Assembly (NCBI GenBank): GCA_965215195.1
Contig: CBDCDC010000002.1
Span: forward strand, 2,656,001 to 2,720,000
Length of the DNA: 64,000 nucleotides
Direction: 5' to 3'
From: Candidatus Latescibacterota bacterium
GTDB taxonomy: Bacteria > Latescibacterota > UBA2968 > UBA8231
The notes under the pieces are model-generated. The model was not told where the DNA came from. It ran no database searches and saw only the letters and a program-made list of their open reading frames with translations. The number at the start of each line of letters is the position of its first letter. Positions within the stretch are counted from its first letter, which is position 1. Positions 1 through 64,000 of the stretch are shown one piece after another. A program made the translations under genes and the position numbers.

Positions 1-387
1 ACCGGCGAACTCCGCACCGACCCGCGCCACCAGATGCTAATCGCCACCGCTGGCCAGCGTCCGCTCGGCATCCAAGTCGGCCACGTGCTCGCGCTGCTGG
101 CGACAGCACACCAAAAGAGCCGGGCCCTACACCTGACGGCGCACGGCCGCGTCTGCCCGGTCATCGCGCTAATCGCTGCCGCGCTAAAACCCCAAGCCCT
201 CGCCTCGCTGACGACCAACGCCCTCATCGATTCCCTTGGCCGCCTCATCGACTGGCCACTGTCCTACGCCGCCGCCCCGTCGCTTTACTGCTTTGGCCTA
301 CTGGCCGAATTCGACATCCCCGACCTGATCGCGCTTTCAGCACCCGTGCCGCTCGCCGATCCCCATCGCGGGCCGCTGCGCCGCTGA
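1..387 (+). CDS. 3' part of a CDS running in from the window edge, function unknown
   Basis: Frame 1 is open from base 1 to TGA at 385-387, with GC3-rich codons; no motif recognised. Confidence 0.6.
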   Translation, partial: TGELRTDPRHQMLIATAGQRPLGIQVGHVLALLATAHQKSRALHLTAHGRVCPVIALIAAALKPQALASLTTNALIDSLGRLIDWPLSYAAAPSLYCFGLLAEFDIPDLIALSAPVPLADPHRGPLRR

Positions 388-447
388 GCTTCGCTGTTCA
401 GTTTTGAAACTTGTTTTTCGCTGTTGGGCAGAACTGTACGCGCAAAA

Positions 448-483
448 CGGCCTGCTGATTTCCAGCGGGAAACCAACAGGCCG
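448..483 (-). terminator. Hairpin terminator downstream of Uma2 copy 1
   Basis: cggcctgctg...caacaggccg stem followed by a U-run on the minus strand; near-identical copy at 3333-3368. Confidence 0.6.
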
Positions 484-514
484 CTCTTAGCCCTTTCTAC
501 AACGGCTTGTTGCG

Positions 515-1066
515 CTAGGCGAACAGCGCTGCGACTGGCACCTCCCACCCCGGCACCACCTGCCCTCCCTTCAGCACATCGCCTTCGCGCAATACATCCA
601 CAGCATCCGAGGTTCGATGCACCGCCACCGTGCGCTGCCGTGGCTCGACGACCACCACCATCTGCGTCCCAGCCGCCAGCCAAGCGGCCACCTTTTCCGC
701 CACTTCCCCGTAGCGATCTCCCGGCGAGACCACCTCCACCGCCAAATCGGGTGCGCCCGGCCAATAGCCGACCACCGCGCCGACCGCATCTAACCGCGCT
801 TGGCACACAAAAGCCGCATCCGGGGCCCGCACCGTGTCCGGGTCCGACCCCAGCCGAAACCCCGTCTCCGCCGCATACACCACTCCTAAGCGGTTGGCCA
901 GCACGTGCTGACCCAATGATACGGTCACCAACGCGGAGATCTTGCCGTGTTCATTGCCTGCTGGCGTCATCTTGTGCAACTCCCCGCGCACCAGTTCGTA
1001 GCGAAAACCATCGTCTGGCAACCACTCTAGTTCGGCCGCTGTGGCCACTTGTTCGACCATCGTCAT
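515..1066 (-). CDS. Uma2 family PD-(D/E)xK endonuclease-like protein (copy 1)
   Basis: YELVRGEL...H...ETGF...APDAAFV...APDLAVEVVSP motifs typical of Uma2/DUF820. Confidence 0.92.
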   Translation of the reverse strand: MTMVEQVATAAELEWLPDDGFRYELVRGELHKMTPAGNEHGKISALVTVSLGQHVLANRLGVVYAAETGFRLGSDPDTVRAPDAAFVCQARLDAVGAVVGYWPGAPDLAVEVVSPGDRYGEVAEKVAAWLAAGTQMVVVVEPRQRTVAVHRTSDAVDVLREGDVLKGGQVVPGWEVPVAALFA

Positions 1067-1217
1067 AGGCTATCGTCCTCGCCCCCTTCATCTCAAGTGG
1101 AGAGCATCGCCTCCGCACCTTATATAGAAAGGATGGACATGTCCGAAAAACTGCCCCGCCAGAATCTCTTTGCGGAACAACATACGGAATGCACTTAGCG
1201 CCTTTTCGCCACAACCC

Positions 1218-2294
1218 CTATCCATATTTTTCCCGCAGGCACCGCGCCGCTTCCACCTCGTTTTTGAGCTTGCTATAAACCTCGTCGATATCGACTTTCG
1301 CCGCCGATCCGGGAGCGAATCCGCAGTCCGGGTTGAGCACCACCCGCTCGGGCACCAAGTACTCCAACGCCTGTTCCACCCGCCCGATGATCGTCTCCGG
1401 CTCGTCGACCTCGCCCGGATGCACCCCCACACAACCCAAGCCGATCTCTAAATCTTCGCGCAGTGCCTTAAACACCTCCGCATCCCCTGCGCCCGGACTG
1501 GTAAATTCCATAGTCAGATGGTGTACCTTCAGGCGATTGAGATAGGCGATGATCGGGCCATAGCCGCCGGTGTGACATGCCTCGCCCCGGACCCGGGCAC
1601 CCGCACGGCGGCACAAATGCACGGCCAAGCGCACCCCTGTGGCTCCCTCTACCACCGCATTGGTCATCGCCACCGCAAAGTCGGCCTCGGCCTCGGGGTC
1701 GTCGTATCCGGCTCGCACCTCGTCATCGACGAGCAGGCATAGATGCGGATCGTCGATCTGCACGATATCGGCACCGGCCTCGCACAATAGCGCCAACTCG
1801 CGGCGCAGAATCGGCACACAAGCCTCGACGAATCCATTGCGGGTCGGATAGGCTCCGCGCGATTGTTCCGCATCCCACATCCGCTCGCCCAATAGCGCTG
1901 GCGCGGGCAAGGTGGCCTTGATTTTGCGCGAGCTAACCTGCTTGAGAAATTCTATTTCCCGCGCGATAAACCCTTCGTCTTTCGGCACCAACTCGCCCGT
2001 GACGATGGTCCACGGCCTGCCGTCCGCATTCCGGCTCAACTCGAAGCCATGCGCCAATTCGGCGATCACGCCGATATACGAGGCACGCCGCCATTCACCA
2101 TCGGTGATCACGTCCAACCCCGCCGCTTCCTGCAACGCCGCCGCATAGGCCACGGCCGCGTCCATCACCTGCCCCAGCCGTTCAGCGTCCATTGGCCGCT
2201 CACCCATCACCGCCTCGCGTACAAAATCCGGTCGCGGCAGCGAGCCGACCACCGCGGCCGGAAAGAGCGTCCCGTAGTGTTGACGAGTCGACAT
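1218..2294 (-). CDS. Cobalamin-independent methionine synthase II family (MetE C-terminal-like) protein
   Basis: VGSLPRP, GLDVITDGE.RR, QIDDP, VHLC, LGCV and NPDCGF motifs; probable ATG at 2294 just after the upstream stop. Confidence 0.88.
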   Translation of the reverse strand: MSTRQHYGTLFPAAVVGSLPRPDFVREAVMGERPMDAERLGQVMDAAVAYAAALQEAAGLDVITDGEWRRASYIGVIAELAHGFELSRNADGRPWTIVTGELVPKDEGFIAREIEFLKQVSSRKIKATLPAPALLGERMWDAEQSRGAYPTRNGFVEACVPILRRELALLCEAGADIVQIDDPHLCLLVDDEVRAGYDDPEAEADFAVAMTNAVVEGATGVRLAVHLCRRAGARVRGEACHTGGYGPIIAYLNRLKVHHLTMEFTSPGAGDAEVFKALREDLEIGLGCVGVHPGEVDEPETIIGRVEQALEYLVPERVVLNPDCGFAPGSAAKVDIDEVYSKLKNEVEAARCLREKYG

Positions 2295-2295
2295 A

Positions 2296-3060
2296 TTAGC
2301 CGCCGTATTCGCCTGACCAGCGCACATTGGCCAGCGCGACGTCCTCTTCAGTGTCAATTTCCATATACTCGCCATCGGTGGTCACCATGTGCAAGGCCAA
2401 TCCTGCGCTTAGCATTTCCTCGAAGAGGTGAATCAGATAAGCCTTTTCGAATGGCGTGCCGTCCTTCCAGTTCTGCCCGGCGTACTCCGCCTTCATCCGC
2501 TGATAATGCGCCTGCAAAGACCGCGCCCCCGCCACACTGAACCGCGCCACGCCGATATACTCGCCGCTGGCCGCTGGCGCAGGAATGGCGCGGTTGACCT
2601 CCACGACCCGATCGCCCTCGGCCACGATCTTTTCGGCATCGTCCTCGGGGTGCTGGCTGCGATCGGCATAGCGCGTACGCCAGTCCGTATCAACGCAGAG
2701 CGCGATATCGCCCTCGTGCTCCAGCGCTCGACGCACGACCGTGGGACGGTAGAGAATATCGGCATAGGAACAGACAAAACCATCGGCCATATACTCCTCG
2801 GCGCAAAAGAGCGAAGCCAAGATATTGTTGTGCTGCCAGTCGGCGTTATGACAATAAGTGAGATGCGGGTAGTCGGCTTGGATCTGCTCAATGCGATAGC
2901 CGCCGACAAAGACCGGCGTCTCTAACCCGGCCGCGGCCAGCGCCTCGAGCATCCAGTCGAGGATCCGCCGCCCGCCGATGGGCACATAGCATTTGGGCTG
3001 CCCGTCGGTCAGGGCGTTGAGCCGACTGCCGCGGCCGGCACCGATGATGATGGGACGCAC
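2296..3060 (-). CDS. Nucleotidyltransferase, LicC/phosphocholine cytidylyltransferase-like
   Basis: IIIGAGRGSRL..LT...PKC, NNILASL, YADI, GEYIG and EIDT..D motifs. Confidence 0.88.
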   Translation of the reverse strand: MRPIIIGAGRGSRLNALTDGQPKCYVPIGGRRILDWMLEALAAAGLETPVFVGGYRIEQIQADYPHLTYCHNADWQHNNILASLFCAEEYMADGFVCSYADILYRPTVVRRALEHEGDIALCVDTDWRTRYADRSQHPEDDAEKIVAEGDRVVEVNRAIPAPAASGEYIGVARFSVAGARSLQAHYQRMKAEYAGQNWKDGTPFEKAYLIHLFEEMLSAGLALHMVTTDGEYMEIDTEEDVALANVRWSGEYGG

Positions 3061-3088
3061 AGCTCTCCTTTCGTTGTTAGCTCACTCG

Positions 3089-3212
3089 CTAAGTACACGA
3101 CAGTAGGGCCTTACCCTCGGATCGAGGGCATCTTGCCCTCGTCGAGGGCGGGACGCCCTCGATCCCGGACTCATCGCCCATTAACGACAAGTTATCGGTG
3201 TCGTGTAGTTAG
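3089..3212. mobile_element. MITE-like element, family A, with terminal inverted repeats and internal REP-like palindromes
   Basis: Ends ctaagtacacgaca / tgtcgtgtagttag; internal cgagggcatcttgccctcg and cgagggcgggacgccctcg; relative at 59308-59399. Confidence 0.65.
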
Positions 3213-3368
3213 GATCACTCGACACACCCTGCGCCTTGTTGCCGGCCGGTGGCTTGGACGGTCCAGAACCGCCAATCTGCGCTTCCACGACCTCAAGCGG
3301 CGCAAAGATCGCCTTCAGCGGTACGCGCAAAACGGCCTGCTGATTCCCAGCGGAAAACCAACAGGCCG

Positions 3369-3920
3369 CTAAGCGAACAACGCCGCGACCGCCACCTTCC
3401 ACCCCGGCACCACTTCCCCGCCCTCCAGCACATCGCCTTCGCGCAATATATCCACAGCGCCCGAAGTTCGATGTACCGCCACCGTGCGCTGCCGTGGCTC
3501 GACGACCACCACCATCTGCGTCCCAGCCGCCAGCCAAGCAGCCACCTTTTCCGCCACTTCCCCGTAGCGATCTCCCGGCGAGACCACCTCCACCGCCAAA
3601 TCGGGTGCGCCCGGCCAGTAGCCGACCACCGCACCGACCGCATCTAACCGCGCTTGGCGCACAAAAGCCGCATCCGGGGCCCGCACCGTGTCCGGGTCCG
3701 ACCCCAGCCGAAACCCCGTCTCCGCCGCATACACCGATCCCAAGCCATGGGCCTCCACGTGTTGTGCCAAGGGCCAAGCAACGCGCATCGCGATTTTTCC
3801 GTGTTCATTGCCCGCAGGCACCATCTTACGCACCTCCCCACATACTAATTCGTAGCGAAAACCATCGTCCGGCAGCCGTTCCAAGTCCGCCGCCGTGGCC
3901 GTATGTTCGACAATTGTCAT
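3369..3920 (-). CDS. Uma2 family endonuclease-like protein (copy 2)
   Basis: Same motifs as 515-1066; near-identical C-terminal two thirds. Confidence 0.92.
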   Translation of the reverse strand: MTIVEHTATAADLERLPDDGFRYELVCGEVRKMVPAGNEHGKIAMRVAWPLAQHVEAHGLGSVYAAETGFRLGSDPDTVRAPDAAFVRQARLDAVGAVVGYWPGAPDLAVEVVSPGDRYGEVAEKVAAWLAAGTQMVVVVEPRQRTVAVHRTSGAVDILREGDVLEGGEVVPGWKVAVAALFA

Positions 3921-4061
3921 GAGCTATCGTCCTCGTCCCCTTCGGCTTTAGATGCGAAATACTATGCGGAATATACCTACCGCCTTCTACCCAAACAATC
4001 GCCAGTGGAGAGCATGGCCTCCGCACCTTATATTGAGATATTACACATTGAAAGGATGGAC

Positions 4062-5330
4062 ATGTCCGAAAAACTGCCCCTCGCCATCGTCGGCTGCGGC
4101 GGCATGGGCCACCGCCACCTCTACGGCCTCGCCGAGCTGCAAAGCACTGGCCTGTCGCCCTTTGAACTGGTAGGTGCCTGCGACCCCAATCTCGACAACG
4201 CCCACTCGCTCGCCGACCAAGCCGAAGAGCGACTGGGCACGCGACCCCAACCCGTCAAAGACCTCGCTGAACTAGCTTCCGTCGCCCCGGTGCAAGCCGT
4301 CGATATCACCACCCTACCGGCCCATCACCACACGGTGGCCATTGAGGCCATGGAGCGCGGCTGGCACGCGATGTGCGAAAAACCTATGGGGCTTACGGCC
4401 CGCGCCTGCAAGCAGATGATCGCCAAGGCCCAAGAGACCGGGTGCGTCCTCTCGGTGGCCGAAAATTACCGCCGCGACCCGGTAAACCGCCTCGCCAAGG
4501 CACTCCTCGACGCCGACGTCATTGGGCGTCCGCGCCTGATGCAGCAAATTGCCGTAGGCGGCGGCGACGGCATGCTCATTTCGGTGTGGCGGCACCAAAA
4601 AAACGCCAGCGGCGTCCTCCTCGACGTGGGCGTTCACTTTGCCGACATCATGGAGTACTTCCTCGGGGAGGCCGACACGGCCTACGCGCAAACGCGCCTG
4701 CACGAGCCGACGCGCAAAAACCCCGTAGCCGGCCGCGACGTCAGCAGCGGCTCGTCGGGAGGCGTCTATGAACGCTGGCAAAAAGACATGCCCGCGGAGT
4801 TTACTGCTACCGCGGACGACGCGGCCTACGCCACCATCCTCTTCAAAAGCGGCGCGGTCGCCCAGTACACCGAAGACCACGCGGCCCACGGCCAAAACCT
4901 GTGGCGGCGCTCCATCCACGGCAGCCGCGGCTCACTCGAACTGCCCGGCGACCGCTCGGGCCAACGCCTCGCGCTCCACCTCGACGGCGCAGACCCCATC
5001 GGCGACCAAGCTCTCCTCGACCTCGTGCCCGATCACCGCCTCGACGAGGTCACGGCCGCGCTCTTCGGCGGCGACCGGCTCTTCGAGTACGACTTTCCCT
5101 TTCCCGAGACCGATCGCAAGCTAATCGCCGTCGAATACCACGAACTCGGCACTTGCATCCAACACGGGCGACAGCCCGAAGTCAATGCCCAGCAAGGCAC
5201 TCGCTCCGTGGGCCTGTCTTACAGCCTGCTGGAGTCGCAAGTTGCCGGCCGTGCGCTGTCGGTCGATGCCGTCTGCAACGACCTGATCAACGCCTACCAA
5301 GCCGAGATCAACGAGCATCTGGGGCTCTAA
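4062..5330 (+). CDS. Gfo/Idh/MocA family oxidoreductase
   Basis: IVGCGGMG Rossmann motif, CEKP, LDVGVH; aagga RBS before ATG 4062. Confidence 0.92.
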   Translation: MSEKLPLAIVGCGGMGHRHLYGLAELQSTGLSPFELVGACDPNLDNAHSLADQAEERLGTRPQPVKDLAELASVAPVQAVDITTLPAHHHTVAIEAMERGWHAMCEKPMGLTARACKQMIAKAQETGCVLSVAENYRRDPVNRLAKALLDADVIGRPRLMQQIAVGGGDGMLISVWRHQKNASGVLLDVGVHFADIMEYFLGEADTAYAQTRLHEPTRKNPVAGRDVSSGSSGGVYERWQKDMPAEFTATADDAAYATILFKSGAVAQYTEDHAAHGQNLWRRSIHGSRGSLELPGDRSGQRLALHLDGADPIGDQALLDLVPDHRLDEVTAALFGGDRLFEYDFPFPETDRKLIAVEYHELGTCIQHGRQPEVNAQQGTRSVGLSYSLLESQVAGRALSVDAVCNDLINAYQAEINEHLGL

Positions 5331-5334
5331 AACC

Positions 5335-6135
5335 ATGGCCGCCATCCTCTGCCCTCGCTGCCACAAACTCGTCAGCGCCGATGCTGAAACCTGCCCCCAC
5401 TGCGGCCAGCGCAAACCCGGGCTGTGGGGCGCGACAGCCACCATGCGCAAGCTCGGCCTACAGCTAAATTTCCCGCACTTAATTACGGTGTTCTGCGGCG
5501 TGCTCTACCTGCTCGCGTTGGCCCTAGACCCAGCGGCGATTTTCCAGACGCAGGGCCTGATGCAGATTCTCTCGCCCAGCATCCAAGCCAGCTTCAAACT
5601 CGGCGTCACCGGCACCGTGCCCATCTTCTCCTACAACTTCTGGTGGACTCCGATCACCGCCATCTACCTGCACGGCGGCCTGCTGCACATCTTCTTCAAC
5701 ATGATGTGGGTGCGCCAGCTTGGTCCGGTTGTAGAAGAGCTCTTCGGCCCCTTCCGCCTCTTTGCGATTTTTACGGTCGCCGGCATCACCGGCTTCCTAG
5801 CTTCGACCCTAGCGGGCCACTAACTCACGCTGGGGGCCTCCGGCTCAATTTTCGGCCTCTTGGCCGCGGCCATTGCCTACGGTCGGCGCGTTGGGGCCCA
5901 GCTCTTCACTCGGCAATTTCTCCAGTGGGCGGTCCTGCTTTTCTTTATGGGCTTTGTGATGCCCGGCGTCGATAACTGGGCGCACGGCGGCGGCTTCATC
6001 GGCGGGTATGCGGCCGCGTATGTCTTCAGCCGCAGCTCGGAGCGCGAGGGCTTGGGGGCCTATCTGGTCGGTGGTTTGTGCATGCTGGCCACAGTCGGCG
6101 CTTTCTTCATGCAGTTTATCGCCATGTTCCTGTAG
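5335..6135 (+). pseudogene. Rhomboid intramembrane serine protease with N-terminal zinc ribbon, interrupted by in-frame TAA at 5821-5823
   Basis: CPRC..CPHC ribbon and HGGLLHIFFNM before the stop; the same frame continues LTLGASG (catalytic Ser motif) and DNWAHGGG (catalytic His). Confidence 0.85.
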
Positions 6136-6143
6136 CCCGCTTC

Positions 6144-6800
6144 ATGCCCGCCGAACGCATCGCGCTTTTCGACAGCCAGGGACAACCCATAGGCAGCAAA
6201 AGTCGCGCGGCGTGTGGCGACGGGGACCGCGTCGGCTTGGTCTTTGTCTGGGCGGCTTGGCGCACGTCCTCCGGCGTCGCTCGCACCTTATTGCAGACTC
6301 GCTCGCGCCCCGGCGACCCCTATCTCGGCAGCCTCGACGCGCCGGCCGGGGGCCACATCCGGGCCGGAGAAATGCCCGCGGCAGCGGCGCATCGCGAATT
6401 CGCCGAAGAGGTCGGTATCGCGCTGACACCCGCCGAGCTGGTCTTCCTCGGCCAGCAACCCCTCCAAGACACCAGGCACTCTGCCATGCAGTTTTTTTAC
6501 CTCTGCACGCGGCCTATCTCGCTGGGGGAAACCGCATTCAACGAAGAAGTGGGAGCCTTCGTCGAAGTCGGGCTCGACGATTTCGCCGCCTTGGTCTGCG
6601 GACGGGCCGCAGCGATCCAAGGTCAGGCCCGCTACAGGGAAACACCAGACGAAACGAGGCCGCAGGAAATTACTCCCGCGGCCTTCGCCGCCTATTCCGA
6701 GCCGATCATGGACGCCATCCGCCGCTCGGCCAGCGCGCTCCGCGCCTATCTCGATACCGGGCCGCTCGACGAAGCTATCTGGACGCACTCGACCGGCTGA
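6144..6800 (+). CDS. NUDIX hydrolase (IDI-like)
   Basis: Nudix box GGHIRAGEMPAAAAHREFAEEVG. Confidence 0.88.
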   Translation: MPAERIALFDSQGQPIGSKSRAACGDGDRVGLVFVWAAWRTSSGVARTLLQTRSRPGDPYLGSLDAPAGGHIRAGEMPAAAAHREFAEEVGIALTPAELVFLGQQPLQDTRHSAMQFFYLCTRPISLGETAFNEEVGAFVEVGLDDFAALVCGRAAAIQGQARYRETPDETRPQEITPAAFAAYSEPIMDAIRRSASALRAYLDTGPLDEAIWTHSTG

Positions 6801-8229
6801 TATAGCACTCCAGATGCGCCAGCGCCCGGCCGCTATCCACAGCCTCCCGCGCCTCGGCCAACCCCTCTTCGGCACTCGCACTTAGGCCCAGATAATAGTC
6901 GGTCAGGCCGGCGTTGAGTACTATGCGGTCGTACGCGTGGCCTTGCTCGCCCTTGAGTGCTGCTACTCCCAGCGCTGCAAAAGCCCGCGCACTCACCACC
7001 GCAGGACGCGGGCTTTGCTCGTAGCAAAAGCCGTAGTCCCTCGGGTCCACGTCGCAGGCTACCGTCGTCAGTACACCTCGGACGCGGCGGAATCCCTGCG
7101 TGTAGTTGATGGCCTTGCGTCGAGCGTCCGAGGGCTTGCCCAAGCGCAATCCATAGTGGCTGCTCCCCTCCTCGCCCTTGATCACCAGCCCGGCGTCCAG
7201 CCTGTGCGCCGGCATCAACCCCAACAGCTTGTCCTCGTAGCCAGCGTGGTAAAAGCCCGCGACCATGCCGTTCCAAGCCGCGCCGGCAAACAACTGCTGT
7301 GCCTTCTCGGTAGTGGCCCAAGGCGGGCGTTTGGCGATGTGGGTGCGCAAATGTCGCAAAGCATACGCACGGGGGGCGTATTCGCGCTGACTCACGTACG
7401 CGAACCCAACGGCCGGGTCTTCGATGCAACGGGCCGCTGTCGCCAGCGACAGATCGACTCGCGCACCCAAGGACATCAGCACCCCTTCCTCGGTGACTCC
7501 GCGCTTGGGCGGCATTTCGGCGACGCCGTGTAGCACGGTCGCCCGGCCCAAGGCTGCGCGCACGGCCGCGACGAAGAGCGTCGGGCGAAAGAAGCGCGCT
7601 GCGCCGTCAAAGGGCTGGCCAAAATGCGTCAGAACTTCTACTTGCAGAGCGGACACCTGCTCTGAGGGAAGCACGGCGTCGAGATGAGCGCGAATTTCTT
7701 CCGCATTTTCGATGTTCATCCGCTGGCCGATCAAGAACGCGGCCATCAGCGAGGGGCGCACTTCGCCCGCTAGCATGGCCCCGAGCGCACCGCGCACTTC
7801 CTCGTAGCGCAAGTGCTCGCCCTGCAAAACCGGGCGCAGCGCTGCAACCACCCGCGCTTCGCCCCAACCGCAGCCGACGAAATCCGGTGCCATCCCCAAC
7901 AAGAAGCGCAAGTCAGCGGGCATCTTGCTGAGCGCGTCCCCATGGCGATCAAACGCCTCGATTTCCGCTGCGCTCCACCTCGTCCGCTCGCCAAAGGTGC
8001 GGCGGATGGACATGGCCGCGAAAAACGCGCCCATTTGGGCTGGAGAAACCTGCTCGGCGCGGGGCAAGGCCCCCTCGAGCGAAGCGAAAATTAGCCCTAG
8101 AATGCGCCGAGGGTCTGGGTCGCCCTCTTTTTTGCCCAGCGGACGGCTCTGGTGCGGCCCGGTACAGACGCGCATCTGCGCGGCCAGCACTTCCTCGTTG
8201 GGGCCGGGATAGGGGGCGGGTTCAGACAC
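6775..8229 (-). CDS. Anthranilate phosphoribosyltransferase-like (glycosyl transferase family 3) protein
   Basis: Repeated AQMGAFF/MAAFLIG helical domain, PFDG, HG...MPPKRG, IKGEEG and NAG motifs. Confidence 0.75.
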   Translation of the reverse strand: MSEPAPYPGPNEEVLAAQMRVCTGPHQSRPLGKKEGDPDPRRILGLIFASLEGALPRAEQVSPAQMGAFFAAMSIRRTFGERTRWSAAEIEAFDRHGDALSKMPADLRFLLGMAPDFVGCGWGEARVVAALRPVLQGEHLRYEEVRGALGAMLAGEVRPSLMAAFLIGQRMNIENAEEIRAHLDAVLPSEQVSALQVEVLTHFGQPFDGAARFFRPTLFVAAVRAALGRATVLHGVAEMPPKRGVTEEGVLMSLGARVDLSLATAARCIEDPAVGFAYVSQREYAPRAYALRHLRTHIAKRPPWATTEKAQQLFAGAAWNGMVAGFYHAGYEDKLLGLMPAHRLDAGLVIKGEEGSSHYGLRLGKPSDARRKAINYTQGFRRVRGVLTTVACDVDPRDYGFCYEQSPRPAVVSARAFAALGVAALKGEQGHAYDRIVLNAGLTDYYLGLSASAEEGLAEAREAVDSGRALAHLECYISRSSASR

Positions 8230-8263
8230 GATTTTTGCTCCCTTTCACTAGCCGGAATCTCTT

Positions 8264-8292
8264 TTGACACGCAAAACATACCTTATTACATT
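8264..8292 (+). promoter_or_regulatory. Sigma70-type promoter for hicB-hicA
   Basis: TTGACA (8264-8269), 17-bp spacer, TACATT (8287-8292). Confidence 0.7.
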
Positions 8293-8341
8293 CGCTGAGG
8301 AAATGAGATTACGAGTAGTTCCCCTTGTGGAGAAACTTCCG

Positions 8342-8689
8342 ATGACAGGTGCGATTTTATATTCTAAGTATTTATTTCCTATAGAAATAGAGCAAGGCGA
8401 GCTCGGCTATATATCTCGTTGTCCCACCTTTGACGTATGCAGTCAGGGAACGACAAAGGACGAAGCCCATCGCATGATTTCTGAGGCTGTGCAGCTATTT
8501 GTTGAGGATGCTTTCGACGATGGAACCTTAAAAGAGCTTCTCAAAGAATGTGGAGTCGATGGAGAGTTCGAGGTTAATGGTATAGAGTTGCCCAAGCAAA
8601 ACGCTCATTTTATAGAAATCTACATCCCAAAAGGGTATAATAATGAGACTTACGCCGTGCAACTGGAGGACACTAATGCAGGTGTTTGA
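8342..8689 (+). CDS. hicB: HicB family antitoxin
   Basis: YISRCPTFDVCSQGTTKDEAHRMISEAVQL HicB-like fold; low GC; overlaps hicA; start uncertain. Confidence 0.8.
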   Translation: MTGAILYSKYLFPIEIEQGELGYISRCPTFDVCSQGTTKDEAHRMISEAVQLFVEDAFDDGTLKELLKECGVDGEFEVNGIELPKQNAHFIEIYIPKGYNNETYAVQLEDTNAGV

Positions 8690-8870
8690 AGCTGATGGTT
8701 TTGTTTTTTCGCGTGTAAAAGGCGATCACATTATTATGAGAAAGCCAAGTAAAAGATCAATAGTAATTCCCAAGAGAAAAGAAGTAGAGGTATATATTAT
8801 ACAATCTAATCTAAAAACTGCTGGAATTAGTAGAGAGCGATATTTTCAGTTATTAAAATCAGTGGGATGA
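8643..8870 (+). CDS. hicA: HicA family mRNA interferase toxin
   Basis: GFVFSRVKGDHIIM.K...IVIP...II...AGISRE.Y signature. Confidence 0.85.
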   Translation: MRLTPCNWRTLMQVFEADGFVFSRVKGDHIIMRKPSKRSIVIPKRKEVEVYIIQSNLKTAGISRERYFQLLKSVG

Positions 8871-8889
8871 GTGCTGGTTTACTCAACAC

Positions 8890-8933
8890 AATAGGACTAT
8901 TCCTCGATTCTATAAGGAGTAGTCCTATTTTTT
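8890..8933 (+). terminator. Intrinsic terminator after hicBA
   Basis: aataggactattcct / aggagtagtcctatt stem followed by a T-run. Confidence 0.8.
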
Positions 8934-9032
8934 GCAGCGCAAGCTCGCGCTACTGAGACTTGTGAGGTTTCTCCAGATATGGAGGAATACCCAAGCCCCT
9001 GGGGCACCACCCTTTTCCGCGATAAAATCCCA

Positions 9033-9446
9033 ATGCGCTACCTCTCTCGTCTGTTTCTTATCGCCCTCGCCCTAACCGCTTGTGGCTCGTCCGACCCGGC
9101 CCCGCCAGCGCTGCTCCACTACGTCGCGGCCCAAGAAGCCTTGGCCTCCGACGACCTAGACCAGGCGCGTCAGGCACTGCAAGGCTTGGTGCAAAGCGCC
9201 AGCCCAACCCTCAAGCCGCTGGCGGAAAAAGCCGCGCATGCCGACGATCTTGCTGCGGTGCGCGTTGCGTTCAAGCCGCTGTCCGAAGAAGTGATGCAGA
9301 GCCAAATTCCCGAGGGCTACGTCGTGGCGTACTGCCCGATGGCCGACGGGGACAAGGGGGCGCACTGGGTGCAAAAGGACCAGCCCCAGATCGCCAATCC
9401 CTACTTCGGCGCTTCCATGCTCCGCTGCGGGGTATTCAAGGAATAG
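9033..9446 (+). CDS. DUF3347-like metal-binding lipoprotein
   Basis: Lipobox LTAC; YCPMA...WVQ...IANPYFGASMLRCG. Confidence 0.78.
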   Translation: MRYLSRLFLIALALTACGSSDPAPPALLHYVAAQEALASDDLDQARQALQGLVQSASPTLKPLAEKAAHADDLAAVRVAFKPLSEEVMQSQIPEGYVVAYCPMADGDKGAHWVQKDQPQIANPYFGASMLRCGVFKE

Positions 9447-9458
9447 CTGCATCCGCAC

Positions 9459-10196
9459 ATGATCCGCGTAGAGTCCACCACCCGCCGCTACGGAGCTTTG
9501 ACCGCTGTTGACGAGGTCAGCTTTGCCGTTGACCAAGGCGAGATCGTCGGCTTCGTCGGCCCCAATGGCGCTGGCAAGAGCACCATGCTCAAGATGCTCT
9601 CCACCTTTATCCACCCCACGGCCGGCACAATCGCCATCGACGGGCTCAACGTGGTGGAGCACCCGCTCGCCGTGCGCCGCCGCATTGGCTACCTGTCGGG
9701 CGACACCCCGCTCTACCAAGAGATGCGCGTCGATAAGTTCCTCCGCTTCATCGCCCGAGCCCGCGGACTCGAAGGCGACGCCTTGCAGCAGGGTCTGGCG
9801 CGTGCGGTCGCGCTCTGCGGGCTCGAAGACGTGCTCACCCAGCGCGTCAAGGAGTGCTCCACCGGGTTCCGCCAGCGCATCGGCCTAGCTACCGCCATGG
9901 TTCACGATCCGCCAGTCCTGCTCCTCGACGAGCCAACCCACGGCTTCGATCCCTTGCAGGTTCTGGCCTTCCGCGACACCTTGCGCACACTCAGCTCGGG
10001 CCGGGCGATCCTCTTTAGCACCCACATCATCGGCGACGTCGAAGCCATTGCCGACCGCGTGTTGATCATCCACCAAGGGCGCTTGCTCGGCGATGGTCGC
10101 GTCGAACAGTTGGCCGCAGACGCCGGCATCCCCGGGGCCGGCCTCGAAGCCGTCTTCGCCCACCTAGTCCGCACCACAACCCCTGCCCATGGCTGA
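9459..10196 (+). CDS. ABC transporter ATPase (GldA-like)
   Basis: GPNGAGKST Walker A, LLLDEPT, STH. Confidence 0.92.
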   Translation: MIRVESTTRRYGALTAVDEVSFAVDQGEIVGFVGPNGAGKSTMLKMLSTFIHPTAGTIAIDGLNVVEHPLAVRRRIGYLSGDTPLYQEMRVDKFLRFIARARGLEGDALQQGLARAVALCGLEDVLTQRVKECSTGFRQRIGLATAMVHDPPVLLLDEPTHGFDPLQVLAFRDTLRTLSSGRAILFSTHIIGDVEAIADRVLIIHQGRLLGDGRVEQLAADAGIPGAGLEAVFAHLVRTTTPAHG

Positions 10197-10956
10197 CGCA
10201 CAACGCCTATCTGCCGCCGAGCGCCTGCGCGGCACGCGCATTGTCTTCGACCGCGAGCTAGAAGCCTACTTCGACTCGCCCATTGCCTATGCGTACGCGG
10301 CCGTCTTCTTGGTGCTGTCTTGCACCACCTTTATGAACTCCTTTTTTCTCGACGGGGTCGTCGATATGGGGCCGTACTTCACCGCCCTGCCCTTCCTGCT
10401 GATCCCCTTCGTCCCAGCCATTACCATGCGAGCTTGGGCCGAGGAGCGCGCCCAGCACACCTTTGAGCTGCTGATGACCCTGCCGCTGCATTCCTTGCAA
10501 ATCGTGCTGGGCAAGTATCTGGCGGCCCTCTGCTTCTACGCGATCGTCCTCGCCGGCAGCCTGCCCATCGTGCTGATGCTCCTCTTCCTCGGCGATCCCG
10601 ACCTCGGGCGCATAGCCGCCAGCTATGTCGGTGCGCTGCTATTGGGTGCTTTCTTCCTGTCCTTCGGCCTCTTTGCTTCCGGCCTGACCCGCGACCAGAT
10701 CGTGGCCTTTGTGCTCTCCGCGCTCTTAGGCTTCTTCTTCGTGCTCAGCGGGCACGAGAAAGTAGTAGAAGTCCTCGACGGACTAGCGCCGGCCTATCAG
10801 CCGGGCACGTGGCTGTACGAGACCATATCGGTCCTGCCCCACTACGCGGCTTTTGGCCGCGGCGTAATCGCTCTCGCCGACCTGTTGTACTTCGCGCTGA
10901 TGAGCGGCTTTTTCGTCTCAATGAACCATCTCAGCCTCCAGAGATCCAAGTATTGA
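10189..10956 (+). CDS. ABC-2 permease (GldF-like)
   Basis: REL.AYF.SPIAY, PAITMR.WAEER...TFELLMTLP, GKY, QIVAF. Confidence 0.88.
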   Translation: MADAQRLSAAERLRGTRIVFDRELEAYFDSPIAYAYAAVFLVLSCTTFMNSFFLDGVVDMGPYFTALPFLLIPFVPAITMRAWAEERAQHTFELLMTLPLHSLQIVLGKYLAALCFYAIVLAGSLPIVLMLLFLGDPDLGRIAASYVGALLLGAFFLSFGLFASGLTRDQIVAFVLSALLGFFFVLSGHEKVVEVLDGLAPAYQPGTWLYETISVLPHYAAFGRGVIALADLLYFALMSGFFVSMNHLSLQRSKY

Positions 10957-13900
10957 AGCGGCACTTCTTGCTCCAAATCGCGCTGGCTTTTGCCCTGCTG
11001 TTGGGCATTGTCGCGTACGCCGGCCGCCTCCTGCACCTGACCGGGACTTGGACCTTAGACCTGGCCGGGAACGACATCGCCACGCTCGCGCCGGCGACCG
11101 AGCGCTACCTCCGCTCCCTAGACGCCCCGCTCGCCATCACCTACTTTGCCACCGCCCGCGAAAACATGCCGGCGCACCTCAAAGAACTCGAACCCCAAGT
11201 CCGCCAGCTCCTGTCGGCTCTGCGCGACCAAGCGCCCAACCGCATCGACTATCGGGTTATCGACCCGGACCAGAGCGGGCGCGCTGGCATCGGCTATGCG
11301 GCTAGCAAAAAGGCCTCCTCCTTCAGCGTGCGGCGGGTGTTGCACGACGAGCATTCCGAGCAGAAAATCTGGTCCTCGCTGGTCCTCGCACGCGCCGACG
11401 CGCCCGAAGTGCTCGTCCAAAGCATAGAGCCGGAACACCTTCCTTATCTAGAGGAGTACGTCATAGCCCAACTGCAGGCCGGGCGAGCGCCGCCGCAACC
11501 GACCTTTGGCGTCTCGGCTCCGCCGCCCTTCCAGCTTTTGGCGGCCTTTCTCAACGAGGCCGGGCCGGTCGTCGAGCTAGACCTCAACAGCAACCCCACC
11601 ATCCCCCCGGAAATCGACGTGCTGTTTTGGATCCAGCCTGAAGTCGCCACGCCCGAGCACGTGCGGCAGTTGCTTGCCTTCCTCGAATCCGGCCGCAGTG
11701 CAGTGCTCGCCGGCAGCACGTACCAGATCGGCTACTCCTCACCGGAGGACGCGATCTCCTATTGGGTACACCACGCGCCGCCAGCCTGGGGGCAACTGCT
11801 CCAGCCCTTTGGCATCCGGCCGGTGCCGGACTTGCTCGTCGATAAAAACACCGGGCCGGTCACCCTCGACTCGGGCGAAATCGTCGCGCCCTTTCACCTC
11901 CGGGTGCTGCCTGCTTTTTACAATATGAAGAGCTTTGCCGCGCCAGGCCGCGGCGGGCTCAACTTCGTCGCCGCCAGCGCACTCGAAGTCGATCCGCAGG
12001 CTGTACAAGCCAAGGGCTTCCATGCGGAAATCGTCGGCACCACCACCGAAAGCCCCCGCGTCCTACCCCTGCCCACCGGCCCCTTCACCGACGCCGATTT
12101 AACCGGCGGCCTGCCCGTGCCCAAACAAAATTTGCTGGTCCTGCTCAAGCCGGACGACCCTTGGCAGGGGCAGCTATTCGTCTTGGCCAGCGCGTCGCCC
12201 TTCCAAGATGGCATCATCAACCAGCCCGGCTACGCCCACCGCGTCTTCCTGCAAAACCTCATCCGCACCTACGGCCAACCCGAGCGCCTATTGCGGGGGC
12301 GCGTGGAAAAGGGCGGGGCGCAGCGGCTCGTCCCGCCCGGGGCACTCGCCCGTTTCTTCTGGCGGTTCTTTGCAGTCTTTTTAATACCGCTGGCGTTTGT
12401 GGGTCTCGGCGTGAGGCACTACCTCCGCCACAGCCGCCCGAGCTGGCCATCCGGCCGTTGGGGCCGACAGCTTGGCCTCGCCTGCTTGGTGCTCCTCGTT
12501 GGTGCGCTCGTCTGGCGCGGGCGCGGCCCCTATCTCGACCTGACAGCCGACCAGCTCAACACGCCCTCGCCGCTTTTGGGCCGCTTGTTGCAGGGCACGT
12601 CCCTATCCGCCGAACTGATCGCCACGCACCGGGCCTCCATGCCCCGCAAGCTCAAAGACGCCGAAGACCGCATCCGCACCTTGCTCGCCGACTGCAACAT
12701 TCCCCTGCGCGTGATCCGCCCCGACGCCCTGACCCCCGACCAGCGGCAGGCGTTCGCCGCCGAAGGGCTGGTGCCCTTTCCAGCCGAGCGAGTCCTCAAC
12801 GACACCCTCGCCACCCAATACGTGTGGAGCGGCCTGCGTCTGCTCGGCAACGCGCACACCATCGCCGTGCCGCGCCTCGACCAGCGCACGCTGCATCACC
12901 TCGAATTCCTCTTGGCCGCGGCGGCCCACGGCCTGCAACAGGAGCGCAAAATGCGCGTGGCCGTCATCTCGGACTTGCCGCGCCTCTCGCCGGCCGAAGC
13001 CCTCGAAGACTACCAGAAGAAGGGCCTCATCGCCCCGGGCGGCACCGACGTGTACAGCGACTTGAAAACCCTGCTCGCCGACTATCTCTACGACGTCCAC
13101 TATATCAATCCCCGTACGCCGAGCATGCCCGCAGACGTAGATGTCTTGTTGTGGATGCAGCCGCGCCGCGACTCCGGGCCGATCCTGCTGCTGCTGAGCC
13201 AGCATCTCGCCCAAGGGGGCAAGGCCATTGTCGCCATGCAGCATTTCAACATCCAGCAGCGCCAGTACCGCGGCTCGGGGTTTCAAACGGTGTACTGGCC
13301 CCAGCCTCAATTCCAAGACCTCGACCGCTACCTCCAGCTCTTTGGCATCGAACAGGTCCGCGAAGTGCTCTTTGACCGCACCCAGTCGCACCTCGACCTA
13401 GAGACCCAAGTCAACCGCACGGCCGTGCGCGAGTACGACCCGCAAAAGGTCGCCTTGCCTTTCTTGATCCGCGCCGTCGGCCAGCACTACGATCTCACCT
13501 CGCCGATCACCCGGCACCTCGGCGACCTGCTCTTTATCTGGGGGAATCGCTTTGCCCTCCACCCGGCTCAGCTCAGCAGCGCGGGCATAACGGCCCACAC
13601 CCTGATCTCCACCTCGCCCCAAGCCTGGGCGTACCCCTGGCAGGGCGGTTGGCTGCCGCCCGAGGTCTTCGCCCCGCAGACCTACCTGCCCGGCCCCCAA
13701 CCCCTCGTCGCGTTGCTCACCGGGCCTTTTCCCGAGGTCGCCTTTGCCGAAGGCGAGGATGGCCGCTCCGTCCTCCAGCGCGTGGGCGAGCACCCGCCGC
13801 GAGCGGGTGCCCTGCTCCTGATCGGCTCTTCCGAGATGTTCAAAAACGAGCACCTATTGACCCCGGGCTTTCAGCACGATCAGTTCTTGCTCAATGCCGT

Positions 13901-14075
13901 GGCGTACAACGCTTATGGCGCGAAGCTAGCCGCCTTACAGGCGCGGCGACCAATTTCGCGCGGCTTTCCCTTCCAGAGCACCGAGGCCAAGCGCCTGTGG
14001 CGAGTGGTCGTGGTGGGCGCGGGGCCGCTGCTGTTTTTGGGCTATGCCCTCTATCGCCGCACGAGGCGAAATTGA
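10953..14075 (+). CDS. GldG-like ABC auxiliary protein with two tandem GldG-type modules
   Basis: Two TM + DL.....TL extracytoplasmic repeats, each with a DVL.W.QP segment; TTG start overlaps the permease stop. Confidence 0.75.
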   Translation: MKRHFLLQIALAFALLLGIVAYAGRLLHLTGTWTLDLAGNDIATLAPATERYLRSLDAPLAITYFATARENMPAHLKELEPQVRQLLSALRDQAPNRIDYRVIDPDQSGRAGIGYAASKKASSFSVRRVLHDEHSEQKIWSSLVLARADAPEVLVQSIEPEHLPYLEEYVIAQLQAGRAPPQPTFGVSAPPPFQLLAAFLNEAGPVVELDLNSNPTIPPEIDVLFWIQPEVATPEHVRQLLAFLESGRSAVLAGSTYQIGYSSPEDAISYWVHHAPPAWGQLLQPFGIRPVPDLLVDKNTGPVTLDSGEIVAPFHLRVLPAFYNMKSFAAPGRGGLNFVAASALEVDPQAVQAKGFHAEIVGTTTESPRVLPLPTGPFTDADLTGGLPVPKQNLLVLLKPDDPWQGQLFVLASASPFQDGIINQPGYAHRVFLQNLIRTYGQPERLLRGRVEKGGAQRLVPPGALARFFWRFFAVFLIPLAFVGLGVRHYLRHSRPSWPSGRWGRQLGLACLVLLVGALVWRGRGPYLDLTADQLNTPSPLLGRLLQGTSLSAELIATHRASMPRKLKDAEDRIRTLLADCNIPLRVIRPDALTPDQRQAFAAEGLVPFPAERVLNDTLATQYVWSGLRLLGNAHTIAVPRLDQRTLHHLEFLLAAAAHGLQQERKMRVAVISDLPRLSPAEALEDYQKKGLIAPGGTDVYSDLKTLLADYLYDVHYINPRTPSMPADVDVLLWMQPRRDSGPILLLLSQHLAQGGKAIVAMQHFNIQQRQYRGSGFQTVYWPQPQFQDLDRYLQLFGIEQVREVLFDRTQSHLDLETQVNRTAVREYDPQKVALPFLIRAVGQHYDLTSPITRHLGDLLFIWGNRFALHPAQLSSAGITAHTLISTSPQAWAYPWQGGWLPPEVFAPQTYLPGPQPLVALLTGPFPEVAFAEGEDGRSVLQRVGEHPPRAGALLLIGSSEMFKNEHLLTPGFQHDQFLLNAVAYNAYGAKLAALQARRPISRGFPFQSTEAKRLWRVVVVGAGPLLFLGYALYRRTRRN

Positions 14076-15079
14076 TCCGCTTGCTCTGCGCGCTAGGGGC
14101 CTTGCTGGTCCTGCTCGTCCTCGGGGAAAGCACGCTGCGCGAGCACCAGCGCACTGTGCGCCGCACGGCCGGGGCTTTGCGCCTCTTGACGCCCGAGTTG
14201 GCCTCAGCCATCGCGCAGATTGAGGTCCGTGCGGCCGGACGCCGCTGGCACTACGTCCGGCGCGGGCCCACTTGGCATTTCCCGGCGTATCACCGCGCCT
14301 TTGTTCTCAACCGCCGCGTCGAGCACCTGCTCCAGAGCTTGCTCGCTACTCCGGCGACCTTCGTCTCGGACGAGCCTGGAGACTTGGCCCGCTATGGCCT
14401 CGGCCCGGGCAGCGTCCGCATCCACCTGCTCGACCAACAGGGGCGTCCCTTGCTCGAGGTGCGCCAAGGACGCGGTGCCCCCGGGCCACGCGCTGGGGAA
14501 TCGTATGTCCAGCGCGTGGGTGCCGACAGCATCTTTCACCTTCACGCCCACCCCGTCCACGCCCTCGACACCGCGCCACCCGCTCCCATGCTCGACCGCC
14601 GCGTTTTGCCCCAAGCCTTACAGCGCAAGGGCCTGCGGCGCATCGCCTTCGCCGGCGACCCGGCCTACCCGGTGCAATCCCTCAGCCGCCAGCTAAAAGC
14701 CATGACGGCACCGGGCCCGATGATGCCGACCTACGAGTGGGTCGCCCTCTCTGCGGCGGGCGCAGAGACCTGCCTCTCCGCAAGTGCAGAAGCCTACGCC
14801 GACTTCCTCAAGCGCCTGACGTGGTCGGCCTTGCACGATCCGGGCCAAGCCGATGCCTTTGCCCAAGCTCGCTATCTCTATCTCGAAGACGAAGAGGGCA
14901 CCATAGACACCCTCGCCATTGGCCCAGCCCACGACCGCGGCCCCTACCTCCGCCTCCACACCACCGGCCACGTTCTCTCCATAACACCCGAAAAAGCCGC
15001 CCTCCTCTTCCCCACGCGAGCTGCCCTCCGCGACACGCTCCCCCAACCCTCGCCCTACCACCAAGCCGAGCCGTTCTAG
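14072..15079 (+). CDS. DUF4340-like protein
   Basis: N-terminal TM, W...P, DLARYGL, YVQR motif; this family typically follows gldAFG-like operons. Confidence 0.7.
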   Translation: MIRLLCALGALLVLLVLGESTLREHQRTVRRTAGALRLLTPELASAIAQIEVRAAGRRWHYVRRGPTWHFPAYHRAFVLNRRVEHLLQSLLATPATFVSDEPGDLARYGLGPGSVRIHLLDQQGRPLLEVRQGRGAPGPRAGESYVQRVGADSIFHLHAHPVHALDTAPPAPMLDRRVLPQALQRKGLRRIAFAGDPAYPVQSLSRQLKAMTAPGPMMPTYEWVALSAAGAETCLSASAEAYADFLKRLTWSALHDPGQADAFAQARYLYLEDEEGTIDTLAIGPAHDRGPYLRLHTTGHVLSITPEKAALLFPTRAALRDTLPQPSPYHQAEPF

Positions 15080-15089
15080 TCCACTAGCC

Positions 15090-16589
15090 ATGCTCTACCG
15101 CAACCTGCTGCGCCACCAGTGGAAGGAGTTCATCCGCAACCCCTCTTGGAGTGGCATAAGCGTCGCCTACGCCATTTTCCTAGTTCTGCTAGCGCTGTAC
15201 TTCCTCCTCGTCCTCGCCCTCACGGGAGCCTTCATCGGTCATCTGCTAACTAGCCAAAATCCCACAGCCGATGTCGTCCGCTTGGTCAATCGGTACTTAT
15301 TGAGCGGTTTCTTGCTCTTGTTCCTAGCCCGCTTGCTCTTCCAAAACACGCCGCAAATAAAAATTGGCCCTTATCTTCACTTACCCATTTCCCAGCCTGC
15401 TCTAGCGCGATTTTTTTCTTTGGCGGCCCTGTTCCACCTGCACAACCTATTGCCGCTGGCCTTCTTCATTCCGTTCTGGATCCGCAATCTAGCGCTGGAT
15501 TACCCAGCTTTTACATCGCTGTCTTGGTTGGCGGGCATTGTGGCGGTCCTCGGTCTGTCCAACTACTTGGTCATCTGCGTCCGCTTAATTTCGGCCAGAC
15601 GCGCAGGCTGGCTCTTGGGCGGTGGGGCCAGCGGTCTAATCGCGTTGGATTATTGGCAACAGTGGGGCTACACGGGCGCACTGTCGAGCGCGGTATTCGA
15701 CTTTTTGCTGGGACCGGGCGGCCCAGTGCTAGCAGTGGCCCTGCTGGTGGCGACCTGCCTGCTCTTCGGCCTGACCTGTCGCTTGTTAAAGGACCATTTG
15801 CACGACGAAGCCCAATCCGAAAAAGCCTCTACGGCTCGGTCTCAAAGCCTGCTCGACCGGCTAGCCGGCACGGGTCCGGTGGGCCAACTGATGGCACTAG
15901 AAATTAAACTGGCGCTCCGCAACAAGCGGCCCCGGCAAATCCTGTGGTCTTCTCTGATGTTTTCAGCGGCCGGGCTGATAAATTTCATACTTCTTACCCG
16001 TGGTCCATCCGACTCGGTTGTGCCCACGACCACCTTAACATTCTACCATATTTTTTGGGGATTCTTACTCAGTAGTGGTTTCGCGATCAGTTACGGCCAA
16101 TTCATGTTCGGTTGGGAGAGCCTTTATTTTGACGGCCATCTGGCCCGGCCGGTCCACTTCCGCCACCTGCTATGGGCCAAACTATTGCTGCTGCAAGTTT
16201 CCTGCCTGGTATTGGCGCTAGTGTGTCTGCCGTTCTTGCTGGCCTTTGCCTCCGAATTGCTCGTCATGTACAGCGTCTTTTTGCTCTACAATATCGGTTT
16301 TAGCTCTGCTGGTATGCTGTTTTTCGCCACCATGAACCGCAAACGCCTCTATATCGCCCCTTCCTCATTTTTTAATCAGCAGGGGACTTCCCTGCACCAC
16401 CTAGTAGCCATCATTCCCTTACTGGCCCCGCCCTTGATTGTGATACTGGCGACCGACTTTGGCCCGTTGACCTTAGCTATCGGCGGCCTGCTGTGCTGGG
16501 CACTCAGTCCTATTTGGGTGCGCTTGTTGGCCTATCGGCTGCAAAAGTGCAAGTACCGCATGGCTGCTGGTTTTAGGGGGAGCACCTGA
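15090..16589 (+). CDS. Multi-pass membrane permease (DUF5687-like)
   Basis: HQWKEFIRN, PYLHLPI, LEIKLALRNKRPR, YGQFMFGWES, KY..AAGF; paired with the downstream ATPase. Confidence 0.72.
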   Translation: MLYRNLLRHQWKEFIRNPSWSGISVAYAIFLVLLALYFLLVLALTGAFIGHLLTSQNPTADVVRLVNRYLLSGFLLLFLARLLFQNTPQIKIGPYLHLPISQPALARFFSLAALFHLHNLLPLAFFIPFWIRNLALDYPAFTSLSWLAGIVAVLGLSNYLVICVRLISARRAGWLLGGGASGLIALDYWQQWGYTGALSSAVFDFLLGPGGPVLAVALLVATCLLFGLTCRLLKDHLHDEAQSEKASTARSQSLLDRLAGTGPVGQLMALEIKLALRNKRPRQILWSSLMFSAAGLINFILLTRGPSDSVVPTTTLTFYHIFWGFLLSSGFAISYGQFMFGWESLYFDGHLARPVHFRHLLWAKLLLLQVSCLVLALVCLPFLLAFASELLVMYSVFLLYNIGFSSAGMLFFATMNRKRLYIAPSSFFNQQGTSLHHLVAIIPLLAPPLIVILATDFGPLTLAIGGLLCWALSPIWVRLLAYRLQKCKYRMAAGFRGST

Positions 16590-16592
16590 ACA

Positions 16593-17300
16593 TTGCACCT
16601 GCGAGTCCAAAACCTGCAAAAGCGCTACGGCCTAGCGACGGTCCTCGACCTGCCTGAACTCGATATCGACAGCGGTGCTAGCTTCGGATTGGTGGGCAAC
16701 AACGGCGCGGGCAAGACCACCTTTTTGCGCCTCGTCCTCGATCTGATCCGCCCAAGCAAGGGCCAAGTACTGATTAACGGACAGGATGTGGCCCAAGACG
16801 ACGCTTGGAAGGGCTGCACGGGATCCTACCTAGGCCCTGCCTTCCTGATCGACTACCTGACGCCCGTGGAATACATCCACTTCGTCGGCAATCTGTACCA
16901 CATGAGCCCGGGCCAGATAGAAGAAAAATGGGAACACTACCATCCCTTTTTCGGCGATCAACCGCTCAACAGGGGCGAGTATATCCGCAACTTGTCCGAG
17001 GGCAACAAGAAAAAAGTGGGGCTCGTTGCAGCCTTGATGGTCGAGCCGCGGCTGCTGGTACTGGACGAGCCCTTTGCCAATCTCGACCCGACGAGCCAAA
17101 TCCGCCTCAAGGACATGCTAAAAGCGGCCGCCCAAACCGCCGATACTACGCTCATTATCTCCAGCCACGATCTCAACCACATCACCGAGGTCTGCCGCCG
17201 GGTTGCCGTCATTGAGCGCGGCGTCATCGTGCGCGATATCCGCACGGCCCCGGATACGCTGCGGGCATTGGAGCGCTACTTCGCCGTCGAGGAAACGTAA
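16593..17300 (+). CDS. ABC transporter ATPase
   Basis: GNNGAGKTT, LSEGNKKK, LDEPFANLDP, SSHDL. Confidence 0.92.
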   Translation: MHLRVQNLQKRYGLATVLDLPELDIDSGASFGLVGNNGAGKTTFLRLVLDLIRPSKGQVLINGQDVAQDDAWKGCTGSYLGPAFLIDYLTPVEYIHFVGNLYHMSPGQIEEKWEHYHPFFGDQPLNRGEYIRNLSEGNKKKVGLVAALMVEPRLLVLDEPFANLDPTSQIRLKDMLKAAAQTADTTLIISSHDLNHITEVCRRVAVIERGVIVRDIRTAPDTLRALERYFAVEET

Positions 17301-17454
17301 AACTTTGCCTTGAGCGCTCCCCCAACCCGCGCCGTTCTAGCGGCAAAAAAGGACGTATTCGGGCCCTGTAGCGCGAAACTCACCGCTAAGCAACAAAAAA
17401 AGCGGCCCGGCTCCCAAGCCAGACCGCTTATCACGCCGCACAAAGTCGAAATGA

Positions 17455-17479
17455 ATGGGGCCTCAATTTGAGGCCCCAT
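17455..17479. terminator. Hairpin downstream of surface protein 1
   Basis: atggggcctcaa/ttgaggccccat inverted repeat; homologous hairpins follow the other paralogues. Confidence 0.7.
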
Positions 17480-17505
17480 CCCACCAACTTGCTGTACAGC
17501 GGCTG

Positions 17506-20500
17506 CTACCTGAGCAGCAGCATCTTCTTGACTTCGCGGAACTCGCCGCCCGCCTGCAAGTGGTAGAAATACATCCCCGACGACAAGCTATGGCCGCGGT
17601 CGTTCGTCGCGTCCCACTCCACCACGTAGCGACCAGCACTCTGGTGCTCGGCCACCAGCGTCCGCACCGCCTGACCGACTGCGTTATAGACGATCAACTC
17701 CACATCCGCCGCGGTCGGCAACGCATACTGGATCGTCGTCGTTGGGTTGAACGGATTCGGGAAATTGTTCGCCAAGGAGAACGCTTCCGGCCGCGTTTGC
17801 ACTACGGCTTTCGCCGCCTGCTCCGCTCCCGGGTCGCTCAGCGCGATCTCTACCTCGTCGCCTTCTAGCCCATCAATCGTACCGATCAGCCTGATGATCT
17901 CGTCGCCTTCCTCCAAGTTGTCGGCTCTTGGGTCGATGTAAAAATTCACCGTCCCTGTTATCGAGCCGGCCGGAATCTCAATCACAGGCGTAAATAGCGC
18001 GGCGTAGTCCAAATCGCGCGTCGCGGTCGAAGCGTCGTCAATGGCCAAGCGCACGGTCGCGTCCTCTGCCAACGCCTTGCCGTCCAACGTGGCGGTCACC
18101 GCAACAGTGGTCAAAGCGGCATTCTCACTCAACGCGTTCGGATCCGCCGACAGCGAAATGGACGTACTGGGCGTTTCGTCGTCTCGGATCTCAATGTCCG
18201 CCAATAGGGTCTGGCCTGTTGACACGAGCGTGGCCTGCACACCCAAACCCTTCAGACCCTCTTCAGTATCGTCGTTAATGGGCGTGAGGGTCAGAGTCGC
18301 CGTTCCCTCGGTAGTGCCCGCTGGAATGGTGATAAGCGCCTCCAACTCCGCCATGTAGTCCACATCGCGCATCGCGGCTGGGCCGTCGCTGGGAGCCACA
18401 ATGGCAAACCGCACGCTCTCGTCAGCCACTGAGGCGGCCGCCAAGGTAAAAATTAGCGAGACTTCAGTCTCGGCCGCGTCCTCTCGAATCACCGCCGGCT
18501 CTGCCGTCAACCCAGCGGCCACAACCGGGGGCAGCCCAGTTGTACGGACCGTGATGGAAAAGGTCAATTCCGCGGCGTCCCTGTTGCTGTCGGTCACCAT
18601 GTAGGTAACTGGGACCGGACAGTCGGTCGCTGCGGCCGGCGTACCCGAAAGCGTCCGCGTGACCGAGTCAAACGCCAAGCCCGCCGGCAGGGTCAAGACG
18701 CGGTACCGCAGGTCGCCAGCACCGCCCATCGCTTCCGGCAGCACCAAGTCGGCAATAGCCGTCCCCGCCGTGTACGTCTGGTCGGCGATGGAAGCTCTGG
18801 CCGAGAAGGCCAGCACGGCCCCTTTCTCAGCACTTGTAATGGTGAAGGTCAGCATGGCCGTGTCGTCGTCATCGTCAATCGCCGTGTAGGTGACGGTGAC
18901 CGCGCCGTTAGTTGCTTCGGCCGGCGTACCCGAAAGCGTCCGCGTGGCCGAGTCAAACGCCAAGCCCGCCGGCAGGGCTGAGATGCGGTACGTCAGGGTG
19001 CCGTCGCCACCCGAAGCCTCCGGCAGCACCAAGTCGGCAATAGCCGTCCCCGCCGTGTACGTCTGGTCGGCGATGGAAGCTCCGGCTGAGAAGAAAGGCT
19101 CGCCGCCTTCGCCGGGATCTTTCAGCGTTATATCTACAATGCCGACTGTCACCGTGATGTCGGCATCGCCCGCATCGGCGGTGATTTGATTGTTGGCGGA
19201 CGGCACGGTCAGCCTGATTTTCTCGTCGCCCTCCACGATCCCGTCGTCAATAGGGATGACGGTAATCGTCGTCGTCCCCGACACCGAGCCGGCCGGAATC
19301 GTCAGCGGACGCAGTGCTGCCGAGTAGTCTATATCGCGCGTCGCCTCAGCAACGTCGACGACCGTGCCAATAGCGTCCGCATCCTTGGGATCGGGGTCAA
19401 TGGTCAAGAGCACGACCACGTCATCGTCAAACACTTTCCCGTCCAAAGTTCCGGTCACCGCAACATGGGTCGCGCCGGCCCCTTCGCTTATCGTAGCCGG
19501 CTCCGCCGTCAGCGAGATATTCGTGCTATTCGCGTCGTCATCGGCGATGACTATCGTTTTAGTCGCCGATACGTCGCCGATCGCGACTTTTATATATATC
19601 GGCCCTCGCGGAACCACCGCGTTGTCGTCAATAGGGATGAGCGTGAACGTCGTCGTCCCCGACACCGAGCCGGCCGGAATGATGAGCGGCGGACCAAAGA
19701 CCAGCCTGTAATGCACATCGCGCGTCGGAGTGCCCGTCACAGTATCCCCAGACGGCAAGACCGCGCCATCGGGCAAAATCACGAGCCTCACCGTCTCGTC
19801 CTCGATCAAGGCATTCGTCAAGGTGACTTTCAGCTCGATCGTCGTCTCACCGGCGTCCTCGCGCACCCTCTCTTGACTAAGCGTAATGGCATCGGCCGTG
19901 GCCGCGACCTCCTTCCTCATTCTTATATCCACAGGCCTGAGCGTTAGCCCATCGTCTTCGATCTGTATTCCCGGGGCGTCCTCATCGGTATCATTATCAG
20001 GAGACGCTATCCGGATGGTGCCAGGTAACCGATTTTTTGGGGTGAGGATAATGGTCGCCGTCCCGGACACCGAATTTCTCGGAATCGTGAGCGTCTCCAG
20101 CGTCACCGTATAGTCCAAATCGCGCTGCGCTTCGCGATTGTCCTTAGTCGCATCCGCAGCGTCGATAGTGCCGTTGCCATCGGTATCGGCGTTGGGATTG
20201 GCCCCCAAGTCGGGATGATCGCCAATGGTCAAGACGAAACTCGTCGCCTGTCTCAGCACCTTGCCATCCAAGGTTGCCGTCACGGCGATCTCGGTCGCAT
20301 CATCGAACCTATTTAGCTCGACAATATCGACCGACAGATTGATGTTTCTGCTATCCTTGTCGTCGTCAACTAGCGTGATCGTCGTCAGCTCAACCGTCTT
20401 AATGCCAGCATTGCCGCGGATCTCAATAGGAAGGTCTTCGTCAACGACATCATCGTCAATGGGGATGAGGGTGAGGGTCCCCACTGCCTTTTTTTCGCCA

Positions 20501-20787
20501 GCCAGAATTCTGAGAGCGGTCAGCTTTATGCGGAAGCGACTATTGAGCCCCTCATGGGAGACACCCAAGAGCACATACGTATCCGCATCCACCACTGTAT
20601 CATCAGTAACTTCGACTGTCACCTCGATATCGGTCGCACCGGCGTCCTCGCGGACACTACTAGGATTCACCGACAGTTTTAAGTCCGACTGCGCCGCAGC
20701 CTCCCCGCTCCATCCCAACACCCAACCAGCGGCCAACAGCCAAGGCACAGAGGCCAGACGCTGCATCAACAACTTCGCATGTATCAT
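17506..20787 (-). CDS. Large secreted Calx-beta/Ig-like repeat protein with putative-Ig repeats and FlgD-Ig/T9SS-like C-terminal domain (paralogue 1)
   Basis: Signal peptide ...WSGEAAA; repeated REDAG.T / RD.DY / IPAG..SGT units; LPAGLAFDSATRTLSGTP repeats; NFPNPFNP...KKMLLLR tail. Confidence 0.88.
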   Translation of the reverse strand: MIHAKLLMQRLASVPWLLAAGWVLGWSGEAAAQSDLKLSVNPSSVREDAGATDIEVTVEVTDDTVVDADTYVLLGVSHEGLNSRFRIKLTALRILAGEKKAVGTLTLIPIDDDVVDEDLPIEIRGNAGIKTVELTTITLVDDDKDSRNINLSVDIVELNRFDDATEIAVTATLDGKVLRQATSFVLTIGDHPDLGANPNADTDGNGTIDAADATKDNREAQRDLDYTVTLETLTIPRNSVSGTATIILTPKNRLPGTIRIASPDNDTDEDAPGIQIEDDGLTLRPVDIRMRKEVAATADAITLSQERVREDAGETTIELKVTLTNALIEDETVRLVILPDGAVLPSGDTVTGTPTRDVHYRLVFGPPLIIPAGSVSGTTTFTLIPIDDNAVVPRGPIYIKVAIGDVSATKTIVIADDDANSTNISLTAEPATISEGAGATHVAVTGTLDGKVFDDDVVVLLTIDPDPKDADAIGTVVDVAEATRDIDYSAALRPLTIPAGSVSGTTTITVIPIDDGIVEGDEKIRLTVPSANNQITADAGDADITVTVGIVDITLKDPGEGGEPFFSAGASIADQTYTAGTAIADLVLPEASGGDGTLTYRISALPAGLAFDSATRTLSGTPAEATNGAVTVTYTAIDDDDDTAMLTFTITSAEKGAVLAFSARASIADQTYTAGTAIADLVLPEAMGGAGDLRYRVLTLPAGLAFDSVTRTLSGTPAAATDCPVPVTYMVTDSNRDAAELTFSITVRTTGLPPVVAAGLTAEPAVIREDAAETEVSLIFTLAAASVADESVRFAIVAPSDGPAAMRDVDYMAELEALITIPAGTTEGTATLTLTPINDDTEEGLKGLGVQATLVSTGQTLLADIEIRDDETPSTSISLSADPNALSENAALTTVAVTATLDGKALAEDATVRLAIDDASTATRDLDYAALFTPVIEIPAGSITGTVNFYIDPRADNLEEGDEIIRLIGTIDGLEGDEVEIALSDPGAEQAAKAVVQTRPEAFSLANNFPNPFNPTTTIQYALPTAADVELIVYNAVGQAVRTLVAEHQSAGRYVVEWDATNDRGHSLSSGMYFYHLQAGGEFREVKKMLLLR

Positions 20788-20839
20788 TATTAGTCTCCCC
20801 AGGGAACAACTCTCTAATAAGAGTAGGTATGATATTAAG

Positions 20840-20875
20840 AAATAGGGCCTCAAGTTGACGTTTGAGGCCCTATTT
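20840..20875. terminator. Hairpin terminator after paralogue 2
   Basis: aaatagggcctcaa / ttgaggccctattt. Confidence 0.72.
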
Positions 20876-20900
20876 TGCTAACTCGCTGTGCCGTGAGTGC

Positions 20901-23900
20901 TTACTTGAGCAACAGCATCTTCTCGACTGCGGCGAACTCTCCCCCGGCCTGCAGGCGGTAGAAATACATCCCCGACGATAAGCTGTGCCCGCTGTCGTCG
21001 GTCGCGTCCCACTCCACCACGTAGCGACCGGCGCTCTGGTGCTCGGCCACCAGCGTCCGCACTGGCTGCCCGACGACGTTGTACACGGTTAGCTCCACGT
21101 CCGCCGCTTGCGGCAGCGCGTATCGGATGGTCGTCGCCGGGTTGAACGGGTTCGGAAAGTTGTTCGCCAACGCAAACGCGGCCGGCAGCGTCTGCAACGA
21201 TAGCGACGCGCTCGCGCCGTTGGCGTCCGTAACCGCGTACGTATATGCGAACTCACCCTCGGCCATCGGCGTACCCGCAATGGTCCGCGTGGCCGCGTCA
21301 AACGACAAGCCCGCCGGCAGGGCCGGCGAGAGGTGATACGTCAGGGGTGCGGTGCCGCCCGAAGCCTCCGGAAGCGCGAAGCTCTCCACGGGCTGGCCAA
21401 CGATGAATTCGCGGATTTCAACCAAGTCGGGCGAGCCCGTCGGAATGACCTTACCGGCCACACTGCCGAACAATTCGAAAAACTTTGCAAAACTCAGCGG
21501 GGGATTGACCGTGATGGAGAAGGTCAACGCGGCCGCGGTGCCATCGCTGTCGATGACCGTGTAGGTGACGACGACCGCGCCATTGGTCGCTTCCGCAGGT
21601 ATGCCCGCAATGGTCCGCGTGGCCGCGTCAAACGACAAGCCCGCCGGCAGGGCCGAGACGCTGTACGTCAAGTCGCCCGTGCCGCCCAAAGCGGCCGGCA
21701 GTACGAGATCGTCAATCGCCCCCTCGGCCGTGTACTCTTGGTCGGCGATCGAAGCGTCGTCCGCGAAGGCAAGGGACGAATCCTTCGGCTCCTGCGGCGG
21801 CTCCGGCTCCGGCTCCTGCGGCGGCTCTACCGTTGCTCGGTCGCTCAGCGTGATCTCCACCTCGTCTCCGACCAGACCTGCAATCGCACCGGTCAGCCTG
21901 ATGGTCTCGTTGCCCTCCGCTACAGTGTCGTCAATTGGTTGGACTGCAAACAGTATTGACCCCGTTATCGAGCCGGCCGGAATCACGAGCAGCGGCTTGA
22001 ACAGCGCCACGTAGTCCACATCGCGCGCCGCTGTTGACGCACCATCAATGGACACGGTCACGGTTGTGTCCTTTAGCAACGCCTTCCCGTTCAACGTAGC
22101 AGTCACCGTAATAGCGGTCTCACCGCCTTCCTCGCTTACCGTGCGCGGACTCGCCGACAGCGAGATGGACGTACTAGGCGTTTCGTTGTCGGCAATTTCG
22201 ATGTCCGTCAATACAGTCGCACCAGAAGCGAATGTAGCTTGCACACCTAACACTCTCGGGCCATTCGCCTCGGCGTTGTCAATGGGGTTCAGGGTGAGCG
22301 TCGTCGTCCCAACGGTAGCACCGGCCGGAATGGTGCTGACCGCCCCCAGTACCGCCGTGTAGTTCAAATCGCGCACGGCCGGCGTACCCGCACTTGGAGC
22401 GACAAGCGTGAACGTCACTCTCTCGGCCGTGGCCTTGGGAGCCGCCATGGTCACGGTCAGGAAAATTTGCGTGGTTTCAGCGTCCTCGCGGATCGACGAA
22501 GGAGCCGCCGTCAGCTCAGCGTCCGCAACCGGGGGCTGGGGCGGCGGCGGCGTCTCAGTCGCCTCGACCGCGATGGAGAAGGCCAACGCGGCCGCGGCCC
22601 CGTCGCTGTCGATCACCGTGTAAACGATGCTGGACGTTCCGGCCACTGTCGGCGTACCCGAAAGCGTCCGCGTGGCCGCGTCAAACGCCAAGCCCGCCGG
22701 CAGGGTCGAGACGCTGTACGTCAGGGTGCTGTCGCCGCCCGTAGCTTCCGGCAGTACGAGCGCGGCAATCGCGGTCCCAACCGCGTACTCTTGATCGGCG
22801 ATCGAAGCGTCGTCCGCGAAGGCAGGGATCTTCGGATCCGGCGGCTCTGGCTGCGGCTCTTCGTCCTCGGTGTCTTTCAGCGTTATCGTCGCTGGAGTGA
22901 CCTCCAGCTCTTGGAGGTCTCCGTCATCATCTTCGGCTATGGGCGGTTTAGACGCCAGCGTCGTCAAGCGGAACTTCTCGTCGTCTTCCTCCCCGTCGTT
23001 GGCGGTGGGCGTGACGGTGAACGTCGTCGTCCCCGACACCGAGCCGCCCGGAATCACCAACGGCCTCGGGATGGCTGTGTAGTCTGCATCGCGCGTCGCC
23101 GCCATATCATCGTCATTCACCTCGCCATCGCCATTAATATCGTTATCAATGACCAAGGGCACGATCACGTTATCGTCGAACACCTTCCCGTTCAAGGTGC
23201 CGGTCACCGTAACCTCGGTCGCACCCGCTCCCTCGTTTATCTCGGCCGGACTCACCTCTAACGTGATCGAATCGCTCGTCGTGTCGTCGTCGGTAATCAG
23301 GATTCCGGTGACGAAGGATTCTTGGGTTCCAACCCTCGCATTCACCTTGAAAGCCCTCGGCGGATCATTGTCTTTGTTGTTGATGGGGGTGACGATGATC
23401 GTCGTCGTCCCTTCTGTCTCGCCCTTGGGAATGATGAGCGGCTGCGGTTCCGCATAGTAATCCACATCGCGCTCCGCATCCACCGCGCTATCGAAAGCCT
23501 CGCCCAGACCGTCGCTGTCGTCATCAATAGTGAACTGCACCTTCTCGTCAGCCAACAAGGCGTTCTCCAAGGAAACTTTCAGGGTGACCTCCTTCGCCCC
23601 CGCGTCCTCGCGGATTGAGAAAGGAGTCGCCGTCAGCCCGGTAATCTCTTTAGCGGGATCGCCCGTTATCTCGATTGAATTAGCATTAACCGTTATGGGA
23701 GTGTCCTCGTCATTAGTTAGGCCGGCGTCAGAATCAGCCTCCACCCAGATAAAGCCGGTTCCGTCGCCCGTTCCTTCGTCCTTGGGGCGGATGATAATCG
23801 TTGCCCTCCCCGACACCTTGCGATCTGGAATGGTTATGGTGGCCATTATCGCAGTGTAGTCCAAATCGCGTCTCAAGCCAGATGCTTCACTTCTTGCTTC

Positions 23901-24872
23901 ATCAATAGTTAAAGAAAAACGCAGATCTTTTCTTTGCTTCTTGCCATTTAGGGTGGCCGTCACCACGATATTGGTTGTACCATCCCTCCTGCTTAGATCG
24001 GCATCAGAGAACGAAAGATTGATCTCACTGCTTTGCTTATCCGTGTCGATCAGCGTAATCGCTGTACTCTTGACGACCCTATCAGCGGCGGCGTTACCCT
24101 CAATCGCGATAGTGAGATCATTGTTGTCGGTTTCTTCACTAATGGGGGTGAAGGCGATCGTCCCGGTCGCCTCTTTCTTGCCCTTCGGAATCAGGAGGGT
24201 GGGCAGCGTTATGCGGAAGCGACTATTGAGCCCTGCGGATTCTCCGAGACCCAAGACCACATACGTATCCACATCCACCGCTGTATCATCAGCAACTCTG
24301 ACTTTCACCGCGACATTGGTTTTACCGGCGTCCTCGCGTACACTATTGGGATTCACCGACAGAATATAGTCCGCCCGCACCGTTATCTCCGATGCAAAAT
24401 ACGTGGGGATAGAACTAGCACCGTCACCGTCGACCTCCACCTTCATCCTTACCCAATACATACCAGTATTAATATCGGCGTCAGTAAAGGTGTGGGTGCT
24501 GTTGCTGCTACTATACTCCGCTTCAGAGCCGCCGATGGGGCCTGAAGCGGTAGTAAGATCAGAAGGAATCGCACCCGAATATAAACCCACCGTGTAGGAG
24601 GTGGCAGGGTTCCCATTATCCGCACCAGTGCCGAAATTCTGCGAATCAGACGTACTCCATTCCACAGTAATCGAATGGGGCCACGCGACCAAGTCATAAG
24701 TCAAAACCAAATTGGGATCGGTGGCATGAGGATGATCCGCCGCAGTGCTATGACCTGACGTAGCGTTCACATCAGCCGCAGCCTCCCCGCTCCATCCCAA
24801 CACCAAACCGACGGCCAGCAGCCAAGGCATGTAAGCCAAGCACCGTATCAACAACTTTGTATATATCATCAC
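20901..24872 (-). CDS. Large secreted Calx-beta/Ig-like repeat protein with FlgD-Ig/T9SS-like tail (paralogue 2)
   Basis: Same signal peptide family, same repeat units, Pro/Glu linkers, NFPNPFNP...KMLLLK tail. Confidence 0.88.
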   Translation of the reverse strand: MMIYTKLLIRCLAYMPWLLAVGLVLGWSGEAAADVNATSGHSTAADHPHATDPNLVLTYDLVAWPHSITVEWSTSDSQNFGTGADNGNPATSYTVGLYSGAIPSDLTTASGPIGGSEAEYSSSNSTHTFTDADINTGMYWVRMKVEVDGDGASSIPTYFASEITVRADYILSVNPNSVREDAGKTNVAVKVRVADDTAVDVDTYVVLGLGESAGLNSRFRITLPTLLIPKGKKEATGTIAFTPISEETDNNDLTIAIEGNAAADRVVKSTAITLIDTDKQSSEINLSFSDADLSRRDGTTNIVVTATLNGKKQRKDLRFSLTIDEARSEASGLRRDLDYTAIMATITIPDRKVSGRATIIIRPKDEGTGDGTGFIWVEADSDAGLTNDEDTPITVNANSIEITGDPAKEITGLTATPFSIREDAGAKEVTLKVSLENALLADEKVQFTIDDDSDGLGEAFDSAVDAERDVDYYAEPQPLIIPKGETEGTTTIIVTPINNKDNDPPRAFKVNARVGTQESFVTGILITDDDTTSDSITLEVSPAEINEGAGATEVTVTGTLNGKVFDDNVIVPLVIDNDINGDGEVNDDDMAATRDADYTAIPRPLVIPGGSVSGTTTFTVTPTANDGEEDDEKFRLTTLASKPPIAEDDDGDLQELEVTPATITLKDTEDEEPQPEPPDPKIPAFADDASIADQEYAVGTAIAALVLPEATGGDSTLTYSVSTLPAGLAFDAATRTLSGTPTVAGTSSIVYTVIDSDGAAAALAFSIAVEATETPPPPQPPVADAELTAAPSSIREDAETTQIFLTVTMAAPKATAERVTFTLVAPSAGTPAVRDLNYTAVLGAVSTIPAGATVGTTTLTLNPIDNAEANGPRVLGVQATFASGATVLTDIEIADNETPSTSISLSASPRTVSEEGGETAITVTATLNGKALLKDTTVTVSIDGASTAARDVDYVALFKPLLVIPAGSITGSILFAVQPIDDTVAEGNETIRLTGAIAGLVGDEVEITLSDRATVEPPQEPEPEPPQEPKDSSLAFADDASIADQEYTAEGAIDDLVLPAALGGTGDLTYSVSALPAGLSFDAATRTIAGIPAEATNGAVVVTYTVIDSDGTAAALTFSITVNPPLSFAKFFELFGSVAGKVIPTGSPDLVEIREFIVGQPVESFALPEASGGTAPLTYHLSPALPAGLSFDAATRTIAGTPMAEGEFAYTYAVTDANGASASLSLQTLPAAFALANNFPNPFNPATTIRYALPQAADVELTVYNVVGQPVRTLVAEHQSAGRYVVEWDATDDSGHSLSSGMYFYRLQAGGEFAAVEKMLLLK

Positions 24873-24924
24873 TCAACCTCCTTGAGGAAAGCATCCCTAT
24901 AATTGCCTGTTGGTTTATAGTCAG

Positions 24925-24959
24925 GAAATGGGGCCTCTCTCAAACTGAGGCCCCATTTC
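24925..24959. terminator. Hairpin terminator after the orphan tail
   Basis: gaaatggggcctc / gaggccccatttc. Confidence 0.7.
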
Positions 24960-24987
24960 ACTAACTCGCTGTGGCGTGGGTGCTTAC

Positions 24988-25030
24988 TTACTTGAGCAGC
25001 AGCATCTTAACTGCGTGGAACTCGCTCCAT
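24988..25030 (-). pseudogene. Orphan 3' end of a FlgD-tail gene (EFHAVKMLLLK*)
   Basis: Matches the last codons and downstream actcgctgtg spacer of the neighbouring paralogues but has no upstream coding body. Confidence 0.7.
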
Positions 25031-25209
25031 TTGTCAAAGATATTGCACAAGCCCTGTCGTAGCAAGCACAGACAAGAATGGACTTTGAAAATTACATGGG
25101 CGGCGAGGGACGGACCGGCGCAGTCTCGCGTCGTATCACCCTCCAGCCGCCGCGAGACTAGTTTCAACAGGCGGAAAAGTGCTTTGAAACCGAATCGGGT
25201 TGAATAGTA

Positions 25210-25245
25210 AAAGGGGACCCCACCTTGCGGTTTGAGGTCCCCTTT
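25210..25245. terminator. Hairpin terminator after paralogue 3
   Basis: aaaggggacc / ggtccccttt. Confidence 0.7.
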
Positions 25246-25269
25246 CACTAAATCGCTGTGCAGTGGGTG

Positions 25270-27693
25270 CTACTTGAGCAACAGCATCTTCTTGACTTCG
25301 CGGAACTCACCACCCGCCTGCAGGTGGTAGAAATACAACCCCGACGACAAGCTGTGCCCGCTGTCGTTGGTCGCGTCCCACTCCACCACATACCGACCCG
25401 CGCTCTGATGCTCGGCCACCAGCGTCCGAACCGCCTGACCAACCACGTTATACACGGTCAGTTCCACGTCCGCCGCCTGCGGCAACGCATACCGGATCGT
25501 CGTCGCCGGGTTGAACGGGTTCGGATAGTTATTCGCCAACGCGAACACCGCCGGCCGCGTCTGCAACGCCACCGGAGCCGGCAGCACCAAGCGGTTGAAG
25601 CCAACGCTGTCATACGTCTGGCTGTCGGTGATCTCGATGACCGTGCTCTCGATCTCCGTCGTCGGCCGGAACACCAAGCTCAGCCCCACCTCCCCGTCGG
25701 AGACCACCGCGCCGTGAGCGACCAGCGCCAACACGCCGGCGTCGTCGGACAGCACCTGCGGGGCAGCCAACGCACTCCCGCCCAGCGGCTGATCGGTCAA
25801 CGCCTCGACGAACTCCAGCTTGTCGGCGTCGTATTGCACCTGCAAGCCGTAGCCCTTGACCGCGACGAAGTCGGCCATGCGCACGTCAAGGACGAAGTCC
25901 TCACCCACGCTGGGCAGCGCCGTGCGCGCATCCACATACAGTCGCGCCTCTGCGTTCAGACCGGCGAACAGGGGCACGCGCTTGCCAGCGGCAGCCGTAC
26001 TGCGACCAAAGTGATCGGCAAAGACGAAGAAATCGTCGAAGTCGATCGCCGCACTCGGTGCCAAGTCAAACGCCGGATCAAAACCAACGTCTTCGGCCGT
26101 CAAACCGAAGAAATCCGCTAGAATGAAGAAGTCGTCGAAGCCTACGCGGTTGTCCGCGCCGAATAGGCCGAAGAGGGCGCGCCCTTCGCTATCGACCACG
26201 CGGTTGCGCACGGCCAGCGCCGTCTGCTCAAGCTCGGAACCCGTCTCGTTGTCTGCGTCGTAGGGCCGCACCTGATAGGTGTAGCGCACCCCGTTGAGCG
26301 CCGTCGCATCGACAAAGGACGCAACGCCGGCATCGACTTGCGCGACCAAGACGAATTCGTCTTCGCCCGCTGCACGGCGATAGATGCCGTAGCCACGCAC
26401 ACCGACGACGGGCTCAGTCGTGGCCGGACCAATGGCTCCGGCCACGACGCCCTGCAAGAGGCGATCAGATGGCGAGAGCGTCCACGTCAGGACGATGCGG
26501 CTGCCCTCGTCGTTGGGCGCATCCAAGACGCGGAGCGACGGCACGGCTTCCGGCGCGATATTGTCGATAGCGCGAACCGGCTCTTCCGTGACGGTGATGG
26601 CCGAATGTTGTATGCCCTCAACCTGCCTCAGCTTCGGGGCCACGCCTTGAGCGAAAGCAAGCGCTTCCGGCAGCAGCGAGGCGAACACCGGCGCATCACC
26701 GGCTTGAGCCGCTTCCCGGCTGGCCAGCAGCGTCTCGGCCATCAACTCGTAGGGCTGGTTCACGTCTGCGGCGCGGACGAATGCGGCCTTCGCAGCATCG
26801 TGCGTGGTGCGGCCTCCGCGCTCGGCGGCAATGCCCCAGTTGGTAGCGACATTGTCGAGCGTGGCGACGATGGCGCGGCCAATCTGCACGCCCGGCACGG
26901 CATCTACCATGGCCCAAGGAACCATCTCGCCGTCCAGCGCGGGTATTTCGCGGAAGATGCGATAACCGTCCAGCGTGTCGTGATCGTCCGACAGGTCCCA
27001 AGTCAGCAGGACAAAGCCGCCTTGGTCGCCAGCACCATCGGCACCCTTGTAGTCTTCGGCCACCAGCACGTCGGGAGCATCCAAAGACTGCTCCACGACC
27101 GCCACGAGGAACGGCAACGGCCGCGAAGCAGAAGCACCGCTGCCGTCCATGACCGTGTACGTAATCACGACAGGTTCGCTCAACTCGGTGGGCGTACCCG
27201 AGATCGTCCGCGTGGCCGCGTCAAACGACAGGCCCGCGGGGAGCCCGGATACGCTATACGTCAGCGGCGGGGTGCCGCCCGTAACCTCCGGCAGCGGCAG
27301 CGGCTCAATCGCCTTGTCCACCTCATACGTCCGTATAGTGTCCGGCAACTTCACCTCAATGCTGAACGGCGGCAACGACGTACTGGCATTGGCACCGTCG
27401 GTCACCGTGTACGTGTACTCCGTGGCCGGGGCCGCCGCTAGCGGCGTACCCGAGATCGTCCGCGTGGCCGCGTCAAACGTCAAGCCCGCAGGCAGGGCCG
27501 GCGCGAGGCTGTAGGTAAGCGGCGGGGTGCCGCCCGCAACCTCCGGCAGCGTCAGCGGCGCTATCGCCGTGCCCACCTCATACGTCAAGATTCCGGTCTC
27601 GTGTTCATCGGCCAAGGCGGTATGAGCACCGGGAAATAGGCCGCTTGCCCCCAAAAGAGCCAGCGAGACAAAAGTCAAAAACGTTCGCTTCAT
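25270..27693 (-). CDS. Secreted protein with putative-Ig repeats, FN3-like, dockerin/EF-hand-like, cohesin-like and FlgD-Ig tail domains (paralogue 3)
   Basis: Signal peptide MKRTFL...ALA; LPAGL.FDAATRTISGTP x2; Y.IYR..YTYQV; VGFDDFFILADFFG/IDFDDFFVFADHFG; VGEDFVLDV...GYGLQVQYD; NYPNPFNP tail. Confidence 0.85.
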   Translation of the reverse strand: MKRTFLTFVSLALLGASGLFPGAHTALADEHETGILTYEVGTAIAPLTLPEVAGGTPPLTYSLAPALPAGLTFDAATRTISGTPLAAAPATEYTYTVTDGANASTSLPPFSIEVKLPDTIRTYEVDKAIEPLPLPEVTGGTPPLTYSVSGLPAGLSFDAATRTISGTPTELSEPVVITYTVMDGSGASASRPLPFLVAVVEQSLDAPDVLVAEDYKGADGAGDQGGFVLLTWDLSDDHDTLDGYRIFREIPALDGEMVPWAMVDAVPGVQIGRAIVATLDNVATNWGIAAERGGRTTHDAAKAAFVRAADVNQPYELMAETLLASREAAQAGDAPVFASLLPEALAFAQGVAPKLRQVEGIQHSAITVTEEPVRAIDNIAPEAVPSLRVLDAPNDEGSRIVLTWTLSPSDRLLQGVVAGAIGPATTEPVVGVRGYGIYRRAAGEDEFVLVAQVDAGVASFVDATALNGVRYTYQVRPYDADNETGSELEQTALAVRNRVVDSEGRALFGLFGADNRVGFDDFFILADFFGLTAEDVGFDPAFDLAPSAAIDFDDFFVFADHFGRSTAAAGKRVPLFAGLNAEARLYVDARTALPSVGEDFVLDVRMADFVAVKGYGLQVQYDADKLEFVEALTDQPLGGSALAAPQVLSDDAGVLALVAHGAVVSDGEVGLSLVFRPTTEIESTVIEITDSQTYDSVGFNRLVLPAPVALQTRPAVFALANNYPNPFNPATTIRYALPQAADVELTVYNVVGQAVRTLVAEHQSAGRYVVEWDATNDSGHSLSSGLYFYHLQAGGEFREVKKMLLLK

Positions 27694-27849
27694 GGTTTTC
27701 TCCTTTAAGTTAAGAATGTAATTTAGCGGGCACTTGTTCACCGAAGCGCACCAGCAAGTGGCTGGCTCTTGACGGGTGCCCCAGTTATTAGCAACAATTT
27801 ATTAACAAAGATAATAAGCACAAGCACTTTTTCGCAATTTAGTAATCGC

Positions 27850-28695
27850 ATGATCATCGACGTCCACAGCCACGCTTGGCAGTTCCCCGAGCATTTCACC
27901 GACCAGTTCCGCCAACAAGCGGCCCAAGTGGCCAAAGCCGGCGAAGCGTTGGATCTGACCGTCAGGTACGAAACTTATCGCGCCGGCGCGCAATCCTGCG
28001 ACAGGACCATCGTCTTCGGCGGCAAGGCCCGGCGCTCTGGTTTGTGGGTGGACGACCGCTATGTCGCCGATTACGTCGCCGCTCACCCAGAGGCCCTGAT
28101 TGGCTTCCTCTCGCTCGACCCCACCCAAGACGGCTGGGAGCAAGAAATGGCCTACGGGCACCAAGAACTCGGCCTCAAGGGCATCAAGCTGCTCTCCATG
28201 TACGCTGGCTTCTACCCGCACGACCCAAGCCTCGACCCGCTGTGGCACTACGCGGCCGAGCACGACCTGCCCGTGCTGCTACACACCGGCACTACCTTCG
28301 TCGCCCAAGCCCCGCTCAACTGCACCTTGCCGCGCCATCTCGACCCGGTGGCCATCCGCTTTCCGGAGGTCAAAATCATCATGGCCCACCTGTCGCATCC
28401 CTACGAGGGCGAGTGCGTGGCCGTCATCCGCAAACACCCCAACGTGTACGCGGACGTCAGCGCCCTCCACTATCGGCCTTTCCAGCTCTACCACAGCCTG
28501 ATGCTGGTACAGGAATACGGCGTCTGGCATAAGTTGCTCTTTGGCAGCGACTACCCCTTTACGACGATCGACGCCTCCATTGAGGGCCTATGCGGATTGA
28601 ACAAAATGCTCGCTGGCACGGCCCTGCCGCGCTTGGACGAGCGCGAGATCCACGCCTTAATTCACCGCGATAGCCTCGGCATCTTGGGGCTTTAA
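27850..28695 (+). CDS. Amidohydrolase_2 family protein
   Basis: IIDVHSH, GLKGIKL, PVLLHTG, IIMAH, NVYADVS, LLFGSDYP. Confidence 0.9.
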   Translation: MIIDVHSHAWQFPEHFTDQFRQQAAQVAKAGEALDLTVRYETYRAGAQSCDRTIVFGGKARRSGLWVDDRYVADYVAAHPEALIGFLSLDPTQDGWEQEMAYGHQELGLKGIKLLSMYAGFYPHDPSLDPLWHYAAEHDLPVLLHTGTTFVAQAPLNCTLPRHLDPVAIRFPEVKIIMAHLSHPYEGECVAVIRKHPNVYADVSALHYRPFQLYHSLMLVQEYGVWHKLLFGSDYPFTTIDASIEGLCGLNKMLAGTALPRLDEREIHALIHRDSLGILGL

Positions 28696-28770
28696 GGCTT
28701 GCGCCAGATCGCCTTTCCTCATTTAATCCCTTCTGTATCTCATACCCACCTCTTCCAAAGGAGTCGCTCT

Positions 28771-30804
28771 ATGAAGCGCTTACTTCTCAGTGCGTTGTCC
28801 ATCTTCCTCGTCGGCGCACCCGTGGTGGCCGATGACGAAGCGGATGTCGATGTCTATGAAATGGGAGAAATGATCATCACCGGCTCCAAGCTGCCGCAGA
28901 CGCCGGGGAATGTGACCCAGAAAATCTCCATTATCACCGCCGATGAGATGGGCTCTTTAGTCCTCGGCAACGGCAACCTAGCGGAGGTTCTCTCTTACAG
29001 CCCGGGCAACTTTGCCAACGTCCTCTCCCGCAACGACGCCAACTGGGGATCTTCCGGCGGCCTAGCCCATACGTATAAAGGCTACATGCTCGACGGCTTG
29101 CCCATCGACGCCTTCGTCGATCTCCAGAGCCTCGACCCGTGGGCCTTCCAGCGAGTCGAAGACCAGCGCGGCTCGGCTTCGGTCCTCTATCCGACCTATC
29201 TGGCCATGGACTTTGCCGGCAATCAATCGCCGCTGGCCGGGACGGCCAACTTCATTCTCAAAGAGCGCGTTGGGAGCACCCGCACCAGTGCCTCGGCGTA
29301 CTACGGCTCCTACAACACCATCGGCGGCCGCTTCTTCCACCAGCGCGCGGCCGGCAATCTGCACCTCTTCTTCGGAGGGCACCACGAGGATTCGGACTAC
29401 ACCTACTACGGAACCTTTGACGAGGAGGGCAACAGAAACTCTTGGCTGAATATGGATGACGACCCCGAGTACGAGAAAACCAAGATGTACATGCGGGGAA
29501 CCTACTTCCTCGACGACAGCGGCCAGCGGGCTTCCATTTACGCCCACCGCACTTGGCACACCGGCGATGCCGGCCGCATCAACCGGGACTTCGGCCACGT
29601 CTACACCACCCTGAACGCCGGGTACGCAAACCCAATCTCCGACAGGGCCACCGTCCAAGCCAAGGTCGGCTACCGCGACTACGTGCGCCGCTGGGAGGAG
29701 GATGGCATCTGGGAGGATCCCCCTAGCCGCGAACTGCGCTCGGAAGACGGGGTTGACCAGTCCGTCATACCGGCCGATCTCTCCGTCTCTATCACAACCC
29801 GAGAGGCAGACGTGCTCACCGTGGGTGCCGACTACCAGCTCGCCTCGTACGAGACCTCTCGCGAGACCGGCGAGATGAGTCCCGGCAACGACGCCACGGC
29901 CACGGCCTTGGGATTCTACGCCCAAGAGGAGTTCCGCTTGAACGCCCTCACCCTGCGGGCCGGGGCGCGCTACAACATCATCTCCCACGACATCGACCTG
30001 CTACAGGGTGCTCCTCCAAACGAGACCAGCAACTCCTGGAACAAGCTCCTGTACAGCGCCGGGGCGCGCTACAACCACAGCGACGACCTCTCGGTGTACG
30101 CCAACATAGGCACCAGCTTCAAGGCACCCTCCCTCAAATCGGTGGGTGGCACCGTTCCCCCGGACGGCAAGGGCGGCCATCTCCCGAATCCAGACATCAA
30201 GCCGGAGTCCGGGATCAGCATTGACGTGGGAGCGAACTTCCGGCCCATAGAGGGAGTACAGGTCGGCTTGCGCGGCTTCAACATTGAAATCGACGACCAA
30301 ATCGTGCAGCGGGTGGTGCCAGTAGATCCGGATGATCCCGCGCAGTCGCAGGACATCAACGCCGGCAACACCACGACCAATGGTGTGGAGCTAGAAGTCT
30401 CCCACCGCCTCGACGAGACGGTGGAGTGGTTTGCCAACTACACCTATACCAATGCCGAAGTGCAGGAACACCTCGACGAGAACCAAGTCGGCGCCAAGAT
30501 CAACTTCGTGCCGGAAAATGCGATTGGCGCCGGGGTTCACCTCACCTTCTCGCAGGGCTTGCGGGCGACGGTCACCGTGCAGTCCTACAGCGGCATTTAC
30601 CAAGACATTAACAAGGATTCCGAACCCCTCGACGGGTACATCCTGTTGAACGCGCGCCTCGAGCAGCGCGTCCGCACCCAAGACGGGTACGACCTGAGTC
30701 TCTATCTCGAACCGTACAACATCACCGACCAGACCTTTGAGATGCCGTGGCAGTTTCAGGATCCCGGCTTCTCGGTCAACGGCGGCCTGATGGTCTCCTT
30801 CTAG
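28771..30804 (+). CDS. TonB-dependent outer membrane receptor
   Basis: Signal peptide, IITGSK TonB-box/plug region, NPDIKPE, NYTYTNA, C-terminal Phe. Confidence 0.9.
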   Translation: MKRLLLSALSIFLVGAPVVADDEADVDVYEMGEMIITGSKLPQTPGNVTQKISIITADEMGSLVLGNGNLAEVLSYSPGNFANVLSRNDANWGSSGGLAHTYKGYMLDGLPIDAFVDLQSLDPWAFQRVEDQRGSASVLYPTYLAMDFAGNQSPLAGTANFILKERVGSTRTSASAYYGSYNTIGGRFFHQRAAGNLHLFFGGHHEDSDYTYYGTFDEEGNRNSWLNMDDDPEYEKTKMYMRGTYFLDDSGQRASIYAHRTWHTGDAGRINRDFGHVYTTLNAGYANPISDRATVQAKVGYRDYVRRWEEDGIWEDPPSRELRSEDGVDQSVIPADLSVSITTREADVLTVGADYQLASYETSRETGEMSPGNDATATALGFYAQEEFRLNALTLRAGARYNIISHDIDLLQGAPPNETSNSWNKLLYSAGARYNHSDDLSVYANIGTSFKAPSLKSVGGTVPPDGKGGHLPNPDIKPESGISIDVGANFRPIEGVQVGLRGFNIEIDDQIVQRVVPVDPDDPAQSQDINAGNTTTNGVELEVSHRLDETVEWFANYTYTNAEVQEHLDENQVGAKINFVPENAIGAGVHLTFSQGLRATVTVQSYSGIYQDINKDSEPLDGYILLNARLEQRVRTQDGYDLSLYLEPYNITDQTFEMPWQFQDPGFSVNGGLMVSF

Positions 30805-30854
30805 CAACGCGACCCCCGTTAGGGGCTTCGTGGTGGCCCTAGCAAAAATACGGG

Positions 30855-31967
30855 ATGCCCCTACGCGGATCGCTAATGATTCTACTACATCCTTCTCCCA
30901 CGGCACCTTGGTTCCCGGTTCCCCCCTTCCTCGCAGGAAGGGGGGCTAGGTGGGTAGGTTCCATTCTCCTCGCTCTCCTGCTCGCCGCTTCTTCGGTCCT
31001 CGCAGAGGGCGTGGCGGCCACCGACTTCCGCGGTCGCCGCATCGAGTTGGACAAGCCGGCCGAGCGCATCGTCTGCCTGCTCGAAAGCGCCCTCAGCGGC
31101 CTGTACATGCTCGGGGCCGAAGCGCGGCTCGTCGGCATTTCGACCAATATCTACCAAGAAAGCGTCTTCCCGTACTACGCGGCCATGGACGAACGCATCC
31201 GCGAGCGCACCCTGCCCACGCCGGGGAATTGGGACTTCGTCAACATTGAGAGCATGGTGGCACTGCGGCCGGACCTAGTCATCCTCTGGTCGGGTCAGGA
31301 AGAGTCCATCGCTGCCCTCGAAGAGAAGGGGATTCCGGTCTTCGGAGTTTTCATCGAGCGCTTTGCGGATATTCACCGGGAGATCGCCGCCCTCGGCGAG
31401 CTGACCGACACCCAAGAACGGGCTACCGAGCTTCTCGCCATTGCCCAAGAGGAGTTGGAGGGGGTGCAGCGCAAGACCGCCCTCGGCGAAGGGGAAGCCA
31501 AGCCGCGCGTGTACTTCATGTGGGACCAAGGGCCGCTGGAGACGGCCGGCCGCAACAGCACCGTGCAGGAGCTCATTGATCTGGCCGGGGGAATCAACGT
31601 GGCGGCCGACAGCGAGCTAGAGCACCTCATCGTCAATCTCGAAAACGTTCTCGTCTGGAACCCAGAGCTGATCGTCATGTGGTGCAACGACCGGCTCAAT
31701 GCCGAGGACCTAGGCGAGCTGTCCGGCTGGCGCTCGCTCGCAGCCGTGCGCAACGGGCGAGTACGCGAACTGCCCGATCCCTTCTCGTGCGACTTCTGGA
31801 CCCTCAAGTACATCTTCACCGTCGATCTCGTCGCCCGCTGGTGCCATCCAGACCGCTTTTCCGCAACGGATGTGGAAAAACTACGAGCGGACCTGCTGAA
31901 CAAGCTGTACGGGGGACGGCTCGGGGAACTACCACCCCTCTCATACGGGGCAGGAGACGGCCCGTGA
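30855..31967 (+). CDS. Iron-siderophore/cobalamin ABC substrate-binding protein
   Basis: DFRGRRIEL..PAERIV, NIE....LRPDLV, AGGINV, AVRNGRV; start uncertain. Confidence 0.88.
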   Translation: MPLRGSLMILLHPSPTAPWFPVPPFLAGRGARWVGSILLALLLAASSVLAEGVAATDFRGRRIELDKPAERIVCLLESALSGLYMLGAEARLVGISTNIYQESVFPYYAAMDERIRERTLPTPGNWDFVNIESMVALRPDLVILWSGQEESIAALEEKGIPVFGVFIERFADIHREIAALGELTDTQERATELLAIAQEELEGVQRKTALGEGEAKPRVYFMWDQGPLETAGRNSTVQELIDLAGGINVAADSELEHLIVNLENVLVWNPELIVMWCNDRLNAEDLGELSGWRSLAAVRNGRVRELPDPFSCDFWTLKYIFTVDLVARWCHPDRFSATDVEKLRADLLNKLYGGRLGELPPLSYGAGDGP

Positions 31968-32971
31968 CTAGCGCGTTCCGCCGCCGCCTCATTTACATCC
32001 TGCCGCTGCCGGTCCTCTTCGGCTCCCTGCTGCTCGGCCCTTCGGCCAGTGCCGAGGCAGGGGAAATTCTCGTCTGGCTCTACGGCCTGCTCTTTCGCGG
32101 AGCAGCCGCCGGAACCGAAGAGTCGCTGGTGGGGACAATCGTGTGGGAGGTGCGCCTGCCGCGCATTCTCCTCACCTTTCTGGTGGGGGGGGCCTTGGCC
32201 GCGGCCGGCAATGCCTTGCAGGCCCTGTTTCGCAACCCCCTCGTGGCCCCCTACATCCTCGGGCTTTCCTCCGGGGCCGCTTTTGGCGCGGCCATAGCGC
32301 TGGTCCTGCCGTTTCTTCCGATCCAGCCGACGGCCTTTGGCTTTGGCCTGCTCGCCGTGGGCTTGGCCTACTTCTTGGCCCGCACCCGCAAGACTGTGTC
32401 GGTGGTCTCCCTCATTCTCTCGGGGGTGATCGTCACCGGGATCTTCACCGCTTTGCTGACCATCGTCCAGTTCCTCACCGACCCGTACAAGCTGCAAACT
32501 ATCGTCCATTGGACCATGGGCAACCTGCACAATTCGAGCTGGGCCAAGCTGCGCTCGGCAGCTCCGGGGGTGGGCATCGGCGTGGTCTGGCTCTTTCTCT
32601 TTCGCTGGCGCATGAACGTGCTGGCCCAAGGCGACGAAGAAGCCCGCGCAGTCGGCCTAAACCCGGAGCGGGAGCGGGTGCTAATTCTCATTCCAGCGAC
32701 TTTGGCCGCCTCCGCGGCAATCGCCGTGGCCGGCGTCATCAGCATGATTGGCCTCGCCGTGCCGCACATGGTGCGCATGATGCTGGGGCCGGACAACCGC
32801 CACACCCTGCCGGCCTCCTTTGCCTTTGGCGGGGCCTTTCTGCTGCTGGTCGATACCTGCTCGCGCACGCTGGCCTCCTTTGAAATCCCAGTCGGGGTCT
32901 TCACCACTCTGCTCGGCGGGCCGTTCTTCATCTTCCTCCTCAAAAAGGCGCGGATCGGATGGGAGACCTAG
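31964..32971 (+). CDS. FecCD/BtuC family permease
   Basis: VRLPR, QALFRNPL..P.ILG.SSGA, DEEARAVG, EIPVG; GTG overlaps the upstream stop. Confidence 0.92.
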   Translation: MTSAFRRRLIYILPLPVLFGSLLLGPSASAEAGEILVWLYGLLFRGAAAGTEESLVGTIVWEVRLPRILLTFLVGGALAAAGNALQALFRNPLVAPYILGLSSGAAFGAAIALVLPFLPIQPTAFGFGLLAVGLAYFLARTRKTVSVVSLILSGVIVTGIFTALLTIVQFLTDPYKLQTIVHWTMGNLHNSSWAKLRSAAPGVGIGVVWLFLFRWRMNVLAQGDEEARAVGLNPERERVLILIPATLAASAAIAVAGVISMIGLAVPHMVRMMLGPDNRHTLPASFAFGGAFLLLVDTCSRTLASFEIPVGVFTTLLGGPFFIFLLKKARIGWET

Positions 32972-33732
32972 TGCCGGCCATCCAAGTTGAGCGGCTCTCC
33001 TTTGCCTACGAAGAGAGGCCGATCCTCAACGATATCTCGCTGGAGATCCCGGCGGGGCAGTTCACCGTTCTCCTCGGCAAAAACGGCAGCGGCAAATCAA
33101 CCCTCATGCGCATTCTCGGCGGTTTCCTCGACTTCGAGCGCGGCAAAGTGCGTATCATGGGGGAGGAGCTCCGCTCCTTCTCGTCTCGGCGGCGGGCCCG
33201 CGTCCTCGGCTACCTGCCCCAGCACCACCGGCCGGTCTTTCCCTTTTCCGTGCAGGACGTGGTTCTGACCGGCCGCGCCAGCTACGTCACCTACGTCCCC
33301 AAGCAGGAGGACGTGGAAATCGGCATCGCCGCGCTGGAGCGGGTCGGCATTATCCACCTGAAGGAGCGCCCGTACACCGAGCTGTCGGGGGGCGAGCAAC
33401 AGCTCGTCCGCATCGCCCGGGTTCTGGCCCAGCAGCCCCGTCTCATCCTCCTCGACGAACCCAGTTCGCACCTCGACTTCCTCAACCAAGCGCACCTGCT
33501 GCGCCTAATCCGCGAGTTGGTCGATGCCGACCTCACCGTCCTCGCCGTCCTGCACGACCCCAACAGCGCCTTCCTCTACGGGGATCACTTCATTTTTCTC
33601 AAGGATGGTGCAGTAGAGCGGCTACCAGCGGCCGAACGGCCGTGGGACCGCGACTTCTTGGAGCGGATCTACGACACTGAGATGGATTCAATCCCCTACG
33701 GCGACCGCGCTCTCGTGGTGCCGAAGGGGTGA
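32959..33732 (+). CDS. FepC/BtuD-type ABC ATPase
   Basis: GKNGSGKST, LSGGEQQ, LLDEP, VLHD. Confidence 0.92.
   Translation: MGDLVPAIQVERLSFAYEERPILNDISLEIPAGQFTVLLGKNGSGKSTLMRILGGFLDFERGKVRIMGEELRSFSSRRRARVLGYLPQHHRPVFPFSVQDVVLTGRASYVTYVPKQEDVEIGIAALERVGIIHLKERPYTELSGGEQQLVRIARVLAQQPRLILLDEPSSHLDFLNQAHLLRLIRELVDADLTVLAVLHDPNSAFLYGDHFIFLKDGAVERLPAAERPWDRDFLERIYDTEMDSIPYGDRALVVPKG
33640..33732 (+). repeat. 93-bp perfect direct repeat (3' end of the ATPase up to its TGA); second copy at 34669-34761
   Basis: Base-by-base identical ccgtgggaccgc...ccgaaggggtga. Confidence 0.95.
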
Positions 33733-33845
33733 GGGAACGTGCCGGAGATGAATGCACGTGAGGCATTGTAAGCCGCTGGCCTCCCTATGGCGGCGATCGA
33801 GAAGCGGGTTACCTCAATAACGACGCCTGCGATTCACAATTTGAC

Positions 33846-34475
33846 TCAGGTACGCCTAAACCCTTCGCAAATGCGAGGAATGCAAATACTGCCCCAGCAC
33901 TTCTGGGTCAACTCAGCAGCCTGTGGCGGAAATGCGCCATGTACGACCTTAATGCCTCTTGTTCCCAGAAATTCCACTACGGGAACGAAATCTCGGTCGG
34001 AGGAAGCCAGAACGGCTACATCGTAGTTGGCGACCCAAGCCAGACTGATCATCTCAGTCGCAATTCTCGTGTCAATGCCTTTTTCTTCAGTGCCGCGCAT
34101 GTCCGCGTTGCATCTCGGGCACTGGGACACGACTTGGTGACAGGCCGGGCAGGTCGGCCCCCTGTGCTTGCGCCTCCTCGGCACCATTGTGACGTGTACA
34201 CCGGGAAATGTATTGAGCGTGCGAGTTGACCAGCGGCGCAACTCCTGATCGCGGTCGCTATATGAACCATAGACATTCATTCCCTGATAATCGACATGTG
34301 CAGTCTCGTCGATAATAAGCAAGGCTTCCCGCGCCAAATGTGGACCCAAGGCACGCCAGTCGATCTTGAAATCGGGCCGAGCTTCCCTTACGGAAAGCTC
34401 AAAATTCCAGAAGTCGACGAACACCCTTACGCGAACGCGATGTTCAGCAACGAGCTCATCACGGCACTCATCCAA
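33846..34475 (-). CDS. NYN domain (LabA/DUF88, PIN-like) ribonuclease with CxxC-CxxC insert
   Basis: VFVDFWN, EEKGID, YDVAVLASSDRDFVP, G.KV; CPAC...CPRC. Confidence 0.88.
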   Translation of the reverse strand: MDECRDELVAEHRVRVRVFVDFWNFELSVREARPDFKIDWRALGPHLAREALLIIDETAHVDYQGMNVYGSYSDRDQELRRWSTRTLNTFPGVHVTMVPRRRKHRGPTCPACHQVVSQCPRCNADMRGTEEKGIDTRIATEMISLAWVANYDVAVLASSDRDFVPVVEFLGTRGIKVVHGAFPPQAAELTQKCWGSICIPRICEGFRRT

Positions 34476-34486
34476 ACTTTAACTCC

Positions 34487-34524
34487 AAAAATAAAAACAG
34501 GGACACCCACAAGAGTGTCCCTGT
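34487..34524 (-). terminator. Intrinsic terminator immediately upstream of the NYN start
   Basis: 10-bp stem acagggacac/gtgtccctgt followed on the minus strand by ttttattttt, then GGAG RBS. Confidence 0.75.
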
Positions 34525-34547
34525 CGCATACGCATAGAGTAATAATA

Positions 34548-34589
34548 ATCAAGTGGTCGTTGATCCTGTCTGCCAGGCGACTTCTTGAT
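34548..34589 (-). ncRNA. Candidate structured leader/antitoxin RNA hairpin
   Basis: Nested pairings ATCAAG/CTTGAT, GTCG/CGAC, CCTG/CAGG. Confidence 0.4.
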
Positions 34590-34768
34590 GGATTTTAATA
34601 CTATTCAAAGTAATTGATCATGCCGCTGTTGTCCACACTCCATCGGGTAATCTTTGGATTTTTAGCGACCGTGGGACCGCGACTTCTTGGAGCGGATCTA
34701 CGACACTGAGATGGATTCAATCCCCTACGGCGACCGCGCTCTCGTGGTGCCGAAGGGGTGAACGACCA

Positions 34769-35845
34769 TCAGCCGCTGTGCAGGACGAGGTCGCGGGCGT
34801 CGCCGCTCAGCGGCAGCTCAACCCAAGCACCGCCGGCGCGGTGGGAGGCGTGAAAGGCGATAATCGCCTCCAGAGTACGCACGGCCTCCCCTGCGTCGTA
34901 GGAGAAGGGTCCCGCCCCGTCGAGCCAATGGACGATCTCGGCAACGGCCCGGTCCATGCCGCTACCGGGGAAATCGTCGGGCAGGTACTCGCGGTCGTCG
35001 CCGCGCACGATCTCGATGTCGCGGCCACGGCAGATAGCATAGCCTTCGGTGCCGTGGAAGCGGTGGCGCATAGGCGCGGTGCCGTAGTCGGCTGCGTCAA
35101 CCGTGCAGATCAAATCGCCCCTCGGTGCGCCGGCGGCCGCGGGCAAGTCGCGTCCGAGGCGCAGCAGGCCCCAGCCGCCAGGATCGGCGAAGGCTGCGCC
35201 GCGGCAGTCGGATTTCCCCGACAGGTCAAGGGTGCCGGAGACCGCAGTCACCGGCAGGCCAGTAGCCATCTGCACGGCGTCGATCATGTGCGTACCCACG
35301 TTGCCGAGGCGGCCAGAGGTCCACTGGAGCGAGGCCGAGGTCAGGGTGCCGAGGACACCAGCGGCGATGCGGTCGCGCAGCACCCGATAGCCGGGGTGGA
35401 AGCGCAGGTTGTGGTTGATGACGAGCAGGGCACCGGCCTCGTTACAGGCGGACAACATGCCCTCGGCCTCGGTGACCGTCGCCGCAACGGGCTTTTCGCA
35501 GTAGATGGCGCGGACACCAGCTTCCACTGCCGCTTGGGTGATCTCGGCGTGGACGGGCGTGTACGTGGCAACCGAGACGATGTCGAGGGGCGCGGCCGCG
35601 CCGAACATCTCGCGCCAGTCGGCGAACACGGGCACGCCATAGCGCGCGTGGAAACGCGCGCGTCGCCCGTCGTCGCGGCTGCTACCAGCGACTAGATCGA
35701 CCCGGTCGTGGTTGCGCAGTGCCCCTACGTGCGTACCGTCGAGATCCTCAACGCGCTGGCCGAGGGCGTCGCCCGAGACCTGATCCGCACCCCCGATAAA
35801 GCCCAGCCCCACGATTGCTGCACGGTATCTCGTTTCTCCTGTCAT
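34769..35845 (-). CDS. Gfo/Idh/MocA family oxidoreductase
   Basis: IVGLGFIG, YCEKP, GTHMID; aggagg RBS. Confidence 0.9.
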   Translation of the reverse strand: MTGETRYRAAIVGLGFIGGADQVSGDALGQRVEDLDGTHVGALRNHDRVDLVAGSSRDDGRRARFHARYGVPVFADWREMFGAAAPLDIVSVATYTPVHAEITQAAVEAGVRAIYCEKPVAATVTEAEGMLSACNEAGALLVINHNLRFHPGYRVLRDRIAAGVLGTLTSASLQWTSGRLGNVGTHMIDAVQMATGLPVTAVSGTLDLSGKSDCRGAAFADPGGWGLLRLGRDLPAAAGAPRGDLICTVDAADYGTAPMRHRFHGTEGYAICRGRDIEIVRGDDREYLPDDFPGSGMDRAVAEIVHWLDGAGPFSYDAGEAVRTLEAIIAFHASHRAGGAWVELPLSGDARDLVLHSG

Positions 35846-35875
35846 AGCATTCCTCCTAGACATTGCCCCAAATCA

Positions 35876-37024
35876 TCAGACCCCGAGGCCCAGTACGCGC
35901 GCACAGGTCCCTCCCATGATCGCAGCCAGATCCTCGGCCGAGAGGAACTCGCAGTAGTCCTCAATCCAGCGGCGAGACTGGCGATAGGTGCAGAAGCGGT
36001 TCTGGAAGGGCATGTCAGTACCCCACAGCAGCCGCTCGGCCCCGATGCGCTCAACCATCTGCTCAAGCGTCGGCCACAACTCGCGGTACGGGTAGTCAAA
36101 CAAGTCGCCAAGGCGCACCGGGAAGCAGACCTCTAAGCTCAGATTCGGATTGGCGAAGGGAGCCCATATCTCGTCGGGCAGCTCGATCCGGCTCGGGGAG
36201 CCGGAGGGATCGTCGTCGAGGAAGAGACGCCACGGGAAGCCATGCGTGAGGCTGCAAAGCGTTTCCGGGTAGCGCTCCATCCAGCGCACCAAGATGTCGA
36301 GCTCAGCTAGGTAGCCGCGACGCCGGCTCTCCACGGTCTGCAACACCGACGCTTCGCCCGGCCCGGTGCCGAGCGTGAAGAACACCGGCACGCCGAGCGC
36401 GGCCACCGCCTCCCAGAACGGACGCAGGTGCTCCCCATCCCACGGATCGGAGCGGTAGTAGTAAGCGTGGGGCGGGTTGAACTTGATGGCGTGCAGGCCG
36501 TGCTTCTCGACAGCAGCGACCGTCTCGGCGATGACGGCATCAAGTTCGCCGGCCAAGCGCCACTCATCGACCGGAGCCATCGAATAGATGCGCTCTGGAT
36601 CGGCAGCCACCGACTCCGCTTGGAAGGCGGGATCGCGGCCCAGCATGGCATCGACGTGCAACAGAACCTTATCGACGCCGGCGTAGTCCATCTCGGCCAG
36701 CAGATTGTGGGGCGTGTATTCCAAGTGGGGCAAGTTGGGCGGATAGAACTGCTTGGTGAAGTCCTCGCCGTCAATCGTCCACACCACCCGTCCCTTGTCG
36801 TGGTCAACGCGGAAGTTGACGTCGGGCAAGTTGTCGAAATCCATGGCCCCACCGGGCGCTGCCAGCACATCCGCAGAGGCCGGTGCGCGGTCGCGGATGC
36901 GCCAAGCGGGCTGGTGGTGAGAGGCCTGACCGCCCTGGACCCAGCGCAGGTGGTCGGCCGCGGTGGGATGCCCGGCAGGAGAGTCAGCCGGGGGGAAGCA
37001 GTAGGCGTGGGAGTCGATAATCAT
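35876..37024 (-). CDS. Amidohydrolase_2 family protein
   Basis: IIDSHAY, MDYAGVDK, LLWGTDMP, IMGG. Confidence 0.88.
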   Translation of the reverse strand: MIIDSHAYCFPPADSPAGHPTAADHLRWVQGGQASHHQPAWRIRDRAPASADVLAAPGGAMDFDNLPDVNFRVDHDKGRVVWTIDGEDFTKQFYPPNLPHLEYTPHNLLAEMDYAGVDKVLLHVDAMLGRDPAFQAESVAADPERIYSMAPVDEWRLAGELDAVIAETVAAVEKHGLHAIKFNPPHAYYYRSDPWDGEHLRPFWEAVAALGVPVFFTLGTGPGEASVLQTVESRRRGYLAELDILVRWMERYPETLCSLTHGFPWRLFLDDDPSGSPSRIELPDEIWAPFANPNLSLEVCFPVRLGDLFDYPYRELWPTLEQMVERIGAERLLWGTDMPFQNRFCTYRQSRRWIEDYCEFLSAEDLAAIMGGTCARVLGLGV

Positions 37025-37401
37025 GGCAGTACCTTGGCAGTCGCGGCCGGAGGTCAGGAGAGTTCCCGCGCAAATTCGCAGGTCCAATCGACGACCCGGA
37101 AACCGTAGAAGGAAGGGTATATCTCTTAGAGAATGATGTCAACGAGTAGTGGGTCTCTTTGAAAATTACACGGGCGGCGGGGGTGGACGGATCGTGCGGC
37201 ACACTCGGCGTCCGAGGACTAGCGTAAAAATTCAAAGGGACCCACCACGAATCTTCTACGCCGAATTTAAGTATCGAGCGCAGCTTGACCCACCATTAGA
37301 AACGCCGTTTATTCGGCCCATCTACTGTCGCCTCCAACCTTGCGCAACCACGGCTCCCATCTCCCCAAGACATTCTCTGTGCCGAAATCACCCGTCGAAT
37401 C

Positions 37402-37767
37402 ACGCCTAAGAAAATCAGAGAATTAATTCAGAACTTGAGAAAAGCGGGATTTTACGAAATTTCTGGTGGAGGCAAAGGATCGCATAGAAAATTTGCCCAT
37501 GATCGCTATCGCGGCGTCGTTACACTCAGCGGAAATTTTGGCAATGACGCAAAACCATATAGAACAGCAAGTCCAAAGCGCAGTGAAGGAAGTTAAAAAA
37601 TGAAAGCCATTGATCGGTACCATAAATGGGTGGAGTGGAGTGAAGAAGACCAAGTATATATCGGCCAATGTCCGGACTTGATTACGGGAATTCACGGCGA
37701 CGATCCGCTGCAGGTTTATGAAACTGTGTGACGTCATAGCAGACGTTATTCACCATTTCGAGTCTAA
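37402..37767 (+). pseudogene. Degenerate hicA-hicB pair
   Basis: ACG instead of ATG, then PKKIRELIQNLRKAGF...GKGSHRKF.H...DAKPY (frameshift); hicB from 37600 (RYHKWVEWSEEDQVYIGQCPDL..GIHGDD) is frameshifted and cut by a MITE. Confidence 0.8.
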
Positions 37768-37911
37768 GAAGCGGTCTGAAAATTCCGGGTATCGCCCTTG
37801 TATGTAGCAAACAATCGAGGATCGAGGGCGTCTCGCCCTCGAAAAACGCGCCATCCGAGGGCCTCTCAACCGCTGCTCAACGCGGTTCGCCGAGGGTTTG
37901 CAGACCGCTTC
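37768..37911. mobile_element. MITE family B (IS5-like ends), 144 bp
   Basis: TIRs gaagcggtctgaaaa / tttgcagaccgcttc, flanked by taa/tta; homologue at 59420-59557. Confidence 0.72.
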
Positions 37912-37949
37912 TTAACGGAAACGATTCCCCATCCCCGAAAGGCTTTCGC

Positions 37950-40610
37950 ATGACTGCAAATAACGACGAATTTGATGCGCGCACCCGGCTGGAATGCAGC
38001 GGCGGTAGCGGCGTCCTGTACCGCATTAAAAAGTTAGAAGAGGAGGGCGTAGCCGAGGTGAGCCGGCTGCCCTATTCGATCAAAATTCTGCTAGAGGCCG
38101 CGCTCAGGCAGTGCGACGGGTTTGAGATTACCCGCGAGGACGTCGAGCGCATTGCGCGCTGGAGTCCCGAGACAGCAGGCAAGGAAGAGATTCCCTTCAA
38201 GCCGGCGCGGGTAGTGATGCAGGATTTTACCGGCGTACCAGCCGTGGTTGATTTGGCCGCGATGCGCGACGCCGTGGCCGATTTGGGCGGCGACCCGGAA
38301 AAGGTCAATCCCCTGATTCCGGTCGACTTGGTCATCGATCATTCGGTGCAGGTTGATTACTACGGCATCCGCGAGGCACTGGCCATGAACGCTGCGCGCG
38401 AATTCGAGCGCAACCGCGAGCGCTACGAGTTTTTGCGCTGGGGTCAGGAGTCGTTCGACAATTTTCGCGTGGTGCCGCCGGCCACCGGCATCGTGCATCA
38501 GGTCAACCTAGAATATCTGGCGCAGGTGGTGCAGGAGCAGGACGGAGAATTTTATCCCGATAGCCTAGTGGGCACGGACAGCCACACGACGATGATCAAC
38601 GGCCTCGGCGTACTCGGCTGGGGTGTGGGCGGCATCGAGGCCGAGGCCGTGATGTTGGGGCAGCCGATCTACATGCTTTTGCCCCAAGTGGTCGGCGTCA
38701 AACTGACGGGCGCATTGCCCACCGGGACGACGGCTACGGACTTGGTCTTGACGGTGGTGCAGATGCTCCGGGCGCATGGCGTGGTCGGCAAATTCGTCGA
38801 ATTTTACGGACCGGGCTTGAGCGAGCTGAGCCTAGCCGACCGGGCGACCCTCGCCAACATGGCCCCGGAATACGGGGCGACGATGGGCATTTTTCCGGTT
38901 GACGAGGAGACGCTGGCGTACTTGGTGCTCACCGGGCGCAAGAAGGCGGTGGTCGAGCGAGTCCGCGCCTACATGGAAGCGCAGGGCATGCTCTACCACG
39001 CCGAGGCCCCTGATCCGGTCTTCAGCGAGCACTTGGCACTGGATATGGGTACGGTTGAGCCGAGCTTGGCCGGCCCGACGCGGCCGCAGGATCGGGTCGC
39101 GCTCAAGGACGTGCCGGCCGCATTCGCCGCCTCGCTAGCGGACCGCTTTGAGGTGGAGGACCGCGGCCAAAAGGTCGCCGTTGAAGTGGGCGAGCTGGGC
39201 CACGGCGCAGTGCTCATCGCCGCCATCACCTCCTGCACGAATACCAGCAACCCGAGCGCGATGGTGGGGGCGGGGCTGTTGGCGCGCAACGCGGCCAAGC
39301 GGGGTCTCGCGGTCCCGGCCTACGTCAAGACCAGCTTGGCACCGGGCAGCCGGGTCGTTTCCCGCTACCTCGACGCGGCCGGCCTCACCGAGAGCCTAGA
39401 GGCCCTCGGCTTCCACACGGTCGGCTACGGTTGCACGACCTGCATTGGCAACTCGGGGCCCCTGCCGGAAGAAATCGCCGCGGCCGTGGCCGACAACGAC
39501 TTGGTGGTGTGTAGCGTACTCAGCGGCAACCGCAATTTCGAGGGCCGGGTACACCCAGTGACGAAGGCCAATTTCCTCGCCTCGCCGCCTTTGGTCGTGG
39601 CCTACGCCCTTGCGGGCCGGGCGACAATTGACTTCGAGCGCGAGCCACTCGGCCGCGACCAAGGGGGCCGCGAGGTATTCCTGCGCGACATCTGGCCCGC
39701 GCAGGACCAGATCCGCGACGCGATTGCCGGCTCGCTGACGCCTAAGATGTTCGAGGAAGAATACGGCAATGCGTTCCGTCAAAACGAGACTTGGAACGCG
39801 ATCTCCGTGCCCGCGGGTACGCGCTACGCTTGGGCTGAGGAGAGCACGTACATTCGCAAGCCGAATTTCTTTGACGGCCTTACCAAACAGGCCCAGCCGA
39901 TCCAGCCGATTCAAGGTGCGCGCGTCTTGGCCAAGCTCGGCGACAGCGTGACGACCGACCACATCTCGCCGGCCGGTGCGATAGCCGCAGGCAGTCCGGG
40001 GGGTGAGTATCTCGCCAGCCACGGCGTTGAGCGCAAGGACTGGAACAGCTATGGCTCTAGACGCGGCAACCACGAGGTGATGATGCGGGGCACGTTTGCC
40101 AATATCCGCATCCGCAACGAGCTGGTGCCCGGCGTCGAGGGGGGTTATACGCGCCATCTGCCTTCGGGCGAGCAGATGACCATGTACGAAGCGGCCATGC
40201 GCTACATAGAAGAAGGCGTGCCGTCGATCATTATCGCGGGCAAGGAATACGGATCGGGCTCGAGCCGCGACTGGGCCGCCAAAGGTCCCTTCCTGCAAGG
40301 CGTCAAGGCCGCCATCGCCGAGAGCTACGAGCGCATCCACCGCTCGAACCTGATTGGGATGGGCATTCTGCCGCTGCAATTTTCCCCCGGCGAAGATCGC
40401 CACGCGCTGGGGCTGACCGGCGAGGAGATATACGATGTCGAGGGCCTCGACGACGACCTGCAGCCGGGGCAGGTGTTGGAGGTGGTGGCCAAGAGCGCTG
40501 CGGGCGAGCAGCGCTTTGCGGTGATATGCCGGATAGACACCCCCGTGGAGATCAACTACTACCGCAACGGGGGGATCTTACACGCAGTGCTCAGGCGGAT
40601 GGCCGAGTAG
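37950..40610 (+). CDS. acnA: Aconitate hydratase A
   Basis: [63 protein letters not shown]. Confidence 0.98.
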
Positions 40611-40628
40611 GGCCGGCGAGAGGATGCG

Positions 40629-41879
40629 ATGAGTTCTTGTGCTGTTAAAGACGTCGTGCGCACCGTGCTACACGTGCCGTTCCACGCACGCTGCGCCGAC
40701 GCCATGGAAGTCTACGGGCCGGGTTGGTCCATCGTCGAGCTGATCGAAGTAGAGACCGAGGGCGGCGTTGTCGGCATTGGCGAGACGATTCAGGGATATA
40801 CGTGGGGCCACTCGCGCCAAGCGCAGTTTGCCCGCGTGCGCGGTCGGAATGTTTTCGAGGTGCTGTGGGACGACTCGCTGGGGGCCGGCTTGCAGATGGC
40901 GCTTTTCGACGCGGCCGGCAAGCACCTAGGCGTACCCTGCCACCGGCTGATGGGGCCGCAGCACCGCGACGCCTGTCCGGTTTCTTGGTGGGCGCAAAGT
41001 ATGCCACCCGCAGCGTGGGCGGCCGAGGCTCGGACGGCCGAGGCGCATGGTTTTACCACCATGAAGGTCAAGGCGCGGCCTTGGTACGATATTGCGGCGC
41101 AGTTGCAGGCCGTGGACGAGGCCACCTCTCAGCACTTCAAGTTAGATGCCGACTTCAACACCATGTTGCTGGGGGTTGACCAAGCCGCCCCGCTCATCGC
41201 GCGCTTAGAGCGAGACAACGCCTGTCTCGCCATCGTTGAGTCGCCGATTCCGCAGGACGACGTGGAGGGCAACAAGCTCCTGCGGCGCAAGATCCAATCT
41301 CCAATCGCCATGCACATAGGCCAGCCGCCGCCCATGACGGCGATCCGCGAGGGTGTGTGCGATGGGTTTGTCATCGGCGGCGGAGTGAGCCGCGTCTTGA
41401 GCGACGGCAACTTGGCCGCGCGGGCGCACCTGCCGTTCTGGTTGCAGATGGTGGGCACTGGCCTGACCGCGACCTTTGCGGCGCACTTGGGGGCGGTGCT
41501 AAAGCAAGCGCGCTGGCCGGCGATTCCCTGCGTCAACATCTATTCGCACGTTTTGGTGCAGGAGTTCGCCGTGGAGGGGGGGCATCTGCGGGTGCCGGAG
41601 GCACCGGGCTTGGGGGTTGAGTTGGACCGGGAGGCCGTGGAGCGCCTGCGCGTCGAGCCGGACTTTGCAAAAGCGCCGGTGCGCCAAATACACGCCGTGC
41701 GCTGGCCCGACGGTCGGGTCCTCTGGGCTGCCGACGGCAGCTACCGCAGCGATTTCACTGCTGGCAAGCGAACCGGGTTCTTGCCGGGGATGCAGCTAGA
41801 GGTGCGGCTCGACGACGGCAGCGAAGAATTTGATCGAGAGTACCGGGAGCGGTTTCCGGGGCGAGCGAAGAGACGCTGA
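40629..41879 (+). CDS. Mandelate racemase/muconate lactonizing enzyme (enolase superfamily) protein
   Basis: G.GET, ALFDAAGK..G.P, K.K, DFN, E.P, P..PGLGVELD. Confidence 0.88.
   Translation: MSSCAVKDVVRTVLHVPFHARCADAMEVYGPGWSIVELIEVETEGGVVGIGETIQGYTWGHSRQAQFARVRGRNVFEVLWDDSLGAGLQMALFDAAGKHLGVPCHRLMGPQHRDACPVSWWAQSMPPAAWAAEARTAEAHGFTTMKVKARPWYDIAAQLQAVDEATSQHFKLDADFNTMLLGVDQAAPLIARLERDNACLAIVESPIPQDDVEGNKLLRRKIQSPIAMHIGQPPPMTAIREGVCDGFVIGGGVSRVLSDGNLAARAHLPFWLQMVGTGLTATFAAHLGAVLKQARWPAIPCVNIYSHVLVQEFAVEGGHLRVPEAPGLGVELDREAVERLRVEPDFAKAPVRQIHAVRWPDGRVLWAADGSYRSDFTAGKRTGFLPGMQLEVRLDDGSEEFDREYRERFPGRAKRR
41733..41878 (+). repeat. 146-bp direct repeat (3' end of the enolase gene); second copy at 42996-43141 with 3 synonymous mismatches
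   Basis: AGC/AGT, TTG/TTA, GAC/GAT are the only differences I found. Confidence 0.93.
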
Positions 41880-41920
41880 GACGATTCGATGAATGGACTA
41901 CTGTGACGTTGATGGAGGCC

Positions 41921-42298
41921 TCAACTCGTGTATTGACGCAACCATATTTTGACTGAGCGACTCGTTTCGGGCGAGCGGCTCAGTGCGGCTCTTATATGAG
42001 ACAGATCGTCTCGGGAAAGACTGCCTGCTTCCTTGATCTGCCGGAGTACCATGCGGTCAATTAATTTTTTTACAGGTGCAATGCGGGTATCGTGGATAAA
42101 ATGGGTGCGGTTCGTAGAAGGCAAGCAGGTCGGCTCTATAATGACTACATCCTCACCCTCGTCGTCTTCATAGAGCGGGTGCAATAGTGCCACCAGTACC
42201 TCCTGAGCACGAGAAGGATCGGTCAGAATTAGGAACAGCCGAAAAGGCTGTGCGGTCATGCGAAGGATCGAGCCAGCCTTCAACACTATGAAAGCCAC
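41921..42298 (-). CDS. Putative toxin, PemK/MazF-like
   Basis: Beta-rich G....RLFLIL....VLVA pattern and C-terminal GSLSRDDL..IRAAL helix; overlaps the Panacea gene. Confidence 0.55.
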   Translation of the reverse strand: MAFIVLKAGSILRMTAQPFRLFLILTDPSRAQEVLVALLHPLYEDDEGEDVVIIEPTCLPSTNRTHFIHDTRIAPVKKLIDRMVLRQIKEAGSLSRDDLSHIRAALSRSPETSRSVKIWLRQYTS

Positions 42299-42858
42299 TC
42301 GTCGAGTTGGTTGCTCACCTTTACGCGCGCTACGACTTCCTGTATATAATCGTCCTCTTTTCCCAAGGCCGTGAGAATGTCCTCTAGGGGCAACGGCCGA
42401 CTAGCCGGCCCCACAGGATCGGCACCGGGGTCTTGCCATTCGGGAAGATGATCGTGGGTATACTGGACCAATTCTTGCCAAGGCCAACTGCCAAAATGTG
42501 CTACCACCTCTTGAGCGATGCCGATCTCGTTTTCCGACATTGCCTCAATCGTCAGGGGATCTTGTACCAGTTCTATATGATAGGTCCCCTTTCGGCGAAT
42601 ATGGCTCTGCCAGACTGATTCACGCTCCGGCCACGGTGGCTCTCGAATAAGGTCATAGGTTCGGCTTAAAACGGGACCATGAGCCATCGACACATAGACA
42701 TCGGTAGAAATCGGCCATCCTCGCTCGTTTAGTGCCGCGCGGTCCACCAAGTACATTAGCTTTATGAGCTTGATATACTCCATCGAACCGCCGGCCTCGC
42801 GCAACAACACAACGGCCAGTTCGGTGACCTTTCGGAGATTAAAGCGCAAGTTTTCCAT
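42286..42858 (-). CDS. Panacea/SocA (DUF4065) antitoxin-domain protein
   Basis: KLIKLMYL.DR...G.PI....Y..M.HGPV....YD; L..YTH..PEW. Confidence 0.88.
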   Translation of the reverse strand: MENLRFNLRKVTELAVVLLREAGGSMEYIKLIKLMYLVDRAALNERGWPISTDVYVSMAHGPVLSRTYDLIREPPWPERESVWQSHIRRKGTYHIELVQDPLTIEAMSENEIGIAQEVVAHFGSWPWQELVQYTHDHLPEWQDPGADPVGPASRPLPLEDILTALGKEDDYIQEVVARVKVSNQLDEWLS

Positions 42859-43214
42859 AGGGCATCTTTAGGAAAAGGGTATATCTAGTTAGGTACCAAT
42901 AAACGAAAACCGTGTCAATTCTAAAAGGCTGCCTCATGCGGCCAGCCCATTGGGCCGATGCGGATCAGACCCAAACGGACGGAGCATGTGGGCCTGACGG
43001 CAGTTACCGCAGCGATTTCACTGCTGGCAAGCGAACCGGGTTCTTACCGGGGATGCAGCTAGAGGTGCGGCTCGACGATGGCAGCGAAGAATTTGATCGA
43101 GAGTACCGGGAGCGGTTTCCGGGGCGAGCGAAGAGACGCTGCGAGTTGGAAGGTTCCCATGCGACGAACTGACTGTGTTTTGAGGTGCCGTCACGCAACT
43201 TTAGCTAAAAGAGG

Positions 43215-43251
43215 AAGCGGCCCGTGTCGAGAGACATTGGCCGCTTTTTTT
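43215..43251 (+). terminator. Intrinsic terminator after the displaced enolase 3' copy
   Basis: aagcggcc / ggccgctt stem followed by a T-run. Confidence 0.75.
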
Positions 43252-43479
43252 GTGCTGTTGGCCTTGCGGAAACGCTGCTGAATAATACCCCCTCACTTGA
43301 GCACGGCGACGGCCACGCCCATGGCTGTGATGAGGATGCTGGTGCAAGCGATGAGCATGGCCATCAGCCGGGGTTCTGGGGGTAGTCGCCTATGTTACCG
43401 TGGAGGATGAACACGGTCGCCTGCTGGGTACGCAGCATGCCGCAGACGGTCTCGTCATACCACGACAGGGGGCGGAGGC

Positions 43480-43716
43480 TCATCCGAACGACTCCTCGCC
43501 TAGGATGACCGCAGAAACAGACAGCTGGTCCTGGGTCTCTTCGTCGTCGGCGTTGTAGGGGAGAAAGAGGTCGGGGGTGTTGGGGTCGGCTTGGACATCG
43601 GTGGCCACGACGCTGCCCGCGTACAGCCGCCAGTAGCCCACCGAGCTGTCGGTCAGCACGAGGGCCTCGGGCTCACAGTGGGACGTGAGGAGGTCACACA
43701 GTTCCTTGACCGTCAT
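43480..43716 (-). CDS. Small hypothetical protein (phage-like MTVKEL start)
   Basis: aaggag RBS; MTVKELCDLL...VIL; overlaps the next ATG. Confidence 0.6.
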   Translation of the reverse strand: MTVKELCDLLTSHCEPEALVLTDSSVGYWRLYAGSVVATDVQADPNTPDLFLPYNADDEETQDQLSVSAVILGEESFG

Positions 43717-43765
43717 AGGGTCTCCTTTCGGGGGATAGGGAAGGGAACGTATAGACTTAGCCCCA

Positions 43766-44479
43766 CTAAATGAGGCGTTCTTTTTTGCGATAGAGGCGGC
43801 AAATGTCATTCGGGGCCACCCTGAACTTCGTGCCGTGATTGCGTAGGCCCTGGCTGTCTGGCTTGGATTCCCGTGCATCGAAGTCTATGCACACAGACCC
43901 CGCGACCAGATCAAAGACGAAGAACGAAATCTGCAAGTCCTCAAAGCAATCAATCCGGTCAAAGGTTACAGTCCGTCCCTTTTTGGAACCCTGCACCAAC
44001 ACCAAGCGGCGCAATTTCGCTCCGGCCGCACTGAGAATATCGTCTTGCGCCCAATAGGGGATTGATCCGTTGCCGCCAATGGGACGGACAAAAATCTGGT
44101 TGGCGTCGGAGTCCACCCGAAAGCGGTCTGATTTACCTCGAATCGTATGACGAAAACTGCGCCGTCCGTGCTGGTCCTTCTGCCCAAATCGCCTGACCAT
44201 GTAGCGCATAATCCCCGCAGGCTTTGGCTCCTTGTGGAACAGCGTTACTAGGTGCGTCTGGGGCGTGTAGTACTTCAACTCCCAACCGAGGCTATCGGGT
44301 ATATCCGCGTTGCCAGCGGTCAACCCAAGTAGGTCCTCTAAGAAGTTGCCGGGGGCCCCTGTGCCATTGTAGCGCGACTGGTGGGGCATTTCATGGGGAG
44401 ATTGCTGGACCACATTGACGAGGCGTTCAAACAGTTCCTTACCCGTCTTAGGTGGGGCTGGTCTGAACTGTACCGTCAT
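43766..44479 (-). CDS. MvaI/BcnI family restriction endonuclease
   Basis: G..GNFLEDLLG..N..IPD..GWELK......VTLF..EP; RNHGT.FR; probable start MTVQF. Confidence 0.85.
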   Translation of the reverse strand: MTVQFRPAPPKTGKELFERLVNVVQQSPHEMPHQSRYNGTGAPGNFLEDLLGLTAGNADIPDSLGWELKYYTPQTHLVTLFHKEPKPAGIMRYMVRRFGQKDQHGRRSFRHTIRGKSDRFRVDSDANQIFVRPIGGNGSIPYWAQDDILSAAGAKLRRLVLVQGSKKGRTVTFDRIDCFEDLQISFFVFDLVAGSVCIDFDARESKPDSQGLRNHGTKFRVAPNDICRLYRKKERLI

Positions 44480-45326
44480 GGCGAAGGAGCTTCCTCTGTG
44501 CTTGGATGCGTTCCCGAGCAAGTTGACAATAATCCTCTGACAACTCAAAGCCTATCCATTGGCGCTTACAGCCTTCCGCTGCAAGGGCCGTAGAACCAGA
44601 CCCCATAAAGGGATCGAGGACCACGGGCGCGTCGGTGGCCTGAATACAGCGTTGGGGCAACGCTACGGGGAAGGGAGCCGGGTGGGGATTGTTACTCTCT
44701 TGGGGGATTTTCCACACATCGCCTACGGCGTTGGCTTTATCAGCAAGGCGGAACTCTTTTTTGCAGATTAGATAAATCACTTCATAGCAGGGGAGGAAGT
44801 ACCCCTTGTTGAAGTTAATACCGCCTGCTCGCTGCCAAATGATAATCTGGCGTACAGGAAAGCCCTTGACTATATCCGCTCGATCTTGGAGCAAGCCATT
44901 TTGAACACGCCATTTGTGATTGTAGAAGATGCAACCGTCATTGCGAAGAACACGCATCATCGCTCGCAGACACTGGCGTTGCCATTTGACATACGCATCG
45001 TGCGGCATGTTGTCGCCGTGATCGGCATAGCCCTTGATAAGCTCCGCCTTTTCCCACTTGCCGCCTCGTCCGTCTTTCATGCCGTTACCGGACGAGTTGC
45101 GGAGGTTGTACGGAGGACTAGTAACGATTACGCTAATGGATTCTTTGGGGAGCTTTTTAAGCAGCTCGACGCAATCGCCTTGATGCACTTTGCCAACCCA
45201 ATCCGCTAGCGCAGAGAGGGGGGGGATGCGATTGACGGCGGAAGAGAGTGTGCCATTGAAGGAGAGGGGAATATGTAGCTTGAGTTGCTCGCTCATGCTA
45301 TTAGCCGGTGGCTTGACGATGCTCAT
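44448..45326 (-). CDS. Amino (N4-C/N6-A) DNA methyltransferase, beta class
   Basis: GDC, VTSPPY, HPAPFP, VLDPFMGSGST, IGFEL. Confidence 0.92.
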   Translation of the reverse strand: MSIVKPPANSMSEQLKLHIPLSFNGTLSSAVNRIPPLSALADWVGKVHQGDCVELLKKLPKESISVIVTSPPYNLRNSSGNGMKDGRGGKWEKAELIKGYADHGDNMPHDAYVKWQRQCLRAMMRVLRNDGCIFYNHKWRVQNGLLQDRADIVKGFPVRQIIIWQRAGGINFNKGYFLPCYEVIYLICKKEFRLADKANAVGDVWKIPQESNNPHPAPFPVALPQRCIQATDAPVVLDPFMGSGSTALAAEGCKRQWIGFELSEDYCQLARERIQAQRKLLRHDGTVQTSPT

Positions 45327-45846
45327 GGGGGGATCCTTTCACCCGGGTACAGGTAGTCGCCTAGGATGCGACCGACCATGAAGGCGAGGTACAGGTCGGG
45401 GGGGTCGGCGAACAGCGGCTGCTCCTCATCGGGATCATCCAGCCGCGCATAGCGCGAGTCGAGTTGTTTAGCTAAGTCGTCGATGCGCTCGTTCATCTCG
45501 GTGCGCAAGTCGTCCATACGCTGATTCATCTCGGTGCGCAGGCCATCAATGCGCTCGTTGGTCTGGTCGATGCGCTCATTGGTTTGGCGCAGGTCTTGGC
45601 GCAGGTCCTGAATATCCTCGCGCAGGAAGCTCAGAGCGAGGGTGGACTCTGTTGGCTGGACGGGTTTGGGTGCTTGCTCGGCCATGAGAAGTTCCTCCAT
45701 TGATGAATGTAAGTGCTAGCCTCCTACATGCAAAAAGCAGGCCATGCTTGGGCAGCCGCCCGTTCCCTCTGGTAGCGGTATGTGCTGTATGCGCCGTACT
45801 GTTACCTCGTAGAAACAACGCTGTTCCTCAGAGGCAACAGCACCCC

Positions 45847-46386
45847 TCACTTGACCAATGCGGCAATTTGCTTGAACTCGGCCGTCCCCGCCTCTTGCAG
45901 CAATTCAAATAGACACATTTCCACCCCTGTGATCTGCGCACCCGCAGCCGCCATTTTTTGTAGCCCCAGCGCCTTGTTCTCGGCGGTGCGCGAGGAGATG
46001 GCGTCGGCGACGACTTCGACTTGATAGCCGGAGTCCAGCAAATCGCGGGCAGTCTGATAGACGCAGATGTGGCTTTCGATCCCGGCCAAGAGGAGCTGGC
46101 GGCGGCCGCTCTGGCGCAGTTGGGTTTGGAAAGCACTGAGGCCCCAAGCGCTAAAGCAGGTTTTGACCAAGGGCTTTTGGCCGGAGAGCAGGTCGGCGAC
46201 TTCGGGAATGGTGGGGCCAAGCCCTTTGGGATACTGCTCCAGCCATAGAATGGGCAACCCCAGTACCTGCGCACCCTTGACGAGAATCTGTAGCTGGCGG
46301 TAGAGCGCCTCGCGTTCGCGCATCAGGGAGGCCAGCTTGCCCTGAATGTCGATGAGGACGAGCGCGGCGTGGTCGCGGCTGAGCAT
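45847..46386 (-). CDS. Isochorismatase-like cysteine hydrolase (YcaC-like)
   Basis: LVLIDIQ, EQYPKGLG.T, K.CFS, GIESHICVYQT, VADAISSR. Confidence 0.9.
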   Translation of the reverse strand: MLSRDHAALVLIDIQGKLASLMREREALYRQLQILVKGAQVLGLPILWLEQYPKGLGPTIPEVADLLSGQKPLVKTCFSAWGLSAFQTQLRQSGRRQLLLAGIESHICVYQTARDLLDSGYQVEVVADAISSRTAENKALGLQKMAAAGAQITGVEMCLFELLQEAGTAEFKQIAALVK

Positions 46387-47531
46387 TAGATGTACCCGGT
46401 TGAGCCGTCGGGGCGCGTCGGGCTGGAGCGTTCCCAATGGATGTATTCGTTGTCGCGGATGGCGTCCTCATTCACCTCGACGCCTAGCCCCGGCCGGTCT
46501 GGTCGCAGCTCTAAGTAGCCGTCTTTGGGCAGGTAGGGTTCGTCAACCCAGTCGTTCCACTCGGACTCGGTCGGCAGGAGGTATTCGAGAATTTTGAAGT
46601 TCGGTGCCGAGGCGCAGAAGTGCAGGTTGACCGCAGTCGCCAACGGCCCCATGGGGTTGTGCGGAGCGATGCTGATGTAGTGAGCTTCGGCAATGGCGTT
46701 GATCTTGCGCATTTCGAGCAGGCCGCCGCAGACGCAGATGTCGGGTTGGATGATGTCGGCCCCTTGGTTGGCGATTAGGTTGAGGAACTCAAAGCGGGCG
46801 TAGAGGCTCTCGCCGGTGGCCAATGGCACCTGCATTTGCGACTTGAGGCTGGTCCACGCCGGAATGTGCTCGGGGCGTAGCGGCTCTTCGTAGAAAAAGG
46901 GGTCGTACGGTGCGAGGGCGTTGGCTAGCTGCAAGGCGCGAATCGGCTCGAAGATCTTGGCGTGTGGGTCGAAGGCAAACTCCCAGTCGTCCGGGCAGTT
47001 GACGCGCAACTCTTCAAAGTACTGGGTCGCTTCCGTGCAGACCCGGCCCCAGCGATGGGCGTCTGGGTCGAACCGATAGGGGCTGGTTTTGAAGGCGGTG
47101 AAGCCATACTCCTCGTTCAGACGCCGCGCTTGGTCGGCGGCTTCTTGGCCGTCGCGGCCGCCAATCCCGCGGTACACGCGCACTCGATCGCGGGCGTGGC
47201 CGCCCAAGAGCTGATAGACCGGGACGCCCGCGGCTTTGCCGGAGATGTCCCACAGCGCGTGGTCAATGCCGGAGATGGCCGACAGGCCGATCCCGCCCGG
47301 TGGAAAGCGAAACTGCTGGTGCAGTTTCATCGTGATGAACTCGATCCGCCGAGGGTCAATGCCCTTGATTAGCTCGAAGCAATAATCAACGGTTGGGCCG
47401 ACAGCTAGGTCGGGGCCGATGGAGTAGGTCTCGCCCCAGCCGGTGATGCCCTCGTCGGTCTCGACCTTGACCAAGACGCGGGGGCGGTTGCCGAAGCGGG
47501 CGACGATGGGGGTGATGGCGGTAATTTTCAC
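46386..47531 (-). CDS. Galactonate dehydratase-like enolase superfamily protein
   Basis: VKVETDEGITGWGE, IDHALWDISGK..GVPVYQLLGG, D.H, YEEP, ATGE, APHNP; probable GTG start. Confidence 0.9.
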   Translation of the reverse strand: MKITAITPIVARFGNRPRVLVKVETDEGITGWGETYSIGPDLAVGPTVDYCFELIKGIDPRRIEFITMKLHQQFRFPPGGIGLSAISGIDHALWDISGKAAGVPVYQLLGGHARDRVRVYRGIGGRDGQEAADQARRLNEEYGFTAFKTSPYRFDPDAHRWGRVCTEATQYFEELRVNCPDDWEFAFDPHAKIFEPIRALQLANALAPYDPFFYEEPLRPEHIPAWTSLKSQMQVPLATGESLYARFEFLNLIANQGADIIQPDICVCGGLLEMRKINAIAEAHYISIAPHNPMGPLATAVNLHFCASAPNFKILEYLLPTESEWNDWVDEPYLPKDGYLELRPDRPGLGVEVNEDAIRDNEYIHWERSSPTRPDGSTGYI

Positions 47532-47542
47532 GGCAAGCCTCG

Positions 47543-48916
47543 CTATTGGAAGAAGAGGGGATAAGGAGCGTTTTCTGCTTCGCGTTTGATCAGACTCATC
47601 AGCTCCATTGCGTGGTAGTCGCCCCACATGGCCGCCTCGCCGCAGGGAATTTTGCGGCCTTGGGGCACGTAGTCCCAGCCGTTGGGGCGATGGTAGATCG
47701 CGTGGAGGGTGATGCCTTGGTGTTGGGGGTCGACGGCGAGATACGGCTCCTCTAGGAGGGCGCGGGCCATGGTGAAGGCCGCAGCGCGATAGCGCGTTCC
47801 TTTCGCTGCGTCTCCCTTGGACAAATAGTAGTTGCCCAAGCGCAAATACCCTTGGCCGCAGACGGCCGCAGCCGAGCTGTCGAGCGGCTCGACGTCGTTG
47901 TACGGATCGGAGGGCTGGTCGGTTATCGCGCCAAAGGAAGCGACCCCGGGTGCGCCGGTGTCCCAAAACGGTACGCCGTCGGCAAAGCTGTTGGCGATGT
48001 GGAATTCAGCGGTGGCTAAGGCGGCTTTTTCCATGGTTTGCACGAGGTCGGCCTTGGCACCGAAAGGCTCGACGTCGGCCTCGCTGAGCGCGGCGAAGTA
48101 CTCTAGCTGCTCGGCGTAGCCCAAAAGCACCCAAGACAGACCGCGAGTCCAAGTCGAGAACGGAGTGTAACCCTGCTGGGTGCTAGGGCAGCGGTATTGG
48201 CCGTCGCGGACGTTGAAGATGGACTCGTGTACCACGCGGCCAGGCACGTCAAACGCATCGCGCCCCTCGCCGTAGTACACGTTAAAACGGGCGTTGGTCC
48301 GGGCGTGTTCGATCAAACGGCCGAGCAGGCTGATGCGCCTGTCGCCTTCGCCCATCAGGGCGTGGCCTAGCTGGTGTGCAGCCCCTAGGATGCGCAGCGA
48401 GCGCATGGTGTCGGAAAAGAGCGAATGCGGGCCGTTGAAGGAGTGGATAAAACCCGTGCCGTACGCGGTCTCGGTCCAGCGCGCCGCTTGCACGGCCCCC
48501 GACAGCTTGATGGCCAGCTCGTACAAGTCCAACTCGCGCTGATCGTGCGGAATGCGGCCTTCGAGCATTAGGCGGCGCAAGTTGCCATAGGTGGAGAGGT
48601 TGTTGAAGCCGTGGTCGTGGACGCCGACATGCGACACATGCGGCGCCATGTGCGCGATGGTGCGGTCGCGGCCGAGCGCGAGAAAGCGCGCGTCGTCGGT
48701 CATGTCGTACTGTAGTAGGGCACAGCCGTATTGGAAGCCCTGCGTCCACTCGGTCCAGCCGCGGGTGCTGTAACGCCCCTGCTGGGTGAAGACCGGGGTG
48801 CCGCGATCCGGATCCCAGGTGTTGTCGAGATCGAGGATCTTGGTGCCGGTAAGGGCTAAAAAGCGCTGGATCGCCGGAAGGAGCTGTTGGGCGCTTAGGT
48901 CTTGGTCTGGTTTCAC
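47543..48916 (-). CDS. Glycoside hydrolase family 88-like (unsaturated glucuronyl hydrolase-like)
   Basis: EWTQGF, HDHGF, QQGY...STWTRG.SW, PFWD, DSSAAA, WGDY. Confidence 0.85.
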   Translation of the reverse strand: MKPDQDLSAQQLLPAIQRFLALTGTKILDLDNTWDPDRGTPVFTQQGRYSTRGWTEWTQGFQYGCALLQYDMTDDARFLALGRDRTIAHMAPHVSHVGVHDHGFNNLSTYGNLRRLMLEGRIPHDQRELDLYELAIKLSGAVQAARWTETAYGTGFIHSFNGPHSLFSDTMRSLRILGAAHQLGHALMGEGDRRISLLGRLIEHARTNARFNVYYGEGRDAFDVPGRVVHESIFNVRDGQYRCPSTQQGYTPFSTWTRGLSWVLLGYAEQLEYFAALSEADVEPFGAKADLVQTMEKAALATAEFHIANSFADGVPFWDTGAPGVASFGAITDQPSDPYNDVEPLDSSAAAVCGQGYLRLGNYYLSKGDAAKGTRYRAAAFTMARALLEEPYLAVDPQHQGITLHAIYHRPNGWDYVPQGRKIPCGEAAMWGDYHAMELMSLIKREAENAPYPLFFQ

Positions 48917-49044
48917 GGGATGGTTCCTTTTGCTTGGGCAGCGAGAAGATAGGAGGGGCGTGGGGGTGGGTCAATGCGGATTGGTCGGGCGTTGGTCGCT
49001 TGCTTACTTTTCTCGCCACGCAGACGAGGCCAAGGAGAAATCAC

Positions 49045-51567
49045 GTGAGCATTCCCTTAAAAGTAGTAGAGAGCGCGGGCATTACCCGGCGAAAGTACCC
49101 CCTGACAAGGGGCGTCCCCCTGCCCCAAGGTGCCGTAGTAGAGGTGGAACACCTGTCTTTGCAGGACGCACAGGACCGAGATGTCCCGGTGCAGGTGCGG
49201 GTCTTGGGCCGCTGGCCGGACGAGAGCGCGAAGTGGGTCTTGTTAGACTTTCAGGCCGATGTGGAAGCCGGCCAAGAGGCCGTGTACACCCTGCAGTACA
49301 CAAAGAACAAAAAAGCCGCGGCGAGCGTCCTCGGCGTGGAAATCGCCGAGCGGGAAGATCGCTTTGAGGTGTGTACTGGCCCCCTGCGCTTTGGCATTGG
49401 CAAAAAGGCATTTGCGCTTTTTGACGGGGTAGTGCTAGGGCAGCGAGCCGAAGAGTCGTTTGTCGCCGAAGTAGAAGTCGCACCTCGGGGGGGCGGTGAC
49501 GCTTGGGCCAAGATCTCCGAGTCTGAATTCGCCGGAGGAACGCAGCGGCGCATCTACGGGATGGGGGGCACGTGTCTGGCGTCAGAGGGCGTGGAGGAGT
49601 ACGCCGTTGAGATCGAAGAGGCCGGTCCCTTGCGGGCGGTGATTTGCTGCCGAGGGGCCTACGAGTCAACCGCGCCCATGCACCACTACACAGGCTATCG
49701 CCCGCTGCGCTTTGCGACCCGGATCTACGCCTATGCCGGCAAGGCGCAGGTGCGGGTGGTACACACAGTTGTAGCCACCTGCAATCCGCGCGAGACCGAA
49801 GTGGAGGAACTGGGCTTGCGCGTCCCGCTCTTGCCCGCAGGCAGCGGCAGTTGGCGCGTTGGGGCCGGGCGGGTCATGGCGGGGCCTTGGGTGGCCGGGC
49901 GTTACGCACTGCTCTCACAGCGGCTGGACAATCACTTCTATTGGGAGGAGTACGAGGGCATTGAGCGCACCGTGCGGGCCGAGGGCGAGCGCGCGGCCGG
50001 CTGGATTTGCGCCGAGAACGACCGCGCTGGCGCTGGCGTTGCGCTGCGCTACATGGCCGAGGAGTATCCCAAGGCCCTCGGCGTTGGTGCCCAAGGCATT
50101 GACGTCTTTTTTTGGCGCGACCCAGAGGGCCGGCGGCTCAGCTTCAAACGCTACGCCGAAGAGGTGGCTTGGCACGAGGGCGAAGGGGTCTATGCCGACG
50201 GCACGGGCACGGCGAAGAGCAGCGAGTTTTTCGTCGATTTTTTTCGCGCCGGGTCCGCCGACGGCGAGCGGTTGCAGGGCCTTTTGCACCCACCACAGGT
50301 GAGCGTTGCGCCGGATTGGGTGGTGCGAAGCGGGGCAGTAGGCGGCTTGGCAACCGGCGCGGGGTTCCCGCGCTCGGACCGCATGTTGACGGGCTTTGTC
50401 GCTTGGATGGAAAGACACATCGAGCACTATCGCTGGAAGGGTTTTTTCGATTGGGGCGACGTGATGGCCACTTGGGAAGAGCGCGCCGGGGGCTGGCGCT
50501 TCAAGGGCCGCTGGGGTTGGTGCAACAGCGAATGGGATCCGCGCCACGCCGTGTGGTTGCAGTACTTGCGCACGGGCGCGGGGCGCTATTACGCGCTCGG
50601 CGAGGCCATGACCCGGCACTCGCTGGACGTAGATACCTGTCACTATCACCCATTTCGGCCCTACATGGTCGGCGGCTGTTTCCGCCACAGCATGGACCAC
50701 TTTGGCGACGAGCCGTGCGCTTCGCACACCTTCATCGACAATTGGGTGGATTACTACTACTTGAGCGGCGACGAGCGGGCGCGGGAGGTCTTGCGCGAGG
50801 CCGGGGAATTTTTCCTGCGCTACCGCTGGAGCGAGGACCCTCGCTACAGCTTCAGCTTGCGCTCCATCGCCAACGCGCTGCGGGGCTTGCTCTACTTGTA
50901 CGAGCTAACCGGCGAAGCGCGCTTCATGCGCCGCGCCGAGCAAGTGTACGACGCGGTGGTGTGCGGCCAAAACGAAGACGGCAGTTGGCACAAGCGCTTC
51001 CAGATATCTACTGAGGGCAAGCTGCCCGACCAAGGGCCGTACGGCATGGCCACCGAGGGCACGACCCTTGCGGTGGAAATGGGTGCGGCGGTCCCGTTTA
51101 GCGACGAAGAATACCTCGCGCTGCGGGGGAGCTTTAGTGCATTAAAGCGGGTTTTGCCCTACGAAGAGCAAAAGGGCTATCAGACTCACTATTTGATGGT
51201 CGGGCTGGAGCGGCTCCACAGGATGACCGGGCGCGCGGATGTGGCCGAGGTTTTCGTGCGCGCCGTCGATTGGTTTTGCGGCGGCAAAGGCGCGTTTGAT
51301 GCCGAGTTTGCCAAGGCCCAAAGCTACCACGGCGTACTCTGCGGCTCGCTGGCGTACGCTTGGCGGCTGACCGGGGAGCGGGCCTATCTGGAGGTAGGGC
51401 GTGCGCTGCTGGCCGAATTGATCGCCCAGCAGGACTGGAGCGACCGCCCAGATTATCGGGGTGCGGTGGCCATGCACCCGACCGCGTTGAGCTTGGTGTT
51501 CTTTGGCGTACCGTCGCTGATGGGGGCGCTTAAAGAAGCTGACCTAGAGGAGATACCCAATGACTGA
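49045..51567 (+). CDS. Exo-rhamnogalacturonan lyase-like (YetA/PcRGLX-like) protein
   Basis: PLTRGVPLPQG...WPDESAKW N-terminal barrel; W.GFFDWGD, W.NSE, RH..DVD; aaggag RBS. Confidence 0.72.
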   Translation: MSIPLKVVESAGITRRKYPLTRGVPLPQGAVVEVEHLSLQDAQDRDVPVQVRVLGRWPDESAKWVLLDFQADVEAGQEAVYTLQYTKNKKAAASVLGVEIAEREDRFEVCTGPLRFGIGKKAFALFDGVVLGQRAEESFVAEVEVAPRGGGDAWAKISESEFAGGTQRRIYGMGGTCLASEGVEEYAVEIEEAGPLRAVICCRGAYESTAPMHHYTGYRPLRFATRIYAYAGKAQVRVVHTVVATCNPRETEVEELGLRVPLLPAGSGSWRVGAGRVMAGPWVAGRYALLSQRLDNHFYWEEYEGIERTVRAEGERAAGWICAENDRAGAGVALRYMAEEYPKALGVGAQGIDVFFWRDPEGRRLSFKRYAEEVAWHEGEGVYADGTGTAKSSEFFVDFFRAGSADGERLQGLLHPPQVSVAPDWVVRSGAVGGLATGAGFPRSDRMLTGFVAWMERHIEHYRWKGFFDWGDVMATWEERAGGWRFKGRWGWCNSEWDPRHAVWLQYLRTGAGRYYALGEAMTRHSLDVDTCHYHPFRPYMVGGCFRHSMDHFGDEPCASHTFIDNWVDYYYLSGDERAREVLREAGEFFLRYRWSEDPRYSFSLRSIANALRGLLYLYELTGEARFMRRAEQVYDAVVCGQNEDGSWHKRFQISTEGKLPDQGPYGMATEGTTLAVEMGAAVPFSDEEYLALRGSFSALKRVLPYEEQKGYQTHYLMVGLERLHRMTGRADVAEVFVRAVDWFCGGKGAFDAEFAKAQSYHGVLCGSLAYAWRLTGERAYLEVGRALLAELIAQQDWSDRPDYRGAVAMHPTALSLVFFGVPSLMGALKEADLEEIPND

Positions 51568-53053
51568 AAGACCCAATATCATCCTGATTATGACCGACCA
51601 ACAGCGCTTCGACACAATCGGTGCTTGGGGCTACGACTACGCGATTACGCCGGCCATGGACCGCTTGGCCGGCGAGGGGCTTTCCTTCCGCAATGCCTTT
51701 TGCCCGGGGGCGACCTGCATTGCCTCGCGGGCGGCGATTTTCACGGGTATGTACCCGCACAATACCGGCGTGTACAGCTTCGACCACTGGGCCGATCACC
51801 GCAATTGGGTGCAAGACCTCAACGACGCGGGTTATCACTGCGTCAACATTGGCAAGATGCACTTTGCTCCGCGCGATGTCGCCGGGGGCTTCCACGAGCG
51901 GGTCGTGGTGGAGAATCCCACCAGCAGGTACATCGACTCGGGTGGGGCCGACGACGATTGGGGCCGCTATTTGCGGATTCACGGCTTAGCGCGGCCCAAC
52001 GACCGCAACAAGACCGACCCCAATTGGCTGCAGAAATACCAAGGCGTCCCTTGGCACTTGGAGGAGTGCTTTCACTCGGATGTCTTTATCGGCGACTCGG
52101 CCCTTGCGTGGATCCGCGATTACAAGGGCCGAACTCCGTTTTTCTTACAGGTAGGTTTTACCGGCCCGCACGAGCCGTGGGACCCGCTGCCGAGGCATCT
52201 GGAGCAGTACGCGGGGCGTCCAATGCCCGGGCGCGTAATGCGCGAGGGCGAGTTAGAGGACAAGCCGCCCCAGCACGCGGCGCAGAGAAAGATGCACGCT
52301 GAGACCGAGCACGAGTCTGTGATCGACATGTACTCGCCCGGCGAAGAGGACATCGCCCACATGCGGCGGCACTACTACGCTAAAATCACTACGGTCGATG
52401 AGAAGCTGGGCGAGGTCCTCGATGCACTTCAGGAGCGGGGCTTTTTGGACCATAGCCTGCTGATGTTCTGCTCGGACCACGGCGAGCTATTGGGCGATCA
52501 CGGGCTGGCGTACAAATGGCTGATGTACGATCCCGTGGTACACGTGCCGCTGATTGTGCGCGACAGTCGTCTGACGCAACAGGGCCGCGCGATCGGCGAC
52601 TTGGTCTCGCTGATGGATTTGGGACCGACGATCCTAGAAGCGGCTGGCGTGGAAGTGCCCAGCTACCTAGAGGGGCGCTCGCTGCGGCCCTACTTGGAGG
52701 GGACAGCGGATTGCGCACCGCGCGAGTGGGTGTTCTGCGAGGACAACTATCAAGTGATGATGCGCGGCCAGCGGCACAAAATGGTCTATTACATCGGCCA
52801 AGAGCAGGGCGAGCTATACGACTTGGCGCAGGACCCGCACGAGTTGTGGAACCTCTGGGGCCGACCCGAGCATCAAGCGCTGCAAAACGAGCTTACGGCC
52901 CGTCTGCTCGGCTGGCTCGCCGCGAGCACTTATTACAATGCTGGCTACCGCCGCCAGCGCAGCCGGCAGTACGCGATGCGCTGGCCGCGCCCGGACGACG
53001 CGTTTTTACACGGGGCGCGGGGAAGGCCAGTGCCGCGCTCGTTTGATCTTTAG
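51560..53053 (+). CDS. Sulfatase
   Basis: PNIILIMTDQQR, CIASRAAIFTG.Y, GKMH, PH.P, SDHGE, ELYDL..DP.E. Confidence 0.93.
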   Translation: MTERPNIILIMTDQQRFDTIGAWGYDYAITPAMDRLAGEGLSFRNAFCPGATCIASRAAIFTGMYPHNTGVYSFDHWADHRNWVQDLNDAGYHCVNIGKMHFAPRDVAGGFHERVVVENPTSRYIDSGGADDDWGRYLRIHGLARPNDRNKTDPNWLQKYQGVPWHLEECFHSDVFIGDSALAWIRDYKGRTPFFLQVGFTGPHEPWDPLPRHLEQYAGRPMPGRVMREGELEDKPPQHAAQRKMHAETEHESVIDMYSPGEEDIAHMRRHYYAKITTVDEKLGEVLDALQERGFLDHSLLMFCSDHGELLGDHGLAYKWLMYDPVVHVPLIVRDSRLTQQGRAIGDLVSLMDLGPTILEAAGVEVPSYLEGRSLRPYLEGTADCAPREWVFCEDNYQVMMRGQRHKMVYYIGQEQGELYDLAQDPHELWNLWGRPEHQALQNELTARLLGWLAASTYYNAGYRRQRSRQYAMRWPRPDDAFLHGARGRPVPRSFDL

Positions 53054-53298
53054 GTCTTATATAATCCACTACCGAACGAATAAGGGGTCGTGGGTCGCTT
53101 TGAATTTTTTGGGACGTTCTGCCTCTTTATCCGGGGACTGCAATTTCAAATATCCCTTGCTTTGTTCACTCGGCGACCATAGAATACAAGGCCATGAGAT
53201 GTTGTGTTTGTCTTTTACAGCGCGCGGCGCACCGAATACACCACCGATTCTCGACCTGCTAAAAAATGTTACGTAAGTCGTTAAAAAACAGTAATTTA

Positions 53299-53312
53299 CC
53301 CCCCCCCCCCCC
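53299..53312 (+). repeat. C14 homopolymer upstream of the LRR lipoprotein
   Basis: 14 consecutive C in an AT-rich intergenic region. Confidence 0.85.
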
Positions 53313-53521
53313 TCGAAATTCTGCTCAAGCACTAAAGCGCTAGATTCCCTACTGCTCAAGCACTGGCGACGGATCCCAAGCGGCCGTTTGGCGATCCGTC
53401 CCAACCCGCGCCGCATGTTGCCCGTGCGGCCTTCGTCTGTACGCCGTGACCGTCGTCCGCCATGGCGGCCGGTTCCTGTTCCTTTCTATCCACCCCTTTA
53501 TTTCGTAGAAGGAGGCAAACA

Positions 53522-54910
53522 ATGCCTTTATGGAAGCGAATAAACGCCCTCGGTGTCGTCGTTTTAGGCGTAGTGGTTACTTGGATGGCCTGTTCCGATC
53601 CGCCGGTCGCGCCGGTGCCGGCGGGCAAAGCCTTGGGGCAGGCCGAAGCCGATAGCACACCATCGGACGCTGCAACCGTCTCGTTTGCCGATGCCAACCT
53701 AGAGCTTGCGGTGCGGCGGACGCTGAACAAGCCGGAAGGCCCGCTGACCGCCGACGATCTGGCGTCCCTGACGAAGATCGACGTAGAACAGCAAGACGTC
53801 TCAGGTATTGAGAGCTTGGCCGGCCTCGAACACGCGACAGCGCTGGACACGCTGAACCTGTGGGGCAACCAGATTGCGGATTTGAGTCCATTGTCCGGCT
53901 TGACCCAGTTGACCCACCTGAACTTAGGGCACAATCAGGTGGCGGATGTGGGTGCGTTGGCGGGCTTGACCAATTTGAAATGGTTGAGTCTGTGGGGCAA
54001 CGAAGTGGCGGACGTGAGTCCGTTGGCAGGCTTGACGAAGCTGACCTACCTGAACCTGTGGGGCAACGCGATTGAAGCGGTGAGTGCGTTGGCGGGGTTG
54101 ACGAAGCTGATCTCGCTGGACTTGGGGCACAACGCGGTGGCGGATGTAAGTGCGTTGGATGACCTGACCCGGCTAGACTGGCTGGGCTTGGTGGATAATC
54201 CCATTCGCCAACCGGACCTCGCCGCACAGGTTCCCACCTTGATAGAAGGGGACGTCAAGGTCTCCGTCGTCCTGCCGAACCCGCAACCACCGGCTCCACC
54301 CCCGGCCCCGGCTCCACCCCCAGCCCCGGCTCCACCCCCGACTCCGGCTCCACCCCCAGCCCCGGTAGTCATCTCGTTCGCCAACGCCAAATTAGAGCAG
54401 GCGGTGCGGCTGACGCTGGGTAAACCGACAGGCGCACTTACATCCGACGATCTGGCGTCCCTAACGCGGCTTGATGCAACAGATCTAAGCATTGAGAGCG
54501 TGGCCGTCCTCGAATACGCGACGGCGCTGACTTGGCTGGACCTGTCCAGCAACGCGGCTCTTGCGGATTTGAGTCCGTTGGCGAGCCTGACCAAGTTGGA
54601 AACGCTGAGTCTGGGTAACAACACGTCCATCGGGGATGCGGGGGTGGCTTCGTTGACGAGCCTGACCAACCTGACATCTCTGACTCTGGGTGCCACGTCC
54701 ATCGGGGATGCGGGGGTGGCTTCGTTGACGAGCCTGACCAACCTGCAAACGCTGTATCTGAGTAGCACGTCCATTACGGATGTGAGTCCGTTGCTCAGTC
54801 TGACCAAGTTGAAATCGCTGTTTCTGATTAACATCCCTACCCTCAGTGCCGAGTCAATCAACACACACATCCCCGCCCTCAAAGCAGCAGGCGTTACGGT
54901 CCATCAATAA
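53522..54910 (+). CDS. Internalin-like leucine-rich-repeat lipoprotein with proline-rich linker
   Basis: aggagg RBS, lipobox WMAC, two F.D/N..LE.AVR caps each followed by LxxLxLxxNxIxDLSPL repeats; (PAPPPA)n linker. Confidence 0.92.
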   Translation: MPLWKRINALGVVVLGVVVTWMACSDPPVAPVPAGKALGQAEADSTPSDAATVSFADANLELAVRRTLNKPEGPLTADDLASLTKIDVEQQDVSGIESLAGLEHATALDTLNLWGNQIADLSPLSGLTQLTHLNLGHNQVADVGALAGLTNLKWLSLWGNEVADVSPLAGLTKLTYLNLWGNAIEAVSALAGLTKLISLDLGHNAVADVSALDDLTRLDWLGLVDNPIRQPDLAAQVPTLIEGDVKVSVVLPNPQPPAPPPAPAPPPAPAPPPTPAPPPAPVVISFANAKLEQAVRLTLGKPTGALTSDDLASLTRLDATDLSIESVAVLEYATALTWLDLSSNAALADLSPLASLTKLETLSLGNNTSIGDAGVASLTSLTNLTSLTLGATSIGDAGVASLTSLTNLQTLYLSSTSITDVSPLLSLTKLKSLFLINIPTLSAESINTHIPALKAAGVTVHQ

Positions 54911-55164
54911 TGAAAACCTTCATTCTTGTAGTAGGGGTGTTTCATGTCGCTGGACGATCCGGCTGAGAAGCCCAGCGGGTGATCGACGAACACAAATGGA
55001 TGGTTCATATCGGTAACGGATGTTCCGCATCCCCGGCCTTGGCCGGGGCAGGCTCTTATGCCGCGTCTGCGGCTTGCAGCCGCCGGTCGGGTGTCATTGC
55101 CGCGCTTGGCCGGACAAGCCGGCTTCGACGTTGAGGGCCGCTGAAACGTGAAGTAGGCAGCACG

Positions 55165-55192
55165 GTAGGGCATAACGATCGTTATGCCCTAC
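55165..55192. repeat. GTAG-type REP-like perfect palindrome
   Basis: gtagggcataacgatcgttatgccctac. Confidence 0.75.
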
Positions 55193-55259
55193 TTTGCTAG
55201 ACGCGCAAGGAGCACCAACGCCTGAATGGCGCGTAACATCAGTTACTTAGCAACGCTTC

Positions 55260-56213
55260 TCAAGCACCCGCAGCGCGGGTGCGAACTTGGTCGAGGCCGA
55301 CGGCCAACAGAAGCACTGCACCGCGCGTTACGTCCTGCCAGAAGCTAGACACATCCATCAGGGTCAGTCCGTTGTTGAGGGTGCCGAGCAAGAGCACTGC
55401 CAACAAGGTGCCCCAGACCGTGCCCCGCCCCCCGAAGAGACTCGTGCCGCCCAAGATCACGGCCGCGATCACCGTCAACAGATGTTGCCCCGCCGCGTCG
55501 GGTGCGGCTGCGTAGAGCATGGCCGCGAGGATGAGACCGCTGACTGCTCCGCTGAGGCCGGAGAGGACGTAGAGGATCATCAGGGTGCGGGCGACCGGAA
55601 CGCCGACCAGCCGGCTGGCTTCGGGGTTGCTGCCGGCCGCATAGACGAAGCGGCCGAAGCGGGTCCGCGCCAAGACCCAGCCGAGCGCGCTATAAACCAG
55701 CAGCATCAGCACCAGCGGCACTGGCAACCGCAAAAGCTGGCCGCTGCCGATCCAATTGAAACCGGGTTCCATCAGCGGCTTGGTCAGCCCGCCGGTCAAG
55801 ACTAGGGCCAGCCCGCCGATGACGCTCATCGTGCCCAGCGTGGCGATCAGCGGATTGAGCCCGAGGCGCACGGCCAACAGGCCGTTGAGCAGGCCGATGC
55901 TCCCGCCCAGTGCCAGTGCGACGAGACAGGCCGCGACAATGCCGACGCCCGCGGCGTGCAGCAGCGCAACGACGACTCCGGCCAGCCCGGCGACGGCCGC
56001 CACTGACAGATCGAGGCCCCCGGCGATGATCAGGGGCGTTTGCAACGCGCACATCAAGCCGATAAAGGCCATATTGGCACCAATGCTCACCATATTGTCG
56101 AAGGACAAAAACCAAGGCGAGAGTACGCTGAAGAGCACGGCGACCAAGAGGTAGAACGCCAATAACAAGGCGACGCCGGCTCCGGGGCGATTTAGCAAGG
56201 CGGCGATACTCAT
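55260..56213 (-). CDS. Sugar ABC permease (RbsC-like)
   Basis: GGLDLSV, NPLIATLG, TRFGR..YA.G.N.EA, IAAVILGGTS..GG.G. Confidence 0.92.
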   Translation of the reverse strand: MSIAALLNRPGAGVALLLAFYLLVAVLFSVLSPWFLSFDNMVSIGANMAFIGLMCALQTPLIIAGGLDLSVAAVAGLAGVVVALLHAAGVGIVAACLVALALGGSIGLLNGLLAVRLGLNPLIATLGTMSVIGGLALVLTGGLTKPLMEPGFNWIGSGQLLRLPVPLVLMLLVYSALGWVLARTRFGRFVYAAGSNPEASRLVGVPVARTLMILYVLSGLSGAVSGLILAAMLYAAAPDAAGQHLLTVIAAVILGGTSLFGGRGTVWGTLLAVLLLGTLNNGLTLMDVSSFWQDVTRGAVLLLAVGLDQVRTRAAGA

Positions 56214-57721
56214 CGAGGGACCTGCGCGGTCGGGGTGTGAAGCAGGTCGGCCGGGGCCGCGCCGCCGGAAAAGCGGCTGGACACCCGACCGCGGTCGAGC
56301 GCGATGGAACGGTCGCAGACGCCAGCGACTTCTTCGGCGTCCGAGGAAATCAAGAGTACGGCAAGCCCCTGTTGGGTCCACTGCCGCAGTGCCAAGTAGA
56401 GCTCGTGGCGAGCGCCCACATCCACGCCTCTAGTCGGTTCTTCGAGAATGAGCACCTTGAGGCCCTCGACCAGCCAGCGGGCCAAGCAGGCCTTTTGCTG
56501 ATTGCCGCCCGAGAGCAAGCGCAGGGGTTGGTCGAGGTGAGCGGCGCGAATCCCGAGGCGGTCGATCCAGCTTTGCGCGTGGCTTGCCTCGCGCGGCTTG
56601 GACACCGCGAACAAGCGCACGAAGCGGTCGATAAAGGGCAGGGTGATATTGGCACGGACGCCGAGGTCGGGGACGATGCCCTCGCGCTGGCGTTCGGCCG
56701 CGACAAAACCAATGCCGGCGTCGCGGCCTTGGCGCGGGTTGGTCGGGACATAGGGCACACCCCCGAGCGCAATGCGTGCGCCGGGCAGCGGACCCAGTGC
56801 GCCGTAGATGGCCCGACCGAGCTGATCAATCCCCGAGCCGAGCAGGCCGAAGACGCCGAGAATCTCGCCGCGGTGGAGCGCGAAGGACACGCGGTTGAGT
56901 GCGCCGGGCAGGCTAAGGTTTTCGACTTCCAGCGCAACCTCGCCAGTGCTTGCGCCTCGCGGCGGGTAAAGTTCGTCAACGGTGGTGCCGAGCATGGCGT
57001 CGAGGACGGTGCGCCGCGAAGCAGTGGCAGTGGCGAAGTCGCCGGCGTTTAGCCCGTCGCGGAGCACGGTGATGCGGTCGGCGATCGCAAAGACCTCGTC
57101 GAGGTAGTGGGAGATGTAGATGATGCCGATCTGCTGCGCCTTGAGCCGCTCAATGACCGCGAAAAGCGCTTGCACCTCGCGGTCGGCGAGGGCGGCGGTT
57201 GGCTCGTCCATGACGATGATCCGCGCTTGGCCGGCGAGGGCGCGGGCGATTTCCACTAGGCGCTTGTGCGGTGCGGAAAGCTGGTGTACTGGCGCGTCGG
57301 GATCGAGGTCGCAGCCGAGCCGGTCGAGCAGTGCCCGCGCTTTTGCGTACAGCGCCGGGCGATCTACCTGCTTGCCGAGCCACGAGCGTTTGAGCGGCAG
57401 GTCGGCGATGAGGATGTTTTCGGCGACCGTGAGGTCGGGCAAGACCGATACTTCCTGGGGCAAAAAGCGGACGCCGTGGGCGATGGCCTCTTCGGGCCGG
57501 TCGTAGCGCACGGCCTCGCCATCGCGGCGGACGGTGCCGGCGTCGCGCTGGTACACGCCGCAGAGGATTTTCACTAGCGTGGATTTACCCGCCCCGTTGG
57601 CGCCCAGCAGTGCTAAGACCTCCCCGGCGTCCAAGCGGAGATCGACCTCGCGCAAGACTTGGGCACTGCCGAAGGATTTGCAGATGCCCGCCATCTGCAA
57701 CAGAAGTGCGGTATGGTCCAT
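56210..57721 (-). CDS. Sugar ABC ATPase (RbsA-like, two domains)
   Basis: GANGAGKST, DEPT, YISH, LSGGNQQK, PTRGVDVGA. Confidence 0.93.
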   Translation of the reverse strand: MDHTALLLQMAGICKSFGSAQVLREVDLRLDAGEVLALLGANGAGKSTLVKILCGVYQRDAGTVRRDGEAVRYDRPEEAIAHGVRFLPQEVSVLPDLTVAENILIADLPLKRSWLGKQVDRPALYAKARALLDRLGCDLDPDAPVHQLSAPHKRLVEIARALAGQARIIVMDEPTAALADREVQALFAVIERLKAQQIGIIYISHYLDEVFAIADRITVLRDGLNAGDFATATASRRTVLDAMLGTTVDELYPPRGASTGEVALEVENLSLPGALNRVSFALHRGEILGVFGLLGSGIDQLGRAIYGALGPLPGARIALGGVPYVPTNPRQGRDAGIGFVAAERQREGIVPDLGVRANITLPFIDRFVRLFAVSKPREASHAQSWIDRLGIRAAHLDQPLRLLSGGNQQKACLARWLVEGLKVLILEEPTRGVDVGARHELYLALRQWTQQGLAVLLISSDAEEVAGVCDRSIALDRGRVSSRFSGGAAPADLLHTPTAQVPR

Positions 57722-57722
57722 G

Positions 57723-58895
57723 CTAGTGATCGGGGATCAACTGCTCGTAGCCGGCGAGTTCGGGCTTGTCCATCAGGGTAGCCAAGTGTGCGCCGAAGGC
57801 TTCCTGTGGGAAGACGTAGTCGAAGCTCGGTTCGCCTTGGCATTCGTAGTCGGGATAGAATTGACAGATGTTGGCTGGGCTGATCATCACATGGTTGACG
57901 GTGACCGCGGCCGGCACGTCGCGGCCAGCTAAGCGCATTAGGCTCAGCGGGATGAGATAGTTGCCGTAGCGCTCGGGGAAATAGGCGACCGAGGCGATAA
58001 AGTGCTCCTCGGCGACCATGGTCTCCAGCTCGTCGGCCCCCTTGCCTACGACCAGCGCGTCTTGGCCGCGCCCCTGCTGCTGCACAGCGCGCAACATGCC
58101 GGAGACCGACTGGTCGTTGATGGCGGTGATCAGAATCGGTGCGCCTTGGGGGATGCGGCCGAGTGCGTTGCTCATCTGTTGGAAGGAGTATTGCAGCGTG
58201 TTTTTGGTGTCGATGCGGATGATGCGCTCGGGCGGGAAGCCGGGCAGGGAGGCGAGGAAGCCGGCGAGCTGGCCCTCGGTGCGCATGGCCGGGATTGCGC
58301 CCGACTGGGGCAGCTCGCCGACGACGAAATACCCCTCTTGAAGTGCCCGATCGCCAAAGCGCGCTTTGGCTGCCTGCGCCAGATAGGAGCCGCCCATAAA
58401 GCCGGAGCGGGGGTTGTTGGCGCCGAAGTACGTAGCCCCCGGCATGGGTATGTCGATGGCGACCACCCCGATCTGCTGGCGGTTGAAGTGCTGCATGATG
58501 GCCGGGCCGAAGTTGACGTCGGTTTGGAACTCAATGCAGAAGTCAACTTGGCGGCGGGCAAAGCTCTCGGCATTGGCCAAAGCAGTCGGCCCGTCGAGCC
58601 GGTTGTCGGCGATCAGCAATTCGATGCCAGCGGCCTCGGCATTGCGCTCGATGCTCTTTTCGACCTTGATGCCAAAGCTGATGTCGCGCTGTAGGTTGGC
58701 GAAGCCAAAGACTAGGGCTTTGCCGTTTTTAGGGGGCGAGTGGTGCGCGGCTTCGGCGGCCATCGCCCGCAGAGTGTCAGGTGGAAGCGGCAGACCGTCA
58801 AAAGAAGCGGGGTCAAAGCCGTGGAAGCCTTCGCTTGATGCGGGGACCGGGGCGAGGAACAGACAAGCGAAGAGAATGAGTCGGATCGAGATCAT
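57723..58895 (-). CDS. Sugar ABC substrate-binding protein
   Basis: Signal peptide; periplasmic binding protein type I pattern; heads the operon. Confidence 0.85.
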   Translation of the reverse strand: MISIRLILFACLFLAPVPASSEGFHGFDPASFDGLPLPPDTLRAMAAEAAHHSPPKNGKALVFGFANLQRDISFGIKVEKSIERNAEAAGIELLIADNRLDGPTALANAESFARRQVDFCIEFQTDVNFGPAIMQHFNRQQIGVVAIDIPMPGATYFGANNPRSGFMGGSYLAQAAKARFGDRALQEGYFVVGELPQSGAIPAMRTEGQLAGFLASLPGFPPERIIRIDTKNTLQYSFQQMSNALGRIPQGAPILITAINDQSVSGMLRAVQQQGRGQDALVVGKGADELETMVAEEHFIASVAYFPERYGNYLIPLSLMRLAGRDVPAAVTVNHVMISPANICQFYPDYECQGEPSFDYVFPQEAFGAHLATLMDKPELAGYEQLIPDH

Positions 58896-59033
58896 AGATG
58901 CGCTTTCGTTTGGAATTGGGCTGAGAATATACGGAGCGGCTAGCGGGTGGCTCAAGGCGCGATTGCTTTTCAGGGACGATGCGGTTGGTTACTATTGAGC
59001 ACAAAGAAGCTACACAAAGAAAGGAAATATCAT

Positions 59034-59297
59034 ATGGAATTCGTTATCGTCTGGATTCTATGTGGGATTATCGGAGCGGTAGTTGCCACTAATAAGGGAC
59101 GAAGCGGTTGTGGCTGGTTTGCACTTGGCGTGTTATTTGGTCCCCTTGGTCTTGTTTTGGCTTTAGTCGTTCCTAAAAATCAGGAAGTGGTGGAAGAAAA
59201 AGCCGTTCAAAGTGGTGAGATGAAAAAGTGTCCATACTGTGCTGAACTGATAAAAACAGAAGCGGTCAAGTGCCGCTACTGTGGAGAAGAGATTTAA
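59034..59297 (+). CDS. Small membrane protein with C-terminal zinc ribbon
   Basis: TM-KGRS..GWF-TM then KKCPYCAE.IK.EA.KCRYCG; low GC. Confidence 0.82.
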   Translation: MEFVIVWILCGIIGAVVATNKGRSGCGWFALGVLFGPLGLVLALVVPKNQEVVEEKAVQSGEMKKCPYCAELIKTEAVKCRYCGEEI

Positions 59298-59307
59298 CGG
59301 AAAAAGG

Positions 59308-59399
59308 CTTACTACACGACACCAGCCACAGCCTTCCAAGGAGCGAGGGCGGGACGCCCTCAATCCCGGACATAGCGGGAGTAGGTGTAGTGTACTTAG
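59308..59399. mobile_element. MITE-like element, family A (copy 2)
   Basis: Ends cttactacacgacacc / ggtgtagtgtacttag; internal cgagggcgggacgccctcaatcccggac as at 3143-3170. Confidence 0.62.
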
Positions 59400-59419
59400 A
59401 GGAAAAGGTCTCGTGCTAA

Positions 59420-59557
59420 GAGGCTGTCTGAAAACTCTGGTGGTCGTCCCTTGCGTCTAAACGATCTCGGCTGGATGGCATCCCGCAAGGTGAAGCGCGG
59501 GAATGGCGGCGACCCTGCTTGTTCAACACGACTCAAGGTGGGTTTTCAGACCGCTTC
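59420..59557. mobile_element. MITE family B (copy 2), 138 bp, TAA target duplication
   Basis: taa-gaggctgtctgaaaac ... gttttcagaccgcttc-taa. Confidence 0.72.
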
Positions 59558-59591
59558 TAAGACAGCGACCCATCGCTAACAGGAGAGAATT

Positions 59592-60728
59592 ATGCTGACC
59601 AAAGAAGGATGCCGCACGCGGCAGCAACGTCTGTGTGCGCGGCTGGCCGAACTCGACATTGACGCGGCCGTGATCAACCATCCAAAGGAAATCTACTACT
59701 TCACCGGAATTATCATCCCCGAAGAATTTCCCGGCCCGCCAGCGATCTTTTGGCTGGGGGCCGATGGGCGATCCTTGCTGATCGCGCATACCGACGAAGG
59801 CGAGCCGTGCGCCGACGAGTGTTTCACCTTTTCCTTCAACGTCGGCGGCACAGTAACGCCCGACCTGCGCGAGGTGATAAGCGGGCTAATCGTCGATGTG
59901 CTGCGCGCCAAAAAGCCGGCCGCCGGTCGCTTGGGCTGGCAGAGCGAGTTTTTGCCGCGTCGCTTGGGACTGGCGGTTGAGGAAGGGTTGGGCAAAACGC
60001 CCGCATGGTTCGCAGTCGACGACCTGCTCGCCGACATGCAGGAGGTCAAGGACCCCGACGAAATCGAGCTATTGCGCAAGGCCGTGCAGGTCGATCTGGC
60101 CGCTTATGCCGCGGCCGAAGCGGCGATGGCTCCCGGCGTCAACGAGCTGGAGGTGCTAGCGGCCGCTCAGCGAGCAGCGCATCTTGCAGCCGGTGAAAAG
60201 GTTTTCCACGACGGCGATTACCAGTGCGGCGAGCTGGGCGGTTTTGCGCGCAATCGCCCGATTGAGGCCGGGGAACTCTACATCATCGACGCTTGGTCGG
60301 TGTACCGCGGCTACTGGGCCGACTTGTGCCGCAGCTTTGCGGTGGGCCAGCCGACCGAGGTACAGCAGTCCGTGTTCGAGCACGTCAAAGGCTTTCACGA
60401 CCGCGTCGGCGACTATTTGCGGCCGGGCAAGGATGGCCGCGAGTGCGCGGTGGCCATGGACGCCTATATCCGCGAGCATCCCAAACTGGCCGACGTCGGC
60501 TTGATCCACCACGCCGGGCACAACATCGGCCTGCGGGCGCACCAGATGCCCGATCTCAACAAGGAGCGCGGCGGCACCTTGCGGGTGGGCAATGTGGTCT
60601 CGGTCGAGCCGGGGGCCTATATCCCGCAGGCGCGGGCCGGGGTGCGGCTGGAAAACATGTACCTGATTACCGAAGATGGCTTGGAAAACTTGTCGCCGTA
60701 TCCGCTGGAGTTGGGAGCGCACTGTTGA
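59592..60728 (+). CDS. Xaa-Pro peptidase family (M24B) protein
   Basis: VKD.DEI, IIDA....GY.AD..R, H..GH.IG, VSVEPG.Y, GVRLEN. Confidence 0.9.
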   Translation: MLTKEGCRTRQQRLCARLAELDIDAAVINHPKEIYYFTGIIIPEEFPGPPAIFWLGADGRSLLIAHTDEGEPCADECFTFSFNVGGTVTPDLREVISGLIVDVLRAKKPAAGRLGWQSEFLPRRLGLAVEEGLGKTPAWFAVDDLLADMQEVKDPDEIELLRKAVQVDLAAYAAAEAAMAPGVNELEVLAAAQRAAHLAAGEKVFHDGDYQCGELGGFARNRPIEAGELYIIDAWSVYRGYWADLCRSFAVGQPTEVQQSVFEHVKGFHDRVGDYLRPGKDGRECAVAMDAYIREHPKLADVGLIHHAGHNIGLRAHQMPDLNKERGGTLRVGNVVSVEPGAYIPQARAGVRLENMYLITEDGLENLSPYPLELGAHC

Positions 60729-61525
60729 GCGAGGTGCTCGAATTTGCCGAAGACCTCGCCCGGTGCGCTGGTGTGATAATCGCCCAAGCACGGGCGGACC
60801 GGGTGCTGGACCTGAGCTACAAGGAAGGGATAGAGCTGTTGACGTCGGCCGATTTGCAGGCCGACCAGTTCATCCGCAGCGCGATCGAAAAGACCTTTCC
60901 CGCACACTACATCCTCTCCGAAGAGTCCTCGCCCGCCCTTGCAAATCCCGCCCAACTGCGCGGCCCCTTGTGGATCATCGACCCGATTGACGGCACCGTC
61001 AACTACGCCTATAACCAGCACCAAGTAGCCGTGTCTATCGCCTTTGCCGAAGGCGGCCAAGTGCAGGTCGGGGTGGTGCGCTGCCCGTTTGTAGAAGAGA
61101 CCTTTACCGCCCGGCGCGGTGCGGGTGCTTGGCTCAACGGCCGCGCCATTCGGGCCAGCAAGTGCAGCGAGCTACCCCGCGCCCTGATTGGCACGGGCTT
61201 TCCCTACGCCGCCGAGGCCAGAGTGGCGCTGGTGGAGCACCTGCGCCGCGTCCTCGGGCACTGCCGCGACATCCGCCGCGTAGGCTCGGCCGCTATTGAT
61301 CTCTGCTGGGTGGCAATGGGCCGGCTCGACGGCTTTTACGAGACGCTCAAGCCTTGGGACTTGGCGGCGGCAGCCCTGATTGCGCGGGAAGCAGGCGCTC
61401 GCGTCGGGCACTTACAACCCGTGCAGGGCGAGCTGCCGGAAGAATTGGACGGCCGCGACTTGGTCGCGGCTGCGCCGGGAATCTACGAACCATTGGTCGC
61501 GCTGTTGCGCGGGACCCCATCGTAG
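60725..61525 (+). CDS. Inositol monophosphatase family (SuhB-like)
   Basis: SEE, WIIDPIDGT.NY, TGFPY, R.GSAA.DL, PWDLAAA; TTG overlaps the upstream stop. Confidence 0.92.
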   Translation: MSEVLEFAEDLARCAGVIIAQARADRVLDLSYKEGIELLTSADLQADQFIRSAIEKTFPAHYILSEESSPALANPAQLRGPLWIIDPIDGTVNYAYNQHQVAVSIAFAEGGQVQVGVVRCPFVEETFTARRGAGAWLNGRAIRASKCSELPRALIGTGFPYAAEARVALVEHLRRVLGHCRDIRRVGSAAIDLCWVAMGRLDGFYETLKPWDLAAAALIAREAGARVGHLQPVQGELPEELDGRDLVAAAPGIYEPLVALLRGTPS

Positions 61526-61560
61526 AGACGACGCTTGTATGTTGAACATCCTCATGGCAC

Positions 61561-61630
61561 TCGGGCGCACTTTGACAAGCTCAGTGCGCGTTGAGCTATC
61601 GTGGGTGCTGAGCCTGTCGAAGTGCCCCGA
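61561..61630. repeat. REP-like inverted pair
   Basis: gcactttgacaagctcag ... ctgagcctgtcgaagtgc. Confidence 0.68.
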
Positions 61631-61672
61631 ATCGACGCGTCTAGCAACTCTTATATAAGGAGACGACAACCC

Positions 61673-62833
61673 ATGAAAATCAGCGACATCAAAGCCTATC
61701 CTACGTGGGTCGGCCACCGCAATCAGCTCATCGTCAAGGTCGAAACCGACGAAGGCATCCACGGCTGGGGCGAGTCCGGGCTATCCGGGCGCGAGCTCGC
61801 CGTAGTGGGCGCAGTGCGGCACTACCGGGAGTTTTTGCTCGGGCGCGACCCGCGCGAGATCGGGCGGCTCTGGCAGGAGATGTACCGCGGCCAATACTTT
61901 GAAGGCGGGCGGGTGTTGACCGCGGCGATTTCGGCCATTGACATCGCCTTGCACGACGTGGTGGGCAAGGCCCTCGGGGTGCCGGTGTACCAGCTTTTGG
62001 GCGGCAAGCAGCGCGAGTGGGTGCCCTGCTTTGCGACGACCGGAGCACCGGACCTAGAGACCTTGGTCAAAAACTGCAAGCTGCTGTTGGACAAGGGGTG
62101 GGACGTGATTCGCACGGGAATCGCCCAGCGCAAACAGTACGACGACGAGCGGCTGTTCGAGCCGCGCGAGACCATCGGCATCACGGCGGCTTGGCTGACG
62201 GAAGTGCGCCAAGAAATTGGTCCCGACCCGATCTTGGGCATTGACTATCACCATCGGCTGACGGTTGCCGAGAGCGCGTCGTTCTGCCAGAAGATGCGGC
62301 CGGGGACGCTCGACTTCCTCGAAGAACCCATCCGCGACGAGTGCCCGGAAGCCTACGAATCGCTCCGCACCATGACCGACGTGCCCTTTGCCATCGGCGA
62401 GGAGTTTGCCAGCAAATGGCAGTTTTTGCCCTATCTCGAACGGGGCATCGCGCAGTTTGCGCGGATCGACGTGTGCAACGTCGGCGGGCTGACCGAGTCG
62501 ATGAAGGTGGCGAGCTTGGCTGAGTCGCACTACATCGACCTGATGCCACACAATCCGCTGGGGCCAATCTGCACCGCCGCGACCGTGCATCTGGCGGCGG
62601 CCGTGCCCAACTTTGCGTGGCTTGAGCATCGGGTGACGCCGACCGAAGCAGGGAAGTTCATGGACGAGGAATTGTTTCCGGTGCAGTGCGAATTGGTGGG
62701 TTCCATGTTGAAGGTGCCCGAGGGGCCGGGGTTGGGCGTGGAGTTCAACGAGGAACTGGCCGCGGAGCAGGAGTTCAAGTTTTGGGAAGCGCCGCATTTG
62801 CGCCGGCGGGATGGGTCGCATACGAACTGGTAG
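61673..62833 (+). CDS. Galactonate dehydratase-like enolase superfamily protein
   Basis: VKVETDEG.HGWGE, IDIALHD..GKALGVPVYQLLGG, DYH, EEP, GEE, PHNPLGP; aaggag RBS. Confidence 0.92.
   Translation: MKISDIKAYPTWVGHRNQLIVKVETDEGIHGWGESGLSGRELAVVGAVRHYREFLLGRDPREIGRLWQEMYRGQYFEGGRVLTAAISAIDIALHDVVGKALGVPVYQLLGGKQREWVPCFATTGAPDLETLVKNCKLLLDKGWDVIRTGIAQRKQYDDERLFEPRETIGITAAWLTEVRQEIGPDPILGIDYHHRLTVAESASFCQKMRPGTLDFLEEPIRDECPEAYESLRTMTDVPFAIGEEFASKWQFLPYLERGIAQFARIDVCNVGGLTESMKVASLAESHYIDLMPHNPLGPICTAATVHLAAAVPNFAWLEHRVTPTEAGKFMDEELFPVQCELVGSMLKVPEGPGLGVEFNEELAAEQEFKFWEAPHLRRRDGSHTNW
62674..62823 (+). repeat. 3' end of the dehydratase gene, repeated at 63595-63669 with an internal 75-bp deletion
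   Basis: gtttccggtgcagtgcgaattggtggg..atgttgaaggtg and cgcatttgcgccggcgggatgggtcgcatac present in both copies. Confidence 0.9.
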
Positions 62834-63006
62834 TGGCTATTTTGAATGTTCCTCCAGATTAGTTGAACTTTTTTGGAGTTTACTCCAGAATGGTTCAGTG
62901 AATTCGATGTGGCAACTAAATATAGTTGCTCCTCTATACAGGGGGCATACATTCTTTTTTAGGAATGCGCTTAGATGCCTAAAGCCCTTGAACAGGAGGG
63001 ACTGAT

Positions 63007-63486
63007 ATGAAAGGCATGATGACTTATAAGGGTTACACCGGCTCGGTGCACTACGACGACGACGAGCGGATTTTCTACGGCAAGCTCGAATTTATCCGCG
63101 ATCTGGTCAATTACGAGGGGACGGATGTGGACTCACTGCGCTCCGCTTTTGAGGAAGCAGTGGATGGCTATCTCGACCTATGTCGGCAGGAAGGACGACA
63201 ACCCGAACAGCCGTTCAAAGGCAGTTTTAACGTGCGGATGAGCAGCCAACTACATCGGCGGGTAGCCCTATGCGCCAAGGAGAAGGGCGCAAACCTCAAC
63301 CAAGTGGTCAAAGAGGCGTTGGAGCAGTACTTGGCTGGCGTAGCCCCCCCTTCGCCAAGTGCCTCGCGTTCCTATTGGGAGCTAATGGCAGATATACGCG
63401 CTCGACAGCAGGTGCGTGGCCATAAACCCCCAACTCGGGAAGAGGTTGATGCCGCCCTACACACTGAGCGGGAAAGCTGGGAGTAG
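63007..63486 (+). CDS. HicB family antitoxin with extra C-terminal VapB-like tail
   Basis: YKGY.GSV.YD....FYG...AFEEAVD.YL..C...G..PE.PFKGSFNVR....LH; extension ends ...REEVDAAL..ERESWE. Confidence 0.85.
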   Translation: MKGMMTYKGYTGSVHYDDDERIFYGKLEFIRDLVNYEGTDVDSLRSAFEEAVDGYLDLCRQEGRQPEQPFKGSFNVRMSSQLHRRVALCAKEKGANLNQVVKEALEQYLAGVAPPSPSASRSYWELMADIRARQQVRGHKPPTREEVDAALHTERESWE

Positions 63487-63692
63487 TAACCTATGCGGCT
63501 TTACCTAGATCTGGATCGCTTTAGCGGTATTAGATATGAATTGGTAACAGATGGGCCAAGGAAAACTCCCCAGCCTGAATGACTTGAGTTAAAGGTTTCC
63601 GGTGCAGTGCGAATTGGTGGGGTCAATGTTGAAGGTGTCGCATTTGCGCCGGCGGGATGGGTCGCATACCCTAGCGGCGATGCAGGCAGCCG

Positions 63693-64000
63693 TCAGAAAA
63701 TTACCTCACCGGCCCACAGCGACTGTAAAAACGCGTTCCAAGGCACAATGCGGATTGGGCCGACGACGCGCTCCGCCGGTTCATTGCAAACGACGAGTGC
63801 TTTTGAGGGCGCGTATTCATCGATAAATGCGCGTAGAGGCCGAAGGGCCTTGTCTTCTACCCGGCTCGTGCCCTTTACCTCAATGGCCACCTCGCCGCTG
63901 CCCAGCACAAAGTCAACCTCCAACCCCGACTTTGTGCGCCAAAAGTGAATGTCGTAATGTAACGCGTTATAAGAAGCGTGTGCCCTCAATTCGCAAAAAA
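63693..64000 (-). CDS. 3' end of an AAA ATPase/DUF4143 (PD-(D/E)xK) protein, partial
   Basis: HFWRTKSGLEVDFVL....AIEVK motif; runs off the window edge. Confidence 0.82.
   Translation of the reverse strand, partial: FCELRAHASYNALHYDIHFWRTKSGLEVDFVLGSGEVAIEVKGTSRVEDKALRPLRAFIDEYAPSKALVVCNEPAERVVGPIRIVPWNAFLQSLWAGEVIF

Follow-up and report, generated by a model that had tools for sequence, protein, structure and literature searches.

How cassettes of toxin, antitoxin and nuclease genes come to lie between two copies of a host gene's 3' end is the question raised by a 64,000-nucleotide stretch of a Candidatus Latescibacterota bacterium genome (the window). The preliminary description had placed this layout at three loci, and a repeat search with inspection of the sequences found all three repeat pairs at the stated positions. 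Each locus retains an intact host gene, as open reading frames and Pfam matches confirm, and the cargo is lower in GC (0.46-0.56) than its flanks (~0.62-0.68). The three repeats, compared with one another, share no sequence, and each ends at or near a stop codon: exactly at the stop in locus 1, 2 nt beyond it in locus 2 and 10 nt short of it in locus 3. Locus 1 is composed as follows.

32959-33732, + strand: host gene 1, ABC-transporter ATPase (257 aa, intact; Pfam ABC_tran, E 8e-31)
33637-33732, + strand: R1a, the ABC gene's final 96 nt including the TGA stop
33846-34475, - strand: cargo 1, NYN-domain nuclease gene (209 aa; Pfam NYN, E 1e-13; PADLOC HEC-09, E 3.5e-12)
34666-34761, + strand: R2a, orphan ABC-tail copy adjoining the native convergent neighbour
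34769-35863, - strand: this neighbour past R2a, a GFO/IDH/MocA oxidoreductase

R1a and R2a differ by 1 mismatch in 96 nt (99% identical) and enclose an insert of 933 nt (33733-34665; GC 0.46-0.56). Fifteen relatives carry orthologues of the ABC gene at 88-93% identity. Empty single-copy alleles, which the preliminary description had expected, do exist in same-genus relatives: G018, G022 and G001 each present one R followed by the same flank. The NYN cassette is common to G002 only among the 24 same-genus relatives searched. Locus 2 repeats the arrangement with a different gene end and a different cargo.

40629-41879, + strand: host gene 2, enolase-superfamily (MR_MLE) enzyme (416 aa, intact; Pfam MR_MLE_C, E 5e-23)
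41733-41881, + strand: R1b, host gene 2 tail
41921-42298, - strand: cargo 2 putative toxin, a 125-aa ORF overlapping the SocA/Panacea gene
42286-42858, - strand: cargo 2 antitoxin gene, SocA/Panacea (Pfam SocA_Panacea, E 2e-20)
42996-43144, + strand: R2b, orphan copy of the host gene 2 tail, with native downstream DNA and its terminator-like hairpin next

Here the two copies match over 149 nt at 97% identity. By BLAST, the homology of R1b extends leftward to 41710 and rightward to ~41907, continuing ~28 nt past the repeat end over a 12-nt indel. In G043 the gene end and the DNA downstream of locus 2 form one contiguous, uninterrupted stretch. The cargo identities first proposed stand for the NYN, Panacea and HicB families (Pfam) but not for a 'PemK-like' toxin: the 125-aa ORF has no match in Pfam, NCBIfam or PADLOC, and its nearest Pfam-bearing Atlas cluster, PemK_toxin at 0.89, is a lead only.

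At loci 1 and 2 the layout does not stem from misassembly. Both junctions are crossed by short-read unitigs that start in the final part of R1, traverse the cargo and reach into R2, at 33703-34698 (runs X17 and X20) and at 41849-43033 (run X20), and other genomes of the genus have the same layouts. That the repeats stem from a mixed-population assembly, or from a local history without gene transfer in which a tandem tail-to-downstream duplication was followed by internal deletion or divergence, is highly improbable, even though assembly contamination is estimated at 8.5% and spontaneous tandem duplications typically show blunt or microhomology joints like those found here. The junctions are reproduced by unitigs from two runs and by other genomes, cargo GC lies below that of the genome, and the two units of each stack described below hold unrelated cargo. 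Furthermore, the cassettes are patchy over the genus and do not track relatedness; the NYN cassette is shared with G002, which is not the nearest relative by flank identity.

Inspection of the 6.1-Mb genome reveals the layout at ~20 loci, with repeats of 52 to 273 nt and inserts of 0.4-3 kb. Enrichment was assessed by querying 3725 gene ends for partial direct copies downstream within 8 kb, where a boundary between -15 and +5 nt of the stop codon was counted as lying at the stop. This holds for 19/40 downstream tail copies (binomial p vs uniform boundary = 2.5e-18), versus 1/28 upstream copies and 4/25 for the 5'-end analogue (Fisher p = 8e-5 and 0.016, respectively). At no fewer than 14 of the 20 loci the cargo consists of toxin-antitoxin, restriction-modification or defence genes, with restriction-modification units proper at two. 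The anticipated recurrence of an integrase-free layout, enriched at stops and around such cargo, is thus borne out.

The window had been described as free of recombinases, and a search with PF00589, PF00239, PF00665 and PF01609 (4, 0, 0 and 27 matches in the genome) confirms this, placing no such gene in the window and none less than 10 kb from any of the 20 loci. It is very unlikely that the cassettes are remnants of integrase-mediated or trans-mobilised elements targeting gene 3' ends, with the repeats as attL/attR and the integrase lost or elsewhere. A restored gene with an orphan tail by the native flank does resemble islands and prophages at the 3' ends of tRNA and protein genes, in which an element-borne end restores the gene and the original tail ends up on the opposite side of the element, and the functional tail of G007 is foreign while its orphan is native. 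In contrast to such islands, the present inserts are only 0.4-3 kb long and lack an integrase and a common core, each site having its own repeat. The genome holds only four tyrosine recombinases, none near the loci, and no serine recombinase or rve integrase. The 20 repeat pairs vary in length (52 to 273 nt), they and the cargo ends are without common sequence or core, and the joints, blunt or with <=3 nt of microhomology, show no conserved motif. Twenty separate target specificities would be required.

Locus 3 provides the clearest view of how two cassettes can come together behind one gene.

61601-62833, + strand: host gene 3, MR_MLE-family dehydratase of the enolase superfamily (410 aa, intact; MR_MLE_C, E 2e-48; MR_MLE_N, E 3e-21)
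62674-62823, + strand: R1c, 150 nt of dehydratase tail
62839-62894, + strand: X copy A, 56 nt of native downstream DNA, 89% identical to the second copy
63007-63486, + strand: cargo 3, HicB-family antitoxin gene (159 aa; Pfam HicB, E 9e-16)
63595-63669, + strand: R2c, orphan dehydratase tail of 43 + 31 nt, 75 nt being deleted
63693-64000, - strand: AAA_14/DUF4143 ATPase gene, 3' part (continues to window 64859; Pfam DUF4143)

The repeated segments are 62674-62716 and 62793-62823 versus 63595-63637 and 63639-63669, and the left edge of R2c is the blunt joint of two stacked alleles. The second copy of X follows the DUF4143 gene just beyond the window's end (64858-64913), giving the order dehydratase-X-HicB-tail joined to R2-DUF4143-X-Z. 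The DUF4143 ATPase gene is resident cargo of the second stacked allele; its paralogue in L014 matches PADLOC PDC-S01 (E 4e-88). The PIN toxin partner of HicB is deleted here, relatives carrying an extra 333 nt between 63509 and 63510 that in G009 encodes a PIN protein (E 6e-11). Each component also occurs singly: the site is empty in G019, holds HicB and PIN alone in G011, G009, G022 and G005, and holds DUF4143 without HicB in G045, in the order dehydratase-DUF4143-X-Z. Both alleles are present without repeats in G043, and G042 carries an independent stack in reverse order, in which gene fragments (159 nt at 94% and 77 nt at 99%) as well as 71 nt of downstream sequence are duplicated.

Interleaved repeats of this kind mark 4 of the 20 loci (locus 3, L013, L012 and L007). 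At the last three, the 373, 48 and 129 nt directly before R2 copy DNA lying ~1.9-2.2 kb further on, behind a second cargo. Relatives present the alleles of L013 as A-x-B, A-x-Fic-B, A-cargo2-x-B and A-cargo2-x-Fic-B. Together with the stack of one relative, these amount to five events, each of which places two competing versions of the same intergenic slot head to tail. The interleaved repeats and blunt joints suggest that a gene end arrived with the incoming DNA, whose insertion was guided by homology. The homologous-recombination route of the preliminary description therefore stands to the extent that homology, not a site-specific enzyme, appears to have guided at least five events. What does not stand is the repeat-bracketed unit as the primary mobile element, since the same cassettes occupy the same sites repeat-free in many relatives: the locus 3 cassette lacks a second tail copy in eight (by hit table; 4/4 of those mapped confirm) and the Fic cassette in six. 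For these cassettes the bracket appears to be a by-product of joining alternative alleles.

We give about even chances to the reading in which additive recombination, guided by homology, between versions of one cassette slot behind conserved genes left the bracketing repeats as scars. Short spaces just behind such genes would act as slots in the genus, their contents differing by strain or species (toxin-antitoxin pairs, restriction-modification units, PDC-S01 ATPases, Rpn-like nucleases). DNA from a relative would enter with the host gene tail and its own cargo, sometimes with part of the downstream neighbour, and would recombine via the gene tail alone, possibly by Campbell-type single crossover of a circularised fragment, by one-ended invasion and then end joining, or by allelic replacement within a spontaneous tandem duplication. 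The incoming allele would be added ahead of the resident allele instead of replacing it, such that the functional gene retains R1 while the resident tail becomes the orphan R2 by native downstream DNA; the repeat would end at the stop because the two alleles cease to be alike there. Addiction modules might conceivably favour addition, since a recombinant that lost its resident toxin-antitoxin or restriction-modification unit to replacement would die. We infer the intermediate (a circle or other), the route of DNA entry and the first arrival of a cassette in its slot.

The mechanism is settled in part only, for the five stacked events. Sixteen of the 20 loci, window loci 1 and 2 included, have no interleaved repeat, which counts against additive recombination because a random-ended fragment should often bring downstream DNA. 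It also leaves unexplained why donor cassettes start right at the stop codon, and a search for a Ku gene found none, so that the end-joining step is without an obvious enzyme. The contigs analysed contained no excision product, circle or empty-site read. Among relatives, the NYN cassette never occurs without R2 (its sole carrier, G002, has both copies), and the PIN cassette of L012 never occurs beside the same host gene. One Rpn-like cassette family lies behind two unrelated host genes, oriented oppositely at the two sites and with its own repeat pair at each; arrival at a new site is thus not explicable by allelic homology.

That Rpn-like family, and G012, where another cargo, flanked by a separate repeat pair of 61-63 nt, occupies the restriction-modification site, fit better with a staggered cut, a reading we regard as doubtful yet deserving of weight. 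Here an unknown activity, cargo-encoded or acting in trans (a multi-copy Rpn-like nuclease, for example), would cut the two strands close to a gene end, at positions 50-270 nt from each other, the cassette being ligated in and the gaps filled; both copies would be recipient-derived, and selection would keep insertions that leave the gene whole. The clean cargo-R2 joint, without downstream duplication, at 16/20 loci agrees with this, as do the many nuclease cargoes (type II restriction enzyme, NYN, PIN, Rpn-like). At about half of the loci, <=32 nt of native spacer precede the next gene, so little that selection alone could fix the boundary at the stop, and Furuta 2010 (PMC2853133) proposes a link to double-strand breaks. 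However, a staggered cut explains neither the five stacked alleles, where the insert is itself another allele of that locus and the repeats interleave, nor G007, in which R1 belongs to one allelic type and R2 to the other. No known enzyme cuts with such a stagger, the HigB/Gp49, Fic, DUF4258 and HicB cargoes are not DNA nucleases by family, and many relatives have the same cassettes at the same sites without duplication.

The footprint is that of "insertion with long target duplication", here extended to toxin-antitoxin cargo. Nobusato and colleagues are said to have described this mode in 2000 (Gene 259:99) for restriction-modification genes. The preliminary description had tied the precedent to Helicobacter; the restriction-modification insertions are indeed known, but their scope is wider, Furuta, Abe & Kobayashi 2010, NAR 38:2428 (PMC2853133) covering types I-IV in many phyla and repeats that often cover start or stop codons. 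As presented there, direct repeats of tens to hundreds of bp enclose small gene units that lack mobility genes, the corresponding site in a related genome is a single copy with no insert, repeats spanning start or stop keep the target gene whole, and the mechanism is unexplained there too. The parts of the Mruk & Kobayashi 2013 review (PMC3874152) at hand ascribe the insertion mode to restriction-modification systems only. In contrast, the present cargo is mostly toxin-antitoxin or other defence genes (2/20 restriction-modification), ~20 loci lie in one genome, and in at least five events the 'duplication' appears to be a competing allele's gene tail and not a target copy.

Campbell-type insertion-duplication, the single-crossover integration of a circle with chromosomal homology, is a standard tool in naturally transformable bacteria. 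It likewise flanks the insert on both sides with the homologous segment and is removable by recombination between the copies, whereas the present case is natural and would involve putative circularised allelic chromosomal fragments with 50-270 nt of homology. Cassette-like allelic variation between conserved flanks is also known from the minimal mobile elements of Neisseria, and Sibley and Raleigh reportedly described cassette-like variation of defence genes at the E. coli hsd/ICR locus in 2004. In both, conserved flanks hold alternative small defence cassettes swapped by homologous recombination in the flanks, but by replacement without duplication, in contrast to tandem addition here.

Once formed, the two copies could be homogenised by gene conversion, could recombine to delete the cassette exactly, or could diverge as the orphan decays by deletion. 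R1 and R2 do keep recombining: they are 99% alike in G000 and 97% in G002, which share one joint, while between genomes with the same old insertion the repeats are ~88-90% alike, R differing by ~10-13% between G000 and G002. At locus 2 there are two allelic types, distinguished solely by positions 41719-41810 within the repeat. In G007 the functional R1 has the divergent type and is 73% identical to its own R2, which has the common type and matches other genomes at 87-92%; G004 has the cargo-linked gene end in R1 and the native end in R2. G041, G021 and G006, genomes with an empty site, have the divergent type as well, as expected if cassettes are lost via R1/R2 recombination. The orphan tail decays: that of the restriction-modification locus measures ~84 nt in four genomes and ~15 nt in three, and in L016 the orphan is 83% identical to orthologues versus 91% for the functional copy.

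Inspection of the window sequence confirms that the three repeat pairs reported in the preliminary description are real. Each cargo lies between R1, the functional tail of a host gene, and R2, an orphan copy of that tail. Every first copy is the tail of a whole gene, in keeping with the claim that the host genes stay intact.

Host genes and repeat pairs of the three window loci
32959-33732: host gene 1, ABC ATPase
33637-33732 and 34666-34761: locus 1 repeats, 96 nt, one mismatch
40629-41879: host gene 2, MR_MLE enolase-superfamily gene
41733-41881 and 42996-43144: locus 2 repeats, 149 nt, 97% identical
61601-62833: host gene 3, MR_MLE dehydratase
62674-62823 and 63595-63669: locus 3 repeats; copy 1 of 150 nt, copy 2 of 43 + 31 nt, lacking 75 nt

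Comparison of the window repeats finds them unrelated to each other, and the inserts are lower in GC than their flanks (0.46-0.56 versus 0.62-0.68), both as originally described. The cargo assignments stand for the NYN nuclease, the SocA/Panacea antitoxin and the HicB-family antitoxin. The PemK-like label of the Panacea partner is no more than a lead, as this 125-aa protein has no match in Pfam, NCBIfam or PADLOC. The third cassette is longer by 333 nt in relatives, and in G009 this stretch encodes a PIN toxin. Compared with 8 or more relatives, the window has a 333-nt deletion at 63509/63510 that takes out the PIN toxin gene; the HicB-family gene that is left is therefore an orphan antitoxin. 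No Rfam family was matched within window positions 32000-64000.

An assembly artefact had been named as a possible source of the layout. For loci 1 and 2, short-read unitigs of two runs join the R1 end, the cargo and the R2 start. Sequencing runs X1 and X2 contain a strain whose flanking contigs are ~1.4% off the window. A 490-nt contig of run X1 matches the NYN cassette at 100% (window 34153-34642), and flanking contigs of the same run differ from the window at 17 of 1232 and 43 of 2829 letters. An identical NYN contig beside diverged flanks may reflect recent exchange of the cassette between strains, or a mixed sample. At locus 2, contig data leave the cassette bins 42124-42925 without cover in both X1 and X2, and the flanks are covered. 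A 753-nt X1 contig matches 42999-43446 through its final 448 nt alone; with no joint across the cassette among the joints listed, it was not counted as an empty site.

To place these loci in the context of the whole genome (G000; 6.13 Mb, 2 contigs, 60% GC), the last 600 nt plus 60 nt downstream of 3725 gene-like ORFs served as queries, and partial direct copies were sought within 8 kb. A copy was accepted if it measured 40-400 nt at 85% identity or more and if 30 nt or more of it fell within the gene; no gene could contribute more than 2 matches.

Boundaries of partial gene copies relative to the stop or start codon
Downstream tail copies, boundary -15 to +5 nt of the stop: 19 of 40
Downstream tail copies, boundary +6 to +35 nt of the stop: 6 of 40
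Upstream tail copies, boundary -15 to +5 nt of the stop: 1 of 28
Gene 5' ends, upstream copies, boundary -5 to +15 nt of the start: 4 of 25
Gene 5' ends, upstream copies, boundary -35 to +15 nt of the start: 8 of 25

The self-alignment proposed in the preliminary description thus reveals enrichment at stop codons, strong against a uniform boundary (binomial p = 2.5e-18) and present against upstream copies (Fisher p = 8e-5) and the 5' analogue (Fisher p = 0.016). The recurrence of the layout, first seen at three loci, extends to 20 loci of the genome, 2-3 of them doubtful. This set comprises 25 scan rows, less 7 removed as paralogue arrays or very short matches (C1:349843, C2:90661, the 47-nt match of C2:1368307, C2:2381538, C2:2383118, C2:2774534 and C2:4540840, on contigs C1 and C2), plus 2 added by hand. 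Window locus 3 is a hand addition because its split second copy was missed by the scan filter. Repeats at the 20 loci span 52-273 nt at 86-99% identity, and inserts span 0.4-3.1 kb, apart from a single insert of 7.2 kb that is doubtful.

Judged by family match, the cargo appears to consist mostly of type II toxin-antitoxin and defence genes. Toxin-antitoxin, restriction-modification or defence cargo occurs at 14 or more of the 20 loci, which bears out the original suggestion that such genes are what the layout carries.

Cargo of the 20 repeat-bracketed loci
NYN (PADLOC HEC-09): 1 locus
Panacea pair: 1 locus
HicB: 1 locus
DUF4258: 3 loci
Gp49/HigB + HTH_37: 1 locus
PIN pair: 1 locus
Fic: 1 locus
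Rpn-like nuclease (lead only): 2 loci
Type II restriction-modification units: 2 loci (L002, L003)
AAA_14/DUF4143 ATPase (PDC-S01): 1 locus
No family found: 3 loci
Weak, other or not examined: 3 loci

Matches above the curated cut-off comprise NYN, SocA_Panacea, HicB, DUF4258, Gp49 with HTH_37, PIN, Fic, N6_N4_Mtase, Eco57I/TaqI_C and AAA_14 with DUF4143; further matches are REase_II, PDC-S01 and HEC-09. The restriction gene of L002 (1607-2047, minus strand) covers the last third only of the 382-position REase_II profile and is ~750 nt longer in relatives, so that G000 holds an orphan methylase there. Across the three families counted, the bracketed state is a minority condition: 3 of 5 DUF4258 genes, 2 of 23 DUF4143 genes and none of the 24 PIN matches listed, the PIN search having missed the PIN gene of L012.

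An all-against-all comparison of the 20 cargoes finds a sole likeness, that between the two Rpn-like cassettes. Their putative identity is a lead only: the TIGR01784 match is sub-threshold (E 2.9e-4, 20.8 bits versus a cut-off of 52.1), and Atlas neighbours of the proteins carry DUF4351/DUF2887. A connection of Rpn-like nucleases to the insertions would be speculation. The wider family (L016:1838-3007, minus strand; L008:1666-2595, minus strand; C1:480524-481471; and others) has 11 tblastn matches in G000, fragments included, two copies being repeat-bracketed cargo. Its proteins, of 309-389 aa, have an E/Q/A-rich repeat region and a sub-threshold Rpn/putative-transposase match.

Profile searches with PF00589, PF00239, PF00665 and PF01609 place mobility families near none of the 20 loci, which extends to all these loci the earlier statement that the window has no recombinase. 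Four PF00589 tyrosine recombinases (C2:323093, 601544, 3814421 and 4728116) and 27 DDE_Tnp_1 (PF01609) matches are present in the genome, none near a locus, and neither a PF00239 serine recombinase nor a PF00665 rve integrase was matched. The joints are unrelated, and no common ends or att core exist among the 20 cargo ends or among the repeats. An integrase-mediated integrative element is very unlikely given no recombinase of these families in or beside the loci and no common att core; an integron gene cassette is also unlikely by comparison of terminal sequences, which share nothing, and by the lack of an adjacent recombinase. A Ku gene was not found in the genome and ComEC is present, though nearly universal; neither result decides anything.

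Empty alleles with a single repeat copy, predicted in the preliminary description, are found for all three window loci in the genus, of which 31 genomes, counting G000, were compared. Locus 1 is empty in 14 relatives by overlapping matches (confirmed in 3 of 3 mapped), where the ABC gene abuts an oxidoreductase gene with one repeat. In the 24 relatives searched for it, the NYN cassette occurs in G002 alone, with both repeat copies and the same joint bar a ~20-nt indel. Locus 2 lacks the cassette in 20 relatives (confirmed in 4 of 4 mapped) and holds cassette and R2 in G004 and G007; in G043, the cassette lies further downstream with no second tail copy. A restriction-modification locus shares one ancestral joint in G000, G011, G004 and G008 with an orphan of ~84 nt, which is shortened to ~15 nt in G043, G005 and G003. 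There, G009 is empty with one repeat copy and G012 holds other cargo with its own repeat pair.

The two tail copies bear signs of recombination with one another. At locus 1, identity between R1 and R2 is 99% in G000 and 97% in G002, yet from one genome to the other the repeat differs by 10-13%, with the joint in common. The tail of host gene 2 occurs across the genus as two allelic types ~20% apart, and the difference is limited to a patch of ~90 nt (41719-41810) that lies within the repeat. Three empty genomes also have the divergent type, which lends indirect support to excision back to an empty site. In G007, the functional tail is of the divergent type and the orphan of the common type. 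Elsewhere the orphan decays (the restriction-modification locus and L016). A test at L016 of which copy is older, by the closeness of R1 or R2 to orthologues, reports orphan decay only and does not discriminate between mechanisms.

Stacked alleles are seen at locus 3, where X and Z denote native DNA downstream of the dehydratase gene.

Locus 3 alleles in relatives
gene-X-Z: G019, empty, one repeat copy
gene-X-HicB/PIN-tail-Z: 8 relatives by match table; 4 of 4 mapped confirm
gene-DUF4143-X-Z: G045
gene-DUF4143-X-HicB/PIN: G043

The window reads gene-X-HicB-tail followed by R2-DUF4143-X-Z. That is to say, a partial gene tail joins a HicB/PIN allele to a DUF4143 allele. In G042, the stacking order is reversed, with gene fragments and a 71-nt downstream piece duplicated. 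Three further loci are built alike: at L013, L012 and L007, the 373, 48 and 129 nt directly before R2 copy DNA found ~2 kb further along, past a second cargo. These second cargoes comprise two DNA methylases and one unknown pair, and all four simpler alleles of L013 are present in relatives. Stack joints have 0-3 nt of microhomology. The locus-derived DNA expected beyond the repeat under Campbell-type single-crossover insertion-duplication is thus present, as interleaved repeats, at 4 of the 20 G000 loci and in G042; over 1.5 kb of downstream DNA a single locus shows it, with a 25-nt match at a second one, and over 8 kb all 4 do. Each such insert is an alternative allele of its own locus, an outcome unlikely for a homology-blind process, and the gene tail therefore guided the stacked events. 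Stacked alleles show that, at least sometimes, the 'target duplication' is a gene tail that came in by homology as part of a rival allele.

Primary arrival of a cassette is a separate matter, for which target duplication at a staggered cut stays a live rival because 16 of the 20 loci, including the first two of the window, have clean joints and no interleaving, because the Rpn-like cassette sits behind two different genes, and because stacking does not account for the cassette start at the stop codon. The native spacer to the next gene is 32 nt or less at about half of loci. An origin of both repeat copies in the recipient conflicts with the five stacked events and with G007; at the other loci the copies are homogenised and speak neither for nor against it.

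The preliminary observation is therefore confirmed and generalised, and its interpretation, a general route such as integration of small circles of gene end plus cargo by single crossover, is partly right. A broader reading, which we regard as rather unlikely, is that recombinase-free traffic of addiction and defence cassettes uses conserved gene tails as 'attachment sites by homology', with additive entry and re-entry of circles. Under this reading, loss of a resident toxin-antitoxin or restriction-modification unit by replacement would be lethal ('resistance to replacement'), and competing alleles would therefore enter only additively. Entry by single crossover in the gene tail would stack cassettes and leave an orphan tail; later recombination between the two tails would set free a circle of tail plus cargo, able to enter again wherever a genome has that gene. 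Such traffic, if real, would let defence islands expand and contract by a general, self-sustaining route that needs no mobile-element enzyme, and would supply the mechanism long missing for insertion with long target duplication (ILTD).

The ILTD footprint was recognised at restriction-modification genes in 2000 and, to our knowledge, still lacks a mechanism. Its defining features recur here: inserts are flanked by repeats longer than 30 bp (96, 149 and 150/75 nt in the window), related genomes hold an empty single-copy site (loci 1-3 and the restriction-modification locus), and the inserts are below 20 kb and free of other mobile-element genes of the four families searched. In contrast to ILTD, R and M genes both lie in the insert at only 2 of 20 loci (L002, L003) and at no window locus. 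In Furuta et al. 2010 (PMC2853133), many bacteria are reported to have the footprint at restriction-modification genes of types I-IV, with repeats frequently across start or stop codons; the mechanism is left open there and double-strand breaks are suggested. The review of Mruk & Kobayashi 2013 (PMC3874152) ascribes ILTD to restriction-modification systems only. Our literature search returned no report of the footprint for toxin-antitoxin cargo, and the supplement of Furuta et al. may hold examples outside restriction-modification. The kind of footprint is known; toxin-antitoxin and defence cargo, the many loci and allele stacking are new. With ~20 loci per genome and 31 species genomes presenting empty, single, double and stacked alleles, the mechanism becomes testable, and stacked alleles tie the spread of defence and addiction genes to ordinary homologous recombination and the resistance of modules to replacement. 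For annotation, an orphan gene tail beside a small low-GC cassette marks a recombination-prone defence slot rather than a broken gene or att site.

The window contains other repeats. Many families of diverged 45-300-nt direct repeats occupy very large minus-strand ORFs at 17400-27600, of repeat-domain surface-type proteins; 66-72-nt periodic repeats at 53850-54770 lie within a 482-aa ORF (53462-54910) with a leucine-rich-repeat-like pattern; and 513-1089 and 3367-3943, 2854 nt apart and 80-94% identical, cover two paralogous 184-aa genes. At 43293-43364 (minus strand), an ORF for a 23-aa hydrophobic peptide is part of a 76-78-nt element present in multiple copies in all genomes of the genus. 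The ORF may encode a small membrane peptide or represent a type I toxin-like gene. The element sits 8-9 nt behind host gene 2 in empty alleles, and G022 carries three copies ~300 nt apart.
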